Source: an uncultured Clostridia bacterium (lineage in GTDB: Bacteria; Bacillota; Clostridia; Christensenellales; Borkfalkiaceae). Taken from it: DNA of 40,852 bases. This document shows positions 1-40,852 of the stretch, in pieces. The notes beneath the pieces are model-generated. The model was given only the letters and a program-made list of their open reading frames with translations, made no database searches and had not been told where the DNA came from. Position numbers and translations under genes: made by a program. The stretch covers positions 1 to 40,852 of the forward strand of contig CANREU010000001.1 in the NCBI GenBank assembly GCA_947629725.1, read 5' to 3'. The number at the start of each line of letters is the position of its first letter. Positions within the stretch are counted from its first letter, which is position 1.

Positions 1-16
1 TATTTTCGTCGCAATA

Positions 17-1130
<1,114 letters not shown>

Positions 1131-1134
<4 letters not shown>

Positions 1135-1766
1135 ACGGCTTATACGACGAAGAGCGCCTCATTTCCCTCGGATTCGGGCGCGAAAACGGGGCTCTCGTGC
1201 GGCGGAAGACGATCGAGGGCGGGCTCGTCCTCACGGTCACCGTCACGCCCGCGGGGGAGATCGCGGAGAGCGTTACCGACTCCGAGACGGGGGAGCCCTA
1301 CACCTTGCACCTCACCGACGCGGAGGGGACCTTTGTGGGACGGGTGCGGGAGGAGTATCTTGCGGCAAGGAGGGAGATCGAGCCCTGCCTTGCGGGCGGG
1401 AAGTTCCGCTGTATCCAGACGCGCGTCCTCCTCGCGTATGCGCGCAATAAATACGGCGACGAGCCCGAATATCTGTGGGCGCAATACCCCGATTACGCCG
1501 TTTTAAGGAGGCATGAGACGGGGAAGTGGTATGCCGTCATCATGACGGTAGACGGCGCAAAATTGGAGGATGGGGGCGAAAAAAACGCGGAAATCGTTGA
1601 TTTTCACATGGAGACGGAGGAGCTCGCCGCCCGCGTGGACGGAAAGACGCTCTTTGGCGGCTGGCACATGAATAAGAAGCATTGGGCGACGGCGATCCTC
1701 GACGGCCGCCTTCCCCAAGAGACGCTCGAGGCCCTCCTCGACGGGAGCTACCGCCTCGCAAAATAG
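1131..1766 (+). CDS. MmcQ/YjbR-family protein
   Basis: GTG start overlaps the mnmA stop (GTGA). The C-terminal half (YLWAQYPDYAVLRR...GKWYAVIM...GWHMNKKHWATAILDG...LLDGSYRL) looks like the YjbR/MmcQ fold family. Confidence 0.7.
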
Positions 1767-1779
1767 AATAAGAACAGAA

Positions 1780-1805
1780 GCCGCCCCTCGGGCGGCTTTT
1801 TGTTT
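1780..1805 (+). terminator. intrinsic terminator after the yjbR-like gene
   Basis: GCCGCCC-CTC-GGGCGGC stem-loop followed by TTTTTGTTT. Confidence 0.8.
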
Positions 1806-1820
1806 GCCGCCCGCGCGAGG

Positions 1821-2330
1821 CAAAGCTGCCCCCTTTGAAGGGGCGGGGTATTTCAGCACTTGCCCTCCCCCTGCGTGAGGGGGAGGGACAGGGGTTGCCC
1901 CCGATATTCCGCACCCGCCCATCCCAACCGTGCCCTCCCCCTGCGTCAGGGGGAGGGGTAGGGGTGAGGGTCCGCCCGCGAATTTCGACAGCCACCCCCC
2001 TTGATCCCCCCGCCGAAGGCAGGGGGTTTGCTTTCTGCTCGCCTCGCTTTACGGCCTTCACCTCCTCCTTCGTTTGAGGGGGCGTCGCCTCTTCTCTTGC
2101 CTCCCCCCTTATACTTGAGGGGGGAGGGTAGGGTGGGGGTGGAAAAGCTGCCCCCTTTGAAGGGGGCGGGGCACCTGCGCCTCATACCGAGGGCGCAGCC
2201 CGAGTGTATCTTGAAAGATCCGCTCACTTTGCCTGCGGCTCCGTTCGGAATGGGGGAATACTTGCCCTCCCATACCCCCCTTGCCTCCCCCTCAAGGGGG
2301 CGCCGAGAGAGGGCGTGCTCCCTCTGCGGC
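1821..2330. repeat. mosaic hairpin-repeat cluster A
   Basis: Contains hairpin modules at 1828-1844, 1863-1887, 1933-1957, 2100-2127, 2150-2167 and 2180-2256. All of them recur in other intergenic clusters of this window. Confidence 0.9.
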
Positions 2331-2373
2331 AGGAGGCGGAATTTTTCCGGCGGCCGCCCTTCATTCCCCATTC

Positions 2374-2904
2374 TCAATTCCCGAAAAATTTCCGCACGAG
2401 TTCCGCGATCTTGCTCTTATAAACAATGTTCCCGTTCCCGCCCGAAAAGCAGAGGGGCGGGTATACCACGCACCACCAATTATCCCCCTTGCCCGAGCCG
2501 AGCTCGAGGATGAGCGCGTCGTAAACGCCCGCCTCGAGGGTCGCCCCCTCATACACGCGGGTGGGGAACTCCTCCCTTTTCAGCGACGCGTGCGCGCCGT
2601 AGGAGAACCCGTTCTCGCGGAGGACTTTTTCCGCGACTTCTTCGAGGGCGGGGAGCTCCTGCCCGATCTTCTCCATCGCCTCTTTCTTCCCTTCGCATTC
2701 GGCGACGGCGGGGGTGAGGTATGCGACAACGGCGTCCCGCACCCTGTATTTCACCCGCTGCGCCTCCTCCTCGTTGGAGTCCGCGCGGATATGTACGCGG
2801 AGATAGCGGTCCGCCTCCTGCGGGGTCTTTGCGGGGAGCCCGAAGAGGGCCGCAAGGGCACATGCTGCGCCGAGAAGAAGAAACACGATCGCAAATTTTT
2901 TCAT
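2374..2904 (-). CDS. spoIIR: stage II sporulation protein R
   Basis: MKKFAIVFLLL signal sequence. YLRVHIRADSNEEEAQRVKYRVRDAV and GDNWWCVVYPPLCF match the conserved SpoIIR motifs. A GGAGGTG RBS lies upstream of the ATG at 2904. The longer 279-aa ORF N-terminus is A/P/S-rich and lies upstream of the sigmaF-type promoter candidate at 2928-2956. Confidence 0.85.
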   Translation of the reverse strand: MKKFAIVFLLLGAACALAALFGLPAKTPQEADRYLRVHIRADSNEEEAQRVKYRVRDAVVAYLTPAVAECEGKKEAMEKIGQELPALEEVAEKVLRENGFSYGAHASLKREEFPTRVYEGATLEAGVYDALILELGSGKGDNWWCVVYPPLCFSGGNGNIVYKSKIAELVRKFFGN

Positions 2905-2927
2905 GAGACACACCTCCGTGCGGGGAA

Positions 2928-2956
2928 GGTATTGCCGCGTGAAACTCTTTTTATAC
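2928..2956 (-). promoter_or_regulatory. candidate forespore sigmaF-type promoter of spoIIR
   Basis: Minus strand reads GTATA, a 15-nt spacer, then GGCAATAC. This fits the published sigmaF pattern (GYATA -35, 15-nt spacer, GGnnAnAHTR -10) with one or two mismatches. It is about 20 nt upstream of the RBS. Confidence 0.4.
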
Positions 2957-3025
2957 CTGTAAGAGGGCGGAAAGGGGGGCGCATAAAATTTCCGCCCTTG
3001 CGCACATTGTGCATAGGAGGAAACT

Positions 3026-3753
3026 ATGAAGAAGATTTTGGCAGTCGGCGCGCTGGCGTTTGCGCTCGCCGCAGGCACGGTCGCGGGGGGAACGGTATAC
3101 GCCGCCGTCCGCGCGGAGGATCCCGCGGCGATCGCCGCGGTCACGGAGGCCGCCGTGCTCCGCCAGGGGAGCAGGGCGGCGAGGTGAAGGAAGTCCAGCG
3201 CAGATTGAAGCAATGGGGGTACTATTCGGGCGCGGTAGACGGTATTTTCGGCTCCGCGACGAAGAAGGCGGTCGTCGCGTTCCAGAAGAAGAACGGCCTC
3301 ACGGCAGACGGCATCGTCGGAAAGGCCACCTACAAGGCGCTCGGCATGAACGATTCCTACAACGCCTTAAACGGCACGTCCAACCCCTCCTCGGGCTACA
3401 CCTCGTCCGACCTCTATCTCATGGCGAAGGCGATCTACGCCGAGGGCAGGGGGGAGAGCTACACGGGGCAGGTCGCGATCGGCGCCGTCATCATGAACCG
3501 CGTGAAGAGCCCCTCCTTCCCCAACAGCATCTCGGGGGTCATCTACCAGAAGGGGGCCTTTACGGCGGTGACGGACGGGCAGATCAATTTGGAGCCCAAC
3601 CAAACGGCGTATAACGCCGCGCGGGACGCGATGAACGGGTGGGATCCCACCTACGGATGTCTCTACTACTACAATCCCGCGGTCGCCACGAGCGCGTGGA
3701 TCTTCAACCGCAAGACGGTGACCGTCATCGGCAAGCACGTGTTTGCCATTTAA
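3026..3753 (+). pseudogene. sleB: spore cortex-lytic enzyme SleB, interrupted by one frameshift as sequenced
   Basis: The signal peptide MKKILAVGALAFALAAG... is encoded from ATG 3026 and stops at TGA 3185-3187. The peptidoglycan-binding domain (VKEVQRRLKQWGYYSGAVDGIFG...) and hydrolase_2 domain (AKAIYAEGRGESYTGQVAIGAVIMNRV) lie in the frame of ORF 2281-3753. The switch is at the GGG run 3174-3176. Confidence 0.85.
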
Positions 3754-3762
3754 GGAGGAGTT

Positions 3763-5616
3763 ATGGAAAAGAAAACCGGAAAGAACGTTTCGAGCGGAGC
3801 AAAGAAGGTGGAAACGATCGAGGAGAAGGTCCCGTCTATAGACAAGGCGCCCTCCACCGTCCGCAAGAAGAGGACCGCGGAGGCGGTGAAAAAGGAAAAG
3901 CAGGCGGCGGACAGGCGGGTAGACGCCGCGAAAGCGCGCGCCGAAGAGAAGACGGAACGCCTCGAAAAAAAGGCGGAACTCAAGAAGCGGAAGCTCGAGA
4001 AAAAGGCGGAGATCAAGGCAAAAAAGCTCGAGCACAAGCAAGAGAAGCTCGAAAAGAAGGCGCAGATCAAGGCGAAAAAACTCGAGAAGAAGGCGGAGCG
4101 CGCCGCCCGCCGCGAGGTGCTTTTGAGCGAGAGCAAGGCGGAAAAGAGAAAGCGCGCCGAGCGGGAAAAGCGGGAACGTCTCGCCGCAAAGAGGGAAAAA
4201 CGGGAAGCGCGCGAGCGGGCACGTGAGAAGAAGACCGAGGCGCGGAAAGCGGCGCACGCGAGGAAGGCGGAAGAAAAGAGACGTGCGGCAAGGAGCAAAA
4301 AGAGCGGAGCGGGGGGCTGGATCGCCGCCGTCTCCGTCCTCGGGGCGGCCTGTCTTGCCCTCGCGACCGTCGTCACCGCAGGCGCCCTCCGCATGAACAG
4401 CATGGACCTCGCGGCGGAGAGCGGCTACCGCGCCGCCCTCTATGAGATGGTCTCGAGTTCGGAGGGGCTCGAAAACAGCCTCAACAAACTCCGCGTCGCA
4501 ACGGGGCGGGAGGAGCAGCGGGAGCTCTTCACCGAGGTGCTATTGGACAGCGCGATGATGGAGAGCGCGCTCGAGAAATTCCCCGTCGATCAGGCAACGG
4601 GTGCGGATATTTCGGGCTTTGTCAACCAAACGGGCGCCTTTGCGCGGACGATGCTCGAAAAGCTCGCCGCGGGGGAGAAACTCACGCAGCGGGAGATGAC
4701 CGCCGTCGAGAGCCTGTATGAAGTGAATGCGGGGCTCTCCCGCGAACTCAACGACCTCGCGACCCACCTTTCCCGCAAGGACCTCCGCGCCTTCACGGCG
4801 GGACGGGAGGGGAAGGTCTCCGAGCGCATCACGGGCATGACGGAGTCCGCCAAAGAGAAGTTCGCCGTGACGGACGCCCCCTTCGCGGAACGGGGCAATG
4901 TGGGAACGAACAGGCTCTCCGTCCTCGAAGAGGTCACCCCCGCGCAGGCGGAGGAACGGGTGCGGGAATACCTCAAAAACTACCGCATCGCGGAAGTCAA
5001 GTATACGGGGGAGACCCTCGCGCCCGACATTGCCTGCTACAACTTCGTTCTCACCGATGAGGACGGCAACGAGATCTTTGCCGAGATCACCAAAAACGGC
5101 GGCAAGCTCGCCTTCTTCGACACCTACGAGGAGTGCACGGACAAGAACTTCACCCTCGCCGAGTGCGACGCGCTTGCAAGCGAATTTTTGGGCGGCCTCG
5201 GCTACGGCGATCTCGAGGCGGTGTGGCTCTCCGACGGCGGCATGATCGCCAACCTCACCTATGTGAGCTGCGAGGACGGCGTGCGCGCCTACCCCGACAC
5301 GGTGCGGGTGCGGGTGTGCGAATCGAAGGGGCGGGTCGTCGGCGTCGACATGAAGGCGTATCTTTTGAACCACGCCTCCCGTGACTACGGCGGGCAGATC
5401 TCCCGCGACGCGGCGGAAGAGGCGCTCTCCCCCCGTCTTGCCGCAAAGGCTTGCAACCTCGCCCTCATCTCCCTCCGCGGGGAGGAGACCCTCTGCTACG
5501 AGTTCCTCTGCGCTTGCGGGGAGGAGGAATTCCTCTCCTATGTAGACGCGAAGAGCGGCGAAGAAGTCGCGCTCTACCGCGTCCGCGAGAGTGCACAGGG
5601 CAGCTACCTTGAATGA
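3763..5616 (+). CDS. ypeB: germination protein YpeB with a long K/E-rich N-terminal extension
   Basis: Lies directly downstream of sleB, as in the Bacillus sleB-ypeB operon. Single TM segment (WIAAVSVLGAACLALATVVTAGA) followed by a YpeB-like ectodomain with PepSY-like C-terminal repeats. Confidence 0.75.
   Translation: MEKKTGKNVSSGAKKVETIEEKVPSIDKAPSTVRKKRTAEAVKKEKQAADRRVDAAKARAEEKTERLEKKAELKKRKLEKKAEIKAKKLEHKQEKLEKKAQIKAKKLEKKAERAARREVLLSESKAEKRKRAEREKRERLAAKREKREARERAREKKTEARKAAHARKAEEKRRAARSKKSGAGGWIAAVSVLGAACLALATVVTAGALRMNSMDLAAESGYRAALYEMVSSSEGLENSLNKLRVATGREEQRELFTEVLLDSAMMESALEKFPVDQATGADISGFVNQTGAFARTMLEKLAAGEKLTQREMTAVESLYEVNAGLSRELNDLATHLSRKDLRAFTAGREGKVSERITGMTESAKEKFAVTDAPFAERGNVGTNRLSVLEEVTPAQAEERVREYLKNYRIAEVKYTGETLAPDIACYNFVLTDEDGNEIFAEITKNGGKLAFFDTYEECTDKNFTLAECDALASEFLGGLGYGDLEAVWLSDGGMIANLTYVSCEDGVRAYPDTVRVRVCESKGRVVGVDMKAYLLNHASRDYGGQISRDAAEEALSPRLAAKACNLALISLRGEETLCYEFLCACGEEEFLSYVDAKSGEEVALYRVRESAQGSYLE
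3961..4113 (+). repeat. in-frame tandem repeat, 33-nt period (11-aa KLEKKAEIKAK units), inside ypeB
   Basis: Units start with CTCGA(A/G) at 3961, 3994, 4027 (a truncated 21-nt unit), 4048 and 4081. Confidence 0.8.
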
Positions 5617-5622
5617 ACAAAG

Positions 5623-5653
5623 ATCCTCCGAAGTCCCCTTCGGAGGATTTTTC
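5623..5653 (+). terminator. intrinsic terminator after ypeB
   Basis: ATCCTCCGAAG-TCCC-CTTCGGAGGAT (11-bp stem) followed by TTTTT. Confidence 0.9.
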
Positions 5654-5674
5654 TCGGCCTCCGAGGAACGCACA

Positions 5675-6122
5675 GCGTATGCCCCCTCCGTTGGAGGGGG
5701 GCAGGGGGGTGGGCGGCAAGACCTGCCCCCTTTGAAGGGGGCGGCTCCCCCGCTTGCGGGGGTGGTGGGGGTTGCCCACGACACTCCGCCTCCGCATATC
5801 CCGAGCTTGCCCTCCCCCTGCGTCAGGGGGAGGGGTAGGGGTGAGGGTTGCCCGTAAATTTCCACCTCCCTTGATCCCCCCGCTAAAGGCAGGGGGTTTG
5901 CTCTCTGCGTGCCCCGACTTGCGGGTTTCACCTCCTCCCTCGTTTGAGGGTGGGGGGGAGCACCTGCTCCTCATACCGAGCGTAGCGAGTGTATCTTGAA
6001 AGATTCACTCACTCCGCCTACGGCTCCGTTCGGAATGAGGGGAGGGCTGGGCGGAACGAGGGGAACTTGCCCTCGTCCCGGCCGCCCCTTGCCTTCCCCT
6101 CGGGGGGAAGGCTTGCGGCGGC
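5675..6122. repeat. mosaic hairpin-repeat cluster B
   Basis: Modules at 5682-5700, 5725-5742, 5810-5834, 5864-5908, 5969-6040 and 6092-6111. The stretch 5768-6040 is collinear with cluster A 1891-2256. Confidence 0.9.
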
Positions 6123-6193
6123 GGAAGGGCGGGCGTTTTCCGACCCCATGTCGGCATTTTGCGGATACGGGGTCGGAAATTTTCGTAATTCTC

Positions 6194-6222
6194 TTGACAA
6201 TCCGCCGCAAAGGGAGTACAAT
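6194..6222 (+). promoter_or_regulatory. sigmaA-type promoter of the flavin reductase gene
   Basis: TTGACA (6194-6199), 17-nt spacer, TACAAT (6217-6222). Confidence 0.7.
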
Positions 6223-6249
6223 TCCCAAAAACCCAACGGGAGGAAAAGC

Positions 6250-6819
6250 ATGAAAAGTTTCGGCGCAAAGCCCTATCTGTTTCCCATGCCGACCTACATG
6301 ATCGGCACCTACAACGAGGACGGCACCCCCGACCTCATGATGATGGCGTGGGGCGGGATCTGTGCGGAGGATATGGTCGCCCTCAACATCGACGGGGAGC
6401 ACAAAACGGCGGCAAATCTCCGCCGCAGCGGGGCGTTCACCCTCGCCATCCCCTCCGAAGAGACCCTCGCGGAGAGCGATTATCTCGGCACCGCGAGCGC
6501 GAACAAGGTGAAGGATAAGTTCGCGCGCACGGGTCTGCACGCCCACAAAAGCGAGCGGGTGGAGGCGCCCGTGATTGAGGAATACCCCGTCACCCTCGAG
6601 TGCACGGTGGAAAAGTTTGAAGACGAGCCCTACGGGCTGCGCGTGCTCGGCAAGATCGTAAACGTGCTCACGGCGGAGGAAGTGCTCGACGAAAAGGGCC
6701 GCATCGACGCGGGCAAGCTGCACGCCTTCTCCTTCGACCAAATGCGCAACGGCTACTATGCGACGGGGGAGAAGGTCGGCACGGCGTGGAAGAGCGGCGC
6801 GCATCTTCTCAAAAAGTAA
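6250..6819 (+). CDS. flavin reductase-like (flavoredoxin family) protein
   Basis: MKSFGAKPYLFPMPTYMIGTYNEDGTPDLMMMAWGG... is typical of the FMN-binding split-barrel flavin reductase family. AGGAAAAG-type RBS before ATG 6250. The upstream part of ORF 5989-6819 lies in repeat cluster B. Confidence 0.75.
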   Translation: MKSFGAKPYLFPMPTYMIGTYNEDGTPDLMMMAWGGICAEDMVALNIDGEHKTAANLRRSGAFTLAIPSEETLAESDYLGTASANKVKDKFARTGLHAHKSERVEAPVIEEYPVTLECTVEKFEDEPYGLRVLGKIVNVLTAEEVLDEKGRIDAGKLHAFSFDQMRNGYYATGEKVGTAWKSGAHLLKK

Positions 6820-6849
6820 AAAAGAAAAAATAAGGGGGGAAATCGTGAC

Positions 6850-7743
6850 ATGAAGAAGGGTCTTTGCGTTTGTGCGGCGATCCTGTTTGCCGCGCTCGGC
6901 GCCGCGGGATGCGGTGCGGACGAAAAACCTGCAAAGGAGAAAGTTTTGCGGGTGCTCGGGCCGGACTTCAAGTATGAGACGGCACACTACGAACACACCG
7001 TCGGATACGTCGATAACGGGAAGGAGATCGCGCTTTCGGGGACGGTGTACGAACCCGATGCGAGCGGCAAGTTTCCCGCCGTCATTTTGAGCCACGGGTT
7101 CAACGGGCACGGCTACGATTTTACGGAGGAGTGCCGTAGATTTGCCGAGAGGGGGTACATCTGCTATGCGTTCGATTTCTGCGGCGCGCAGAAAAACGGC
7201 GGGAGCACGGGAAGGACGGCGGAAGAGTACACTCCCTTCACGATGAAGGAGGACCTTCTGCACGTCATCGAGGCGATCGGGAAACTCTCCAATGTGGACA
7301 AGTCCCAGATCTTCCTCTTCGGCGGAAGCCAGGGGGGACTTGTCACCCTGCTCGCGGCGGCGGACGAGGCGGTGAAAGAGAAGATCGCGGGGGTCGCGAC
7401 CTACTTCCCCGCCCTCAATATCCCCGACGATTGGAAAGATAAGCCCGAGGAAACGACCCCGCTCATGGGTTACTATATCGGCGCGGAGTTCATCCGCTCG
7501 GTGCAAAATTTCGATCCCTACGAGGTCATCGGGGAATATAAAGGAGACGTGTGCATCGTGTGGGGAGACAAAGACGAGCTCGTCCGCAGGGAATATATCG
7601 ACCGCGCAACGGAAGTCTTCGGAACGCGCGCAGAGCTCACCGTTTTGAGCGGGGCGGGGCACGGGTTCGGCGGCGCCGATCTCGACAAGGCGATCGGGAC
7701 GGTGCTCGCCTTCCTCGAGGCGCGTACCTACACCTATCGATAA
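6850..7743 (+). CDS. alpha/beta hydrolase, predicted lipoprotein
   Basis: Lipobox LGAAGC. Nucleophile elbow GGSQGG. Later WGDKDELV and GAGHGF fit a Ser-Asp-His triad. Confidence 0.75.
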   Translation: MKKGLCVCAAILFAALGAAGCGADEKPAKEKVLRVLGPDFKYETAHYEHTVGYVDNGKEIALSGTVYEPDASGKFPAVILSHGFNGHGYDFTEECRRFAERGYICYAFDFCGAQKNGGSTGRTAEEYTPFTMKEDLLHVIEAIGKLSNVDKSQIFLFGGSQGGLVTLLAAADEAVKEKIAGVATYFPALNIPDDWKDKPEETTPLMGYYIGAEFIRSVQNFDPYEVIGEYKGDVCIVWGDKDELVRREYIDRATEVFGTRAELTVLSGAGHGFGGADLDKAIGTVLAFLEARTYTYR

Positions 7744-7784
7744 GGGGCTTTTCGGCAGAAACCGCTCGATTTTTTCGGCACCTC

Positions 7785-7813
7785 TTGCATTTTTCGCGGG
7801 GGAGCCGTATAAT
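7785..7813 (+). promoter_or_regulatory. sigmaA-type promoter of the trmL-cls operon
   Basis: TTGCAT (7785-7790), 17-nt spacer, TATAAT (7808-7813). Confidence 0.7.
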
Positions 7814-7840
7814 AGCCCTATCACAGACAAGGGGAGAGCT

Positions 7841-8338
7841 ATGTTTCACATTGTGCTCATAGAGCCCGAGATCCCGCAGAACACGGGCAACATTGCGCGC
7901 ACCTGTGCGGCGACGGGTGCGGCGCTCCATCTCGTCCGCCCGCTCGGTTTCGAGCTCTCCGATAAGTACTTGAAGAGGGCGGGGCTCGACTATTGGGGGC
8001 TCGTGGAGGTCTCGGTGTACGATTCCGTGGAGGAGGTGTACGCCGCCCTCCCGTCTTCCCGCTTCTTCTATTTCACGACAAAGGCGCCCCGCGCCTACAC
8101 GGAGATAAGCTACCGCGACGGGGACGCCCTCGTCTTCGGCAAGGAGACGAAGGGGCTTCCCGAGGAGCTCCTCGTAAAGCACAAGGAGAGCTGCGTCCGC
8201 ATCCCCATGCGGGAGGAGACGCGCTCCCTCAACCTATCCAACTCCGCCGCCGTCGCCCTCTATGAGGCATTGCGGCAGACGGATTTTTTCGGGCTCTCCA
8301 AAGAGGGAAGGCTGCACCGCCTCGAATGGGGAGACTGA
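7841..8338 (+). CDS. trmL: tRNA (cytidine/uridine(34)-2'-O)-methyltransferase TrmL (SpoU family)
   Basis: MFHIVLIEPEIPQNTGNIARTCAATGAALHLVRPLGF...AGLDYW is the hallmark TrmL N-terminus. Length is 165 aa. Confidence 0.9.
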   Translation: MFHIVLIEPEIPQNTGNIARTCAATGAALHLVRPLGFELSDKYLKRAGLDYWGLVEVSVYDSVEEVYAALPSSRFFYFTTKAPRAYTEISYRDGDALVFGKETKGLPEELLVKHKESCVRIPMREETRSLNLSNSAAVALYEALRQTDFFGLSKEGRLHRLEWGD

Positions 8339-8354
8339 CTGCGAAAAAAAGACG

Positions 8355-9923
8355 ATGTTTTTCAAGAAACTATTCAGCCGGTTCGCCTTTGTGGCGCTCA
8401 CCATCATCCTGCTCTTTTTGCTCTACTTCGTGGGGATCGCGGCGGCGGTCGTCCTCTTCTATCTTGCCGTCGTCCGCTTCTTCCCCGAGGCGGGGCCCGC
8501 TCTTCAGCTCGGGCTCTCCGTCGCCTCGTGGCTCACCGTCGCCCTCACCGTTCTCCACATCGTAAACCGCGACATGGTGCCCGAAACCAAGCTCCCGTGG
8601 GTGCTCTGCGTCACCACCCTCAACATCTTCGGGGTGGCGATCTACGTCACCTTCTCCTCCCACCGTCCCTCCCGCCGCGGGCGGCGGATGTACCGCATCC
8701 TGCGGGAACGGGCGGCGCCCTTCGGGCGGCGGGTGTTTGACAAGGAGGAGCTCCGCGAAAAGATGGGGAGATGGTCGGAGGTGAGCGAGGCGCTCTCCGC
8801 CGTCGAGCCCTCCGCCGTCGTGCGGGCGGGCACAAATACCCGCTATCTCTCCTCGGGCGAGCAATTTTTCTCCTCTCTCCTTCAAGACGTCCGCGCCGCG
8901 AAGAAGTTCATCTTCATCGAGACGTTCATCCTCGCGAAGGGAAAGATCTGGACGGAGCTCCTCTCCGCCCTCGAAGAGAAGGTGAAGGAGGGGGTGGAGG
9001 TCCGCCTCATGTACGACGACGTGGGCAGCATGGGCAGGGTGCACTTCCGCTACCACAAGACCCTCCGCAAGAAGGGGATCGACTGCGTGAAATTCAACCC
9101 CTTCGTGCCCGTCGTCACCAACATCCACAACAACCGCGACCACCGCAAGATCGTCGTTATCGACGGCGCCGTGGGCTACACGGGCGGCGCGAACATCGCC
9201 GACGAATACGCCAACGTCACCTCCCCGCACGGGCACTGGAAGGACGGGGCGGTGCGGCTCGAGGGGGAGGCGGTGCGCAATCTCACCCTCCTTTTTCTCA
9301 CCCTCTTCGACATGCAGACGAGGCGGGAGGAGGACTTTTCGCCCTACTTCCCCGAGACGCATATCGAGGGCAGGGGGTTCGTGCAGGTGTACGGCGACGG
9401 GCCGAGCCCCCTCTACGGGCGGCACCTCGCCGAGGACGTCTACCTCAACGTCATCGGCGGCGCGAAGAAGACCCTCTTCATCTCGACGCCCTACCTCATC
9501 ATCGACTACCGCATGCGCGAGGCGCTCGTCCTCGCGGCGCAGAGGGGGGTGGACGTGCGCATCGTCACCCCGCATATCCCCGATAAAAAACTCGTCTTCG
9601 CCCTCACCCGCTCCACTTACAGCGCCCTCCTCAAGGCGGGCGTGAAGATCTTTGAATACACCCCGGGGTTCGTCCACGCCAAGCTCTTTCTCGCGGACGG
9701 AGAGGCGGCGGTCGTGGGGACGGTCAACCTCGACTACCGCTCCTTCCTCTTCCACTTCGAGGACGCGGCGTTTTTGTATGATACGGACGCGGTGGACGGG
9801 GTCGCGGCGGACTTTGAAGAGATGTTCTCCGTCTCGGAGGAACAGACGGCGGAGGGCTCGAAAAAGAATATCTTCTGGCGGGGCGTGTGCGAGCTCATCA
9901 AGCTCTTCGCACCGCTGTTTTGA
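8355..9923 (+). CDS. cls: cardiolipin synthase
   Basis: Two N-terminal TM helices. Two HKD motifs (HRKIVVIDGAVGYTGGANI and HAKLFLADGEAAVVGTVNLDYRS). ATG 8355 was preferred over the ORF start at 8262, which overlaps trmL. Confidence 0.9.
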   Translation: MFFKKLFSRFAFVALTIILLFLLYFVGIAAAVVLFYLAVVRFFPEAGPALQLGLSVASWLTVALTVLHIVNRDMVPETKLPWVLCVTTLNIFGVAIYVTFSSHRPSRRGRRMYRILRERAAPFGRRVFDKEELREKMGRWSEVSEALSAVEPSAVVRAGTNTRYLSSGEQFFSSLLQDVRAAKKFIFIETFILAKGKIWTELLSALEEKVKEGVEVRLMYDDVGSMGRVHFRYHKTLRKKGIDCVKFNPFVPVVTNIHNNRDHRKIVVIDGAVGYTGGANIADEYANVTSPHGHWKDGAVRLEGEAVRNLTLLFLTLFDMQTRREEDFSPYFPETHIEGRGFVQVYGDGPSPLYGRHLAEDVYLNVIGGAKKTLFISTPYLIIDYRMREALVLAAQRGVDVRIVTPHIPDKKLVFALTRSTYSALLKAGVKIFEYTPGFVHAKLFLADGEAAVVGTVNLDYRSFLFHFEDAAFLYDTDAVDGVAADFEEMFSVSEEQTAEGSKKNIFWRGVCELIKLFAPLF

Positions 9924-9932
9924 GGAGGGAAC

Positions 9933-10184
9933 ATGATCCATTCCATGAGCGGCGGGGTCCTTTCGGACGGCTCCGTCTACACCTTTGCGAAGGTGGAAGC
10001 GGGCGGCGTGCCCCGCTGGTACCTCGCCCCCTTCCCCGTCTCGGAGGGAATGAAGGTCGTCGTCCCCTGCGGGCGGGAGCTTGCGGAGGGGACGGTCGTC
10101 CGCGTCGAGACTTGCACGCGGCAGACGGCGCCCGTTCCCGTCTCCCGCGCACAAGAACTTGCGGGATATGCGCAAAAGGGTTGA
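9933..10184 (+). CDS. small hypothetical protein (83 aa)
   Basis: Strong GAGGAGGG RBS 5 nt before the ATG. Operonic with cls. Codon usage is like the neighbouring genes. I cannot name a family. Confidence 0.55.
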   Translation: MIHSMSGGVLSDGSVYTFAKVEAGGVPRWYLAPFPVSEGMKVVVPCGRELAEGTVVRVETCTRQTAPVPVSRAQELAGYAQKG

Positions 10185-10209
10185 CAAGATCTTTCCGGCG
10201 CGGTATAAT
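10181..10209 (+). promoter_or_regulatory. sigmaA-type promoter driving the Mn riboswitch leader
   Basis: TTGACA (10181-10186), 17-nt spacer, TATAAT (10204-10209). The -35 overlaps the stop codon of the preceding ORF. Confidence 0.75.
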
Positions 10210-10218
10210 AAGTAAAGT

Positions 10219-10308
10219 CGTAGGGGAGTAATCGGCCCGCAAGGGCGGTATCGTCCACATTCTGCGGAACATTTCCGCGGGCGCTATCACAAAACGGTGA
10301 GACTTACG
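10219..10308 (+). promoter_or_regulatory. yybP-ykoY-type Mn2+ riboswitch aptamer (candidate)
   Basis: P1 strands CGUAGG (10219-10224) and CUUACG (10303-10308). GGAGUA follows the 5' P1 strand and GAGA precedes the 3' strand, as in the L. lactis yybP-ykoY RNA. Internal hairpins GCCC-GCAA-GGGC and GCGGAA-CAU-UUCCGC, and an ACAU element. The next gene downstream is mntP. Confidence 0.7.
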
Positions 10309-10340
10309 CACGGTTTTTTCCGTGCGCAAGTCTTTTTTCT
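10307..10340 (+). terminator. riboswitch expression-platform terminator
   Basis: CGCACGG-TTTTTT-CCGTGCG followed by CAAGTCTTTTTTCTT. The 5' arm overlaps the 3' P1 strand of the aptamer. Confidence 0.75.
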
Positions 10341-10354
10341 TACGGCACCCCATT

Positions 10355-10790
10355 CCTTATAAGAGCACCCCCCACCCTGCCCTCCCCCCTCAAGTATAAG
10401 GGGGGAGGCAAGAGGGCGGGCGACGCCCCCTCAAGTATAAGGGGGGAGGCAAGAGGGCGGGCGACGCCCTCCCCTCAAACAAGGGAGGCGGTGAGAGCCG
10501 TAAATCGGGGCGTGCGAAAAAGCAAACCCCCTGCCTTTGGCGGGGGGACTAAGGGGGGTGCCTCCCCAAGTATAAGGGGGAAGGCGAGAGCGAACGCCCT
10601 GCCCCCTCCATAGGAGGGGGTGTCCCGCAGGGACGAGGGTGGGCATGCCCGATCGCCGTCCCACCCCCTGCCCCCCCCTCACGTAGGGGGAGGGCATGCC
10701 CGCAAGAGGGGAAGCGCCCCTGTTTCTTGCCCTCCCCCATATTGTCCGCAATATGGGGGAGGGGTAGGGGAGGGGGCGAACCGCAATCCA
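10355..10790. repeat. mosaic hairpin-repeat cluster C, inside the mntP leader
   Basis: Inverted-orientation copies of cluster A/B modules (10381-10408, 10513-10560, 10602-10620, 10671-10694). A 41-nt tandem duplication (10386-10426 and 10427-10467). A 14-bp-stem variant hairpin at 10730-10763. Confidence 0.9.
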
Positions 10791-10806
10791 CCAGAAGGAG
10801 GAAATC

Positions 10807-11391
10807 ATGTCGATTTGGGAGATCGCACTCATCGGCATCGCGCTCGCGATGGACGCCTGCGCCGTCGGTATGACGGACGGCATGGCGGAGCCGCGCATGT
10901 CCGCCGCAAAGGCGCTTTTGATCGCGGGGACGTTCGCCCTCTTTCAAGCGGGCATGCCCCTCTTGGGGTACTATTGCGGCGCCGCCTTTTCCTCCCTCGT
11001 CGCAAAGATCGCCCCCTACCTCTCCTTTGCGGTCCTCACGGCGATCGGCGGGAAGTCGGCCGTCGAATACTTCCGCGGGAGGGGAAAGAGGGAGACCTTC
11101 TCCCCCCGCGCTCCCCTCGGGGCAGGGAAACTCCTAGTGCAGGCAGTCGCGACCTCGATCGACGCGCTCGCCGTCGGGGTCACCCTCCTCGCGGCGGAGA
11201 CGGAGGGCGGGCTCCCCTTCCACGTCCTCTTCTGCGCCGCCGTCATCGGCGCCGTCACCTTCGTTCTCTCGGCGGGCTCGGTGCTCGTCGGCAAAAAGGC
11301 GGGGGACGCCCTCGCGGGCAAGGCGGAGCTCGCGGGGGGGATCATCCTCATCGCCATCGGCGTAAAACTCCTCCTCGAGGGGGTTCTTTGA
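10807..11391 (+). CDS. mntP: manganese efflux pump MntP
   Basis: Two DUF204-type repeats with the AMDACAVGM and SIDALAVGV motifs. About six TM segments. GGAGGA RBS. Confidence 0.9.
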   Translation: MSIWEIALIGIALAMDACAVGMTDGMAEPRMSAAKALLIAGTFALFQAGMPLLGYYCGAAFSSLVAKIAPYLSFAVLTAIGGKSAVEYFRGRGKRETFSPRAPLGAGKLLVQAVATSIDALAVGVTLLAAETEGGLPFHVLFCAAVIGAVTFVLSAGSVLVGKKAGDALAGKAELAGGIILIAIGVKLLLEGVL

Positions 11392-11412
11392 GCGGAAAGG
11401 GGGCGGGAACGC

Positions 11413-11441
11413 TTGACATTTCGCCCGTTTCATGGTAGCAT
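11413..11441 (+). promoter_or_regulatory. sigmaA-type promoter (extended -10) of the second Mn riboswitch leader
   Basis: TTGACA (11413-11418), 17-nt spacer containing TG at 11433-11434, then TAGCAT (11436-11441). Confidence 0.65.
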
Positions 11442-11450
11442 GAAAGAAGA

Positions 11451-11545
11451 CGGGAGGGAGTAGTCCGCGCGCCGCGGCAACATACCCCGGGCAGCTTGCC
11501 CGTGTCGCGGCGGCCCGACGAAGTTTCGGGTGACGAGACTTTCGC
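11451..11545 (+). promoter_or_regulatory. second yybP-ykoY-type Mn2+ riboswitch (candidate)
   Basis: GGGAGUAG (11456-11463), ACAUA (11480-11484) and GACGAGACUUUCG (11533-11544). Three internal hairpins (CCGCG/CGCGG, CGGGCA/UGCCCG, CCCGA/UCGGG). CUUUC can alternatively pair with GAAAG next to the RBS. Confidence 0.6.
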
Positions 11546-11570
11546 ATTCTGTGAAAGGCGGAGCTCGGGT

Positions 11571-12548
11571 ATGGGTCGGACGATCGTTCTTGCGGTTCTC
11601 ATGTTGATAGCGGGGCTTGTCCTCCTCGTGAAGGGGGCGGACTTCCTCGTGGACGGCGCCTCGGGGCTGGCGGCGCGCATGCGCGTCCCCGCCCTCGTCG
11701 TGGGGCTCACGGTGGTCGCGTTCGGAACGAGCGCACCCGAGCTCGCCGTCTCCGTCGCCGCGGCGATCCGCGGCTCTACCGACCTTGCGGTCGGCAACGT
11801 CGTCGGGAGCAACATCTGCAACATCCTCCTCATCCTCGGCGTCGCCTCCCTCATCCGCCCTCTCCCCGTGCGGAAAAATTCCTTCCGCCTCGATATTCCC
11901 GTCCTTCTCCTCGCGTCCGTCCTTCTTGTGGCGCTCGGCGCGTGGGGGGAGCGGCTCGACTGGTGGGACGGGCTCATCATGCTCGCCGTCTTCGCGGTGT
12001 ATATGACGGTCCTCATCGCCGGCGCCCTCAAAAAGAAGGAGGCCCCTCCCGCAGTGCCGCCCCAGACGGGGCTCTATGCCCGCCTCAAGAAAAAGATCTG
12101 GTTCCTTATCCTCCTCACGATAGGGGGGATCGCCGCCGTCGCGCTCGGCGGGTCTCTCCTCGTGCGGGGGGCGACGGACATCGCGGCCGTGCTCTCCGTC
12201 CCGCAGGACGTCATCGGGCTCACGGTCGTCGCCATCGGCACCTCCCTCCCCGAACTCGTCACCTCGGCGGTGGCGGCCAAGAAGGGGGAGACGGACATCG
12301 CCGTGGGCAACGTCCTCGGCAGCAACGTCTTCAATATCTTTCTGGTGGCGGGGGTCTCCTCCCTCTTCCACCCGCTCGCCTTCACGGTGGGGGAGAACCT
12401 CATCGACGGGCTCGTCGCCCTCGCCGCCGTCCTTCTCCTCCTCTTCTGCGCGATGGCTTCGAGGGGGAAAGTGAAGCGGTGGGCGGGAGCCGTCATGCTC
12501 CTCTCGTTCGTCGGCTACTATGTGTATCTCTTCCTTGCAAGACTATAA
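11571..12548 (+). CDS. calcium/sodium (CaCA family, YrbG-like) antiporter
   Basis: Two alpha-repeats, GTSAPEL and GTSLPEL. About ten TM segments. ATG 11571 was chosen because upstream residues of ORF 11496 lie in the riboswitch. Confidence 0.85.
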   Translation: MGRTIVLAVLMLIAGLVLLVKGADFLVDGASGLAARMRVPALVVGLTVVAFGTSAPELAVSVAAAIRGSTDLAVGNVVGSNICNILLILGVASLIRPLPVRKNSFRLDIPVLLLASVLLVALGAWGERLDWWDGLIMLAVFAVYMTVLIAGALKKKEAPPAVPPQTGLYARLKKKIWFLILLTIGGIAAVALGGSLLVRGATDIAAVLSVPQDVIGLTVVAIGTSLPELVTSAVAAKKGETDIAVGNVLGSNVFNIFLVAGVSSLFHPLAFTVGENLIDGLVALAAVLLLLFCAMASRGKVKRWAGAVMLLSFVGYYVYLFLARL

Positions 12549-12557
12549 GGAGTTCGT

Positions 12558-14273
12558 TTGAAACATCTCTTCGCCTGTCTCAAAAAATATCGTGCCGAAG
12601 CGATCCTCGCCCCGCTCTTCAAGCTCTGCGAGGTCGTGTTGGAGCTCCTTGTGCCCCTCGCGGTCGCGGAGATCGCGCGGGTCGGCACGGCGGGGGAGGG
12701 GGACATTTCCTATATCGTAAAGGGCTGTCTCGTCCTCGTCGCGTTCGGCGCGGCGGGACTTCTTTTTGCCCTCACGGCGCAATATTTCGCGGCGAAAGCG
12801 GCGGTGGGGGTCTCCTCCGCCCTCCGCGAAAGGCTCTTTGTCAAGCTCCAATCCCTCTCCTTCCCGCAGATCGACGGGCTCGGCACGCCCGCCATGCTCA
12901 ACCGCATCACGAGCGACGTCAACGGAGTGCAGTCGGGGGTGAACATGACCCTCCGCATCCTCCTCCGCTCTCCCTTCGTGGTGTTCGGCGCGATGGCGAT
13001 GGCGTTCGTCGTCGACCCCGTGGCGGGGTGTGTGTTCGCGGGGATGATCCCCGTCCTCCTCATCGTCGTGTTCGCCGTGATGGCGGCAACGGCCCCCCTC
13101 TACCGCAACGTGCAGCGGGACCTCGACGGCGTGTATTCCTCCACCCGCGAAAATCTTGCGGGGGTGCGCGTCGTGCGCGCCTTCCGGAGGGAGGGGGCGG
13201 AGCGGGAGCTCTTCTCCTCGCGGGCGGAAAAACTCAAAAATGCCCAAAAGAAGGCGGGACGGGTCGCGGCGGTCAGCGCTCCTCTCACCTTTGCGATCGT
13301 CAACGCCGCCGCCATTCTTCTCGTGTACGCGGGCGGCCTGCGGGTGGAGATCGGCGCCCTCACGCAGGAGGACATGATGGCGCTCTACGGCTATCTCTCC
13401 CTCGTGCTCGTCGAACTCATCAAGCTCGCGAACCTCATCGTCACCGTCTCGCGCGCGGTCGCCTGCCAAAAGCGGGTGGGTGCCGTGCTCGATCTTCCCC
13501 CCGAGCCCTCCGTGCTCTCCGCGCCCGATAAAAAGGAGGACGGGTACGCCGTCTCCTTTGAAAACGTGGAGTTTTCCTACGCGGGCGGCGGGGCTCCCGT
13601 CCTGAAAAACATCACCTTCTCGGTGAAGGAGGGGGAGACGGTGGGCGTCCTCGGCGGCACGGGCTCGGGGAAGAGCACGCTCATAAGCCTTCTTCCCCGC
13701 TTCTATGCGGCGACGAAGGGGACGGTGCGCGTCGGTGGCGAAAACGTGAACGGCGTGCCCTATGAAGTGCTCCGCGAGAAGATCGCGGTCGTCCCCCAAA
13801 GATCCGTCCTTTTCCGCGGCACCATCCGCGAAAACTTGCAATGGGGTAGAAAAAATGCGACGGACGAAGAGCTTCTTGCCGCATGCAAGGCGGCACAGGC
13901 GCTCGACGTTTTGGAGGCGAAGGGGGGGCTGGACGGCACGGTCGAGCAGGAGGGGCGGAACCTCTCGGGCGGGCAGAAACAGCGGCTCGCCATCGCCCGC
14001 GCCCTCGTGAAGGATCCCGAGATCCTCATCCTCGACGACTCCGCCTCCGCCCTCGACTACGCGACGGACGCCCGCCTCCGCGCCTCCCTCAAGGAGCGGA
14101 AGGGGACGACGTTCATCGTCTCCCAGCGGGCGGCTTCCCTCATGCACGCCGACCTCATCCTCGTCCTCGACGACGGCAAGATCGTCGGCGCGGGCACCCA
14201 CGAAGAGCTCCTCTCCCGTTGCGGGCTCTACCGTGAAATTTACCGTACCCAATTCAAGGAGGAAGAGGCATGA
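12558..14273 (+). CDS. ABC exporter, fused permease/ATPase subunit 1
   Basis: TTG start 5 nt after an AAGGAG RBS. Six-TM exporter domain. Walker A GGTGSGKST, signature LSGGQKQRLAIARAL, Walker B ILILDDSAS. Confidence 0.9.
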   Translation: MKHLFACLKKYRAEAILAPLFKLCEVVLELLVPLAVAEIARVGTAGEGDISYIVKGCLVLVAFGAAGLLFALTAQYFAAKAAVGVSSALRERLFVKLQSLSFPQIDGLGTPAMLNRITSDVNGVQSGVNMTLRILLRSPFVVFGAMAMAFVVDPVAGCVFAGMIPVLLIVVFAVMAATAPLYRNVQRDLDGVYSSTRENLAGVRVVRAFRREGAERELFSSRAEKLKNAQKKAGRVAAVSAPLTFAIVNAAAILLVYAGGLRVEIGALTQEDMMALYGYLSLVLVELIKLANLIVTVSRAVACQKRVGAVLDLPPEPSVLSAPDKKEDGYAVSFENVEFSYAGGGAPVLKNITFSVKEGETVGVLGGTGSGKSTLISLLPRFYAATKGTVRVGGENVNGVPYEVLREKIAVVPQRSVLFRGTIRENLQWGRKNATDEELLAACKAAQALDVLEAKGGLDGTVEQEGRNLSGGQKQRLAIARALVKDPEILILDDSASALDYATDARLRASLKERKGTTFIVSQRAASLMHADLILVLDDGKIVGAGTHEELLSRCGLYREIYRTQFKEEEA

Positions 14274-16009
14274 AGGGGAGCAAGATGAAAACCTTAAAGC
14301 GCATCTTCTCCTATGCAAGGGGGGAGACGGCGCTCTTTGTCCTCGTCCTTCTCCTCTCCGTGCTCGTCTCGGCGGGGCAGCTCGCCGTGCCCTTCCTCGT
14401 GGGCAGCGCCATCGACTGCCTCGGGGAGAATGTTTCCGCTCTCAACCGGTACTTCATCGCGATCGGCGCATGCGTGGCGGCGACGGGGGTCGCCCAGTGG
14501 TTTTTGTCGGCGGCGGGCAACCGCGTCGTCTACCATATCCTCTGTTCGGTGCGGAAAGACGCCTTCTCGAAGATCTCCCGCCTGCCTCTATCCTATCTCG
14601 ACTCCCGCCCCTTCGGGGAGACGGCGAGCGTCATCATCTCGGACGCGGAGCAGTTTTCGGAGGGGCTCCTCCTCGCCTTCAACCAGCTCTTCACGGGGCT
14701 CTCCGCCATCGTGGGCGTGCTCGGCGTAATGCTCGCCCTCCGCTGGGAGATCGCCCTCATCGTCTTCTGCATTACGCCCGTCTCCTTCTTCGCGGCGCGC
14801 TTCATCGCCTTGAGTACCTACCGCACCTTCCGCAAGCAGTCGGAGGTGCGCGCCGACCAGACCGCCTTCCTCGACGAGGCGGTGGCGGGTCTCAAAGTCG
14901 TGAAGGCGTACTCCCACGAGGGGGAGAACGAGGAGGTGTTCCGCGCGGGCAACGAGAACTACCGCAAGGTCTCCTTAAAGGCCGTCTTCCTCTCCTCTAC
15001 GACCAACCCCACCACCCGCTTCATCAACGCCCTCGTCTACGCGGCGGTCGCCCTCGCGGGGTGCATCTTCGTGATCACCACGGCGGGCGCGGCCGTGCCC
15101 TTCACAGTGGGGCGGCTCACCACCTTCCTCTCCTACGCCAACCAATACACCAAGCCCTTCAACGAGATCTCCGAGGTGGCGGCGGAATTCCAGAACGCTC
15201 TCGCTTGCGCGGAGCGGCTGTTTGCCCTCATCGGGGAGGAAGAGGAGCCCCCGGACGAAGATCTTCCCGCCCTCGGCGAGGCGGAGGGGGAGGTCGCCTT
15301 AAAAGAGGTCACCTTCTCCTACTCCCCCGAAAAGAAACTCATCGAGGGGCTCTCCCTTACGGCGGGCGCGGGGAAGCGGATCGCCATCGTCGGTCCCACG
15401 GGGTGCGGCAAAACGACCCTCGTCAACCTCCTCATGCGCTTTTACGACGTGCAGGGCGGGGCGGTGGAGGTGGATGGAAAGGACGTTCGCTCGGTCACCC
15501 GCGCCTCCCTCCGCGAAAATTACGGCATGGTGTTGCAGGAAACTTGGCTCAAAGAGGGGACGGTGCGCGAAAACCTGTGCATGGGCGCCCCCGATTGCAC
15601 GGAGGAGGAGATGGTCGCGGCGGCGAAAGCGGCGCACTGCCACTCCTTCATCATGCGCCTCCCGCAGGGGTACGACACGGTGCTGAAAGGGGAGGGCTCT
15701 CTCTCGCAGGGGCAGAAGCAGCTCCTCTGCATCGCCCGCGTGATGCTCTGCCGCCCGCCCATGCTCATCCTCGACGAGGCGACGAGCTCCATCGACACCC
15801 GCACCGAGCGGCTCGTGCAGGACGCGTTCGCCCGCCTCATGCAGGGGAGGACGTGCTTTGTCGTCGCCCACAGGCTCTCCACCATCGAGACGGCGGACCT
15901 CATCGTCGTGATGAGGGCGGGGAGCATCGTGGAGCAGGGTACGCACGGGGAACTCCTCGCAAAGGGCGGCTTCTACGCCGAACTTTACAGGGCGCAATTT
16001 GCGGGATGA
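14270..16009 (+). CDS. ABC exporter, fused permease/ATPase subunit 2
   Basis: ATGA overlap with subunit 1 and an AAGGAGG RBS. Walker A GPTGCGKTT, signature LSQGQKQLLCIARVM, Walker B MLILDEATSS. Confidence 0.9.
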   Translation: MKGSKMKTLKRIFSYARGETALFVLVLLLSVLVSAGQLAVPFLVGSAIDCLGENVSALNRYFIAIGACVAATGVAQWFLSAAGNRVVYHILCSVRKDAFSKISRLPLSYLDSRPFGETASVIISDAEQFSEGLLLAFNQLFTGLSAIVGVLGVMLALRWEIALIVFCITPVSFFAARFIALSTYRTFRKQSEVRADQTAFLDEAVAGLKVVKAYSHEGENEEVFRAGNENYRKVSLKAVFLSSTTNPTTRFINALVYAAVALAGCIFVITTAGAAVPFTVGRLTTFLSYANQYTKPFNEISEVAAEFQNALACAERLFALIGEEEEPPDEDLPALGEAEGEVALKEVTFSYSPEKKLIEGLSLTAGAGKRIAIVGPTGCGKTTLVNLLMRFYDVQGGAVEVDGKDVRSVTRASLRENYGMVLQETWLKEGTVRENLCMGAPDCTEEEMVAAAKAAHCHSFIMRLPQGYDTVLKGEGSLSQGQKQLLCIARVMLCRPPMLILDEATSSIDTRTERLVQDAFARLMQGRTCFVVAHRLSTIETADLIVVMRAGSIVEQGTHGELLAKGGFYAELYRAQFAG

Positions 16010-16045
16010 TTGCATTTTTCCGGAAAAGGTGATAGAATTACGGAG

Positions 16046-17707
16046 ATGAAAGCGAAAAACGATCTCGGAAAAAAGACCTATTTGGGGTTTCAGATCGTCG
16101 CGGTGGGGGTGTTGACGGGCGCTCTTTCGGGGCTCGTCGTCACCTGTTATCTCGCGCTTGCCGAGCTGTGCGAAGAATTTTCGCGCGGCTACTACGGCTT
16201 TTTCCGCGAAAATCCCGCCTTCGTCCCCCTCCTCTTTCTCGCTCTCTTTGCGGGGAGTATCGTGATAGGGGGCGTCTTGCGCTTTTTGCCCGCCGTCCGC
16301 GGCACGGGCTTTGCGCAGACGGAGGGGGCCACCCGCGGCCTCTTCCGCTTCAAGTGGTACGAGGGGCTCACGGGCATGTTCGCCGCCAGCCTCTTCACGG
16401 TGTTCTGCGGGCTCTCCGCGGGGGTGGAGGGGCCGAGCGCGATGATCGGCGGCTCCTGCGGAAACGCCGTGAGCGGCATGCTCCGCCGCAACGCCCTCGT
16501 CCGCCGCTATGAAATTACGGGCGGCGCCTGCGCGGGGCTCGCCGTTGCCCTCAACGCCCCCCTCACGGGCATGGTGTTCGCCTACGAGGAGGCGCACAAG
16601 CGCTTCACCCCCGAGGTGTTCGTTTGCTCCTTCTCCTCGGTGGTCGTCGCCGTCACCGTCCGCACCCTCTTGGCCCCCCTCGTCGGGCTCTCCACGGGGC
16701 CCTTCTTCGCGGGATTTTCCCTCGCGGGCGGGGTGGAACTCTTCTTCTGTCTCTACGCGCTCGGCGCGGCGCTTGCCGTCTCCCTCGTCGGGGTCGGGTT
16801 TTACTTCCTCCTCTTCGCCGCGCGCAAGCTCTTCCGCCGTCTCACCTTTTGGAAGGGGATGGGGAAGTACACGGTCCCCTTCCTCCTCGCGGGGGCGGCG
16901 GGGCTCCTCACCTCCTACGCGATGGGCGGCGGCGTGCACTTCATCGAGGACCTCGCTTCGGGCGCACAGCTTACAAACACCCTGTTTTCCGCCCCCATAT
17001 GGGCAATTTTGCTCGCCGTGCTCGTTCTTCGGCTCGTTGTTACGGTCGCAAACGTGGGGAGCGATCTTCCCTGCTGCGCCTCCGTCCCCATGATGGCGAT
17101 GGGCGCGTCGCTCGGCGGCCTCATGAGCCTTCTCTTCGGGCGCATGGGCATGGACCCCGCCCTCTCCGATACCCTCGTCATCCTCTGCGCCGTCACCTTC
17201 TTCACGACGGTCGTCAAGGCGCCCATCACGGGGATCGTCATGGTCGTCGAACTCACTTGGGACTTCTCCTTCCTCCTTCCCGCCGTCCTCTGCGTGGCGG
17301 TGGGGTACCTCGTGGGGGACGTCTTCCGCACCGAGCCCCTCTATGAAAAACTGCTCGACGAGATGCTCGCCGAAACGGCCAAGAAGAAGGAGCGGCTCGT
17401 CGTGGACGTGACGGCGGACGCCCGCTCCGCGGGGCGGCAGATCCGCGACATCCTCTGGCCCTTCTCCGCCCTCGTCGTAGAGATCAGACGGGGCGGGGAG
17501 CGCATCGTCCCGAAGGGCGGCACCGTGCTTGAAGAGGGGGACGTCCTCCTCATCGAGGGCACCCCGGCCGACCGAAAGGAGTACCTCTCCATGTTGGAGG
17601 CGGTCGCGGGGAAAGTGACCGTGCACGCTCCCGCGCCCGAAGAGAGCGCGCCGTCCGAGACGCCCGAGGCGCCGCCGGATGAGGGGAGCGATGAAAAGCA
17701 ATTATAG
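16046..17707 (+). CDS. ClC-family chloride channel/antiporter with a C-terminal RCK_C (TrkA-C) domain
   Basis: GVEGP and GMVFAYEE ClC motifs. C-terminal segment ...LVVEIRRGGERIVPKGGTVLEEGDVLLIEG. ATG 16046 has an ACGGAG RBS, whereas the 16010 start is a TTG abutting the ABC stop. Confidence 0.85.
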   Translation: MKAKNDLGKKTYLGFQIVAVGVLTGALSGLVVTCYLALAELCEEFSRGYYGFFRENPAFVPLLFLALFAGSIVIGGVLRFLPAVRGTGFAQTEGATRGLFRFKWYEGLTGMFAASLFTVFCGLSAGVEGPSAMIGGSCGNAVSGMLRRNALVRRYEITGGACAGLAVALNAPLTGMVFAYEEAHKRFTPEVFVCSFSSVVVAVTVRTLLAPLVGLSTGPFFAGFSLAGGVELFFCLYALGAALAVSLVGVGFYFLLFAARKLFRRLTFWKGMGKYTVPFLLAGAAGLLTSYAMGGGVHFIEDLASGAQLTNTLFSAPIWAILLAVLVLRLVVTVANVGSDLPCCASVPMMAMGASLGGLMSLLFGRMGMDPALSDTLVILCAVTFFTTVVKAPITGIVMVVELTWDFSFLLPAVLCVAVGYLVGDVFRTEPLYEKLLDEMLAETAKKKERLVVDVTADARSAGRQIRDILWPFSALVVEIRRGGERIVPKGGTVLEEGDVLLIEGTPADRKEYLSMLEAVAGKVTVHAPAPEESAPSETPEAPPDEGSDEKQL

Positions 17708-18029
17708 GGAAAAGCTCCTCGTCCTTTTCTCTTCCCTCGTCCTCTCCGCCGCGGTCGTCCTCTGCATCCTATTCCTGCCCGAGGCGGGGTGGGAGGATGT
17801 GCGTATCGTCGCCGTCACCTGCGTCTTTGTCGGGTTTTGGACGTTCGGCTTCATTCCCGCGTATTTGTATGCTTTTCGCAAGGAGGCAGAGCGGCTCTTA
17901 AAAATGCCGCCGCAAGAGGCGGTGCGCCGCGGATATTTTCTCGGCTTGCTGCTTAAGGGCCTGCTCTTTTTACTGCCCCTTCTCCTCGCCCCCGGGCTTG
18001 CCTTTTTTTACTACTTCGGCAGAACATAG
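17691..18029 (+). CDS. small integral membrane protein, hypothetical
   Basis: Three predicted TM helices. GAGGGGAG RBS before ATG 17691. Overlaps the ClC 3' end by 17 nt. Confidence 0.55.
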   Translation: MKSNYREKLLVLFSSLVLSAAVVLCILFLPEAGWEDVRIVAVTCVFVGFWTFGFIPAYLYAFRKEAERLLKMPPQEAVRRGYFLGLLLKGLLFLLPLLLAPGLAFFYYFGRT

Positions 18030-18045
18030 ATCTGCCGATTTTTTT
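18016..18045 (+). terminator. intrinsic terminator ending the ABC-ClC operon
   Basis: TCGGCAGA-ACATAGA-TCTGCCGA (8-bp stem with the stop codon in the loop) followed by TTTTTTT. Confidence 0.85.
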
Positions 18046-18095
18046 GTATAAAACGGGACCCGTCTGCCCAAAATAGGGTCGTAAGGGAGGCAGCT

Positions 18096-18692
18096 ATGGA
18101 CTTTACCGAAACGCGCACCTATCACAACCTCGCCCGCGGTTTTGCGGGGGAGTGCCAGGCGGGGATGCGGTATCAACTCACGGTGAAAGAGGCAATGAAG
18201 CAGGGTTACAAGGTCCTCGCGGACACGATCCGCACGATCGCGAAGAACGAGACCAACCACGCGAAGGTGTTCTTCGAGACACTGCTCGCCAATGCGGGGA
18301 GCCGCGACGACATCAGGATCGAAGCGAGTTTCCCCTTCCATGCGGGCACTTTGGAGGACAATCTGCGCTTTGCCGCGATCGACGAGCAGGACGAGGCGGA
18401 AAACCTGTACCCCTCGTTCGCACGGATCGCGAGAGAGGAGGGGTTTGAGCAGATCGCGCTCAAATTCGAACAGGTCGCAAAAGTCGAAGAAAACCATCGG
18501 ATCATCTTCAACTACCTATTTGAGGCGTTCAAGGACGGCTCCCTCTACAAGGCGGACCGCCCGATGCTGTGGATCTGCGGAGAATGCGGCTATATGCACA
18601 CTTCAAAAGAGGCTTGGAATGTATGCCCGCTTTGCGGCGCGTCGCAGGGGGAAGTCGAGCTTCACCTGCCCTTCAAAAAGGAGAATCTATGA
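18096..18692 (+). CDS. rbr: rubrerythrin
   Basis: Ferritin-like diiron domain (NETNHAKVF, EENHRIIF) plus a C-terminal rubredoxin-like CGECG...CPLCG. Confidence 0.9.
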   Translation: MDFTETRTYHNLARGFAGECQAGMRYQLTVKEAMKQGYKVLADTIRTIAKNETNHAKVFFETLLANAGSRDDIRIEASFPFHAGTLEDNLRFAAIDEQDEAENLYPSFARIAREEGFEQIALKFEQVAKVEENHRIIFNYLFEAFKDGSLYKADRPMLWICGECGYMHTSKEAWNVCPLCGASQGEVELHLPFKKENL

Positions 18693-18790
18693 AAAAAACG
18701 ACCAACAAGACGACCGAAAACACGAAGAACGCGCAGAGCTCCAAGAGCGTGAAGAACGCGAAGAGCACCAACTGCAAGGACTGCAAGTGA
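18689..18790 (+). CDS. 33-aa basic K/N/T-rich peptide ending in CKDCK, hypothetical
   Basis: ATGA-type overlap with the rbr stop. AAGGAG RBS 7 nt upstream. Sequence is MKKTTNKTTENTKNAQSSKSVKNAKSTNCKDCK. Confidence 0.4.
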   Translation: MKKTTNKTTENTKNAQSSKSVKNAKSTNCKDCK

Positions 18791-18819
18791 CGGCGAAAAC
18801 CCTCAAACGGGGCGCGAAA

Positions 18820-18909
18820 ATGCGCTCTGAAGAGGACGCGCTCGGAAGTTATACGGGCGTGTGCGCCGCGGACGGGGACGACCCCGTTCAAGACGCGGAC
18901 GATCTGTAA
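18820..18909 (+). CDS. 29-aa acidic peptide, hypothetical
   Basis: MRSEEDALGSYTGVCAADGDDPVQDADDL. Weak GGGG RBS. Lies inside the same transcription unit, before the terminator at 18917. Confidence 0.3.
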   Translation: MRSEEDALGSYTGVCAADGDDPVQDADDL

Positions 18910-18916
18910 GATCGGG

Positions 18917-18947
18917 GCGGCGGGAACATCCCCGCCGCTTTTTCTTT
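18917..18947 (+). terminator. intrinsic terminator after the rbr unit
   Basis: GCGGCGGG-AACATC-CCCGCCGC followed by TTTTTCTTT. Confidence 0.85.
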
Positions 18948-18949
18948 GT

Positions 18950-19325
18950 GCCTCACTCTCGCTTCCTCCTTTTGGGGGAAGTACCCCGGCACACCCTCCC
19001 TTGCTTTCCCCTCTTGGGGAAGTACCCCGATACGCTCCTCATTCTTGCTTCCCCCTTTTGGGGGAAGTACCCCGAAGGGGGGATAGGGGTTTGCAGTTCC
19101 ATCGAAACCCCCTCACTTCCGCATAGATGCGGAAGAGCTCCCCCAAAAGGGGGCGCCGAGAAAGCTCGAATTTCTCTCCCGCTATAAAATACGTCATCCT
19201 GAGCCGCCGAGCCGCCCGCTTCTGCGGGCGGCTCGGCGTGTCGAAGGATCCCAAAGTACGAAGTCCGCCTTGCCCACCCCCGTCCCTGCGGGACACCCCC
19301 TCCTATGGAGGGGGCAGGGGCGTCC
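18950..19325. repeat. mosaic hairpin-repeat cluster D
   Basis: Three tandem CTTCC(C)CCTTTTGGGG(G)AAGTACCCCG-type units (about 18960-19080). A 14-bp perfect hairpin at 19206-19237. The CCCCCTCC-TAT-GGAGGGGG module at 19296-19314, shared with clusters B and C. Confidence 0.85.
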
Positions 19326-19392
19326 GTATCCTTGCCTCCTTCCCCCAAAAACGCCATCCGAAAAATTTTTTTGAAAATTTTCGGGTCCCTTC

Positions 19393-19421
19393 TTGCGAAG
19401 CGTCGAAAAACGTCGTATAAT
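19393..19421 (+). promoter_or_regulatory. sigmaA-type promoter of the LRR protein gene
   Basis: TTGCGA (19393-19398), 17-nt spacer, TATAAT (19416-19421). Confidence 0.65.
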
Positions 19422-19456
19422 GGGGAAAAAGCACGAAAAACGGCGGAAGCGGAAAC

Positions 19457-20518
19457 ATGTCTTCGATCAAAAGGGCGATCGGCGCGGTCTTCACGGCACT
19501 GTATGCGGTCCTGCTCTGCGCGGGGCTGTTATGCGGCGTCACGCCCGTAACGGAGGCGGAGCGGTATCTCTGCGAGTGGGAGAACGGCGCCGTCACGGAG
19601 GAGGAAGAGGGCGCGCTCGCGGCATGCTGCACGGGGGTCTCGGAGACGGGAGACGCGCTCTTTCTGCGCGAAGGGGTGCGCGGAAGGGTCCCGCTCGGCG
19701 AGGAATTGGCGCATGCGGTCTCCGTTCTCGGCGGAAACGATTTTTCCGCCATTGCCGCTTATTCCTTCGGCGGCCTTCCCTCGCTCGCCCGCGCCGCGCT
19801 CGACCTCTCTTTCAAAGGGCGTCTGTATTATGCAGACGGCTTTTTTGTTTGGCAAAACGGGCTCTCCGCCGCCCAAACGCGGGAGGGGGAGGAGCTCGTC
19901 GTGTTCGGGGAGATGTCCGTCTCCGCGCGCAAGGGGGTGACGGCAAAGCGGCTCACCCTCACCTCCACGGCGCAGGTGGACGGGCTCACAGAGCACTCCT
20001 TTTCGGAGTTCCGCGCCGAACCGCCCTATGAGGCGGCGGACGGGGCGCTCTATCTGCACACGGCGGGCGGGAAACGCCTCGTCACCGTCTGCGCAAACGC
20101 GGGCGAGCTCGTCCTCGGCGAGTATGACTTTGCCGACCGCGGCGCCCTGCTCGCGGCGGGGAAGCTCCTCTCCGCCGATCTGCCCTTCGTCGGGAGTTCC
20201 CTCTCCCTTGCGGGGACGGATGCGGACGGCATGTTCGCCCGTCTCTTTTCGGACGGCGCCTCCTTCCGCGTGCCCGAAACGCTCTTTCGGGTGAAGGTGC
20301 GGGGCGGCGCGCTCGTCTCCCACGCCTTCTACGCCTGCCCGCATCTTGCGGAGATCGAGGCGTGCGGCTTGGACCCCTCTTCGGTCGCGGCGGACGCCTT
20401 CGCCGATTGCAGAGAACTCCGTCTTCTGCACGTGCCGAGAGACGATGTGCTCCTTACGGGGAACTTCTCCCGCGAGGAGCTCCCCTGCGGGTGCTATCTC
20501 TACCGAAGGGTCTCATAA
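19457..20518 (+). CDS. membrane-anchored protein with BspA-type leucine-rich repeats
   Basis: N-terminal TM/signal anchor (AIGAVFTALYAVLLCAGLLCGV). Degenerate AFxxCxxL-type LRR units (HAFYACPHLAEI, DAFADCRELRLL). Confidence 0.6.
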   Translation: MSSIKRAIGAVFTALYAVLLCAGLLCGVTPVTEAERYLCEWENGAVTEEEEGALAACCTGVSETGDALFLREGVRGRVPLGEELAHAVSVLGGNDFSAIAAYSFGGLPSLARAALDLSFKGRLYYADGFFVWQNGLSAAQTREGEELVVFGEMSVSARKGVTAKRLTLTSTAQVDGLTEHSFSEFRAEPPYEAADGALYLHTAGGKRLVTVCANAGELVLGEYDFADRGALLAAGKLLSADLPFVGSSLSLAGTDADGMFARLFSDGASFRVPETLFRVKVRGGALVSHAFYACPHLAEIEACGLDPSSVAADAFADCRELRLLHVPRDDVLLTGNFSREELPCGCYLYRRVS

Positions 20519-20534
20519 TTGCGACATGGGGTCG

Positions 20535-20562
20535 AAAAAACCGCCCGATGGGGGCGGTTTTT
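20535..20562. terminator. bidirectional intrinsic terminator between convergent genes
   Basis: AAAAAA-CCGCCC-GATGG-GGGCGG-TTTTT: an A-run and a T-run flank the stem. Confidence 0.8.
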
Positions 20563-23418
20563 CATATCTTTTCCGTATGCTTTCCGTCGCTGATGTAGCG
20601 CTCGACGAGCTCCTCCGGGAGGAGGAAGAGGTAGGGTGTGGGCCCGCGCCGCGAGTTTTCGGTCCGGCGGCAGGTGAGAAGAAGGCTCTTTTTCGGGCGG
20701 GTGATGGCGACGTAAAACACCCGCTTTTCCTCCTCTTCCCGCCCGCTCTCTTCGGCGCCCGCGAGGGGGAAGTGGAACCCGTCGGCGCCCGCGAGGATCA
20801 CCGAGTCGAATTCGCACCCCTTCGATTGGTGGACGGTGACGATGGGGATCTTGTTGAGTTTCTTTGCGAGCGCATCCATCTCGCTCCCCGTGAGGGCGGA
20901 TTCGGCGACGAGGCTCGAAAGGGCGTCTTTCAGGCACCCGTCCTTCGCCTTTTCCGCGGCGAGGAGGCGCAGCATAGAGGGGTTTTCCCGCTCCCACGCC
21001 TTTTCACAGCGGGCGGAGAAGGAAAATTCCGCCTCGGCGCGGTCGAAAAACTTGTCCGTGTCGTTCGTCCGCAAAATTTCCGCAAGGGTACGGAGGGCGG
21101 CGCGAAGAGGGGCGAGCCTCTTTTCGCAGCGGCGGACGGTCCTCTCCCGCACTCGGGCGGAGAAAGCCGGAGAGGAGGCGCTCGAGCACCCCCGAGGTCG
21201 CGGCGACGTCCTCAAAGGCGTCGTGCGCCCGCTCGTTCACGATCCCGAGCGCCCCGCAGAGGGTGGCGAGCTTGTGGTCGGGCAGGTCGGGCAGCAGCAT
21301 GCGGGAAAGCTCGAGGGTGTCGTATTCCGCCTCGGCAGGGAGGGGAGGCAGCCCGCAGTCGCGCAGGGAGCGGTCGAGGAGGGGACGGTCGAACTTCTTC
21401 CCGTTGTGCCCGACGAGCACGCACCCCTCCGCAAACGCCGAAAATTCCTCAAGCGCCTCTCTTTGGGAAACGGCGCCGTGCGCGCGCAAGTATTCCTCCG
21501 AATACCCGTGGGTGCGGAGGGCGCCCTCCGAGATCTCCCGCTCGGGCATCACGAACCGCATAAACTCCGCCCGTCCCTCCTTTTTGAGCTTTACGGCGGC
21601 GATCTGGATGACTTGGTCCTTTTCGGTGTCGAGCCCCGTCGTCTCGGTGTCGTACACGACGAGCCTTCCCTCCTCCTGTGCGCGGAGGAGAGGGGCGAGG
21701 GGGTCGCCCTCCCGATCGGAGGCGAGGAGGAAGGGGAGGGATACCCCCGTCTTTCGCCCGTCCCGAAGGGCTGCGAGGGTGGCGGGGCCGATCCTCGGGT
21801 ATCTCGCCGCGACGCGCTCCGCCGCGATCCCGTCGTCGGGGCCCGTGAGGAGGGCAAAGAGGGCGAGCATGTCTTTGGCGACGGCGGACTTGAAGAGACG
21901 GAAGTCTCCCGCCGCGAAGAAGGAGAGCTGCTCTTCGGGGGGAAGGGCCCTGTTCAGCGCCGTAAATCTGCGGAAGAGCCTCTCGATATAGCGGTTGGAG
22001 CGCGCCATCACGCACACGTTCTCCCCGCGGTGTTTGAGGAGGTAGCGGAAGATGAAGTTCTCCTCCGCGCCGTCGCCCGTGCACTGCACGAAGCGGACGG
22101 GTTCCCCCTCCTCGGTGCTCCGCACCGAAAAGCGGGGCGGAAGGAGGTCGGCGGGGCACACTTTTTGCAAAAATCCGTATGCCGCCGCGGCGAGCTTGCG
22201 GGTGGCGCGGTAGTTTTCGGCGAGGGCATACGTCTTCGCGCCGAACTGCTTGCGGAAGTCCTCCGCAATCTCGAAGGGACGGGAGCCGCGCCATTCGTAG
22301 ATGGTCTGGAAAAAGTCCCCGCACATCATCACGAGGGCGCCGGGGAACAGCCGTTTCAGTACGTCGTACTCGAGGGCGCTCGTGTCCTGCGTCTCGTCCA
22401 CCACGATGAAGCGGTATTTCTTCCTCACCCGTGCGCACACTTCTTCGTCGAGGAGGAGGTCCCGCGCGCCGACCACGAGGTCGTCGAAATCGAGGCGGCC
22501 GCACTTGCGCATCTCGGCGCAGTAGGCGTGCATGAGGGCGCCGATATAGCGCTCCGCCTTGCCGTAAAACACGCGGTCGAAGTTGTCGTCCCCGCCCTCG
22601 CGGCGGTAGGTGAAGACGCGTTTCAGCCCCTCCGCGTCCCTTTCTTTGAGACGGGCGAACGCCTCCGCATAGTCCTTTTCCTCGTCGCCGCTCTTCGGCA
22701 CGCGGGCGCGCTCGTGCTTCAAGAGAGAGACGAGATCGCGATAGTGCCCGTACTTTCCGAGTTCAAACTTTCTCGGGGGGATATAGGAGCGGAAATCGAA
22801 CCCGCACGCGGAACAAACCGTTCCGCCCTCCTGTACCGTCTTGCAGTCGGGGCAGGGGAAGGCGGCGGGCTTTACAAGGCGGGCGTCCTCCCCGCCGATC
22901 ACCCCCTCCGTGCCGAGGTAGCTCCCGTCGTCCATGCGGCGGTAGAACCCCGAATGTTTCCCCGCGGCGAGCCAAACGGGGTCGCGGGAGAGGACCTCAT
23001 CGAGGGAAAGGGAATACCGCTCTTTTGCGATCCGCTCCATGTCGAGGAGGGCAATTTTTTCCGAAAAGACCTTCCCGAGGATCTCCTCCTCGTCCACCTC
23101 GTCGCAGACGGCGAAGGGGACGGCGCCCGTCCGTTTTCCCTCTTCCGCGAGGAGGGAGAGGCAGAAGCCGTGGATGGTCCTGATCTCCACGCCCGCAGCC
23201 CCGGGGCAGCTTGCGAGGTCGTCCCGCATCTCCCCGCACGCCTTCACGGTGAAGGTGAGAAGGAGGATCTCCCCGGGCTTTGCGATTTTTTCTTGGAGGA
23301 CGCGCTCCACTTTTCGGGCTACGGTGAACGTTTTGCCCGTTCCCGCGCTCGCGAGCAAGAGGATATTCGAGGAGAGATCTTCGATCGCCCGTGCCTGTTC
23401 GGGATCTGGAATTTTCAT
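20562..23418 (-). pseudogene. UvrD/PcrA-type SF1 helicase with a Zn-ribbon insert and an embedded DEDDh 3'-5' exonuclease domain, interrupted by one frameshift as sequenced
   Basis: Walker A ASAGTGKT, Walker B VVDETQD, ENYRAT. Exonuclease motifs VVYDTETTGL, VGHNGKKFD and HDAFEDV. The helicase C-terminal motifs (VTVHQSKGCEFD, VFYVAITRPKKSL) lie in ORF 20562-21215, in a different frame from ORF 21004-23463. The true start is MKIPDPEQ at 23418, with an AAGGAGG RBS. Confidence 0.85.
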
Positions 23419-23439
23419 CACACGCCTCCTTATTTTTCG

Positions 23440-23468
23440 ATTATAACACCCGCAGAAGAGCAAGTCAA
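23440..23468 (-). promoter_or_regulatory. sigmaA-type promoter of the helicase gene
   Basis: Minus strand reads TTGACT (23463-23468), 17-nt spacer, TATAAT (23440-23445). Confidence 0.7.
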
Positions 23469-23484
23469 GCGCAAAATCGCCGAA

Positions 23485-23800
23485 AGAAAGCCCTTCCCTT
23501 CCGTTGGAAGGGTGCCGAAGGCATGCCTTGCGCTGAGGGTGGCACGGCTTGCCGTGACGGATGGGGATGGGGTATGACGATCGATAATCCCCACCACCCC
23601 CGCAAGCGGGGGAGCCTCCCCCTTGAAAAGGGGTAGGCCTTTCGCTGTTTGCCGCCGTACTTCTGCCCTCGCTCTGCTTTGGGGCGCCGAGAAGGGGGTC
23701 CGAGCAAGCTGCCCTCGCCCTCCTTTGGGGGACGAGGGGTAGGGGTGCGGGGGGTGCCCCCTCCGCGGAGGGGGGGGTAGGGGGGTGGGCGGCGGAAAAG
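23485..23800. repeat. mosaic hairpin-repeat cluster E
   Basis: GTGCCGAAGGCATGCCTTGCGCTG (23512-23535, also at 38524-38547). CCCCCGC-AAG-CGGGGG (compare 5746-5766). G-rich GGGGTAGGGGTG tails. Confidence 0.85.
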
Positions 23801-23814
23801 CGTCCCTGCGGAAA

Positions 23815-23851
23815 GCAAAAAACCGCCCGGGGCGGGGCGCCTCGGGCGGTT
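23815..23851 (-). terminator. intrinsic terminator after the GH43 gene
   Basis: Minus strand reads AACCGCCCG...CGGGCGGTT followed by TTTTTT. Confidence 0.75.
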
Positions 23852-23854
23852 CGT

Positions 23855-24958
23855 TTATTTCTGATGGTCGGTGAAGCCGGTGTTGTAGAGCTCGTCAGGG
23901 TCGAAGTCGAAGATCGGCTTTCCGTTCCTGTCGAAGTCCACCTTCATCACGTGGGCGTGGCGGTTGTAGTCGTAGAGGCTGTTCCCGTCGCCGCCCTGAA
24001 TGTTGGGATAGTCGCGGAAGTGGAGCATGCACAAGAGCTCGCCCTTGTCCCCCTCCACGAAGCAGTTGTGCCCGGGACCGTAGATCTTGCGGGACGCGTC
24101 CGTTCGGAACACGGGCTCGGGCGATTTCGTCCAGTTGCTCTTTTCGAGGGGATCGTCGCAGGCGTCGATCTCGAGCATGCCCATGCAGTAGGCGGCGTTG
24201 GTCGCCGCGGCGGAGTAGGTGACGAAGATCTTCCCGCCGTGTTTCATCACCGCGGGGCCCTCATTCACAGACTGTCCGCCCGCGCGCTCCCAGTCGTAGT
24301 CGGGGCGGGTGAGGAGCATGGACTTCGTCTTCAGGGTGAGGGGGTCCTCCATCTCGGCGAGGTAGAGGTTGGAGGAGTTGGGCTTCTGCGCCCAGATCGC
24401 ATACCACTTGCCCGCGTTTTCAAACACCGTCATATCGAGGCACATGCCGCTGTTGTTGGAGAAGCTGTCCCCTTCGGCGACCTTGATCTTGCCCATATAC
24501 TCCCAGTCGTCGTGCATGGGGTCGTCCCCCTTGCATTGCAGGGCGTAGCACTTGATGTCCCAATCGCCGTTTTCGCTCGCGGCGTAGTAGATGACCCACT
24601 TGCCCATGACATAGTGGATCTCGGGCGCCCACACGTGGTGCGTGGTGGAGGGGGCGGTCCAAATCGTCTTGGGAGTGGCCGCCGCGATGCCGTTCACCGA
24701 GTCCGCCGAGGTGAGCTCGATACGGTCGTAGAGGGGATGGGAGCCCGTGAAGTAGTAGGTGCCCGTCTCACTGTCTTTGTAGAGATAGGGATCGGCGCGG
24801 AGGGTGACGAGAGGGGAGAGGTAGTCCCCGTTCACCTCCGAGGAGGCCGTCTCCGCTTGCGCGAGAGGGGTTTCTTCTTTGATTTCGGCGGCGCTCACCC
24901 CCGCGAGGGCGGCCGCGCAGAACGCCACAGCGCCGACAAGACCCAAGAACCGTTTCAT
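23855..24958 (-). CDS. secreted glycoside hydrolase family 43 (beta-xylosidase/alpha-L-arabinofuranosidase type)
   Basis: Signal peptide MKRFLGLVGAVAFCAAALAGVSA. HVWAPEIHY, WYAIWAQ and NEGPAVMKHGGKIFVTYSA are characteristic GH43 five-bladed propeller motifs. Confidence 0.85.
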   Translation of the reverse strand: MKRFLGLVGAVAFCAAALAGVSAAEIKEETPLAQAETASSEVNGDYLSPLVTLRADPYLYKDSETGTYYFTGSHPLYDRIELTSADSVNGIAAATPKTIWTAPSTTHHVWAPEIHYVMGKWVIYYAASENGDWDIKCYALQCKGDDPMHDDWEYMGKIKVAEGDSFSNNSGMCLDMTVFENAGKWYAIWAQKPNSSNLYLAEMEDPLTLKTKSMLLTRPDYDWERAGGQSVNEGPAVMKHGGKIFVTYSAAATNAAYCMGMLEIDACDDPLEKSNWTKSPEPVFRTDASRKIYGPGHNCFVEGDKGELLCMLHFRDYPNIQGGDGNSLYDYNRHAHVMKVDFDRNGKPIFDFDPDELYNTGFTDHQK

Positions 24959-25144
24959 GCGTTCCTCCTTCCGCGTTCCCGCATGCGGAAACGCGCGATA
25001 TTATACTAACACAGCATTTTGGAAAAATCAATAGATCTCCCCCGATTTTTGTATGGACGAAACTGCCTTTTTTTATCAAAGATATGGACATATTATACTA
25101 TTTTATGTTACTTCATTCTCACCTCAAAATAAGGGAGGAAAAGG

Positions 25145-28100
25145 ATGAAAACACTCGGAAAGCGGATCGGCGGCTGCGCGGCGCTCCTTGCGCTCGGCGC
25201 GTCCCTCGTCGCGGGGGTCCTGACGCTGCCCAAACCCGTTTCGCACATCGCCGCCGCGGAAGGCAATGCGGATCTTGCGGCGACCTATGCGCGCAACGAA
25301 AAGCTCGTCGTAAAATACGGGCTGGACGAAGTGAAGGACGGGAAACTTCCCGCCTACAAGTGGGACGCGGAGACGAAGACCTACGTCGCCGATCCCGCTG
25401 CGGACGCGACCGTTCAGTACCACGTGAACAACGCGAATACGGGTGTCGTCGAGAAGGCGGAAGGCGTTGAGGGGAGCTCCGCGCTCTCCTTCACGGGCAA
25501 GGCGCACGCGCGCGCAAGTTTCCACCTTCCCCAAGACGCCGAGGGTATGACGGTCTCCATCTGGGTGAAGAATATCACCACCTATTGGGGGAGCCTCGTC
25601 GAGTTCTACGACGGAAAGGACGGCGGACGTTTCGGCAAGGGCACCATGCAGGGCAACGCGGGCAGAGCGAACGAGGGCGACCCGTGGAAGGAAAACGCCT
25701 CTGCGCATGCGGTCGGAACAATGGAAGCGGGCGCCGGCTGGGATTCCTTCGTCGTCACCCACAACAATACGAACAACGATAACGGCGGGGCTTACGTCGA
25801 CAACATGAAGCCGGATACTTGGTATCAAGTGACCTACACCGTCACCTCGACGGAGATGAGGGCATATCGCGACGGCGTCCTTAAACAGACATTCACGGGG
25901 AAGGACCAAATCCCCTATATCTTGGGGTCGATCATGACCGCCGCGAAGAACCAAACGACGGGCAAGCTCGGCATCCGTCTGGCGCACGATACGACGGACG
26001 ACCGCGCCGACATTCTCGACGATTTCCGCATTTACAGCGGAGGAAGATGGCACGGCGCTCTATAAGGAATATAAGGGCATCAAGGCGATCCACGGCAAAA
26101 CGGTGAAGCTCGAGGGCGAAACGAGCGAGTATTCCGCGGACAACGGCGGCTCGGTCCGCTTCACGTCCGACGCCGAGCCCTTCCCCAAGATCCTCATCGG
26201 CGGCGTGGAAGCGGCAAATGTCACGGAGGCGGAGGGGGTCTATTCTGCCGCGGGCGACGGCTTCAACTACACCTACACGGTGGGCGAGCTCGCGGGGAAC
26301 GTGAGAACGGCGACCGTCACATACACCGCGGGGAGCGACAGTTACGCCTTCGAGGTCACGCAGACCAAGAAGAAGGTCGTCAAGCTCTCCTCGCTGAAAC
26401 TCAAGATCAACGACGGTGAGGCGGAGGAGATCGAGGGCTTCAAACCCGAGACGACGGAGTATGAAGTGACCCTCTCGCCCGATACCTACAAGGTGGAATT
26501 CGAGGCCACGGTCGAGGACGGGGGGAGCTCCAACCTCGCCGAAGTGAATGCGGAGATCCAATACAACGGCCAGAACGTCATCGTCACACAGGCGGCGGCG
26601 GAAGGGGTCGGAGAGGGCCTCTCCTATACCATTACATTAAAGCGCGAGCGCGCCGATACGGCGCCTCCCGCCGTGAAGGGCTTAAAGCTCGACCATGCGA
26701 CGCAGGTCGTCTACACCGACGAACTTCCCGCAAGCATTGCGGAAGAGGACGTCGTCCCCGTCTATCCGAACGGCGTGACCCTCGAGGACTTCTCCTACGA
26801 CGGCGCAACGCACGTCCTCACCTTCACTCTCAAGGATAAGATCACGGCGGAAAACACGACGGCATACAAAGTTTCCTACAAGGCGAAAAAAGAGGGGCAG
26901 GCCGCCCACTGGTCTTACGACGAGAGCTCCGACAACAAAACGTTTGAGGGCTTGAGCTGGGACAGCGAGACGAACGGCTTGAAGAAGAACGACGCGCTCG
27001 ATATGACCGTGCGGCAGGGCGAGTGGAACGTATCCGTCTCCGAAAGCCGTCCCGCCGTCGCGGCGGCCGTCGTCGACGGTGTTTCGGGCAACGGGATCGA
27101 ACTTCCAAAAAATGGCTTCACCACCGCGGAAGTTCCCGCTATGGGCGGCGTGACGGGCTTCACCTTCTCCACCTGGATGAAGATGGAAAATCCCACTAAG
27201 CCGTGGGAAGCGGTGTTTGTCGTCCTCGGCAAAACGCACGGCGTCATCTTCGAGAAGGGGACGATGCAGTGGCACGTCTTGGACGGGAACGGAAACCCGA
27301 ACACGGGGTGGGGTAACCTCTCCAACAGCGAGGGCGTTTGGACCGACTCCTCTTTGGGCGACGAAACTGCGAAGTCGGGCTTCTTCAACACCCCCACCTC
27401 GGGCGGCTATGTGTTCTACACCGTCACCGTCACCTATGTGAACGGCACGGGGCGGGTGCTCATGTATAAGGACGGCGAGCTTGCCGTCACCTTCGAGAAC
27501 GACCCCGCCGTCACCGAAAAGGCGAAGATCGCCGTCGAGGCGTTCAACGCGGGCGCGAAGATCGGTCTTCACCGCCACCATTTAGACAGCGAATACAAGT
27601 CCCGTTTCGACGAAACGGACATCTACGCCTACGCCATGACGGCGGAGGAAGTGAAGGCTTCGTACAACACCATTGCGGAATTCCTTGCCGCCGCGCCCGC
27701 CTACTACGACGCGGAGGGGCTCACCTATCCCGACCTTCTCCTCGGCGGCGCGAAGAGCGTTACGGCGGAGGGCGAAAACAAGAAGGGCGTCACGGAGAGC
27801 GGCATCGAATACACCTATAAGCCCGTCGAGGCCCCCGCGACGGCAGAAAAGGACGAGGCGGGCGTAACGGTCACCCTCAAAAAGAACGGCATGACCCGCA
27901 CCGCCACCGTCAAGTTCCGCCGCACCCTCAACGTCGAGGCGGAAAAGCTCGGCTATAAAATAGGCACGGGGGAAAATGTCCCGCTCGAAGTGCCCGAAAA
28001 CGCGGCGAACGAGATCGTGGTCCGTCTTCCCGCGGGCACCGACCTTTCGACGATCGCGGCGGGCGAGAACGCCGTGAAGAAGATCGAAGGGGACAGCGGC

Positions 28101-29360
28101 GACGACAACTACGCGGCGACCTTCACCTACAACCAGGCGACCCACGTCGCCACGGTGCGCTGCTCCTACACCCTCTTCCCCGCCTTCGACAGGATCTACA
28201 CGATCCGCTTTGAGACGAAGAGCGAGGAGACCTTCCTCTCCATGCAGGTGACGGGCGGCAAGAGCCCCCTCGCCCTCACGCCCGCGGACTTTGGGACGGA
28301 CGTCGAGGTCGCGGTGGAGAGCCTCACGAGCTTCTCCCTCACGGTGCGCCTCACCCTTGCGGCGGGCGCGGCGGGGACGGCGGAGCGCGTCTACACCCAA
28401 GCCGACCTCGAGGGCGGCAAGCTGAAGATCGAGGTCACGAACGAGAACGGGGAGACGAAGGCGTACTACTTAAAGCCCGTCGCCCTCTCCTCGGAGGCCT
28501 CCCTTTCCGCCCTTTCGGCGGGGACCTTCTCCCTTTCGCCTGCCTTCTCCGCGACGGAGACCGAATACACCGTCACCGTGAACAAGGGGCAGGGCGAGGA
28601 AGTCTTCAAGGCACTCACCTTCACGGCGGCAAGCGGCGGGACGGCGGAAAAAGTGTATGACGTCGGCTCGCACAAGATAACGGTCACCGTCACCTCGGCC
28701 GACGGTTCGGCGAGGAAAGTCTACACCGTCACCCTCGCAGAGCTCGACACCGACGCGGCGCTCTCGGGCATCACGGTCGGCGGAAAGCCCCTCGAAGGGT
28801 TCGATCCCGACAAGACGGCCTACACCGTGAAATACAAGGGCACCCTTCCCGAAGTGAACGGCACGCCCCGTTCCTCTTCGGCGGACGTCGCCGTCTCGCA
28901 GCCCCAAAACGGGACGGTGAAGATCACGGTCACGGCAGAGAGCGGCGATGAGAAGGAATACACCGTCACCCTCGTGCAGATGAGTGCGGACGCGTCCCTT
29001 ATAAAGCTCACCCTGAACGGCGTTGAGATCGCCATAACGGACGGTGCGGGCAGCTACACGGCCCCCGCGGGCGTCTCGCTCGGGCAGATCGCGGTCTATG
29101 CGGAAGTTGCGGAGGGCGCGAGCTACGCCTGCAAGGCGGAACAAAGCAGCATCGTCATCACCGTTACTGCGGAGGACGGCACCCAAAAGACGTACACCGT
29201 CGCCGTCACCTTCTCCGCTCCCACCCCCGCAGGGGACGGGACGGAGGATAACAGCCCGAAGGAGGGCTGCGGCGGCGTGCTCGGCGGCGCGGGGATCGCG
29301 GCTGCGATCGCGCTCCTTGCGGGAGCGGGGCTCGCCGTCTCGAAGAAACGCAAAGGTTGA
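25145..29360 (+). pseudogene. giant C-terminally anchored surface protein (two LamG-like domains plus multiple cadherin-like beta-sandwich repeats), interrupted by one frameshift as sequenced
   Basis: Signal peptide at 25145. The first LamG-like domain ends ...DDFRIYSG, then the frame stops at 26065. The frame of ORF 26103-29360 is already open upstream and reads EDGTALYKEYKGIKAIHGKTVKLEGE from 26043. Repeats of the type DAALSGITVGGKPLEGFDPDKTAYTVKY. C-terminal TM plus KKRKG. Confidence 0.8.
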
Positions 29361-29373
29361 GGGAGGAATACCT

Positions 29374-31842
29374 ATGGATCGTAAATTTGGGATCGCAAAA
29401 ATTTGCCTTCTCACGCTGCTTTCCGCCACGGTAGCCGTGGCGGCGGCGGGGTGCGGCGGCAAGCACACGCACAGCTATTCGGAGGCGTGGGCGTTCGACG
29501 CCGAGGCGCACTGGCACCCGTCCACCTGCTCGCACGACACGAAGACGGGCAAGGGCGAACACGTCTTTACGGAGACCGTCATCCCTCCGACCGGGACCTC
29601 CGCGGGCTACACCCTGCACGCCTGCGCCTGCGGGTATGCCTATATCGCCGACGAAAAGTCTCCCCTTCCTCCCGAAGAGAGCGGGGAATACCGCTACGAC
29701 GGCACGAGCCACTGGAAGCCCGTCACCGAGGGGGAGAGGGACATTTCGGGCCACATCTACCGCGATGATACCGTCGCGCCCACCTGCTACGGGGCGGGCT
29801 ACACCAAACACACCTGCACGGTGTGCGGGTATTGGTATGCAGACGCGCCCGTAGACCCCGTCGCCCACACCGTGAGCGAGGGGGTCATGGCGCACGACGA
29901 GACCTCCCACTGGCAGCCCTGCTCCGTCTGCGGGGCGAAAGTGAACGTCACGGGGCACTCCCTCCGCGAGGACGTCACCCCGCCCTCCTGCGACAAGGGC
30001 GGCTACACCGACTTCACCTGCGAGGAATGCGGCTACACCTTCCGCGGCAGGGAGACGGGCGCGCAGCACGCCTATTCGGAGACCTTCGAGGGCAACGAAT
30101 ACGAGCATTGGCGCTCCTGCAAGAACGACGGCGAGAAGACGGACGTCGGCGAGCACGTGTTTGAAGGGCACAGCAACGTCTGCGCCATCTGCGGGAAGAC
30201 CGTCACCCCCCGCATCTCCTACAAGCTCTGCGGCGAGTACTACGCCGTGACGGGGATCGGCAGCCTTGCGGGGACGGAGGTCACCGTGCCCGCGGAATAC
30301 AACGGAAAGCCCGTGAAGGAGATCGCGGAGCGCGCCTTCGTCAACGAAAAACTCACCGCCCTCACCCTCGGGGGGAGCAACCTCGAGAAGATCGGCGCGC
30401 AGGCGTTCATGGGGACGGACATCGCCGCCCTCACCCTTCCCTCGAGCGTGCAGACGGTCGGCGCGAAGGCATTCGCGGGGACGAAGATCGGCTCCCTCTC
30501 CCTCGGTTCCGCCGTGAAGAGTTTGGGGCAGGGCGCCTTCGAGGGCTGCGCCTCCTTGCAGACGGTGACGATCGAGAGTCTCACCTCTCTCCCCGTCTCC
30601 GCCTTTGAGGGCTGCATTTCCCTGACGTCGGTGACCTGTACCCAAAAACTCACCGGGATCGGCGACCTCGCCTTCAACGGCTGCACCCTTCTTGATACCC
30701 TCGATTTGAGCGGCGCGGAGACGCTCGGGTTCTCGGCGTTCGGCGGCTGCGCGGCGTTCGCCCCCGCAGATCTTTCCGCCCTCACCTCCGCGGGCGAATA
30801 CGCCCTCTCGGGCACGGCGCTCGAAAACGCCGCCCTTCCCGCGGGTCTTGCGGAGATCCCCGCCCGCCTCTTCCTCGGCTGCGAAAAGCTCCATACGGTC
30901 ACGTCTTCCGCACAAACGGTGGGCAAAGAGGCGTTCAAAGACTGCGCCCTCCTCTCTTCCGTCACCCTCACGGGGACCCTCTCTCTGGAGGAGAGCGCCT
31001 TTGCGGGCTGCACCGCTCTCAACACCCTCGAACTTCCCGAAACCATCACCCATGTGGGCGAAAACGCCTTCACGGGGACGGGGCTCGTGAAAGCGGAGGG
31101 CGGAGTGAATTACGTCGGGAACGTCGCCGTGGGGCTCGAAAGCGGCACGTCGGTCTCCTTGAAGGAGACGGCGGTTGTCGTTGCGGACGGCGCCTTCCGC
31201 GATACGAAGATCACGGCGGTCACCCTCGGGGCGGGCGTGAAATCCATCGGCGCGGACGCCTTCCGCGGCTGTGCGATCTCCGCGATCGACTTCAAGAATG
31301 TGAAAACGATCGGCGCGAACGCCTTCCGCGAGAGCGGGCTCGTCTCCGTCACGGTCCCCGCCACGGTGGACACGGTGGGGGACAACGCCTTCTACGACTG
31401 CAAGTCGCTCACGGCGGTGAACGTCAGCGCGAAGAACATCGGCAAGTTCGCCTTCTCCTACACGGGCACGGGCAGGACGCTCGATTCCCCCGAGAAGGAG
31501 AGACCCGACTACGCGCACCTTGCAACGCTCACGATCGGCGCGGGCGTGCAGACCATCGGGAGCAACGCCTTCCAGTATGCGCCCATAACGGAGGTCACCC
31601 TCCCCGCGGGCCTTACTTCGATCGGCAAATACGCCTTTGCGCACACCGACCTTGCGGGCATCTCCATTCCCGCGGAGGTCACGCGGATCGGCGGATATGC
31701 GTTCTATAAGACGCAGCTTTCCACCGCGGCCTTCTCTCAGGCGGAGAATTGGACGGCGGGCGGCGCGGCGCTTTCTCTCGGCGACGCCGCAGGGAATGCG
31801 GCACAGCTCAAGGCTTCCACCATCGATTGGGTGAGGGGGTAA
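29374..31842 (+). CDS. lipoprotein with Cys/His-rich modules and a long BspA-type leucine-rich-repeat domain
   Basis: ATG 29374 after a GGGAGGAA RBS. Lipobox AAAGC. Four HW...C/H modules (aa 30-277). Then more than 15 units of AFxGCxxLxxVxLP-type LRR. Confidence 0.8.
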   Translation: MDRKFGIAKICLLTLLSATVAVAAAGCGGKHTHSYSEAWAFDAEAHWHPSTCSHDTKTGKGEHVFTETVIPPTGTSAGYTLHACACGYAYIADEKSPLPPEESGEYRYDGTSHWKPVTEGERDISGHIYRDDTVAPTCYGAGYTKHTCTVCGYWYADAPVDPVAHTVSEGVMAHDETSHWQPCSVCGAKVNVTGHSLREDVTPPSCDKGGYTDFTCEECGYTFRGRETGAQHAYSETFEGNEYEHWRSCKNDGEKTDVGEHVFEGHSNVCAICGKTVTPRISYKLCGEYYAVTGIGSLAGTEVTVPAEYNGKPVKEIAERAFVNEKLTALTLGGSNLEKIGAQAFMGTDIAALTLPSSVQTVGAKAFAGTKIGSLSLGSAVKSLGQGAFEGCASLQTVTIESLTSLPVSAFEGCISLTSVTCTQKLTGIGDLAFNGCTLLDTLDLSGAETLGFSAFGGCAAFAPADLSALTSAGEYALSGTALENAALPAGLAEIPARLFLGCEKLHTVTSSAQTVGKEAFKDCALLSSVTLTGTLSLEESAFAGCTALNTLELPETITHVGENAFTGTGLVKAEGGVNYVGNVAVGLESGTSVSLKETAVVVADGAFRDTKITAVTLGAGVKSIGADAFRGCAISAIDFKNVKTIGANAFRESGLVSVTVPATVDTVGDNAFYDCKSLTAVNVSAKNIGKFAFSYTGTGRTLDSPEKERPDYAHLATLTIGAGVQTIGSNAFQYAPITEVTLPAGLTSIGKYAFAHTDLAGISIPAEVTRIGGYAFYKTQLSTAAFSQAENWTAGGAALSLGDAAGNAAQLKASTIDWVRG

Positions 31843-31845
31843 ACG

Positions 31846-34071
31846 ATGAAACGTAAAGTCCTGTTTTCTCTCATAGTGCTACTTCTCTCCGCGCTGTGCT
31901 GCGGCGCGTGCTTCGCATGCGGTTCCTCCCCCGAGGCGCCGAAGGTGGAGAACGTCGCCATCACGGCGGCGGAGGGCGACTACGGGATCGCGGGGATGCC
32001 GCACCGCATCACATACACCGCGCCCGAAGGCTCCAAAGTGAGTTATTCGGTGCAGCTCGGGGGGTCTCCCGCGACGGTCTCCGACTACTCCTGCCGCGGC
32101 GATGAGTTCTTCTTCTACACGGCGGGGAATTACACCGTCACGGTGTACGTCGCGAAGGACGGCATGCTCGGCAGCGCCTCCGCGAATATCACCGTGAGGG
32201 CGGAACGCGCCTTTGTGGCGGACGTCTCCCTCCGCGCGGCGGACGGCGAGACCTACGGGAAGGTCGGCGCCATCCATGTGCTCTCCTACACCGTTCCCGC
32301 GGGGAGCGAAGTCTCCGTCACCGTGGAAAAGGACGGTGCGGCCGCATCCGACGCCTCTTACGACAGTTCCCGCCGCACCCTCGTGTTTGCCTCCGCGGGG
32401 ACCTACACCGTGAAGGTGCAGGCGGCCCTCGGCGGCTCTTCGGAGACGGGTTCCGCGAATATCACCGTCGCGGCGGCAGATCCGCCCGCGGTGGCGCTCT
32501 CCCTCTCCGAGGCGACTGTAACGGAGGAGGAGACGGTCGTTCTCACTCCCTCCGTCACCTGTTCCTACGGCGACAGCGTCATAGAGGAGACGGTTTCGGT
32601 CCGCTACCGCGCGGGCAGCGGCGGCTCCTATGCGGCGGCTTCGACGGCGGATTACGCGCTGGAAGACAACCTCTTCACCCCCCTTGCGGCGGGCAGATGG
32701 CAGCTCATCTACTCCGTCCGCACGGCGGGCGGCGCACAGAGCGCGAGCTCGGCGGAGCTCGTCTGCGAGCCCGCGGAAGTCACCCTCACCGCAAAGGAGA
32801 GCGGGCGCATCAGGATCGAAACGAACGCCGCGGCAGAAATAGACTACCTCGCAGAGGGGGCGGCGGGCCGCTACAACGTCACCTTCGATACCCACGGCAA
32901 CTCCAACGTCACGGCGGTGGCGGGGGCGGGCCGCTCGGTGAAGGTCACGGCCCAAACGGAGGACTGGTTCACCGTCACCGTCGTCTACACCCATAAGACG
33001 CAGACCTCCGTAAAGAAGACCCTCGATCTCGAGTTCTATTCGGTGAGCAGCCTCCGCTATTCGCCCGTATTCGGGGAGGATCCCTTCGGCGGCATGCCGG
33101 GCGACGTCCTCACGAGTATGGGGCACCTTCTCTACCTCGACGCCGCAACGGCGGGCGGTGTGCCCATCTCCGTGCGCGACGCGGAGTTCAAGGTGACCGA
33201 AAACAACGTTTCGTCGGAGGTGCAGATCCTCTACGGGGCGGCGGACAACGCCGATTATCCCTATGTGATCGTGACCAACTTCGACAACAACACCGCGACA
33301 GGCAAATTCACCCTGCAGATGAAGGTGACCGACCCCTACACGGGCAATTCCGCCGTCGCGAAGAGGCAGTTCAACGTCCTCGCCACGACGAACAACAACA
33401 GCACCGCGGTGACGAACATCTGCAACTATGTGAAGAGCCACGCCGATTTCTATTCGCTCGGCGGCATGGATCTTTCCATGCTCTGCTCGGATACCCGCCA
33501 GAATATGGTCCTCACGAAGACGGGCGTCATCATGCAGCGCACCAATCCCGACTGGGTGCTCCACGGCGCCGACAACAGCGAAAACGCCGACTTTGCGGGC
33601 ATGGCGCTCTCCTCCGCCTCGGAGAATTGCCGCCTCGAGTTCGATTTCACCCTGCTCGCACAGAACTACGTCTCGGGCGCAGTACGGCTCGGCATCGGGC
33701 TCCGCACGCAGAATGCGAATGGATGGGCTGGATTTTTCGACCTCAAGGCGGGGAACGGAAGGCTCGTCTTCACCTATGAGAAGAGCGACTCCGCCGTCCT
33801 CTCGCAGACCTTCGGCGACCCTCTTCCCGCAGTCTCGGAGAATACCTACCTCGGCGTGCGGATCGACCGCAGGACGAGCGGCGGCCTCGCGACCTACTCC
33901 GTCTTTGTGCGCACGGAGCGGGGCGGCGAATACCGCGAGTACCTCCGCTGCGCGTTCCACGCCTCGTCCGCTGCGGGCGACGCGGGCGCGGCTGTCGCGA
34001 AGTACCAGTTCACCCACCGCAGCGGCGGCGGCTGCTACGCCGTGGAGAACGTCCGCTTCGAGACGCTGTAA
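31846..34071 (+). CDS. large lipoprotein with Ig-like repeats and a jelly-roll-like C-terminus, hypothetical
   Basis: Starts 3 nt after the previous stop. Signal/lipobox LSALCCGACFACG. Repeated segments of about 90 aa ending ANITV(R/A)A. No family recognised with certainty. Confidence 0.7.
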   Translation: MKRKVLFSLIVLLLSALCCGACFACGSSPEAPKVENVAITAAEGDYGIAGMPHRITYTAPEGSKVSYSVQLGGSPATVSDYSCRGDEFFFYTAGNYTVTVYVAKDGMLGSASANITVRAERAFVADVSLRAADGETYGKVGAIHVLSYTVPAGSEVSVTVEKDGAAASDASYDSSRRTLVFASAGTYTVKVQAALGGSSETGSANITVAAADPPAVALSLSEATVTEEETVVLTPSVTCSYGDSVIEETVSVRYRAGSGGSYAAASTADYALEDNLFTPLAAGRWQLIYSVRTAGGAQSASSAELVCEPAEVTLTAKESGRIRIETNAAAEIDYLAEGAAGRYNVTFDTHGNSNVTAVAGAGRSVKVTAQTEDWFTVTVVYTHKTQTSVKKTLDLEFYSVSSLRYSPVFGEDPFGGMPGDVLTSMGHLLYLDAATAGGVPISVRDAEFKVTENNVSSEVQILYGAADNADYPYVIVTNFDNNTATGKFTLQMKVTDPYTGNSAVAKRQFNVLATTNNNSTAVTNICNYVKSHADFYSLGGMDLSMLCSDTRQNMVLTKTGVIMQRTNPDWVLHGADNSENADFAGMALSSASENCRLEFDFTLLAQNYVSGAVRLGIGLRTQNANGWAGFFDLKAGNGRLVFTYEKSDSAVLSQTFGDPLPAVSENTYLGVRIDRRTSGGLATYSVFVRTERGGEYREYLRCAFHASSAAGDAGAAVAKYQFTHRSGGGCYAVENVRFETL

Positions 34072-34096
34072 AGAGGCAAACGTATTTGCACTGTAT

Positions 34097-34134
34097 TTGC
34101 GCCCGGATGCACCCGCATCCGGGCGCAATTTTTT
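34097..34134 (+). terminator. intrinsic terminator ending the surface-protein operon
   Basis: TTGCGCCCGGATGC-ACCC-GCATCCGGGCGCAA (14-bp stem) followed by TTTTTT. Confidence 0.9.
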
Positions 34135-34139
34135 CGCGG

Positions 34140-34545
34140 CGGATCTCCCTTCTTCGCCCCGTTTCCCGCTCTTGCTTCCCCCTTTTGGGGCGCGAGGGGT
34201 GTTCGTTTTCCGCTCCCGCACATCCAAACCGTGCCCTCCCCCTACGTGAGGGGGAGGGGTGGGGGTGAGGGTTCGCCCATGAATTGCAGTATGCCCCTCA
34301 TCCGTCCCCCGTGGGGACACCTTCCCCCCGAGGGGGGAAGGCTTGCAACGCCGTGCGAAAGCCCCTCCGCAGGAGGGGGGTAGGGCGGCCTCTTTCCTCT
34401 TGCCTCCCCCCTTATACTTGGAGGGTAGGGCGGCCTCTTTCCTCTTGCTTCCCGCTTATACTTGGGGGGTAGGGCCGCGGCTTTCCTCTTGCCTCCCCCC
34501 TTATACTTGAGGGGGGAGGGTAGGGTGGGGGGTGCAACAAAAGGG
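34140..34545. repeat. mosaic hairpin-repeat cluster F
   Basis: Modules at 34234-34258 and 34320-34341. Three tandem 44-51-nt TTATACTTG-loop units (starting 34381, 34426 and 34470), of which only the last keeps an intact stem (34492-34519). Confidence 0.9.
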
Positions 34546-34763
34546 CTGAGCGTGAGCCGAGAGAGAGCGATATTTTCCCGCCCCATTCCTCCAAAATGCG
34601 GGAATGGGGTGGGAAAACGGAGGCCTTTTCCCGTGAGCTGCGCGCCGAGTACCCGCAAAACCGTGAAAAACAAATAGGGACAAACTTCCTCCCGCCCCGT
34701 AAGAAAAATAGAAAAGGGAAAGAAAAAACGGGGCCGTGCGGGCAATTTCCCGCTTAAATTTTA

Positions 34764-34792
34764 TTGACATCCGCGGGAAGGCGGAGTATAAT
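34764..34792 (+). promoter_or_regulatory. consensus sigmaA promoter of the hybrid kinase/SBP unit
   Basis: TTGACA (34764-34769), 17-nt spacer, TATAAT (34787-34792). Confidence 0.8.
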
Positions 34793-34876
34793 TCATTCTA
34801 TATATCAATTTTTCGCCCGCGCGTAAGAGGCGAGGGGAAAAGGGGGAGCGCCGCTCTGCGGCGCGGGAGAACTTCC

Positions 34877-37060
34877 GTGAAGAACAAGACCGCACGCTTT
34901 TTGCTCATCAGCATCGTCTGCATTTCGCTGCTTCTCGTGGCGGTCTTTTCCGTTATGGCGTATCTCATGAACAAGCGCGGGTCGGACGCCATCGGCAAGC
35001 TCGGCGCGATCTACATGTCGGGCATCAGCGAGCAGGCGGCGACCCATTTCGATTCCACCTTCGAGCTCCGTCTCTCGCAGGTGCGGAGCCTCACGGACGC
35101 CGTCCCTCCGGGGCAGGCGATGTTAGACAGCACGCGCCGCCCCCTTCTCACGAGCTATGCGCGTTCCCGCGGGTTCACCCACCTCGCCTACTGCAAGGCG
35201 GACGGCACGTTTGAGACCGTTTTCGGGTTAGACCTCGTGAAAGACGAGGCGTTTGCGGCCAAACTCCGCCGCGGCGAAGAGGTGATGGCGCTCGGGAGGG
35301 ATGCGGGCGAAAGCGGCGGGAGCGCGAGCGAACTCATCCTCATGGGCATTCCCGCCGACTATCCCACGGAGGACGGGGAAAAGAGCGTGGGGCTCGTTGC
35401 GGCGCTCTCCGTCGACTACATCCGCGGCATGTTCTCCGTCACCTCCTCAAACTCCTCCCTCTACTACATCATCACCGCCGCGGACGGGACGATCATCCTC
35501 CACGACGGCGGCACGGGCATCACCGAGAGCAACTATTTCGACCGCGTGCGGAGCCGCTACGGCGTCATCCGCAAGGACGGTGCGGAGCTCGGGAAAGAGG
35601 CCTACCTTGCCGAATTGCAAGAAAAAATGGAGGACGGTGCGGAGTATTCCGTCGAATTCACTCTGGACGGCGAGCGGCGCTTCCTCTATGAGACCAAGCT
35701 CCCCGGCTCCGACTGGTATTTCTTCCTCTTCTTGCCCTACGGCCCCCTCGATGCGACGGTCAACTCCCTCGGGAAGGCGTGGAGCATCGCCTCCATTTTG
35801 AGCTGCGGGATCATCCTCGCCGCCCTCATCGCGTTGTTCGCCGTCTATTTCCGTCTCACGAGCAAGCACGTGCGCGAACTTGAGGAGACGAGGCTCGCCG
35901 CCGAGCGCGCCAACCGCGCAAAGAGCGAGTTTTTGTCCAACATGTCGCACGACATCCGCACTCCCATGAACGGGATCGTCGGCATGACGGCGATCGCCTC
36001 CGCCAACCTCGGCAACACCGAGCAGGTGAAGAACTGCCTCGGGAAGATCGCCGTCTCGAGCAAGCACCTTCTGGGGCTCATCAACGACATCCTCGACATG
36101 TCGAAGATCGAGAGCGGCAAACTCGAATTGCATGAGGACACCGTCGGACTCGCGGAGGCGGTGGAGAGCGTCGTCAACATCGTCCAGCCGCAGGTGCAGG
36201 TGAAGGGGCAGAACCTCACCGCCGAAGTGGGCGAACTTTTGAGCGACAGCGTCCGCTGCGACGGCGTGCGCCTCAACCAGATCCTTTTGAACCTCCTCGG
36301 CAACGCCGTAAAATTCACCCCCGAGGGGGGCAAGATCTTCCTCTCCTGCACGGAGGAAGTTTCCCCGCGCGGGGAAAACTATGTGCGCGTGCGCTTCCGC
36401 GTGCGGGACACGGGCATCGGCATGACGGAGGAATTCCAGAAGAAGGTGTTCGAGGCGTTCGCCCGCGAGGACAACGGCAGGGTACAGAAGATCGAGGGCT
36501 CGGGGCTCGGCATGGCGATCACGAAGTACATCGTCGACGCGATGCACGGCACCATCGAGCTCGACAGCGTGCCCGACGAGGGCACGGAATTCCGCATCAC
36601 CCTCGACCTCGAACGCGCGGAGAGCAAGTCGGCGCCCGCCGCCGTTGCGGCAGAGGAGGCCGATTTCAGCGGGAAGCGGGTGCTCCTCGCCGAGGACAAC
36701 GACCTCAACCGCGAGATCGCCGAGGAGCTCCTCTCCGAGATCGGTCTTGCCGTCGATTCGGCGGAAAACGGCAAGATATGCGCAGAGATGTTCGCTTCCT
36801 CCCCCGAGGGGCATTACGACGCCGTCTTCATGGATCTCCGCATGCCCGAGATGAACGGCTACGAGGCGACGGAGGCGATCCGCAAGATGGACCGCTCCGA
36901 CGCGAAGACCGTCCCCATCATCGCCATGAGTGCAGACGCCTTCTCCGACGACGTGGACCGCTGCCTTGCCTGCGGCATGAACGCGCACACCGCGAAGCCC
37001 ATCGATATGGACGTCGTAAAAAAACTGCTCGCGGAGTTTCTCTTCCGCGGGGAGGAGTGA
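34877..37060 (+). CDS. hybrid sensor histidine kinase/response regulator
   Basis: GTG start with a GGGAGA RBS just before the first TM. Extracytoplasmic sensor domain of about 270 aa between two TM helices. H-box [13 protein letters not shown] boxes [19 protein letters not shown] and GSGLGMAI. Receiver domain [10 protein letters not shown]...[13 protein letters not shown]...AMSADA. Confidence 0.9.
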
Positions 37061-37062
37061 AT

Positions 37063-38400
37063 ATGAAAAAAATCGCGACCCTTGTTGCACTTTCCGCCCT
37101 CTTGCTCTTCACGGCGTGCGCGCCGCGGACGCCCGCCGTCCCAGAAGATACGAACGGGAAGAAGGAGAAAGCGGCGATCACCCTCTGGACCTATCCCATC
37201 GGCGGATGGGCGACGGCGAGCTCCGTCTCTCCCATCCTCACCTCCTTCCGCATCGCCCACCCCGAGATCTCGGTCTCCGTTGAGTATGTGAGTTACGCCG
37301 GCGCCGAGGACCCCCACAGCGGTGACACGATGATCGAGAACGCCATCGAAAACGGGGGGCTGCCCGACGTCGTCTTCGAGGGGCCCGAGCGGCTCGTCGC
37401 GAACTGGGGCGCGCGCGGTCTCATGGCTCCCCTCAACGACCTTTGGGAGGATGAGACGGCGAAGGAGGTCGACAGCCGCGTCGCGGAAGCCTGCCATGAC
37501 TCGGAGGGGAACTACTACGTCGTCCCCCTGTGCATGACCACCCACTGCATGGCGGTCAACCGCAATGTCTTCGAGCAGGCGAACGCCCTTCAATATCTTG
37601 ATATAGAGACCCGCACTTGGACGGCGGACGGCTTCCAAAAGGCCGTCGCCGCCATCAAGGCGTATTACGACGGGCTGGAGGCGCAAGGCGAAACGCACAG
37701 GGACGTTGCCGCCGTCTATTGCGAAGGCAAGGGGGGAGACCAGGGCACCCGCGCCCTCGTCAACAACCTCTGCGGCGGGCGGTTCACCGACGCGGCGCAT
37801 ACGAAGTACACCGTGAACTCCGAGGAGAACATCGAGGCGCTCACCCTCCTTAAAGGGATGGAAGGGATCAGGTTCGACCCCGCGCTCGACGGCACGAAGG
37901 AGCACGAAGCCTTCTGCGCGGGCGAGCTCGCCATGTCCTTCTGCTGGAACGTGGCGGTGGAGAACAGCCAGCTCAAAAACCACCCCGACATCGATTTTGA
38001 CATTTTGCCGATGGCGTTCCCCTCGCAGAACGGAACGGATCCCAAGCTGCAGGGCGGCATTTGGGGGTTCGGCGTCTTTGATAACGGCGACGAGGCCCGC
38101 CTCAAAGCGGCGAAGACGTTCATCCGCTTCCTCACGGAGACGGACTACACCCGCGCCGTCACCGTATCCTCCTATTCGCCCGTGCGGGAGATCTCTCCCG
38201 ACCCCTACGCGAACGACGCCCTCATGACGGAATACGCCATCTTCAAGAACTATTTCGGCGATTTCTATCAGATCACGCCCGAGTGGGACAGCGCGCGCAC
38301 CGCGTGGTGCACCCTCCTGCAAGAGGTGGGGAGCGGCGCGGACATCCGCACGGCGCTGGGAAAGTTCCCCGAGACCTTCTCCGCCGTGAAGGAGAACTGA
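37063..38400 (+). CDS. ABC-type extracellular solute-binding lipoprotein (family 1, sugar type), with no cognate permease genes adjacent
   Basis: ATG 37063 lies 3 nt after the kinase stop. Lipobox LLFTAC. ITLWTYPIGGW... and overall length are typical of family-1 carbohydrate-binding proteins. Confidence 0.8.
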   Translation: MKKIATLVALSALLLFTACAPRTPAVPEDTNGKKEKAAITLWTYPIGGWATASSVSPILTSFRIAHPEISVSVEYVSYAGAEDPHSGDTMIENAIENGGLPDVVFEGPERLVANWGARGLMAPLNDLWEDETAKEVDSRVAEACHDSEGNYYVVPLCMTTHCMAVNRNVFEQANALQYLDIETRTWTADGFQKAVAAIKAYYDGLEAQGETHRDVAAVYCEGKGGDQGTRALVNNLCGGRFTDAAHTKYTVNSEENIEALTLLKGMEGIRFDPALDGTKEHEAFCAGELAMSFCWNVAVENSQLKNHPDIDFDILPMAFPSQNGTDPKLQGGIWGFGVFDNGDEARLKAAKTFIRFLTETDYTRAVTVSSYSPVREISPDPYANDALMTEYAIFKNYFGDFYQITPEWDSARTAWCTLLQEVGSGADIRTALGKFPETFSAVKEN

Positions 38401-38457
38401 CCGCATAAGGTTTCCGAAGCGCATATAATAGACCATACGAAAGAGCATACGACCGAA

Positions 38458-38482
38458 AACGCCCGCCCGCGGGCGTTTTTTC
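38458..38482 (+). terminator. intrinsic terminator after the SBP gene
   Basis: AACGCCC-GCCCGC-GGGCGTT followed by TTTTT. Confidence 0.8.
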
Positions 38483-38494
38483 ATTCTCTCGTCC

Positions 38495-38905
38495 CCAGCC
38501 CACTTACCTTCTCCCCTTTTGGGGTGCCGAAGGCATGCCTTGCGCTGGGCGGGGTAGGGGTTGCCCACGATTTCCGCCCCGCATATCCCGAGCGTGCCCT
38601 CCCCCTGCGTCAGGGGGAGGGGTACTTCGTCGCTTTGCTCCTCGTGTCGCCCTTCGATAACATTCATGGCGTGCGGGCGATAGGGGTGAGGGTCCGTCCT
38701 CGACGTTGCGAATTGCCCCTCATTCGTCCCCTGCGGGGACACCTTCCCCCCGAGAGGGGGAAGGCTTTCGGTGGGACGGGGGCGCGCGTTTTCACCTCCT
38801 CCCTCGTTTGAGGGGGTGGGCGCTCTTTCTCTTGCCTCCCCCCTTATACTTGAGGGGGGAGGGCAGGGTGGGGGAACGAGACCTTCCCCCTTTGAAGAGC
38901 ACGGG
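38495..38905. repeat. mosaic hairpin-repeat cluster G
   Basis: Modules at 38524-38547, 38597-38621, 38752-38774 and 38835-38862. A 58-nt insertion at 38625-38682 splits an otherwise conserved GGGGTAGGGGTGAGGG tail. Confidence 0.9.
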
Positions 38906-39037
38906 ACAAACTTGCCGGATGGGGCGAAAAAAGCGGGAAATGGGGTCAAAAATCGAAAAGGGGTGCGGATTTTCCAAAATACCCCCGTTTTTCCAAGCAC
39001 ATATCGAAAAAATTGTGAAAATGCCCTCTGAAAACTC

Positions 39038-39066
39038 TTGCATTTTGTCGAAGTTTGTTCTATAAT
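39038..39066 (+). promoter_or_regulatory. sigmaA-type promoter of the Ig-repeat protein gene
   Basis: TTGCAT (39038-39043), 17-nt spacer, TATAAT (39061-39066). It is followed by a leader of about 118 nt. Confidence 0.75.
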
Positions 39067-39184
39067 AATTTTATCGGTGGGGTTCCGCCGCATTTGCTTT
39101 ACGCGCGAGAGCGCGCGTTGCGTGCGAAAACCGCATCCGAAAAACCGCGTATCGGAAAAAGATCCGGGGAGAAGGAGTAACCAT

Positions 39185-40852
39185 ATGTCGAATTTGCTCA
39201 CGATCACTCTTTTTGGGCAAGAGCTGGATTGGACCGTTTCAACGGTGGTCCTCATCCTGATGCTGGCGACGATCGCGCTCGTCGTTTTGGCCGTCGTCGC
39301 GTTCGCTTTGCTCGAATTGCGCAAGCATTCCGGTGCGAAGAAGAAGCAGAACATCCTCGTCACGCACGCCGCGTCGGCGGAGAAGTCGCACGAACTCGTC
39401 GGCATCTCTCTCGACACCGCCGTCGTGCAGCGCAGGTTCAAGCTCGGCGAGCCCTTCAACTGCGAGGGGCTGATCGTCACCGCGAGCTACAACAGCGAGC
39501 CCGCGACGGAGACGGTCACCGACTACTCGGTCGACCCTCCCCGCACCGACATCGAGGGCAAGCCCAATGTCACCGTCCGCTACGGCGGATTCACCGCCTT
39601 CTACTCGGTGGAAGTCGCCGCGGAGGAGGAGAGGCTCCCCGTCGGGCTCGAGCTCGACACCGCCGGGGTCCGCAAGGAGTTCACGGCGGGCGAGGCGTTC
39701 GAGTGCTCCGGCCTCAAAGTGCGCGTCCGCTTCAACCGCGAGCCCTTCACGGAAGAAGTTTACAACTACTCCGTCGAGTCGCCCTCGATGGAGGAGGCGG
39801 GCGAAAAGCAGGTCATCGTCCGCTTCGGCGATTTCGCCGAGCTCTATCCCGTCTCCGTCGTGCCCGCGAAGAAAGAGCGCAAACTCATCGGCATCGACCT
39901 CGACCTCGAAGTCGTGAAGACGGATTTCCTCGTCGGCGAGCCCTTCGACCACAGCGGTCTCGGCGTGGTCGCCCGCTACGACGAAGAGCCCTATGAGGAG
40001 CGGGTGGAGGACTTCACCGTCGAAGCGCCCGATCTTTCCGCGAAGGGGATGGTGAACGTCTCCGTTCACTACGGCGGGTTCACGCAGACCTATCCCGTGT
40101 TCGTCGCCGAGGGGCGCGCCCTCGTGGGGATCTCCCTCGATACGAGCGTGGTGCGCCGCGAGTTCACGGCGGGCGAAGAATTCAACAGCATGGGACTGAT
40201 CGTCACGGCGGATTACGACGCCGAGCCCTTCACCGAGGAGCTCTCCGACTATGAAGTCGAGGCTCCCGATATGACGGAGGAGGGCGAGCACGAGGTGAAA
40301 GTGAGCTACCTCGGGAAGACGGCCTCCTACACGGTCACCGTCGTGAAGCCCGCGCCCGCGTTCATGCCTCCCGCAGAGGAGGAGACGGGGGTCCTCCGCT
40401 ACGACAAGAGCTTCACCGCCCGCCTCATCCAGTCGAGCGATGAGATCAAACACTGGTACACCCTCCTCAAAAACGAGCTCCTCTCCTACAAGAAGGTGAA
40501 GGACCGCATGAGCTGGAAGAAGGAGTCCTACCGCTTCGGCAAGGAGCCCGTCGCGAAGTTCGGCTTCCGCGGCAACACCCTCTGCCTCTTCCTCGCCCTG
40601 AGCCCCTCCGACTACGAGGGCGAGGGCAGGTATAAAGTGGAGGACGTCTCCACGAACAAGTCCTTTGAGGACACCCCTTGCATGTACCGCATCAAGAACG
40701 ACATGCGCGAGAAGCGCGCCGTCGAACTCATCGCCGCCGTGATGGAAAAACTCGGCGCGGAGCGGTACGACCGTCTCTCCGAAGACTACTATCTCCCCTA
40801 CGAGGGGATCTACGAGCTCGTCAACAAGGGGCTCGCAAAGCGGCTCATCGTC
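39185..40852 (+). CDS. membrane-anchored protein with four tandem bacterial Ig-like repeats and an uncharacterised C-terminal domain; 3' end runs off the window
   Basis: Not in the supplied ORF track because there is no stop before the window end. My manual translation from ATG 39185 (GAAGGAG RBS) is open for 556 codons. It has an N-terminal TM (VVLILMLATIALVVLAVVAFALL). Four repeats of about 80 aa follow, of the type GISLDTxVVxxxFxxGExFxxxGLxVTAxYxxEPxTExVxDYxV...V.YGG...Y.V.V. Confidence 0.8.
   Translation, partial: MSNLLTITLFGQELDWTVSTVVLILMLATIALVVLAVVAFALLELRKHSGAKKKQNILVTHAASAEKSHELVGISLDTAVVQRRFKLGEPFNCEGLIVTASYNSEPATETVTDYSVDPPRTDIEGKPNVTVRYGGFTAFYSVEVAAEEERLPVGLELDTAGVRKEFTAGEAFECSGLKVRVRFNREPFTEEVYNYSVESPSMEEAGEKQVIVRFGDFAELYPVSVVPAKKERKLIGIDLDLEVVKTDFLVGEPFDHSGLGVVARYDEEPYEERVEDFTVEAPDLSAKGMVNVSVHYGGFTQTYPVFVAEGRALVGISLDTSVVRREFTAGEEFNSMGLIVTADYDAEPFTEELSDYEVEAPDMTEEGEHEVKVSYLGKTASYTVTVVKPAPAFMPPAEEETGVLRYDKSFTARLIQSSDEIKHWYTLLKNELLSYKKVKDRMSWKKESYRFGKEPVAKFGFRGNTLCLFLALSPSDYEGEGRYKVEDVSTNKSFEDTPCMYRIKNDMREKRAVELIAAVMEKLGAERYDRLSEDYYLPYEGIYELVNKGLAKRLIV

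Follow-up and report, generated by a model that had tools for sequence, protein, structure and literature searches.

In the canonical arrangement of REP elements the GTAG tag lies 5′ of the palindrome, which is the form that the E. coli RAYT recognises, and REPs typically occur as inverted REPIN pairs. Superfamilies of tagged palindromes have been described, among them CGTC-tagged REPs (PMC3733652), for which the literature knows no transposase. RAYTs of group 1 have been reported from Clostridia (PMC5581495). We analyzed a 40,852-nt stretch of DNA from an uncultured gut Clostridia bacterium (the window), in which seven intergenic gaps are built from repeats that are reminiscent of REP elements from other bacteria but differ in build. 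It is likely, although by no means certain, that these gaps hold a lineage-specific population of non-autonomous REP-like miniature elements that were moved in trans.

A pattern search and inspection of the sequence recovered the seven gaps, and every module that the initial annotation had listed, at the coordinates it gave. The clusters sum to 2,903 nt (7.1% of the window), in agreement with its estimate of their size, and self-BLAST detected 2,062 nt of repeated DNA, essentially restricted to the gaps. With ≤2 mismatches allowed, five copies of CCCTCCCCC-TGCGTCA-GGGGGAGGG (module A; at 1863, 1933, 5810, 34234 and 38597), four of the TTATACTTGA module (B; at 2100, 34492 and 38835, and inverted at 10381), three of GCCCCCTTTGAAGGGGGC (C), five of CCCCCTCC-NNN-GGAGGGGG (E), two of GTGCCGAAGGCATGCCTTGCGCTG (F) and two of each end of the long-stem unit (G) were counted. 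The copies of CCTTCCCCCC-GA-GGGGGGAAGG at 6092 and 38752 differ by indels, yet are recognisable by eye. From 100 dinucleotide-style shuffles, 0.00-0.09 copies of each pattern were expected. The module copies far exceed chance and are confined to the gaps, which counts in favor of REP-like elements.

The modules, which mostly start with (C)TTG, form short stem-loops: the stems are conserved and their arms compensate each other's changes, whereas the loops vary (Table 1). Between families the stem arms co-vary and the loops are free (CCCTCCCCC/GGGGGAGGG, CCTCCCCCC/GGGGGGAGG, CCCCCTCC/GGAGGGGG and CTTCCCCC/GGGGGAAG; also CCCACCCC/GGGGTGGG and GCTCCCCC/GGGGGAGC), and in module E the loci show ≥14 different triloops. 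Folding of the hairpins gave z-scores of -2 to -8: the reference copy of A folds at -17 kcal/mol (z = -2.8), the G copy within 5965-6044 has z = -3.7, and the CGTC-type unit, whose loop hosts a perfect GC hairpin of 38 nt, reaches -27.6 kcal/mol (z = -8.1). The latter unit is present without the interruption in a relative (L021). Composite J, whose copies are 85% identical, showed no significant structure by folding (z = -0.6). The long-stem unit G looks like two CGTC-type (here CCTC-AT...) palindromes fused head-to-head. Structurally, the elements fall into two classes: C-arm/G-arm stem-loops of the form (C)TTG...GTAG plus a G-tract, and CGTC/CCTC-tagged palindromes, often joined head-to-head as long hairpins.

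Table 1. Repeat clusters, modules and associated motifs (positions in the window).
Feature	Position	Strand	Composition	Flanks or further copies
Cluster 1	1822-2330	+	C, A, A, J, B, C, G long hairpin, H	YjbR terminator ~1780-1808; 3′ end of convergent SpoIIR gene (2374-3213, minus strand)
Cluster 2	5680-6122	+	E, C, A, J, G long hairpin, D	YpeB terminator 5623-5648 and T-run; promoter 6194-6222
Cluster 3 (mntP leader)	10355-10780	.	10365-10700 inverted: B, B-truncated, J, degenerate B, E, A; final module 10726-10776 forward	Mn-riboswitch terminator 10300-10340; RBS/ATG 10790-10808
Cluster 4	18951-19325	+	CTTCCCCC-TTTT-GGGGGAAG units (three), H unit, CGTC-type unit, E unit	Terminator 18914-18941; promoter 19393-19421
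Cluster 5	23485-23800	+		GH43 terminator (23839-23824); UvrD-like gene promoter (23468-23440)
Cluster 6	34164-34545	+	I unit, A-D composite, E unit, two truncated B, full B	Terminator 34097-34128; promoter 34764-34792
Cluster 7	38505-38905	+	I split by F; A split by K; D; partial J; B; degenerate C	Terminator ~38459-38482; TTGCAT...TATAAT promoter ~39037-39066
A (reference copy)	1929-1977	+	cGTG-CCCTCCCCC-TGCGTCA-GGGGGAGGG-GTAG-GGGTGAGGGTCCGCCC	1859-1895, 5806-5853, 34230-34278; split 38593-38624 and 38683-38697; inverted degenerate 10662-10700
B	2094-2143	+	CTCTTG-CCTCCCCCC-TTATACTTGA-GGGGGGAGG-GTAG-GGTGGGGG	34486-34533, 38829-38875; inverted 10365-10414
Truncated B (two)	34396-34485	+	Head-to-tail, 5′ of intact B; G-run of 3′ arm deleted	
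C	2148-2170	+	CTGCCCCC-TTTGAA-GGGGGCGGGG	1826-1848, 5723-5745; degenerate 38883-38900
D composite	34290-34343	+	GCCCCTCATCCGTCCCC-NNN-GGGGAC-A-CCTTCCCCCC-GA-GGGGGGAAGG	Composite 38714-38766; lone D hairpin 6088-6113
E	5680-5703	+	TG-CCCCCTCC-NNN-GGAGGGGG-CA, triloop free	10600-10622, 19294-19316, 23755-23790, 34361-34379
F	23512-23535	+	GTGCCGAAGGCATGCCTTGCGCTG, near-palindrome	38524-38547
G long-stem unit	2180-2256	+		5969-6040
CGTC-type unit	19192-19253	+	CGTC-ATCCTGAG...CGAAGGAT-CCCA	
H	2283-2312	+	(G)CTCCCCC-NNNN-GGGGGCGCCGAGAG	19128-19165; degenerate 23670-23695
J composite	1992-2080	+	CCACCCCCCTTGATCCCCCCGCCGAAGGCAGGGGGTTTGC...CACCTCCTCCTTCGTTTGAGGG	5862-5950; inverted 10466-10560; partial 38790-38815
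K	38625-38682	+	58-nt element within GGGGTAGGGG tail of an A copy, TA on both sides	
G-quadruplex motif	1949-1970	+	3′ arm and tail, GGGGGAGGGGTAGGGGTGAGGG	Similar: 2119-2139, 5826-5847, 10755-10776, 23727-23754, 23770-23789, 34250-34271, 34511-34532, 38854-38874
G-quadruplex motifs	10368-10389, 10660-10678	-		
Promoter and riboswitch	10181-10340	+	Promoter 10181-10209; yybP-ykoY Mn2+ riboswitch 10211-10338; terminator	

The hairpins had been described by their C-rich 5′ arm and G-rich 3′ arm. This polarity is real, since perfect hairpins with a stem of ≥7 bp are C-arm-first rather than G-arm-first by 25 to 2 in the window and by 224 to 26 when the loci are added, but a C-rich 5′ arm followed by its G-rich complement looks alike on both strands, and hence such wording cannot define an orientation. 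Of 90 A-family hairpins, 71 have the GTAG tag adjoining the stem, as do 30 of 130 other hairpins, against a background of ~2%. The G-rich 3′ arm continues into GTAG and G-tracts, so that G-quadruplex motifs are concentrated in the clusters, which contain 16 of the 17 in the window (chance expectation, ~3.7 per strand).

The initial annotation could assign the repeats to no named family, but part of the vocabulary can be placed. The long-stem units and the CGTC-type unit have the anatomy described for CGTC-tagged REPs, and the C/G hairpins are tagged with GTAG like the tagged-palindrome superfamilies, on the opposite side (PMC3733652). This 3′ tag is the mirror of the arrangement recognised by the E. 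coli enzyme, and the C/G modules are tandem units, unlike REPINs; both points count against the REP-like reading. The report of RAYTs in Clostridia counts for it. Mobilisation in trans is disfavored both by the lack of a known transposase for CGTC REPs and by the ≥10 sequence families that would all require recognition by the enzyme. Pfam scans of all sizeable ORFs of the window revealed no transposase, RAYT or integrase, as the initial annotation had stated; the lack of a RAYT or IS200-like gene here counts against the proposed enzyme. The clusters are non-coding, and no transposase lies near them. A tblastn search of ~560 kb (window and loci) gave no match to RAYT/IS200-like genes, but this search is weak because its query sequences were approximate and each genome was only sampled. 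The modules matched no Rfam family, phage, plasmid or published description.

Each of the seven clusters is downstream of an ORF and none is between divergent genes, the distribution published for REPs. A terminator is found upstream and a promoter or RBS downstream, with terminator-to-promoter placement in six of the seven. Cluster 5 is antisense to both neighbor genes, which are on the minus strand. In the mntP leader, the promoter, the Mn2+ riboswitch (yybP-ykoY match at E = 5.5e-4, under the gathering score) and the terminator are all conserved in relatives, and cluster 3 is therefore a filled site: the riboswitch-to-mntP interval is ~440 nt in the window versus ~30 nt in L065 and L066, in which no such hairpins were found over 34 kb together.

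The same vocabulary is present in at least 19 rabbit-gut Clostridia species known from metagenome-assembled genomes (MAGs), at a DNA identity of 80-97% where protein identity is only 50-70%. Shared blocks of ≥70 nt are 72-94% identical (best matches, 87-97%), and D composite plus A forms a ~125-nt super-unit common to the window and Lapin-023__bin33. Insertion of module K at the TA of GGGGTAGGGG (GGGGTA|TAGGGG) is seen once in the window, once in L052 and at two sites in L014. The F copy of cluster 7 interrupts an I-type hairpin, and in L029 and L004 an inverted F interrupts a D hairpin. Module indels of 36, 51, 54, 99, 114 and 183 nt distinguish species pairs of 91-93% identity. Such nested insertions and indels point to insertion, plus local slippage. 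The TA of module K was the only clean trace of target-site duplication or excision that was resolved, and the indels could equally be deletions between repeats, which counts against insertion. Taken as multi-copy, nested units that are shared across species, break MAG assemblies (many matches fall at contig ends), vary in presence/absence between close relatives and match no Rfam family, the repeats support the BIME/REP-like non-autonomous mosaic first proposed, in preference to the selected structural system that the initial annotation gave as its alternative.

The elements are not solely extragenic in relatives, where MetRS, TatD, CopA, RsmF and RseP carry in-frame, sense-oriented copies; within MetRS, module H codes for the peptide LPLKGAPRG. 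The hosts are housekeeping genes, essential ones included. Pfam domain matches extend unbroken over the copies. Between species, the element shares 91-97% identity at orthologous coding sites, versus 69-87% for the adjacent coding sequence.

We propose that the elements would fold into hairpins as single-stranded DNA, and that an enzyme coded elsewhere in the genome, for which a RAYT/IS200-type HUH tyrosine transposase is the leading candidate, would cut and paste or copy them. New copies would tend to insert within or next to hairpins and tails already present, e.g., the TA of GGGGTAGGGG, and survive only at harmless sites: in the window the terminator-to-promoter/RBS stretch, and in relatives also protein linkers or loops, in a single sense frame giving a Pro/Gly-rich peptide. 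Successive insertions would assemble the mosaics, G-run slippage then supplying truncated head-to-tail units, and the elements would owe their presence mainly to selfish spread, less to selection.

Alternatively, selection might account for the high conservation and the strict sense orientation. The hairpin/G-quadruplex modules would then be structural elements kept for a function, such as transcription-unit insulation, pausing or backup termination, mRNA 3′-end stability, or binding of gyrase or nucleoid proteins as in E. coli REP/BIMEs. The terminator-cluster-promoter layout, the concentration of G-quadruplex motifs and a conservation above that of adjacent coding DNA are consistent with this, as are the orientation of copies relative to both flanking genes (same, 35; opposed, 2) and, in small numbers, the oriented one-mismatch stems (T.G, 6; C.A, 0). 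We nevertheless consider it unlikely: syntenic relatives thrive with module-free spacers of 30-220 nt, module order, number and orientation vary from cluster to cluster, and cluster 5 is antisense and cluster 3 largely inverted. Furthermore, most clusters follow a terminator, so poor transcription is expected, the nested and truncated copies resemble accumulated debris, and insulation makes no sense for units within coding sequences.

Somewhat less probable still is spread and homogenisation without transposition, solely by hairpin/G-quadruplex stalling, template switching, slippage and gene conversion. The truncated B pair has a counterpart in an exact 41-nt tandem duplication (10385-10425 = 10426-10466, 100% identity), which shows recent slippage and suits the main reading as well. 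Direct repeats flank the 36-nt unit indel, a repeated CGAAGGATCCC bounds the 114-nt indel, copies are homogeneous between species and the searches found no transposase, all as this explanation would have it. Slippage, however, cannot deliver the initial copy to a unique site, for instance the mntP leader or the coding sequences of TatD, CopA, RseP and MetRS, and it leaves unexplained the repeated, precise insertion of K at an identical TA in several genomes and the nesting of unrelated modules in hairpins. Insertion of REP-like elements in trans remains the reading that we prefer.

It is very improbable that the clusters are structured non-coding RNAs (small RNA genes or riboswitch-like leaders) or a CRISPR-like array. 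Despite the stable hairpins and the location of cluster 3 in a transcribed leader, Rfam was empty at the gathering score and at E ≤ 1, chance microRNA matches aside, regular repeat-spacer periodicity is absent, and the units, with no promoter in front of the clusters and mostly a terminator before them, occur in both orientations and within coding sequences. An assembly or binning artefact is hardly credible, even though the window is apparently an entire MAG contig and many matches in other MAGs fall at contig ends (the modules break MAG assemblies), since the modules recur in at least 19 independently assembled MAGs of different samples, lie within intact reading frames with Pfam domains kept, and are flanked at each cluster by unique syntenic genes. 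Outside the seven gaps, the single repeat detected by self-BLAST was a leucine-rich-repeat duplication (31237-31330).

The short GC-rich modules described by the initial annotation were recovered where it had placed them, in all seven intergenic gaps, by direct reading and by a search that tolerated up to two mismatches. At this tolerance the window carries five copies of CCCTCCCCC-TGCGTCA-GGGGGAGGG (module A), four of the TTATACTTGA hairpin (module B, one copy inverted), three of GCCCCCTTTGAAGGGGGC, five of CCCCCTCC-NNN-GGAGGGGG (module E) and two of GTGCCGAAGGCATGCCTTGCGCTG, and each end of the long-stem unit was present twice; the chance expectation from dinucleotide-style shuffles was 0.00-0.09 copies per pattern. 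A BLAST comparison of the window with itself, a check proposed with the annotation, revealed 2,062 nt of repeated DNA, confined to the seven gaps except for an internal duplication (31237-31330) in a BspA-type leucine-rich-repeat gene (29044-31842). The gaps add up to 2,903 nt, or 7.1% of the window, in agreement with the ~2.9 kb and ~7% estimated earlier. As also annotated, Pfam scans of every sizeable ORF of the window detected no transposase, RAYT or integrase. The host is a spore-forming Clostridia member of 62% GC, and SleB, YpeB and SpoIIR are encoded in the window.

Most modules had been described as hairpins with a C-rich 5′ arm. Since such a hairpin reads identically on both strands, this feature sets no orientation, but the polarity of the hairpins is real: perfect hairpins with the C-arm first outnumber those with the G-arm first by 25 to 2 in the window, and by 224 to 26 once related loci are added. 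The perfect stems measure 7-11 bp, within the 6-13 bp of REP-type repeats, and occur in many copies; the folding z-scores of the module hairpins range from -2 to -8 (-2 to -4 in the comparison with GTAG REPs). When 77 copies of module A were anchored on the hairpin the edges were sharp, delimiting a unit of ~51 nt composed of (T/C)CTTG, CCCTCCCCC-TGCGTCA-GGGGGAGGG, GTAG and GGG(A/TG)GGGGTCCGCCC. The remaining families are built alike but on different stems. Every C-arm variant is matched by its own G-arm, and the loops vary freely (at least 14 different triloops in the case of module E); hence, the hairpin is the conserved feature. GTAG was found within 3 nt of the stem, on its 3′ side, in 71 of 90 A-family hairpins and in 30 of 130 other C-first hairpins, with a background of ~1.8%. 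It stands 3′ of the palindrome in 101 cases, and the 5′-GTAG-stem-loop arrangement was seen in only 2 of 130.

Since the G-arm is continuous with the GTAG-G-tract tail, each module built in this way contains a G-quadruplex motif. Within the clusters lie 16 of the 17 G-quadruplex motifs of the window (~3.7 per strand expected by chance). As judged from their sequence, the G-quadruplex motif and the hairpin are predicted to compete for the same G-rich arm (e.g., GGGGGAGGGGTAGGGGTGAGGG), and this competition, with its possible bearing on mobility or on the host, is testable here.

The clusters also contain a second class of units. These share with the CGTC-tagged REPs a terminal CGTC or CCTC (the published criterion also allows TGTC), a stem that starts from AT (8-9 bp in that criterion) and a CCCA tail (a short, unpaired CCA-like one in that criterion), as well as head-to-head dimers that form larger hairpins (a 183-nt example is found in L005, a related MAG locus), the lack of an associated transposase, and translated intragenic copies in relatives. 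They differ from them in their internally mismatched stems, longer loops and nested hairpins, and in that they interleave and co-reside with the C/G hairpins. The window units fit the CGTC superfamily on the basis of their anatomy, as compared with the published text description. According to PMC3733652, CGTC REPs have no known transposase, and groups CGTC-1 to -4 include Neisseria dRS3 and Rickettsia RPE-4 and RPE-6.

Coordinates of hairpin units, nested elements and the mntP leader (window positions unless stated otherwise)
Feature	Position	Strand	Description
CGTC-type unit, CGTC-ATCCTGAG...CGAAGGAT-CCCA	19192-19253		Tag, AT-starting stem and CCCA tail; mismatches in the stem
Long-stem units, CCTC-ATACCGAG	2180-2256, 5969-6040		Two CCTC-AT... 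palindromes each, joined head to head; the fold is a long, imperfect hairpin
Promoter, perfect sigma-70-type	10181-10209	+	Upstream of the riboswitch
yybP-ykoY Mn2+ riboswitch	10211-10338		20 bits, E = 5.5e-4, below the Rfam gathering score; motifs GGGGAGUA and GGUGAGAC
Triple nest in related locus L014	6928-7062 of the reverse-complemented locus (0-based)		~939-1072 on its own + strand if the locus is 8000 nt

Several modules interrupt others and, together with module indels between species, speak for insertion. Module K (58 nt, 38625-38682) interrupts an A copy at the TA of its GGGGTAGGGG tail, and the same was observed twice in L014 and once in L052, both related MAG loci. TA is found on either side of K in four cases; with modules A-E no consistent duplication was detected, and the only inverted repeats are the hairpin arms. 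On the minus strand of L014 an E-type hairpin with a G-tail lies inside a K that itself lies inside the GGGGTAGGGG tail of an A, which amounts to three nesting levels. Module F breaks up D or I hairpins, and the loop of the CGTC-type unit holds a 38-nt GC hairpin. Where pairs of species share 91-93% identity, repeat modules account for indels of 36, 51, 54, 99, 114 and 183 nt between them, and within genes the module indels are multiples of three. Evidence for slippage was provided by truncated head-to-tail units located 5′ of an intact one; one of the truncated units is an exact 41-nt duplicate.

All seven clusters are located after the terminator of the upstream gene and before the next promoter or ribosome-binding site. 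They are extragenic, downstream of ORFs and between co-directional or convergent genes, as are REPs in PMC3733652, and the divergent gap at 24958-25145 contains zero modules. Cluster 5 is flanked by minus-strand genes and its modules are oriented along the + strand, so that module direction is not simply that of the neighbouring transcripts. The placement is plainest for cluster 3. In the mntP leader, the promoter, riboswitch and terminator (10181-10340) are kept in the window and in the two syntenic relatives, L065 and L066. The distance from the terminator to the mntP start, however, is ~30 nt in both relatives and ~440 nt in the window, where it is occupied by the modules of cluster 3. No C-first hairpins were found in L065 and L066 (34 kb together), whose spacers at positions corresponding to the clusters measure 93-223 nt.

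Beyond the window, a scan for module A with one genome per species yielded at least 64 loci, from at least about 19 species of rabbit-gut 'uncultured Clostridia' MAGs among the matches listed. The 64 fetched loci hold at least 72 A copies, a floor and not an independent count given that one locus was taken per match, and most of the other window modules are present in them as well. Blocks common to the window and these loci are 79-89% identical over 100-160 nt, and shorter ones reach 94-97%; for window YpeB no homologue exceeds 57% identity, and orthologous proteins share 50-70%. Many of the module A matches lie a few dozen bases or less from a contig end, which indicates that the repeats break short-read MAG assemblies in this clade; the repeats also yield spurious or extended ORF calls in gut-microbiome catalogues. 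No match was found in viral contigs with the two modules searched, nor to the modules in phage and plasmid collections. In JGI metagenomes, module A gave one match and module B gave none. A protein database queried with an 82-aa module-encoded sequence returned seven candidates, none of which gave a score, probably because low-complexity words are not indexed, and a literature search with the module strings found no paper.

In the MAG loci, conserved genes contain about one third of the module A copies; in the window, all copies are intergenic. The presence of the same elements, in frame, in housekeeping genes of relatives takes the finding beyond its first description. In-frame status was deduced from ORFs that span the inserts and from Pfam matches; a simple GC3-based gene caller split genes at the inserts. 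The intragenic copies of module A in these loci are, without exception, in sense with the gene and read in the frame that gives S-CPPPASGGGVGEGVRP. Module A has four open frames out of six, and only one is seen, at no fewer than 8 independent sites. Intragenic copies have lengths divisible by three, contain no stop codons and keep the frame. Pfam domain matches span the insert in a CopA-type ATPase, TatD, RseP (peptidase M50) and RsmF. The CopA insert is in the HAD domain, directly past the phosphorylation motif DKTATLTEGKPKV; one CopA orthologue has no insert at that site, the difference being 17 codons. In MetRS the insert occupies the linker ahead of the tRNA-binding domain. At orthologous sites, species share 91-97% identity in the non-ascertained part of the element and 69-87% in the adjacent coding sequence, a comparison subject to ascertainment because loci were picked by an exact 25-nt core.

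Among TatD homologues, ~11 of 120 exceed the norm of 247-255 aa, and inserts were examined in these 11 and in three homologues of ordinary length. Nine of the 11 long homologues carry different module-encoded peptides directly past GIHPEFA. At this hotspot (proteins P0121-P0133 of relatives) at least six different inserts, from 13 to >100 aa, were found across species, and one protein measures 356 aa versus ~250. Some of the inserts are entire CGTC-type long hairpins, translated as HPERSEGS...DSSALPQNDTAS. The TatD hotspot makes it possible to ask how a protein copes with inserts that arrive again and again in frame.

REP-type repeats are best known in Proteobacteria, and canonical REPs carry GTAG 5′ of the palindrome, an arrangement that, in work attributed to Nunvar in 2010 and Messing in 2012, is said to be the one recognised by the E. 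coli RAYT. In PMC3733652, most REPs fall into GTAG- or CGTC-tagged superfamilies with 6-13-bp stems, variable loops and clusters downstream of ORFs; some copies are intragenic and translated, tRNA synthetase genes and Rickettsia RPE-4 and RPE-6 being among the examples. GTAG-tagged REPs and REPINs are mobilised by RAYTs in Proteobacteria, Cyanobacteria and PVC (same survey; Bertels and Rainey 2011, PMC3116915), and RAYT group 1 has been reported in Clostridia (PMC5581495). The C/G hairpins resemble GTAG REPs in being 20-50-nt stem-loops with stems of that length, complementary stem variants between sub-families, variable loops and a conserved unpaired GTAG beside the stem. Like them, they are present in many copies, lack a transposase within the element, cluster downstream of ORFs between co-directional or convergent genes, and have occasional in-frame intragenic copies. 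In contrast to GTAG REPs, their GTAG stands on the 3′ side of the palindrome, mirroring the canonical arrangement. A (C)TTG is conserved 5′, a tail of G-tracts forms the G-quadruplex motif, and the arms are strictly C-rich, then G-rich. They also occur as single or head-to-tail units and not as inverted REPIN pairs: the A copies at 1863 and 1933 form a direct repeat at a distance of 70 nt, and B arrays are head-to-tail. Finally, the host belongs to the Clostridia, and no Firmicutes are listed in the tagged-palindrome survey that Di Nocera et al. published in 2013 (PMC3733652). IS200 TnpA and the RAYT of E. coli, used as tblastn queries against ~560 kb (the window plus the loci), gave nothing below E = 0.8, a weak negative, since only that sample of each genome was covered. 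With the tag on the opposite side of the hairpin, and with GTAG- and CGTC-type units interleaved in the same clusters, REP recognition is testable in this lineage.

The clusters share with E. coli BIMEs their nature as intergenic mosaics after genes, assembled from a few kinds of palindromic unit and linker motif. In BIMEs, however, Y and Z REPs alternate in inverted orientation and are joined by defined linkers that in part bind IHF, whereas module order in the window is free, most modules are co-oriented, and the clusters are much longer (300-500 nt) and mix at least 10 families. As with RPE-1 and its like in Rickettsia, palindromic repeats lie in frame in housekeeping genes, tRNA synthetase and repair genes included, and are translated as extra surface peptides; such read-through copies in conserved genes were found in the relatives and not in the window. 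RPE-1 is an AT-rich element of 100-150 nt in an obligate intracellular alphaproteobacterium, a description that differs from units of ~51 nt, extremely GC-rich, in free-living gut Firmicutes, with all window copies intergenic. Yeast mitochondrial GC clusters and 'byp' elements are GC-rich hairpins in spacers and coding sequences, nested or clustered, whose mobility mechanism is unknown. The modules are like them in these respects, but here the host is bacterial and the copies in genes are frame-keeping and stop-free. With the frame kept, lengths divisible by three and no stops, the copies are read through and not bypassed, and translational bypass was rejected. IS200/IS605-derived PATEs and MITEs are likewise non-autonomous and hairpin-based, with possible short-motif targeting and a possible tie to the lagging-strand template; the modules lack distinct left and right ends as well as long terminal inverted repeats, and they have no known parent insertion sequence and a single candidate duplication (TA at K). 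Also rejected were a CRISPR array, as the spacers are not periodic, attC sites, as a GTTRRRY core was not seen, and intrinsic terminators, as no T-run follows the module hairpins.

We are confident that the clusters represent a real, shared population of REP-like repeat elements, as far as the description goes. The best-supported reading, which the initial annotation had put forward, as a non-autonomous element system, beside a selected structural one, draws on the nesting, the indels between species and the sharing across MAGs. With its mechanism included, we consider it probable: hairpin elements, themselves non-autonomous, would be inserted in trans, would persist only where insertion is harmless, and would then be expanded by slippage. 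The alternatives rank below it. The clusters could have been selected as insulators or for another structural role; the wobble-pair asymmetry, a test for RNA-level selection, was 6 versus 0, with too few informative stems. They could have spread by recombination and slippage alone. They could also be non-coding RNA genes; the comparison with Rfam suggested in the initial annotation, run on Rfam 15, gave no match at the gathering score and, at E ≤ 1, only two chance microRNA matches. An assembly artefact comes last. Within the preferred reading of insertion in trans, a RAYT-like single-stranded DNA route is the weakest element and, taken alone, a possibility we regard with some doubt.

The 3′ tag, tandem units, G-quadruplex tail and the fact that no RAYT was seen place the C/G hairpins outside the described REP families. 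We therefore file them as an extension of a known kind of system, as working like REPs yet belonging to no described family. A broader proposal, speculative and on balance unlikely, is that an undescribed class of miniature elements across this gut Clostridia clade, with the structure (C)TTG-hairpin-GTAG-G-tract and a hairpin/G-quadruplex switch, would be mirror-image REPs moved as single-stranded DNA by an enzyme new to REPs, and would colonise terminator-promoter gaps and linkers or loops of essential proteins (MetRS, TatD, CopA, RsmF and RseP among them) in one sense frame. If true, this class would keep supplying free-living bacteria with Pro/Gly-rich protein inserts on a large scale.

Some observations concern the window genes themselves. 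The mnmA gene (53-1134) is seemingly frameshifted, with the HUP domain in ORF 53-907 and the M and C domains in ORF 226-1134, either as a pseudogene or through a MAG assembly error. Two overlapping ORFs on the minus strand, 21004-23463 and 20562-21215, divide between them a UvrD-like helicase (20562-23463) into which an RNase T-type exonuclease domain is set; the second ORF bears the end of the UvrD_C domain, which suggests another frameshift. SpoIIR (2374-3213) is on the minus strand beside cluster 1, whereas in L066 (689-1219) and L065 (2862-3395) it shares its strand with SleB and YpeB; this gene order points to a putative local inversion or rearrangement adjoining cluster 1. The 490-aa ORF at 2281-3753 overstates SleB, which has ~250 aa in relatives. 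An exact-protein look-up of window YpeB returned no record. YpeB has a Lys/Glu/Ala-rich N-terminal extension of ~200 aa (3763-4400; proteins P0002, P0005 and P0110) ahead of YPEB_N, kept in length and character across the clade and unrelated to the modules. A histidine kinase/response regulator ORF of 774 aa was called from the GTG at 34736, and a perfect TTGACA-17-TATAAT promoter lies downstream of this codon, at 34764-34792, so the true start of the kinase is further downstream.

What the first reader, a model, noticed from the sequence alone, without database searches (positions are those of the whole stretch)
10181..10806. Mn riboswitch separated from its mntP gene by a 450-nt repeat cluster
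The order along the strand is:
- consensus promoter (10181-10209)
- yybP-ykoY-like aptamer (10219-10308)
- terminator (10307-10340)
- repeat cluster C (10355-10790)
- the RBS and ATG of mntP (10807)
I see no credible promoter between the cluster and mntP. Read-through transcripts would therefore have to traverse about 450 nt of stable GC hairpins. Possible explanations are that the repeats are transcription-neutral passengers in a 5' UTR, that they add a second regulatory or processing layer, or that the insertion has uncoupled mntP from Mn sensing. This is a natural test case for what the repeats do to RNA.
Basis: partly seen in the sequence, partly recalled or inferred. Interest (0 to 1): 0.7.

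Follow-up and report, generated by a model that had tools for sequence, protein, structure and literature searches.

The report
Mn riboswitch, repeat insertion, then mntP
A real manganese-sensing riboswitch sits about 500 bases upstream of its manganese-exporter gene because copies of a genome-wide GC-rich repeat landed in the leader, and the riboswitch has stayed under selection, so the repeat is most likely a tolerated passenger in the mRNA.

Summary
In order there are:
- a 12/12 sigma-70 promoter (10181-10209);
- a yybP-ykoY-type aptamer (10211-10307);
- an overlapping intrinsic terminator (10300-10339);
- about 435 nt of repeats (10358-10790);
- a strong Shine-Dalgarno sequence and mntP (10807-11391).

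No credible promoter lies in between.

RF00080 scores only 20.1 bits against a gathering score of 45. However, the leader matches 38 other mntP leaders of related gut Clostridia. Covariation across them supports P1.1, P1.2, P2 and P3 with the canonical L1 and L3 loops. P4 is absent, the three-way junction described for Streptococcus mgtA.

In relatives the aptamer ends a median of 73 nt before the ATG. Here the distance is 499 nt. In the sister species it is 182 nt, and that species already carries the repeat module next to the RBS.

The extra 343 nt (10358-10700) is a reverse-oriented copy of a roughly 350-nt composite element. That element occurs five times in the window. It is built from BoxC/PIT/"TMECO"-like intrastrand-triplex motifs plus hairpins.

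Aptamer plus terminator are 96.7% identical to the sister, against 69-76% at four-fold sites.

Best reading: Mn control by antitermination is intact and the repeat is a co-transcribed passenger. Interest is moderate.

The parts
10181..10209 (+). Sigma-70-type promoter, TTGACA-17-TATAAT
   Evidence: 12 of 12 matches. Conserved in the sister locus L081 at 11 of 12 and in the relatives' leaders.
10211..10307 (+). yybP-ykoY-type Mn2+ aptamer with a three-way junction and no P4. P1.1 is 10220-10224 paired with 10303-10307. L1 is GGAGUA (10225-10230) and GAGA (10299-10302). P1.2 is 10231-10234 paired with 10295-10298. The P2 hairpin is 10235-10246. L3 is ACAUUCU (10257-10263). The joining segment is 10288-10294.
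   Evidence: RF00080 20.1 bits, E = 4.5e-4. R1 model 89 bits. 25 pairs, 14 with compensatory changes, 96.8% of cells paired, 0 of 500 shuffles as good.
10300..10339 (+). Intrinsic terminator (expression platform). The 14-nt arms overlap the P1.1 3' strand and are followed by a T tract.
   Evidence: (inverted repeat I8). Nearly identical in L081.
10340..10357 (+). Short spacer stub shared with the sister species (CTTACGGCACCCCATTCCT)
   Evidence: BLAST of L081 4840-4866 against window 10329-10357, 83% identity.
10358..10700 (-). Reverse-oriented copy of the roughly 350-nt composite repeat element. L081 has only 38 nt at this position. It contains triplex motifs on the minus strand at 10368-10408 and 10659-10693. 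It also contains a perfect 41-nt tandem duplication, 10385-10425 and 10426-10466.
   Evidence: Collinear on the minus strand with 2123-1861, 5955-5787, 34535-34232 and 38874-38589 (alignment A2). Indel against L081. Triplex scan. Tandem duplication (family D2).
10701..10790 (+). Repeat module next to the RBS, shared with the sister species. It has a long hairpin (arms 10715-10744 and 10749-10778). It holds a perfect class-II intrastrand triplex motif, CCCTCCCCC-N16-GGGGGAGGG-GTAG-GGGAGGGGG (10730-10776). It also holds a G-quadruplex-capable run at 10755-10776.
   Evidence: (I1). Orthologous to L081 4905-4999.
10795..10809 (+). Shine-Dalgarno AAGGAGG, a 5-nt spacer and the ATG of mntP
   Evidence: Read directly from the sequence. 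Not strongly sequestered in the predicted fold.
10807..11391 (+). mntP, a putative Mn2+ efflux pump of 194 aa
   Evidence: PF02659, E = 3.5e-38. 76% amino-acid identity to the sister. Codon positions 1 and 2 are more conserved than position 3: 0.83 and 0.87 against 0.64.

Best explanation
mntP is still controlled by a transcriptional ON-type Mn2+ riboswitch.

How it works:
- Transcription starts at the 10181-10209 promoter.
- At high Mn2+, docking of L1 and L3 stabilises P1.1 (10220-10224 with 10303-10307). This blocks strand invasion by the terminator arm (10300-10313).
- RNA polymerase reads through and then transcribes the roughly 450-nt repeat cluster as part of a roughly 590-nt 5' UTR before it reaches the RBS.

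The cluster is a passenger. It is one resident BoxC/PIT/TMECO-like module next to the RBS plus a reverse-oriented roughly 340-nt composite repeat element. Both sit in the spacer between terminator and RBS. Insertions are tolerated there because the regulatory decision is taken upstream. In RNA the cluster folds on itself into a closed hairpin domain and leaves the Shine-Dalgarno sequence accessible.

Shown:
- the anatomy;
- homology and covariation of the aptamer;
- empty sites in relatives;
- absence of a promoter-like site;
- multi-copy nature and triplex-motif content of the repeats;
- stronger conservation of the riboswitch than of silent sites.

Inferred:
- Mn2+ binding;
- read-through across the cluster;
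- neutrality of the cluster.
For: 1. Canonical features of the aptamer. L1 is GGGGAGUA(A/G) with GAGAC. L3 is ACAUUCU, against a family consensus of ACAUACU with the first and third A conserved (PMC12153347). P1.1 overlaps the terminator, as in the mechanism shown for the X. oryzae switch (PMC6754395).

2. 39 loci carry the same aptamer upstream of mntP. The median distance from aptamer end to ATG is 73 nt.

3. Aptamer plus terminator are 116 of 120 positions (96.7%) identical between the window and the sister L081. Four-fold sites in mntP, orf83 and the ABC gene are 69-76% identical. L081 already has the module next to the RBS. The riboswitch has therefore been kept by selection with repeats downstream.

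4. mntP itself is under purifying selection.

5. There is no promoter-like site between 10335 and 10806, and none in L081's leader.

6. L005 carries an independent insertion of unrelated repeats at the same spot, with an intact aptamer of 95 bits.

7. E. coli PIT/BoxC elements were reported to have no promoter or terminator activity and no effect on RNA polymerase (PMC4666352, citing its reference 41).

8. The predicted fold closes the cluster on itself (about 10366-10779) and leaves the SD largely free.
Against: - There are no expression data.
- A weak terminator-like site lies inside the cluster: 10707-10721, a 5-bp stem followed by GTTTCTTG.
- A long untranslated leader could be subject to Rho, pausing or RNase III.
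- The 343-nt element may be recent in this lineage, so selection has had less time to test it than the shared module.
- The promoter scan covers only sigma-70-type consensus sites.
- Several relatives have lost the riboswitch altogether (L001, L004, L013, L016, L017, L023, L025, L027). Riboswitch control of mntP is therefore dispensable in this clade.
Confidence: 0.6

Rival explanations
1. The cluster is a second regulatory or processing layer. Read-through transcripts are attenuated, processed or stabilised by it, so mntP output is not set by the riboswitch alone. Possible routes are RNase III cleavage of the long hairpins, a 5' stem-loop left next to the RBS that stabilises the mRNA, an RNA G-quadruplex at 10755-10776, pausing, or partial termination at 10707-10721.
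For: - The leader is extremely stable: -330.9 kcal/mol, z = -9.3.
- A hairpin with 30-nt arms ends 17 nt before the SD (I1).
- A G4-capable run lies on the mRNA strand.
- A weak terminator-like site lies inside the cluster.
- The module next to the RBS is retained in both sister species.
Against: - E. coli PIT elements showed no terminator or promoter activity (PMC4666352).
- The same composite element sits in ordinary intergenic regions after gene ends elsewhere in the window, so it was not built for this leader.
- Cluster length differs by about 305 nt between sister species, while the riboswitch is 96.7% identical.
- Most relatives manage with a spacer of 44-130 nt.
Confidence: 0.22
2. The insertion has uncoupled mntP from Mn sensing. 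Transcripts from the riboswitch promoter do not reach mntP. mntP is expressed from an unrecognised promoter, or barely at all, and the riboswitch is an orphan.
For: - 499 nt of GC-rich structure separate the aptamer from the ATG.
- Several relatives have lost the riboswitch and drive mntP from a plain promoter (L013, L027). Constitutive expression is therefore viable.
- L005's insertion contains a 9 of 12 promoter-like site.
Against: - No promoter-like site better than 7 of 12 exists in or after the cluster.
- An orphan riboswitch should decay, yet it is far better conserved than silent sites.
- The mntP ORF is intact and under purifying selection.
Confidence: 0.1
3. Assembly artefact. Repeats were collapsed or mis-joined in a metagenome contig, so the cluster's length or its position in the leader is not real.
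For: - The window appears to be a metagenome-type contig. Its proteins are unique in the collection.
- A 100% identical 41-nt tandem duplication is present.
- The element is multi-copy, which assemblers handle poorly.
Against: - Gene order on both sides matches L081 exactly: cls, orf83, riboswitch, mntP, Na_Ca_ex, ABC.
- Both junction flanks, 10329-10357 and 10701-10809, are orthologous to L081.
- An independently assembled sister genome also has repeats in this leader.
Confidence: 0.05

Closest known systems
yybP-ykoY Mn2+ riboswitch (RF00080), transcriptional ON type (L. lactis yoaB, X. oryzae). The closest architecture is the three-way-junction form of Streptococcus pneumoniae mgtA.
   Same: - L1 and L3 consensus sequences.
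- The P1.1 switch helix competes with an intrinsic terminator (PMC6754395).
- P2 stacks on P1, with P3 as the third helix and no P4, as described for mgtA (PMC6649816).
- It sits upstream of a Mn exporter gene.
   Different: - It scores below the Rfam gathering threshold (20.1 against 45).
- The gene controlled is mntP rather than a P-type ATPase.
- About 500 nt, rather than tens of nt, lie between the platform and the start codon.
BoxC / PIT (potential intrastrand triplex) / TMECO motif of E. coli and other Proteobacteria (Holder et al. 2015, PMC4666352)
   Same: - Three blocks, CCCTCNCCC, GGGNGAGGG and GGGNGAGGG, with short loops.
- Strictly intergenic and found in either orientation.
- Sometimes occur as inverted pairs.
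- Loci carrying them differ between close relatives.
   Different: - Loop 1 is 7-16 nt (published 3-6) and loop 2 is 4 nt (published 3), so the strict published pattern is not matched.
- The host is a spore-forming Clostridia lineage, not a proteobacterium.
- The motifs are parts of a roughly 350-nt composite element with fixed module order.
- Density is about 1 per 4.5 kb, against 23 per genome in E. coli K-12.
BIME/REP clusters of enterobacteria and modular BOX elements (boxA-boxB(n)-boxC) of Streptococcus pneumoniae (from my own knowledge)
   Same: - Mosaic intergenic clusters of GC-rich palindromic units.
- Mostly found after gene ends and co-transcribed with neighbours.
- A variable copy number of an internal unit of about 41-45 nt, as with boxB.
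   Different: - No sequence similarity was tested or expected.
- No RAYT or transposase gene was seen in the window.
- The units are pyrimidine/purine-asymmetric triplex-type hairpins, not ordinary palindromes.
Correia (Neisseria) and ERIC (Yersinia) elements inserted in 5' UTRs (from my own knowledge)
   Same: Small non-autonomous repeats that are co-transcribed within leaders. They can be neutral, or they can alter mRNA processing or stability depending on orientation.
   Different: - Those elements have terminal inverted repeats and target-site duplications. Neither was seen at a quick look at the junctions of the 10358-10700 insertion.
- None of them is described between a riboswitch platform and its ORF.

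Membership tests
yybP-ykoY Mn2+ riboswitch (RF00080) | Reaches the Rfam gathering score | tested here: not met
   20.1 bits against 45, and no hit at gathering. All 20 related leaders also fail, as does a near-canonical second leader. The test therefore has low sensitivity for this clade.
yybP-ykoY Mn2+ riboswitch (RF00080) | L1 loop: 5' GGGGAGUAG with the conserved A, and a 3' GAGAC partner strand | tested here: met
   GGGGAGUAA at 10223-10231 and GAGAC at 10299-10303. Both are invariant across 26 leaders. The X. oryzae 3' strand is GAGACC (PMC6754395).
yybP-ykoY Mn2+ riboswitch (RF00080) | L3: a 7-nt bulge, consensus ACAUACU, with an absolutely conserved Mn-coordinating A at position 3 | tested here: met
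   ACAUUCU at 10257-10263. ACA is invariant in all 26 leaders. Consensus taken from PMC12153347.
yybP-ykoY Mn2+ riboswitch (RF00080) | Helices P1.1, P1.2, P2, P3.1 and P3.2 supported by covariation | tested here: met
   25 pairs, 14 with changes on both sides, 96.8% of cells paired, 0 of 500 shuffles as good. Controls with the 3' partner slid by 1-3 columns give 37-53% paired.
yybP-ykoY Mn2+ riboswitch (RF00080) | Four-way junction (P4 present) | tested here: not met
   Only a roughly 7-nt single-stranded joiner lies between P3.1 and P1.2. Accepted members also have three-way junctions: S. pneumoniae mgtA without P4 (PMC6649816) and E. coli alx without P2 (PMC12153347).
yybP-ykoY Mn2+ riboswitch (RF00080) | The 3' strand of P1.1 pairs alternatively in a terminator or a sequester helix | tested here: met
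   Terminator arm 10300-10313 overlaps the P1.1 3' strand at 10303-10307.
yybP-ykoY Mn2+ riboswitch (RF00080) | Binds Mn2+ and raises expression | not testable with these tools
   Needs in-line or SHAPE probing, in vitro transcription or reporters.
BoxC / PIT / TMECO intrastrand triplex motif | Three blocks, pyrimidine block, complementary purine block, then a mirror purine block (class II, at least 8 triads, at most 1 mismatch) | tested here: met
   9 motifs with 9 triads in the window. Three lie in the cluster: 10730-10776 on the plus strand, 10368-10408 and 10659-10693 on the minus strand. The two at 10730-10776 and 10368-10408 meet the criterion; 10659-10693 has 2 mismatches (one in the duplex, one triad). 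20 shuffles gave 1 motif in total.
BoxC / PIT / TMECO intrastrand triplex motif | Strict published pattern CCCTCNCCC N3-6 GGGNGAGGG N3 GGGNGAGGG | tested here: not met
   0 matches. With loops relaxed to 3-18 and 3-4 nt there are 3 matches, at 1933, 5810 and 34234. The blocks match and each loop is 1 nt too long.
BoxC / PIT / TMECO intrastrand triplex motif | Intergenic, multi-copy, widespread beyond one lineage | tested here: met
   All copies in the window are intergenic. At least 120 exact matches of CCCTCCCCC-N3-18-GGGGGAGGGGTAGGGG occur in soil, sediment and gut metagenome contigs, mostly with unrelated flanks.
BoxC / PIT / TMECO intrastrand triplex motif | Actually folds into a triplex | not testable with these tools
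   Needs CD, NMR or footprinting. In E. coli the triplex forms in vitro on single strands but was not detected in vivo (PMC4666352).
REP/BIME mobilised by RAYT | A RAYT (Y1 transposase) gene in the genome and REP doublets (REPINs) | tested here: inconclusive
   No transposase-like Pfam hit among the 24 ORFs scanned. Only 40.8 kb of the genome is available.
MITE | Terminal inverted repeats and a target-site duplication at the insertion | not tested
   Neither is evident at the 10357/10358 and 10700/10701 junctions, or against L081's 38-nt filler. This was a quick look, not a systematic test. The element may have arisen by recombination or slippage.

The most novel reading that the evidence does not exclude
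The roughly 350-nt composite triplex-motif element may be a mobile unit that settles just downstream of intrinsic terminators. By my reading all five copies in the window start within about 50 nt of a terminator T tract, but the scanning tool confirms only two of those terminators on the + strand. On this reading it took the riboswitch's attenuator for a gene end. Once in the leader, its RNA or non-template-strand structures (hairpins, a G-quadruplex at 10755-10776, a transient triplex) would tune mntP output. The locus would then be a natural reporter for what BoxC/PIT elements do, which has been unknown since the 1990s.
Probability: 0.12. Interest if true: 0.7.

Novelty: new variant of a known kind. 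Interest (0 to 1): 0.42.

Why it matters
Two known things meet here in an arrangement that I have not found described.

- A riboswitch's decision point has been physically separated from its gene by about 450 nt of very stable repeat RNA, and selection has nevertheless kept the switch.
- Related genomes provide a graded natural series: an empty spacer (44-130 nt), one module (182 nt), the full cluster (499 nt), an unrelated insertion at the same spot (L005), an insertion inside the aptamer (L029), and outright loss of the switch.
- This series allows a direct test of whether intergenic triplex or hairpin repeats are neutral for transcription, RNA stability and translation.

The locus also extends TMECO-like motifs, reported from Proteobacteria, to gut Clostridia at high density, where they form part of a larger composite element.

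Finally, it shows that the Rfam Mn-riboswitch model misses two leader families in this clade.

Tried and rejected
- RF00080 at gathering score on the window and on 20 relatives found nothing. The 801-nt E-value search listed only chance microRNA-like hits to the hairpins.
- The exact-sequence look-up of the window's MntP found nothing on record.
- The first metagenome pattern, a 28-mer of module A with its loop fixed, gave 0 hits. A pattern with a variable loop gave at least 120.
- The global MAFFT alignment of window against L081 misplaced the cluster. I replaced it with BLAST segments.
- A permissive hairpin scan was uninformative in a 63% GC genome.
- I tested whether triplex motifs in metagenome contigs sit after terminators. 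Terminator-like sites numbered 5 upstream on the same strand, against 2, 1 and 2 in the three control positions, among 89 loci. My detector also missed three of the window's five terminators, so the result is inconclusive.
- The official scan calls the hairpins that precede clusters A and B only on the minus strand. It calls those preceding C and D on the plus strand.
- CRISPR array: rejected, because there is no regular repeat-spacer periodicity.
- Small ORF in the cluster: rejected, because only spurious GC-frame ORFs are present.
- Internal promoter from the TATAAG or TATACT loop sequences: rejected, because they have no -35 partner at a usable spacing and they point away from mntP in this copy.
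- 'Novel P4-less riboswitch class': rejected as a novelty claim, because S. pneumoniae mgtA already has this architecture.
Full report
**1. What is there**

The + strand of 10181-10810 reads, in order, as follows.
- A perfect sigma-70-type promoter, TTGACA-17-TATAAT, at 10181-10209. It matches 12 of 12 positions, where shuffles of the region give 0.2 sites.
- A structured leader.
- A 14-bp hairpin (10300-10313 with 10320-10333) followed by TTTTTT.
- About 435 nt of C-run and G-run repeats.
- AAGGAGG, 5 nt of spacer, and an ATG at 10807.

The ATG opens a 194-aa ORF that is MntP (PF02659, E = 3.5e-38).

The neighbours are cardiolipin synthase, an 83-aa ORF, a Na_Ca_ex-family transporter and ABC exporters, all on the + strand. 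Other genes in the window include SpoIIR and YpeB, so the host is a spore-forming Firmicute. No transposase-like domain was found among the 24 ORFs scanned.

**2. Is the leader a Mn riboswitch?**

Rfam 15 finds nothing in the window at gathering score. Searching only 10195-10350 gives RF00080 at 20.1 bits (gathering 45, E = 4.5e-4). The 5' two-thirds align well: GGGGAGUA, the P2 hairpin, and CGUCCACAUUCU against the model's CGUCAACAUACUU. The terminator is forced into the model's last hairpin. I therefore turned to comparative evidence.

A scan of species-representative genomes with a MntP alignment returned 80 loci. Almost all are uncultured gut Clostridia, from rabbit, deer and chicken MAGs and from Christensenellaceae-like bins. 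Twenty-five of these loci, plus the sister locus L081 and the window itself, contain the same leader:
- promoter;
- GUCAUAGGGGAGUAGUCGG;
- a hairpin;
- ..UCCACAnnnUGCGG..CCGCGGG..;
- AUGAAACGGCGAGACUUAUG;
- terminator.

RNAalifold on the 26 sequences predicts five helices with 25 pairs, 14 of which show compensatory changes. Counted explicitly:
- 96.8% of cells pair;
- 76 cells carry double changes;
- 0 of 500 shuffles reach any of the measures;
- sliding the 3' partners by 1-3 columns drops pairing to 37-53%.

The helices map onto the published architecture as follows.
- P1.1 is GUAGG/CUUAC.
- L1 is GGAGUA on the 5' side and GAGA on the 3' side.
- P1.2 is continuous with a P2 hairpin.
- P3.1, the 7-nt L3 bulge and P3.2 follow.

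L3 here is ACAUUCU. The family consensus from 1,063 sequences is ACAUACU, where the first A stacks on the L1 adenosine and the third A coordinates Mn2+ (PMC12153347). ACA is invariant in all 26 leaders.

P4 is missing. A roughly 7-nt joiner (CACAAAA here, CAUGAAA in most relatives) links P3.1 to P1.2, so the junction is three-way. This is not new. The S. pneumoniae mgtA Mn riboswitch is described as P2 stacked on P1 plus P3 at a three-way junction (PMC6649816), and E. coli alx lacks P2 (PMC12153347). The missing P4 explains the low RF00080 score.

The threshold failure says little about the RNA. None of 20 related leaders passes gathering. A second, more canonical leader family in the same loci is not detected at all.

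The 3' strand of P1.1 (10303-10307) lies inside the terminator's 5' arm. This is the arrangement for which Mn2+-dependent stabilisation of P1.1 against terminator strand invasion has been shown (PMC6754395). I therefore read the leader as a transcriptional ON switch. Ligand binding itself is inferred, not shown.

**3. Is the gap unusual?**

A covariance model of the family finds 39 aptamers upstream of mntP. The distance from aptamer end to ATG has a median of 73 nt.

| Distance | Loci |
|---|---|
| 44-130 nt | 31 loci |
| 182 nt | sister species L081 |
| 343 nt | L029 |
| 499 nt | the window |
| 535 nt | L005 |
| about 1,150-1,190 nt | four distant loci |

The riboswitch normally sits directly in front of mntP, and the window is a clear outlier.

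**4. What is the cluster?**

It is not a local oddity. Segment 10365-10720 is collinear, in reverse orientation, with four other intergenic clusters (alignment A2):
- 1861-2123, 72.5% identity over 273 nt;
- 5787-5955;
- 34232-34535;
- 38589-38874.

All five are copies of one composite element of about 330-400 nt with a fixed order of modules. One internal module, of 41-45 nt, varies in copy number: two perfect tandem copies in the mntP leader (10385-10466) and three in the copy near 34.4 kb.

The other four copies face forward. By my reading each starts shortly after the terminator hairpin of the preceding + strand gene. The scanning tool does not fully back this reading: it calls the hairpins before copies A and B only on the minus strand and does not detect the one before copy E. 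The mntP copy starts 19 nt after the riboswitch's own T tract.

The best-conserved modules have the form CCCTCCCCC, loop, GGGGGAGGG, GTAG, GGG(T/A)G(A/G)GGG. This is the BoxC/PIT/TMECO intrastrand-triplex motif of E. coli, described as CCCTCNCCC-N3-6-GGGNGAGGG-N3-GGGNGAGGG (PMC4666352).

- A scan for class-II motifs (9 triads, at most one mismatch) finds nine in the 40.8-kb window. Twenty shuffles gave one in total.
- Three lie in the mntP leader: 10730-10776 on the mRNA strand, which is perfect, and 10368-10408 and 10659-10693 on the other strand.
- The strict published pattern is not matched, because both loops are one base or more too long. With relaxed loops, three copies match block for block.
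- The hairpin-plus-tail pattern occurs at least 120 times in public metagenome contigs from soil, sediment and gut, mostly with unrelated flanks. The motif therefore reaches far beyond this lineage.

**5. History of the insertion**

The sister locus L081 (MntP 76% identical, same gene order) has a 306-nt intergenic region. It holds the same promoter, aptamer and terminator, followed by about 125 nt of repeats.

BLAST segments give two orthologous flanks:
- L081 4840-4866 with window 10329-10357;
- L081 4905-5003 with window 10701-10809, which includes the triplex module, the RBS and the ATG.

Between these flanks L081 has 38 nt and the window has 343 nt. The module next to the RBS therefore predates the split. 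The reverse-oriented composite element was either gained in the window's lineage or lost in the sister's. More distant relatives have no such repeats in the leader.

The leader is labile across the clade.
- L005 has about 450 nt of unrelated repeats at the same position.
- L029 has an insertion inside the aptamer.
- L034 has a duplicated P3.
- L023 keeps only the terminator.
- L001, L004 and L017 have repeats in place of the riboswitch.
- L013 and L027 have a bare promoter.

This fits the reported association of triplex motifs with locus instability (PMC4666352).

**6. Does the riboswitch still matter?**

Between the window and L081, aptamer plus terminator are 116 of 120 aligned positions (96.7%) identical. 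The gaps fall only in the terminal loops of P2 and P3.2.

By contrast, four-fold degenerate sites are 69% identical in mntP, 71% in orf83 and 76% in the ABC gene. mntP codon positions 1, 2 and 3 are 83%, 87% and 64% identical.

Both the switch and the gene are therefore under purifying selection in two lineages that have carried repeats between them since before they split. An uncoupled riboswitch would be expected to decay, as it has in other relatives.

No promoter-like site exists between 10335 and 10806. The tool finds none. The best relaxed candidate matches 7 of 12 positions, against 12 of 12 for the real promoter. L081's leader has none either.

**7. What the cluster does to the RNA (inference)**

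The 620-nt leader is predicted to fold at -330.9 kcal/mol, z = -9.3. The cluster closes on itself: the C-rich 5' end near 10366-10388 pairs with the G-rich tail at 10755-10779. The aptamer and terminator domain and the Shine-Dalgarno region stay outside this fold (inverted repeat I3).

- Purine-motif triplexes do not form in RNA (PMC4666352), so on the mRNA these units are hairpins.
- One segment, 10755-10776, could alternatively form a G-quadruplex.
- The only terminator-like site inside is weak: a 5-bp stem at 10707-10721.
- E. coli PIT elements were reported to lack promoter and terminator activity and not to impede RNA polymerase (PMC4666352).

The simplest mechanism is that the regulatory decision is made at 10300-10339 and the cluster is carried along. 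Effects on mRNA half-life or translation, for example through RNase III or a 5' stabilising hairpin, remain possible and are the main rival.

**8. Verdict**

- The riboswitch is a clade-specific three-way-junction member of a known class.
- The repeats are a new, denser and composite version of a known but functionally unexplained motif class.
- Their position between a riboswitch platform and its ORF is, as far as I could find, undescribed, but it is mechanistically unsurprising.

Interest is moderate. The value lies in the natural series of leaders with and without insertions.

Noticed in passing
window 11440-11548 (+), after the promoter-like site at 11413-11441: A second conserved leader that resembles a Mn riboswitch lies upstream of the Na_Ca_ex-family gene, whose true start is probably the ATG at 11572. 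Its sequence is GGGAGUAGUC..CGGCAACAUACCCCG-hairpin-CGUGUC.GCGGCGG-short P4 hairpin-GACGAGACUUUCG. Thirteen homologous copies in relatives give 29 predicted pairs, 10 of them compensatory. RF00080 gives no hit even at E <= 1. It appears to lack P2, as E. coli alx does.
   Followed up: partly
L029 2067-2500: In the Candidatus Gallimonas gallistercoris locus, a roughly 270-nt insertion with inverted ends (CTGTAAGGGAACAATAG ... CTATTCCCTTACAG) sits inside the mntP aptamer, between P3 and the 3' strand of P1.2. The terminator and mntP are intact downstream.
   Followed up: no
L034 1689-1900; L023 about 2400-2500; L001, L004, L017, L013 and L027 upstream of position 2501: Other fates of the same leader. 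L034 has a tandem duplication of the P3 arm. L023 keeps only a terminator remnant. L001, L004 and L017 have other repeat families in place of the aptamer. L013 and L027 have a plain promoter and RBS. L004 also has a triplex-type unit, CCCCCTCC-TAAG-GAGGGGGG-TAG-GGGGTGGGG.
   Followed up: partly
window 1933-1970, 2100-2140, 5810-5847, 10368-10408, 10659-10693, 10730-10776, 34234-34271, 34492-34532, 38835-38875: There are nine class-II intrastrand triplex motifs in 40.8 kb, about one per 4.5 kb. This is far denser than the 23 per genome reported for E. coli K-12. They occur as fixed parts of a roughly 350-nt composite element present five times.
   Followed up: partly
L082-L201 (metagenome contigs): The exact pattern CCCTCCCCC-N3-18-GGGGGAGGGGTAGGGG occurs in at least 120 contigs from soil, sediment and human gut. 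Flanks are mostly unrelated. The tail is typically followed by TGGGGGT, AGAGGG or GTGAGGG. One recurrent human-gut locus accounts for about 40 of the hits.
   Followed up: partly
window 10385-10425 and 10426-10466: A perfect 41-nt tandem duplication lies inside the cluster. It suggests recent slippage or, less likely, an assembly effect.
   Followed up: no
window 34764-34792: A second 12 of 12 sigma-70 consensus promoter lies about 200 nt after the repeat cluster at 34164-34565. It sits inside the 5' end of the mechanically called histidine-kinase ORF (34736-37060), so that ORF's true start is probably further downstream.
   Followed up: no
window 9933-10184 (+): An 83-aa ORF with no Pfam match lies between cardiolipin synthase and the riboswitch promoter. 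It is conserved in the sister species (77% amino-acid identity) and its 3' end overlaps the -35 box.
   Followed up: no
L081 476-767: The sister species carries a different repeat family in another intergenic region: ACGTCATCCCGAGCC followed by a long GC hairpin, twice. Repeat repertoires therefore differ between close relatives.
   Followed up: no
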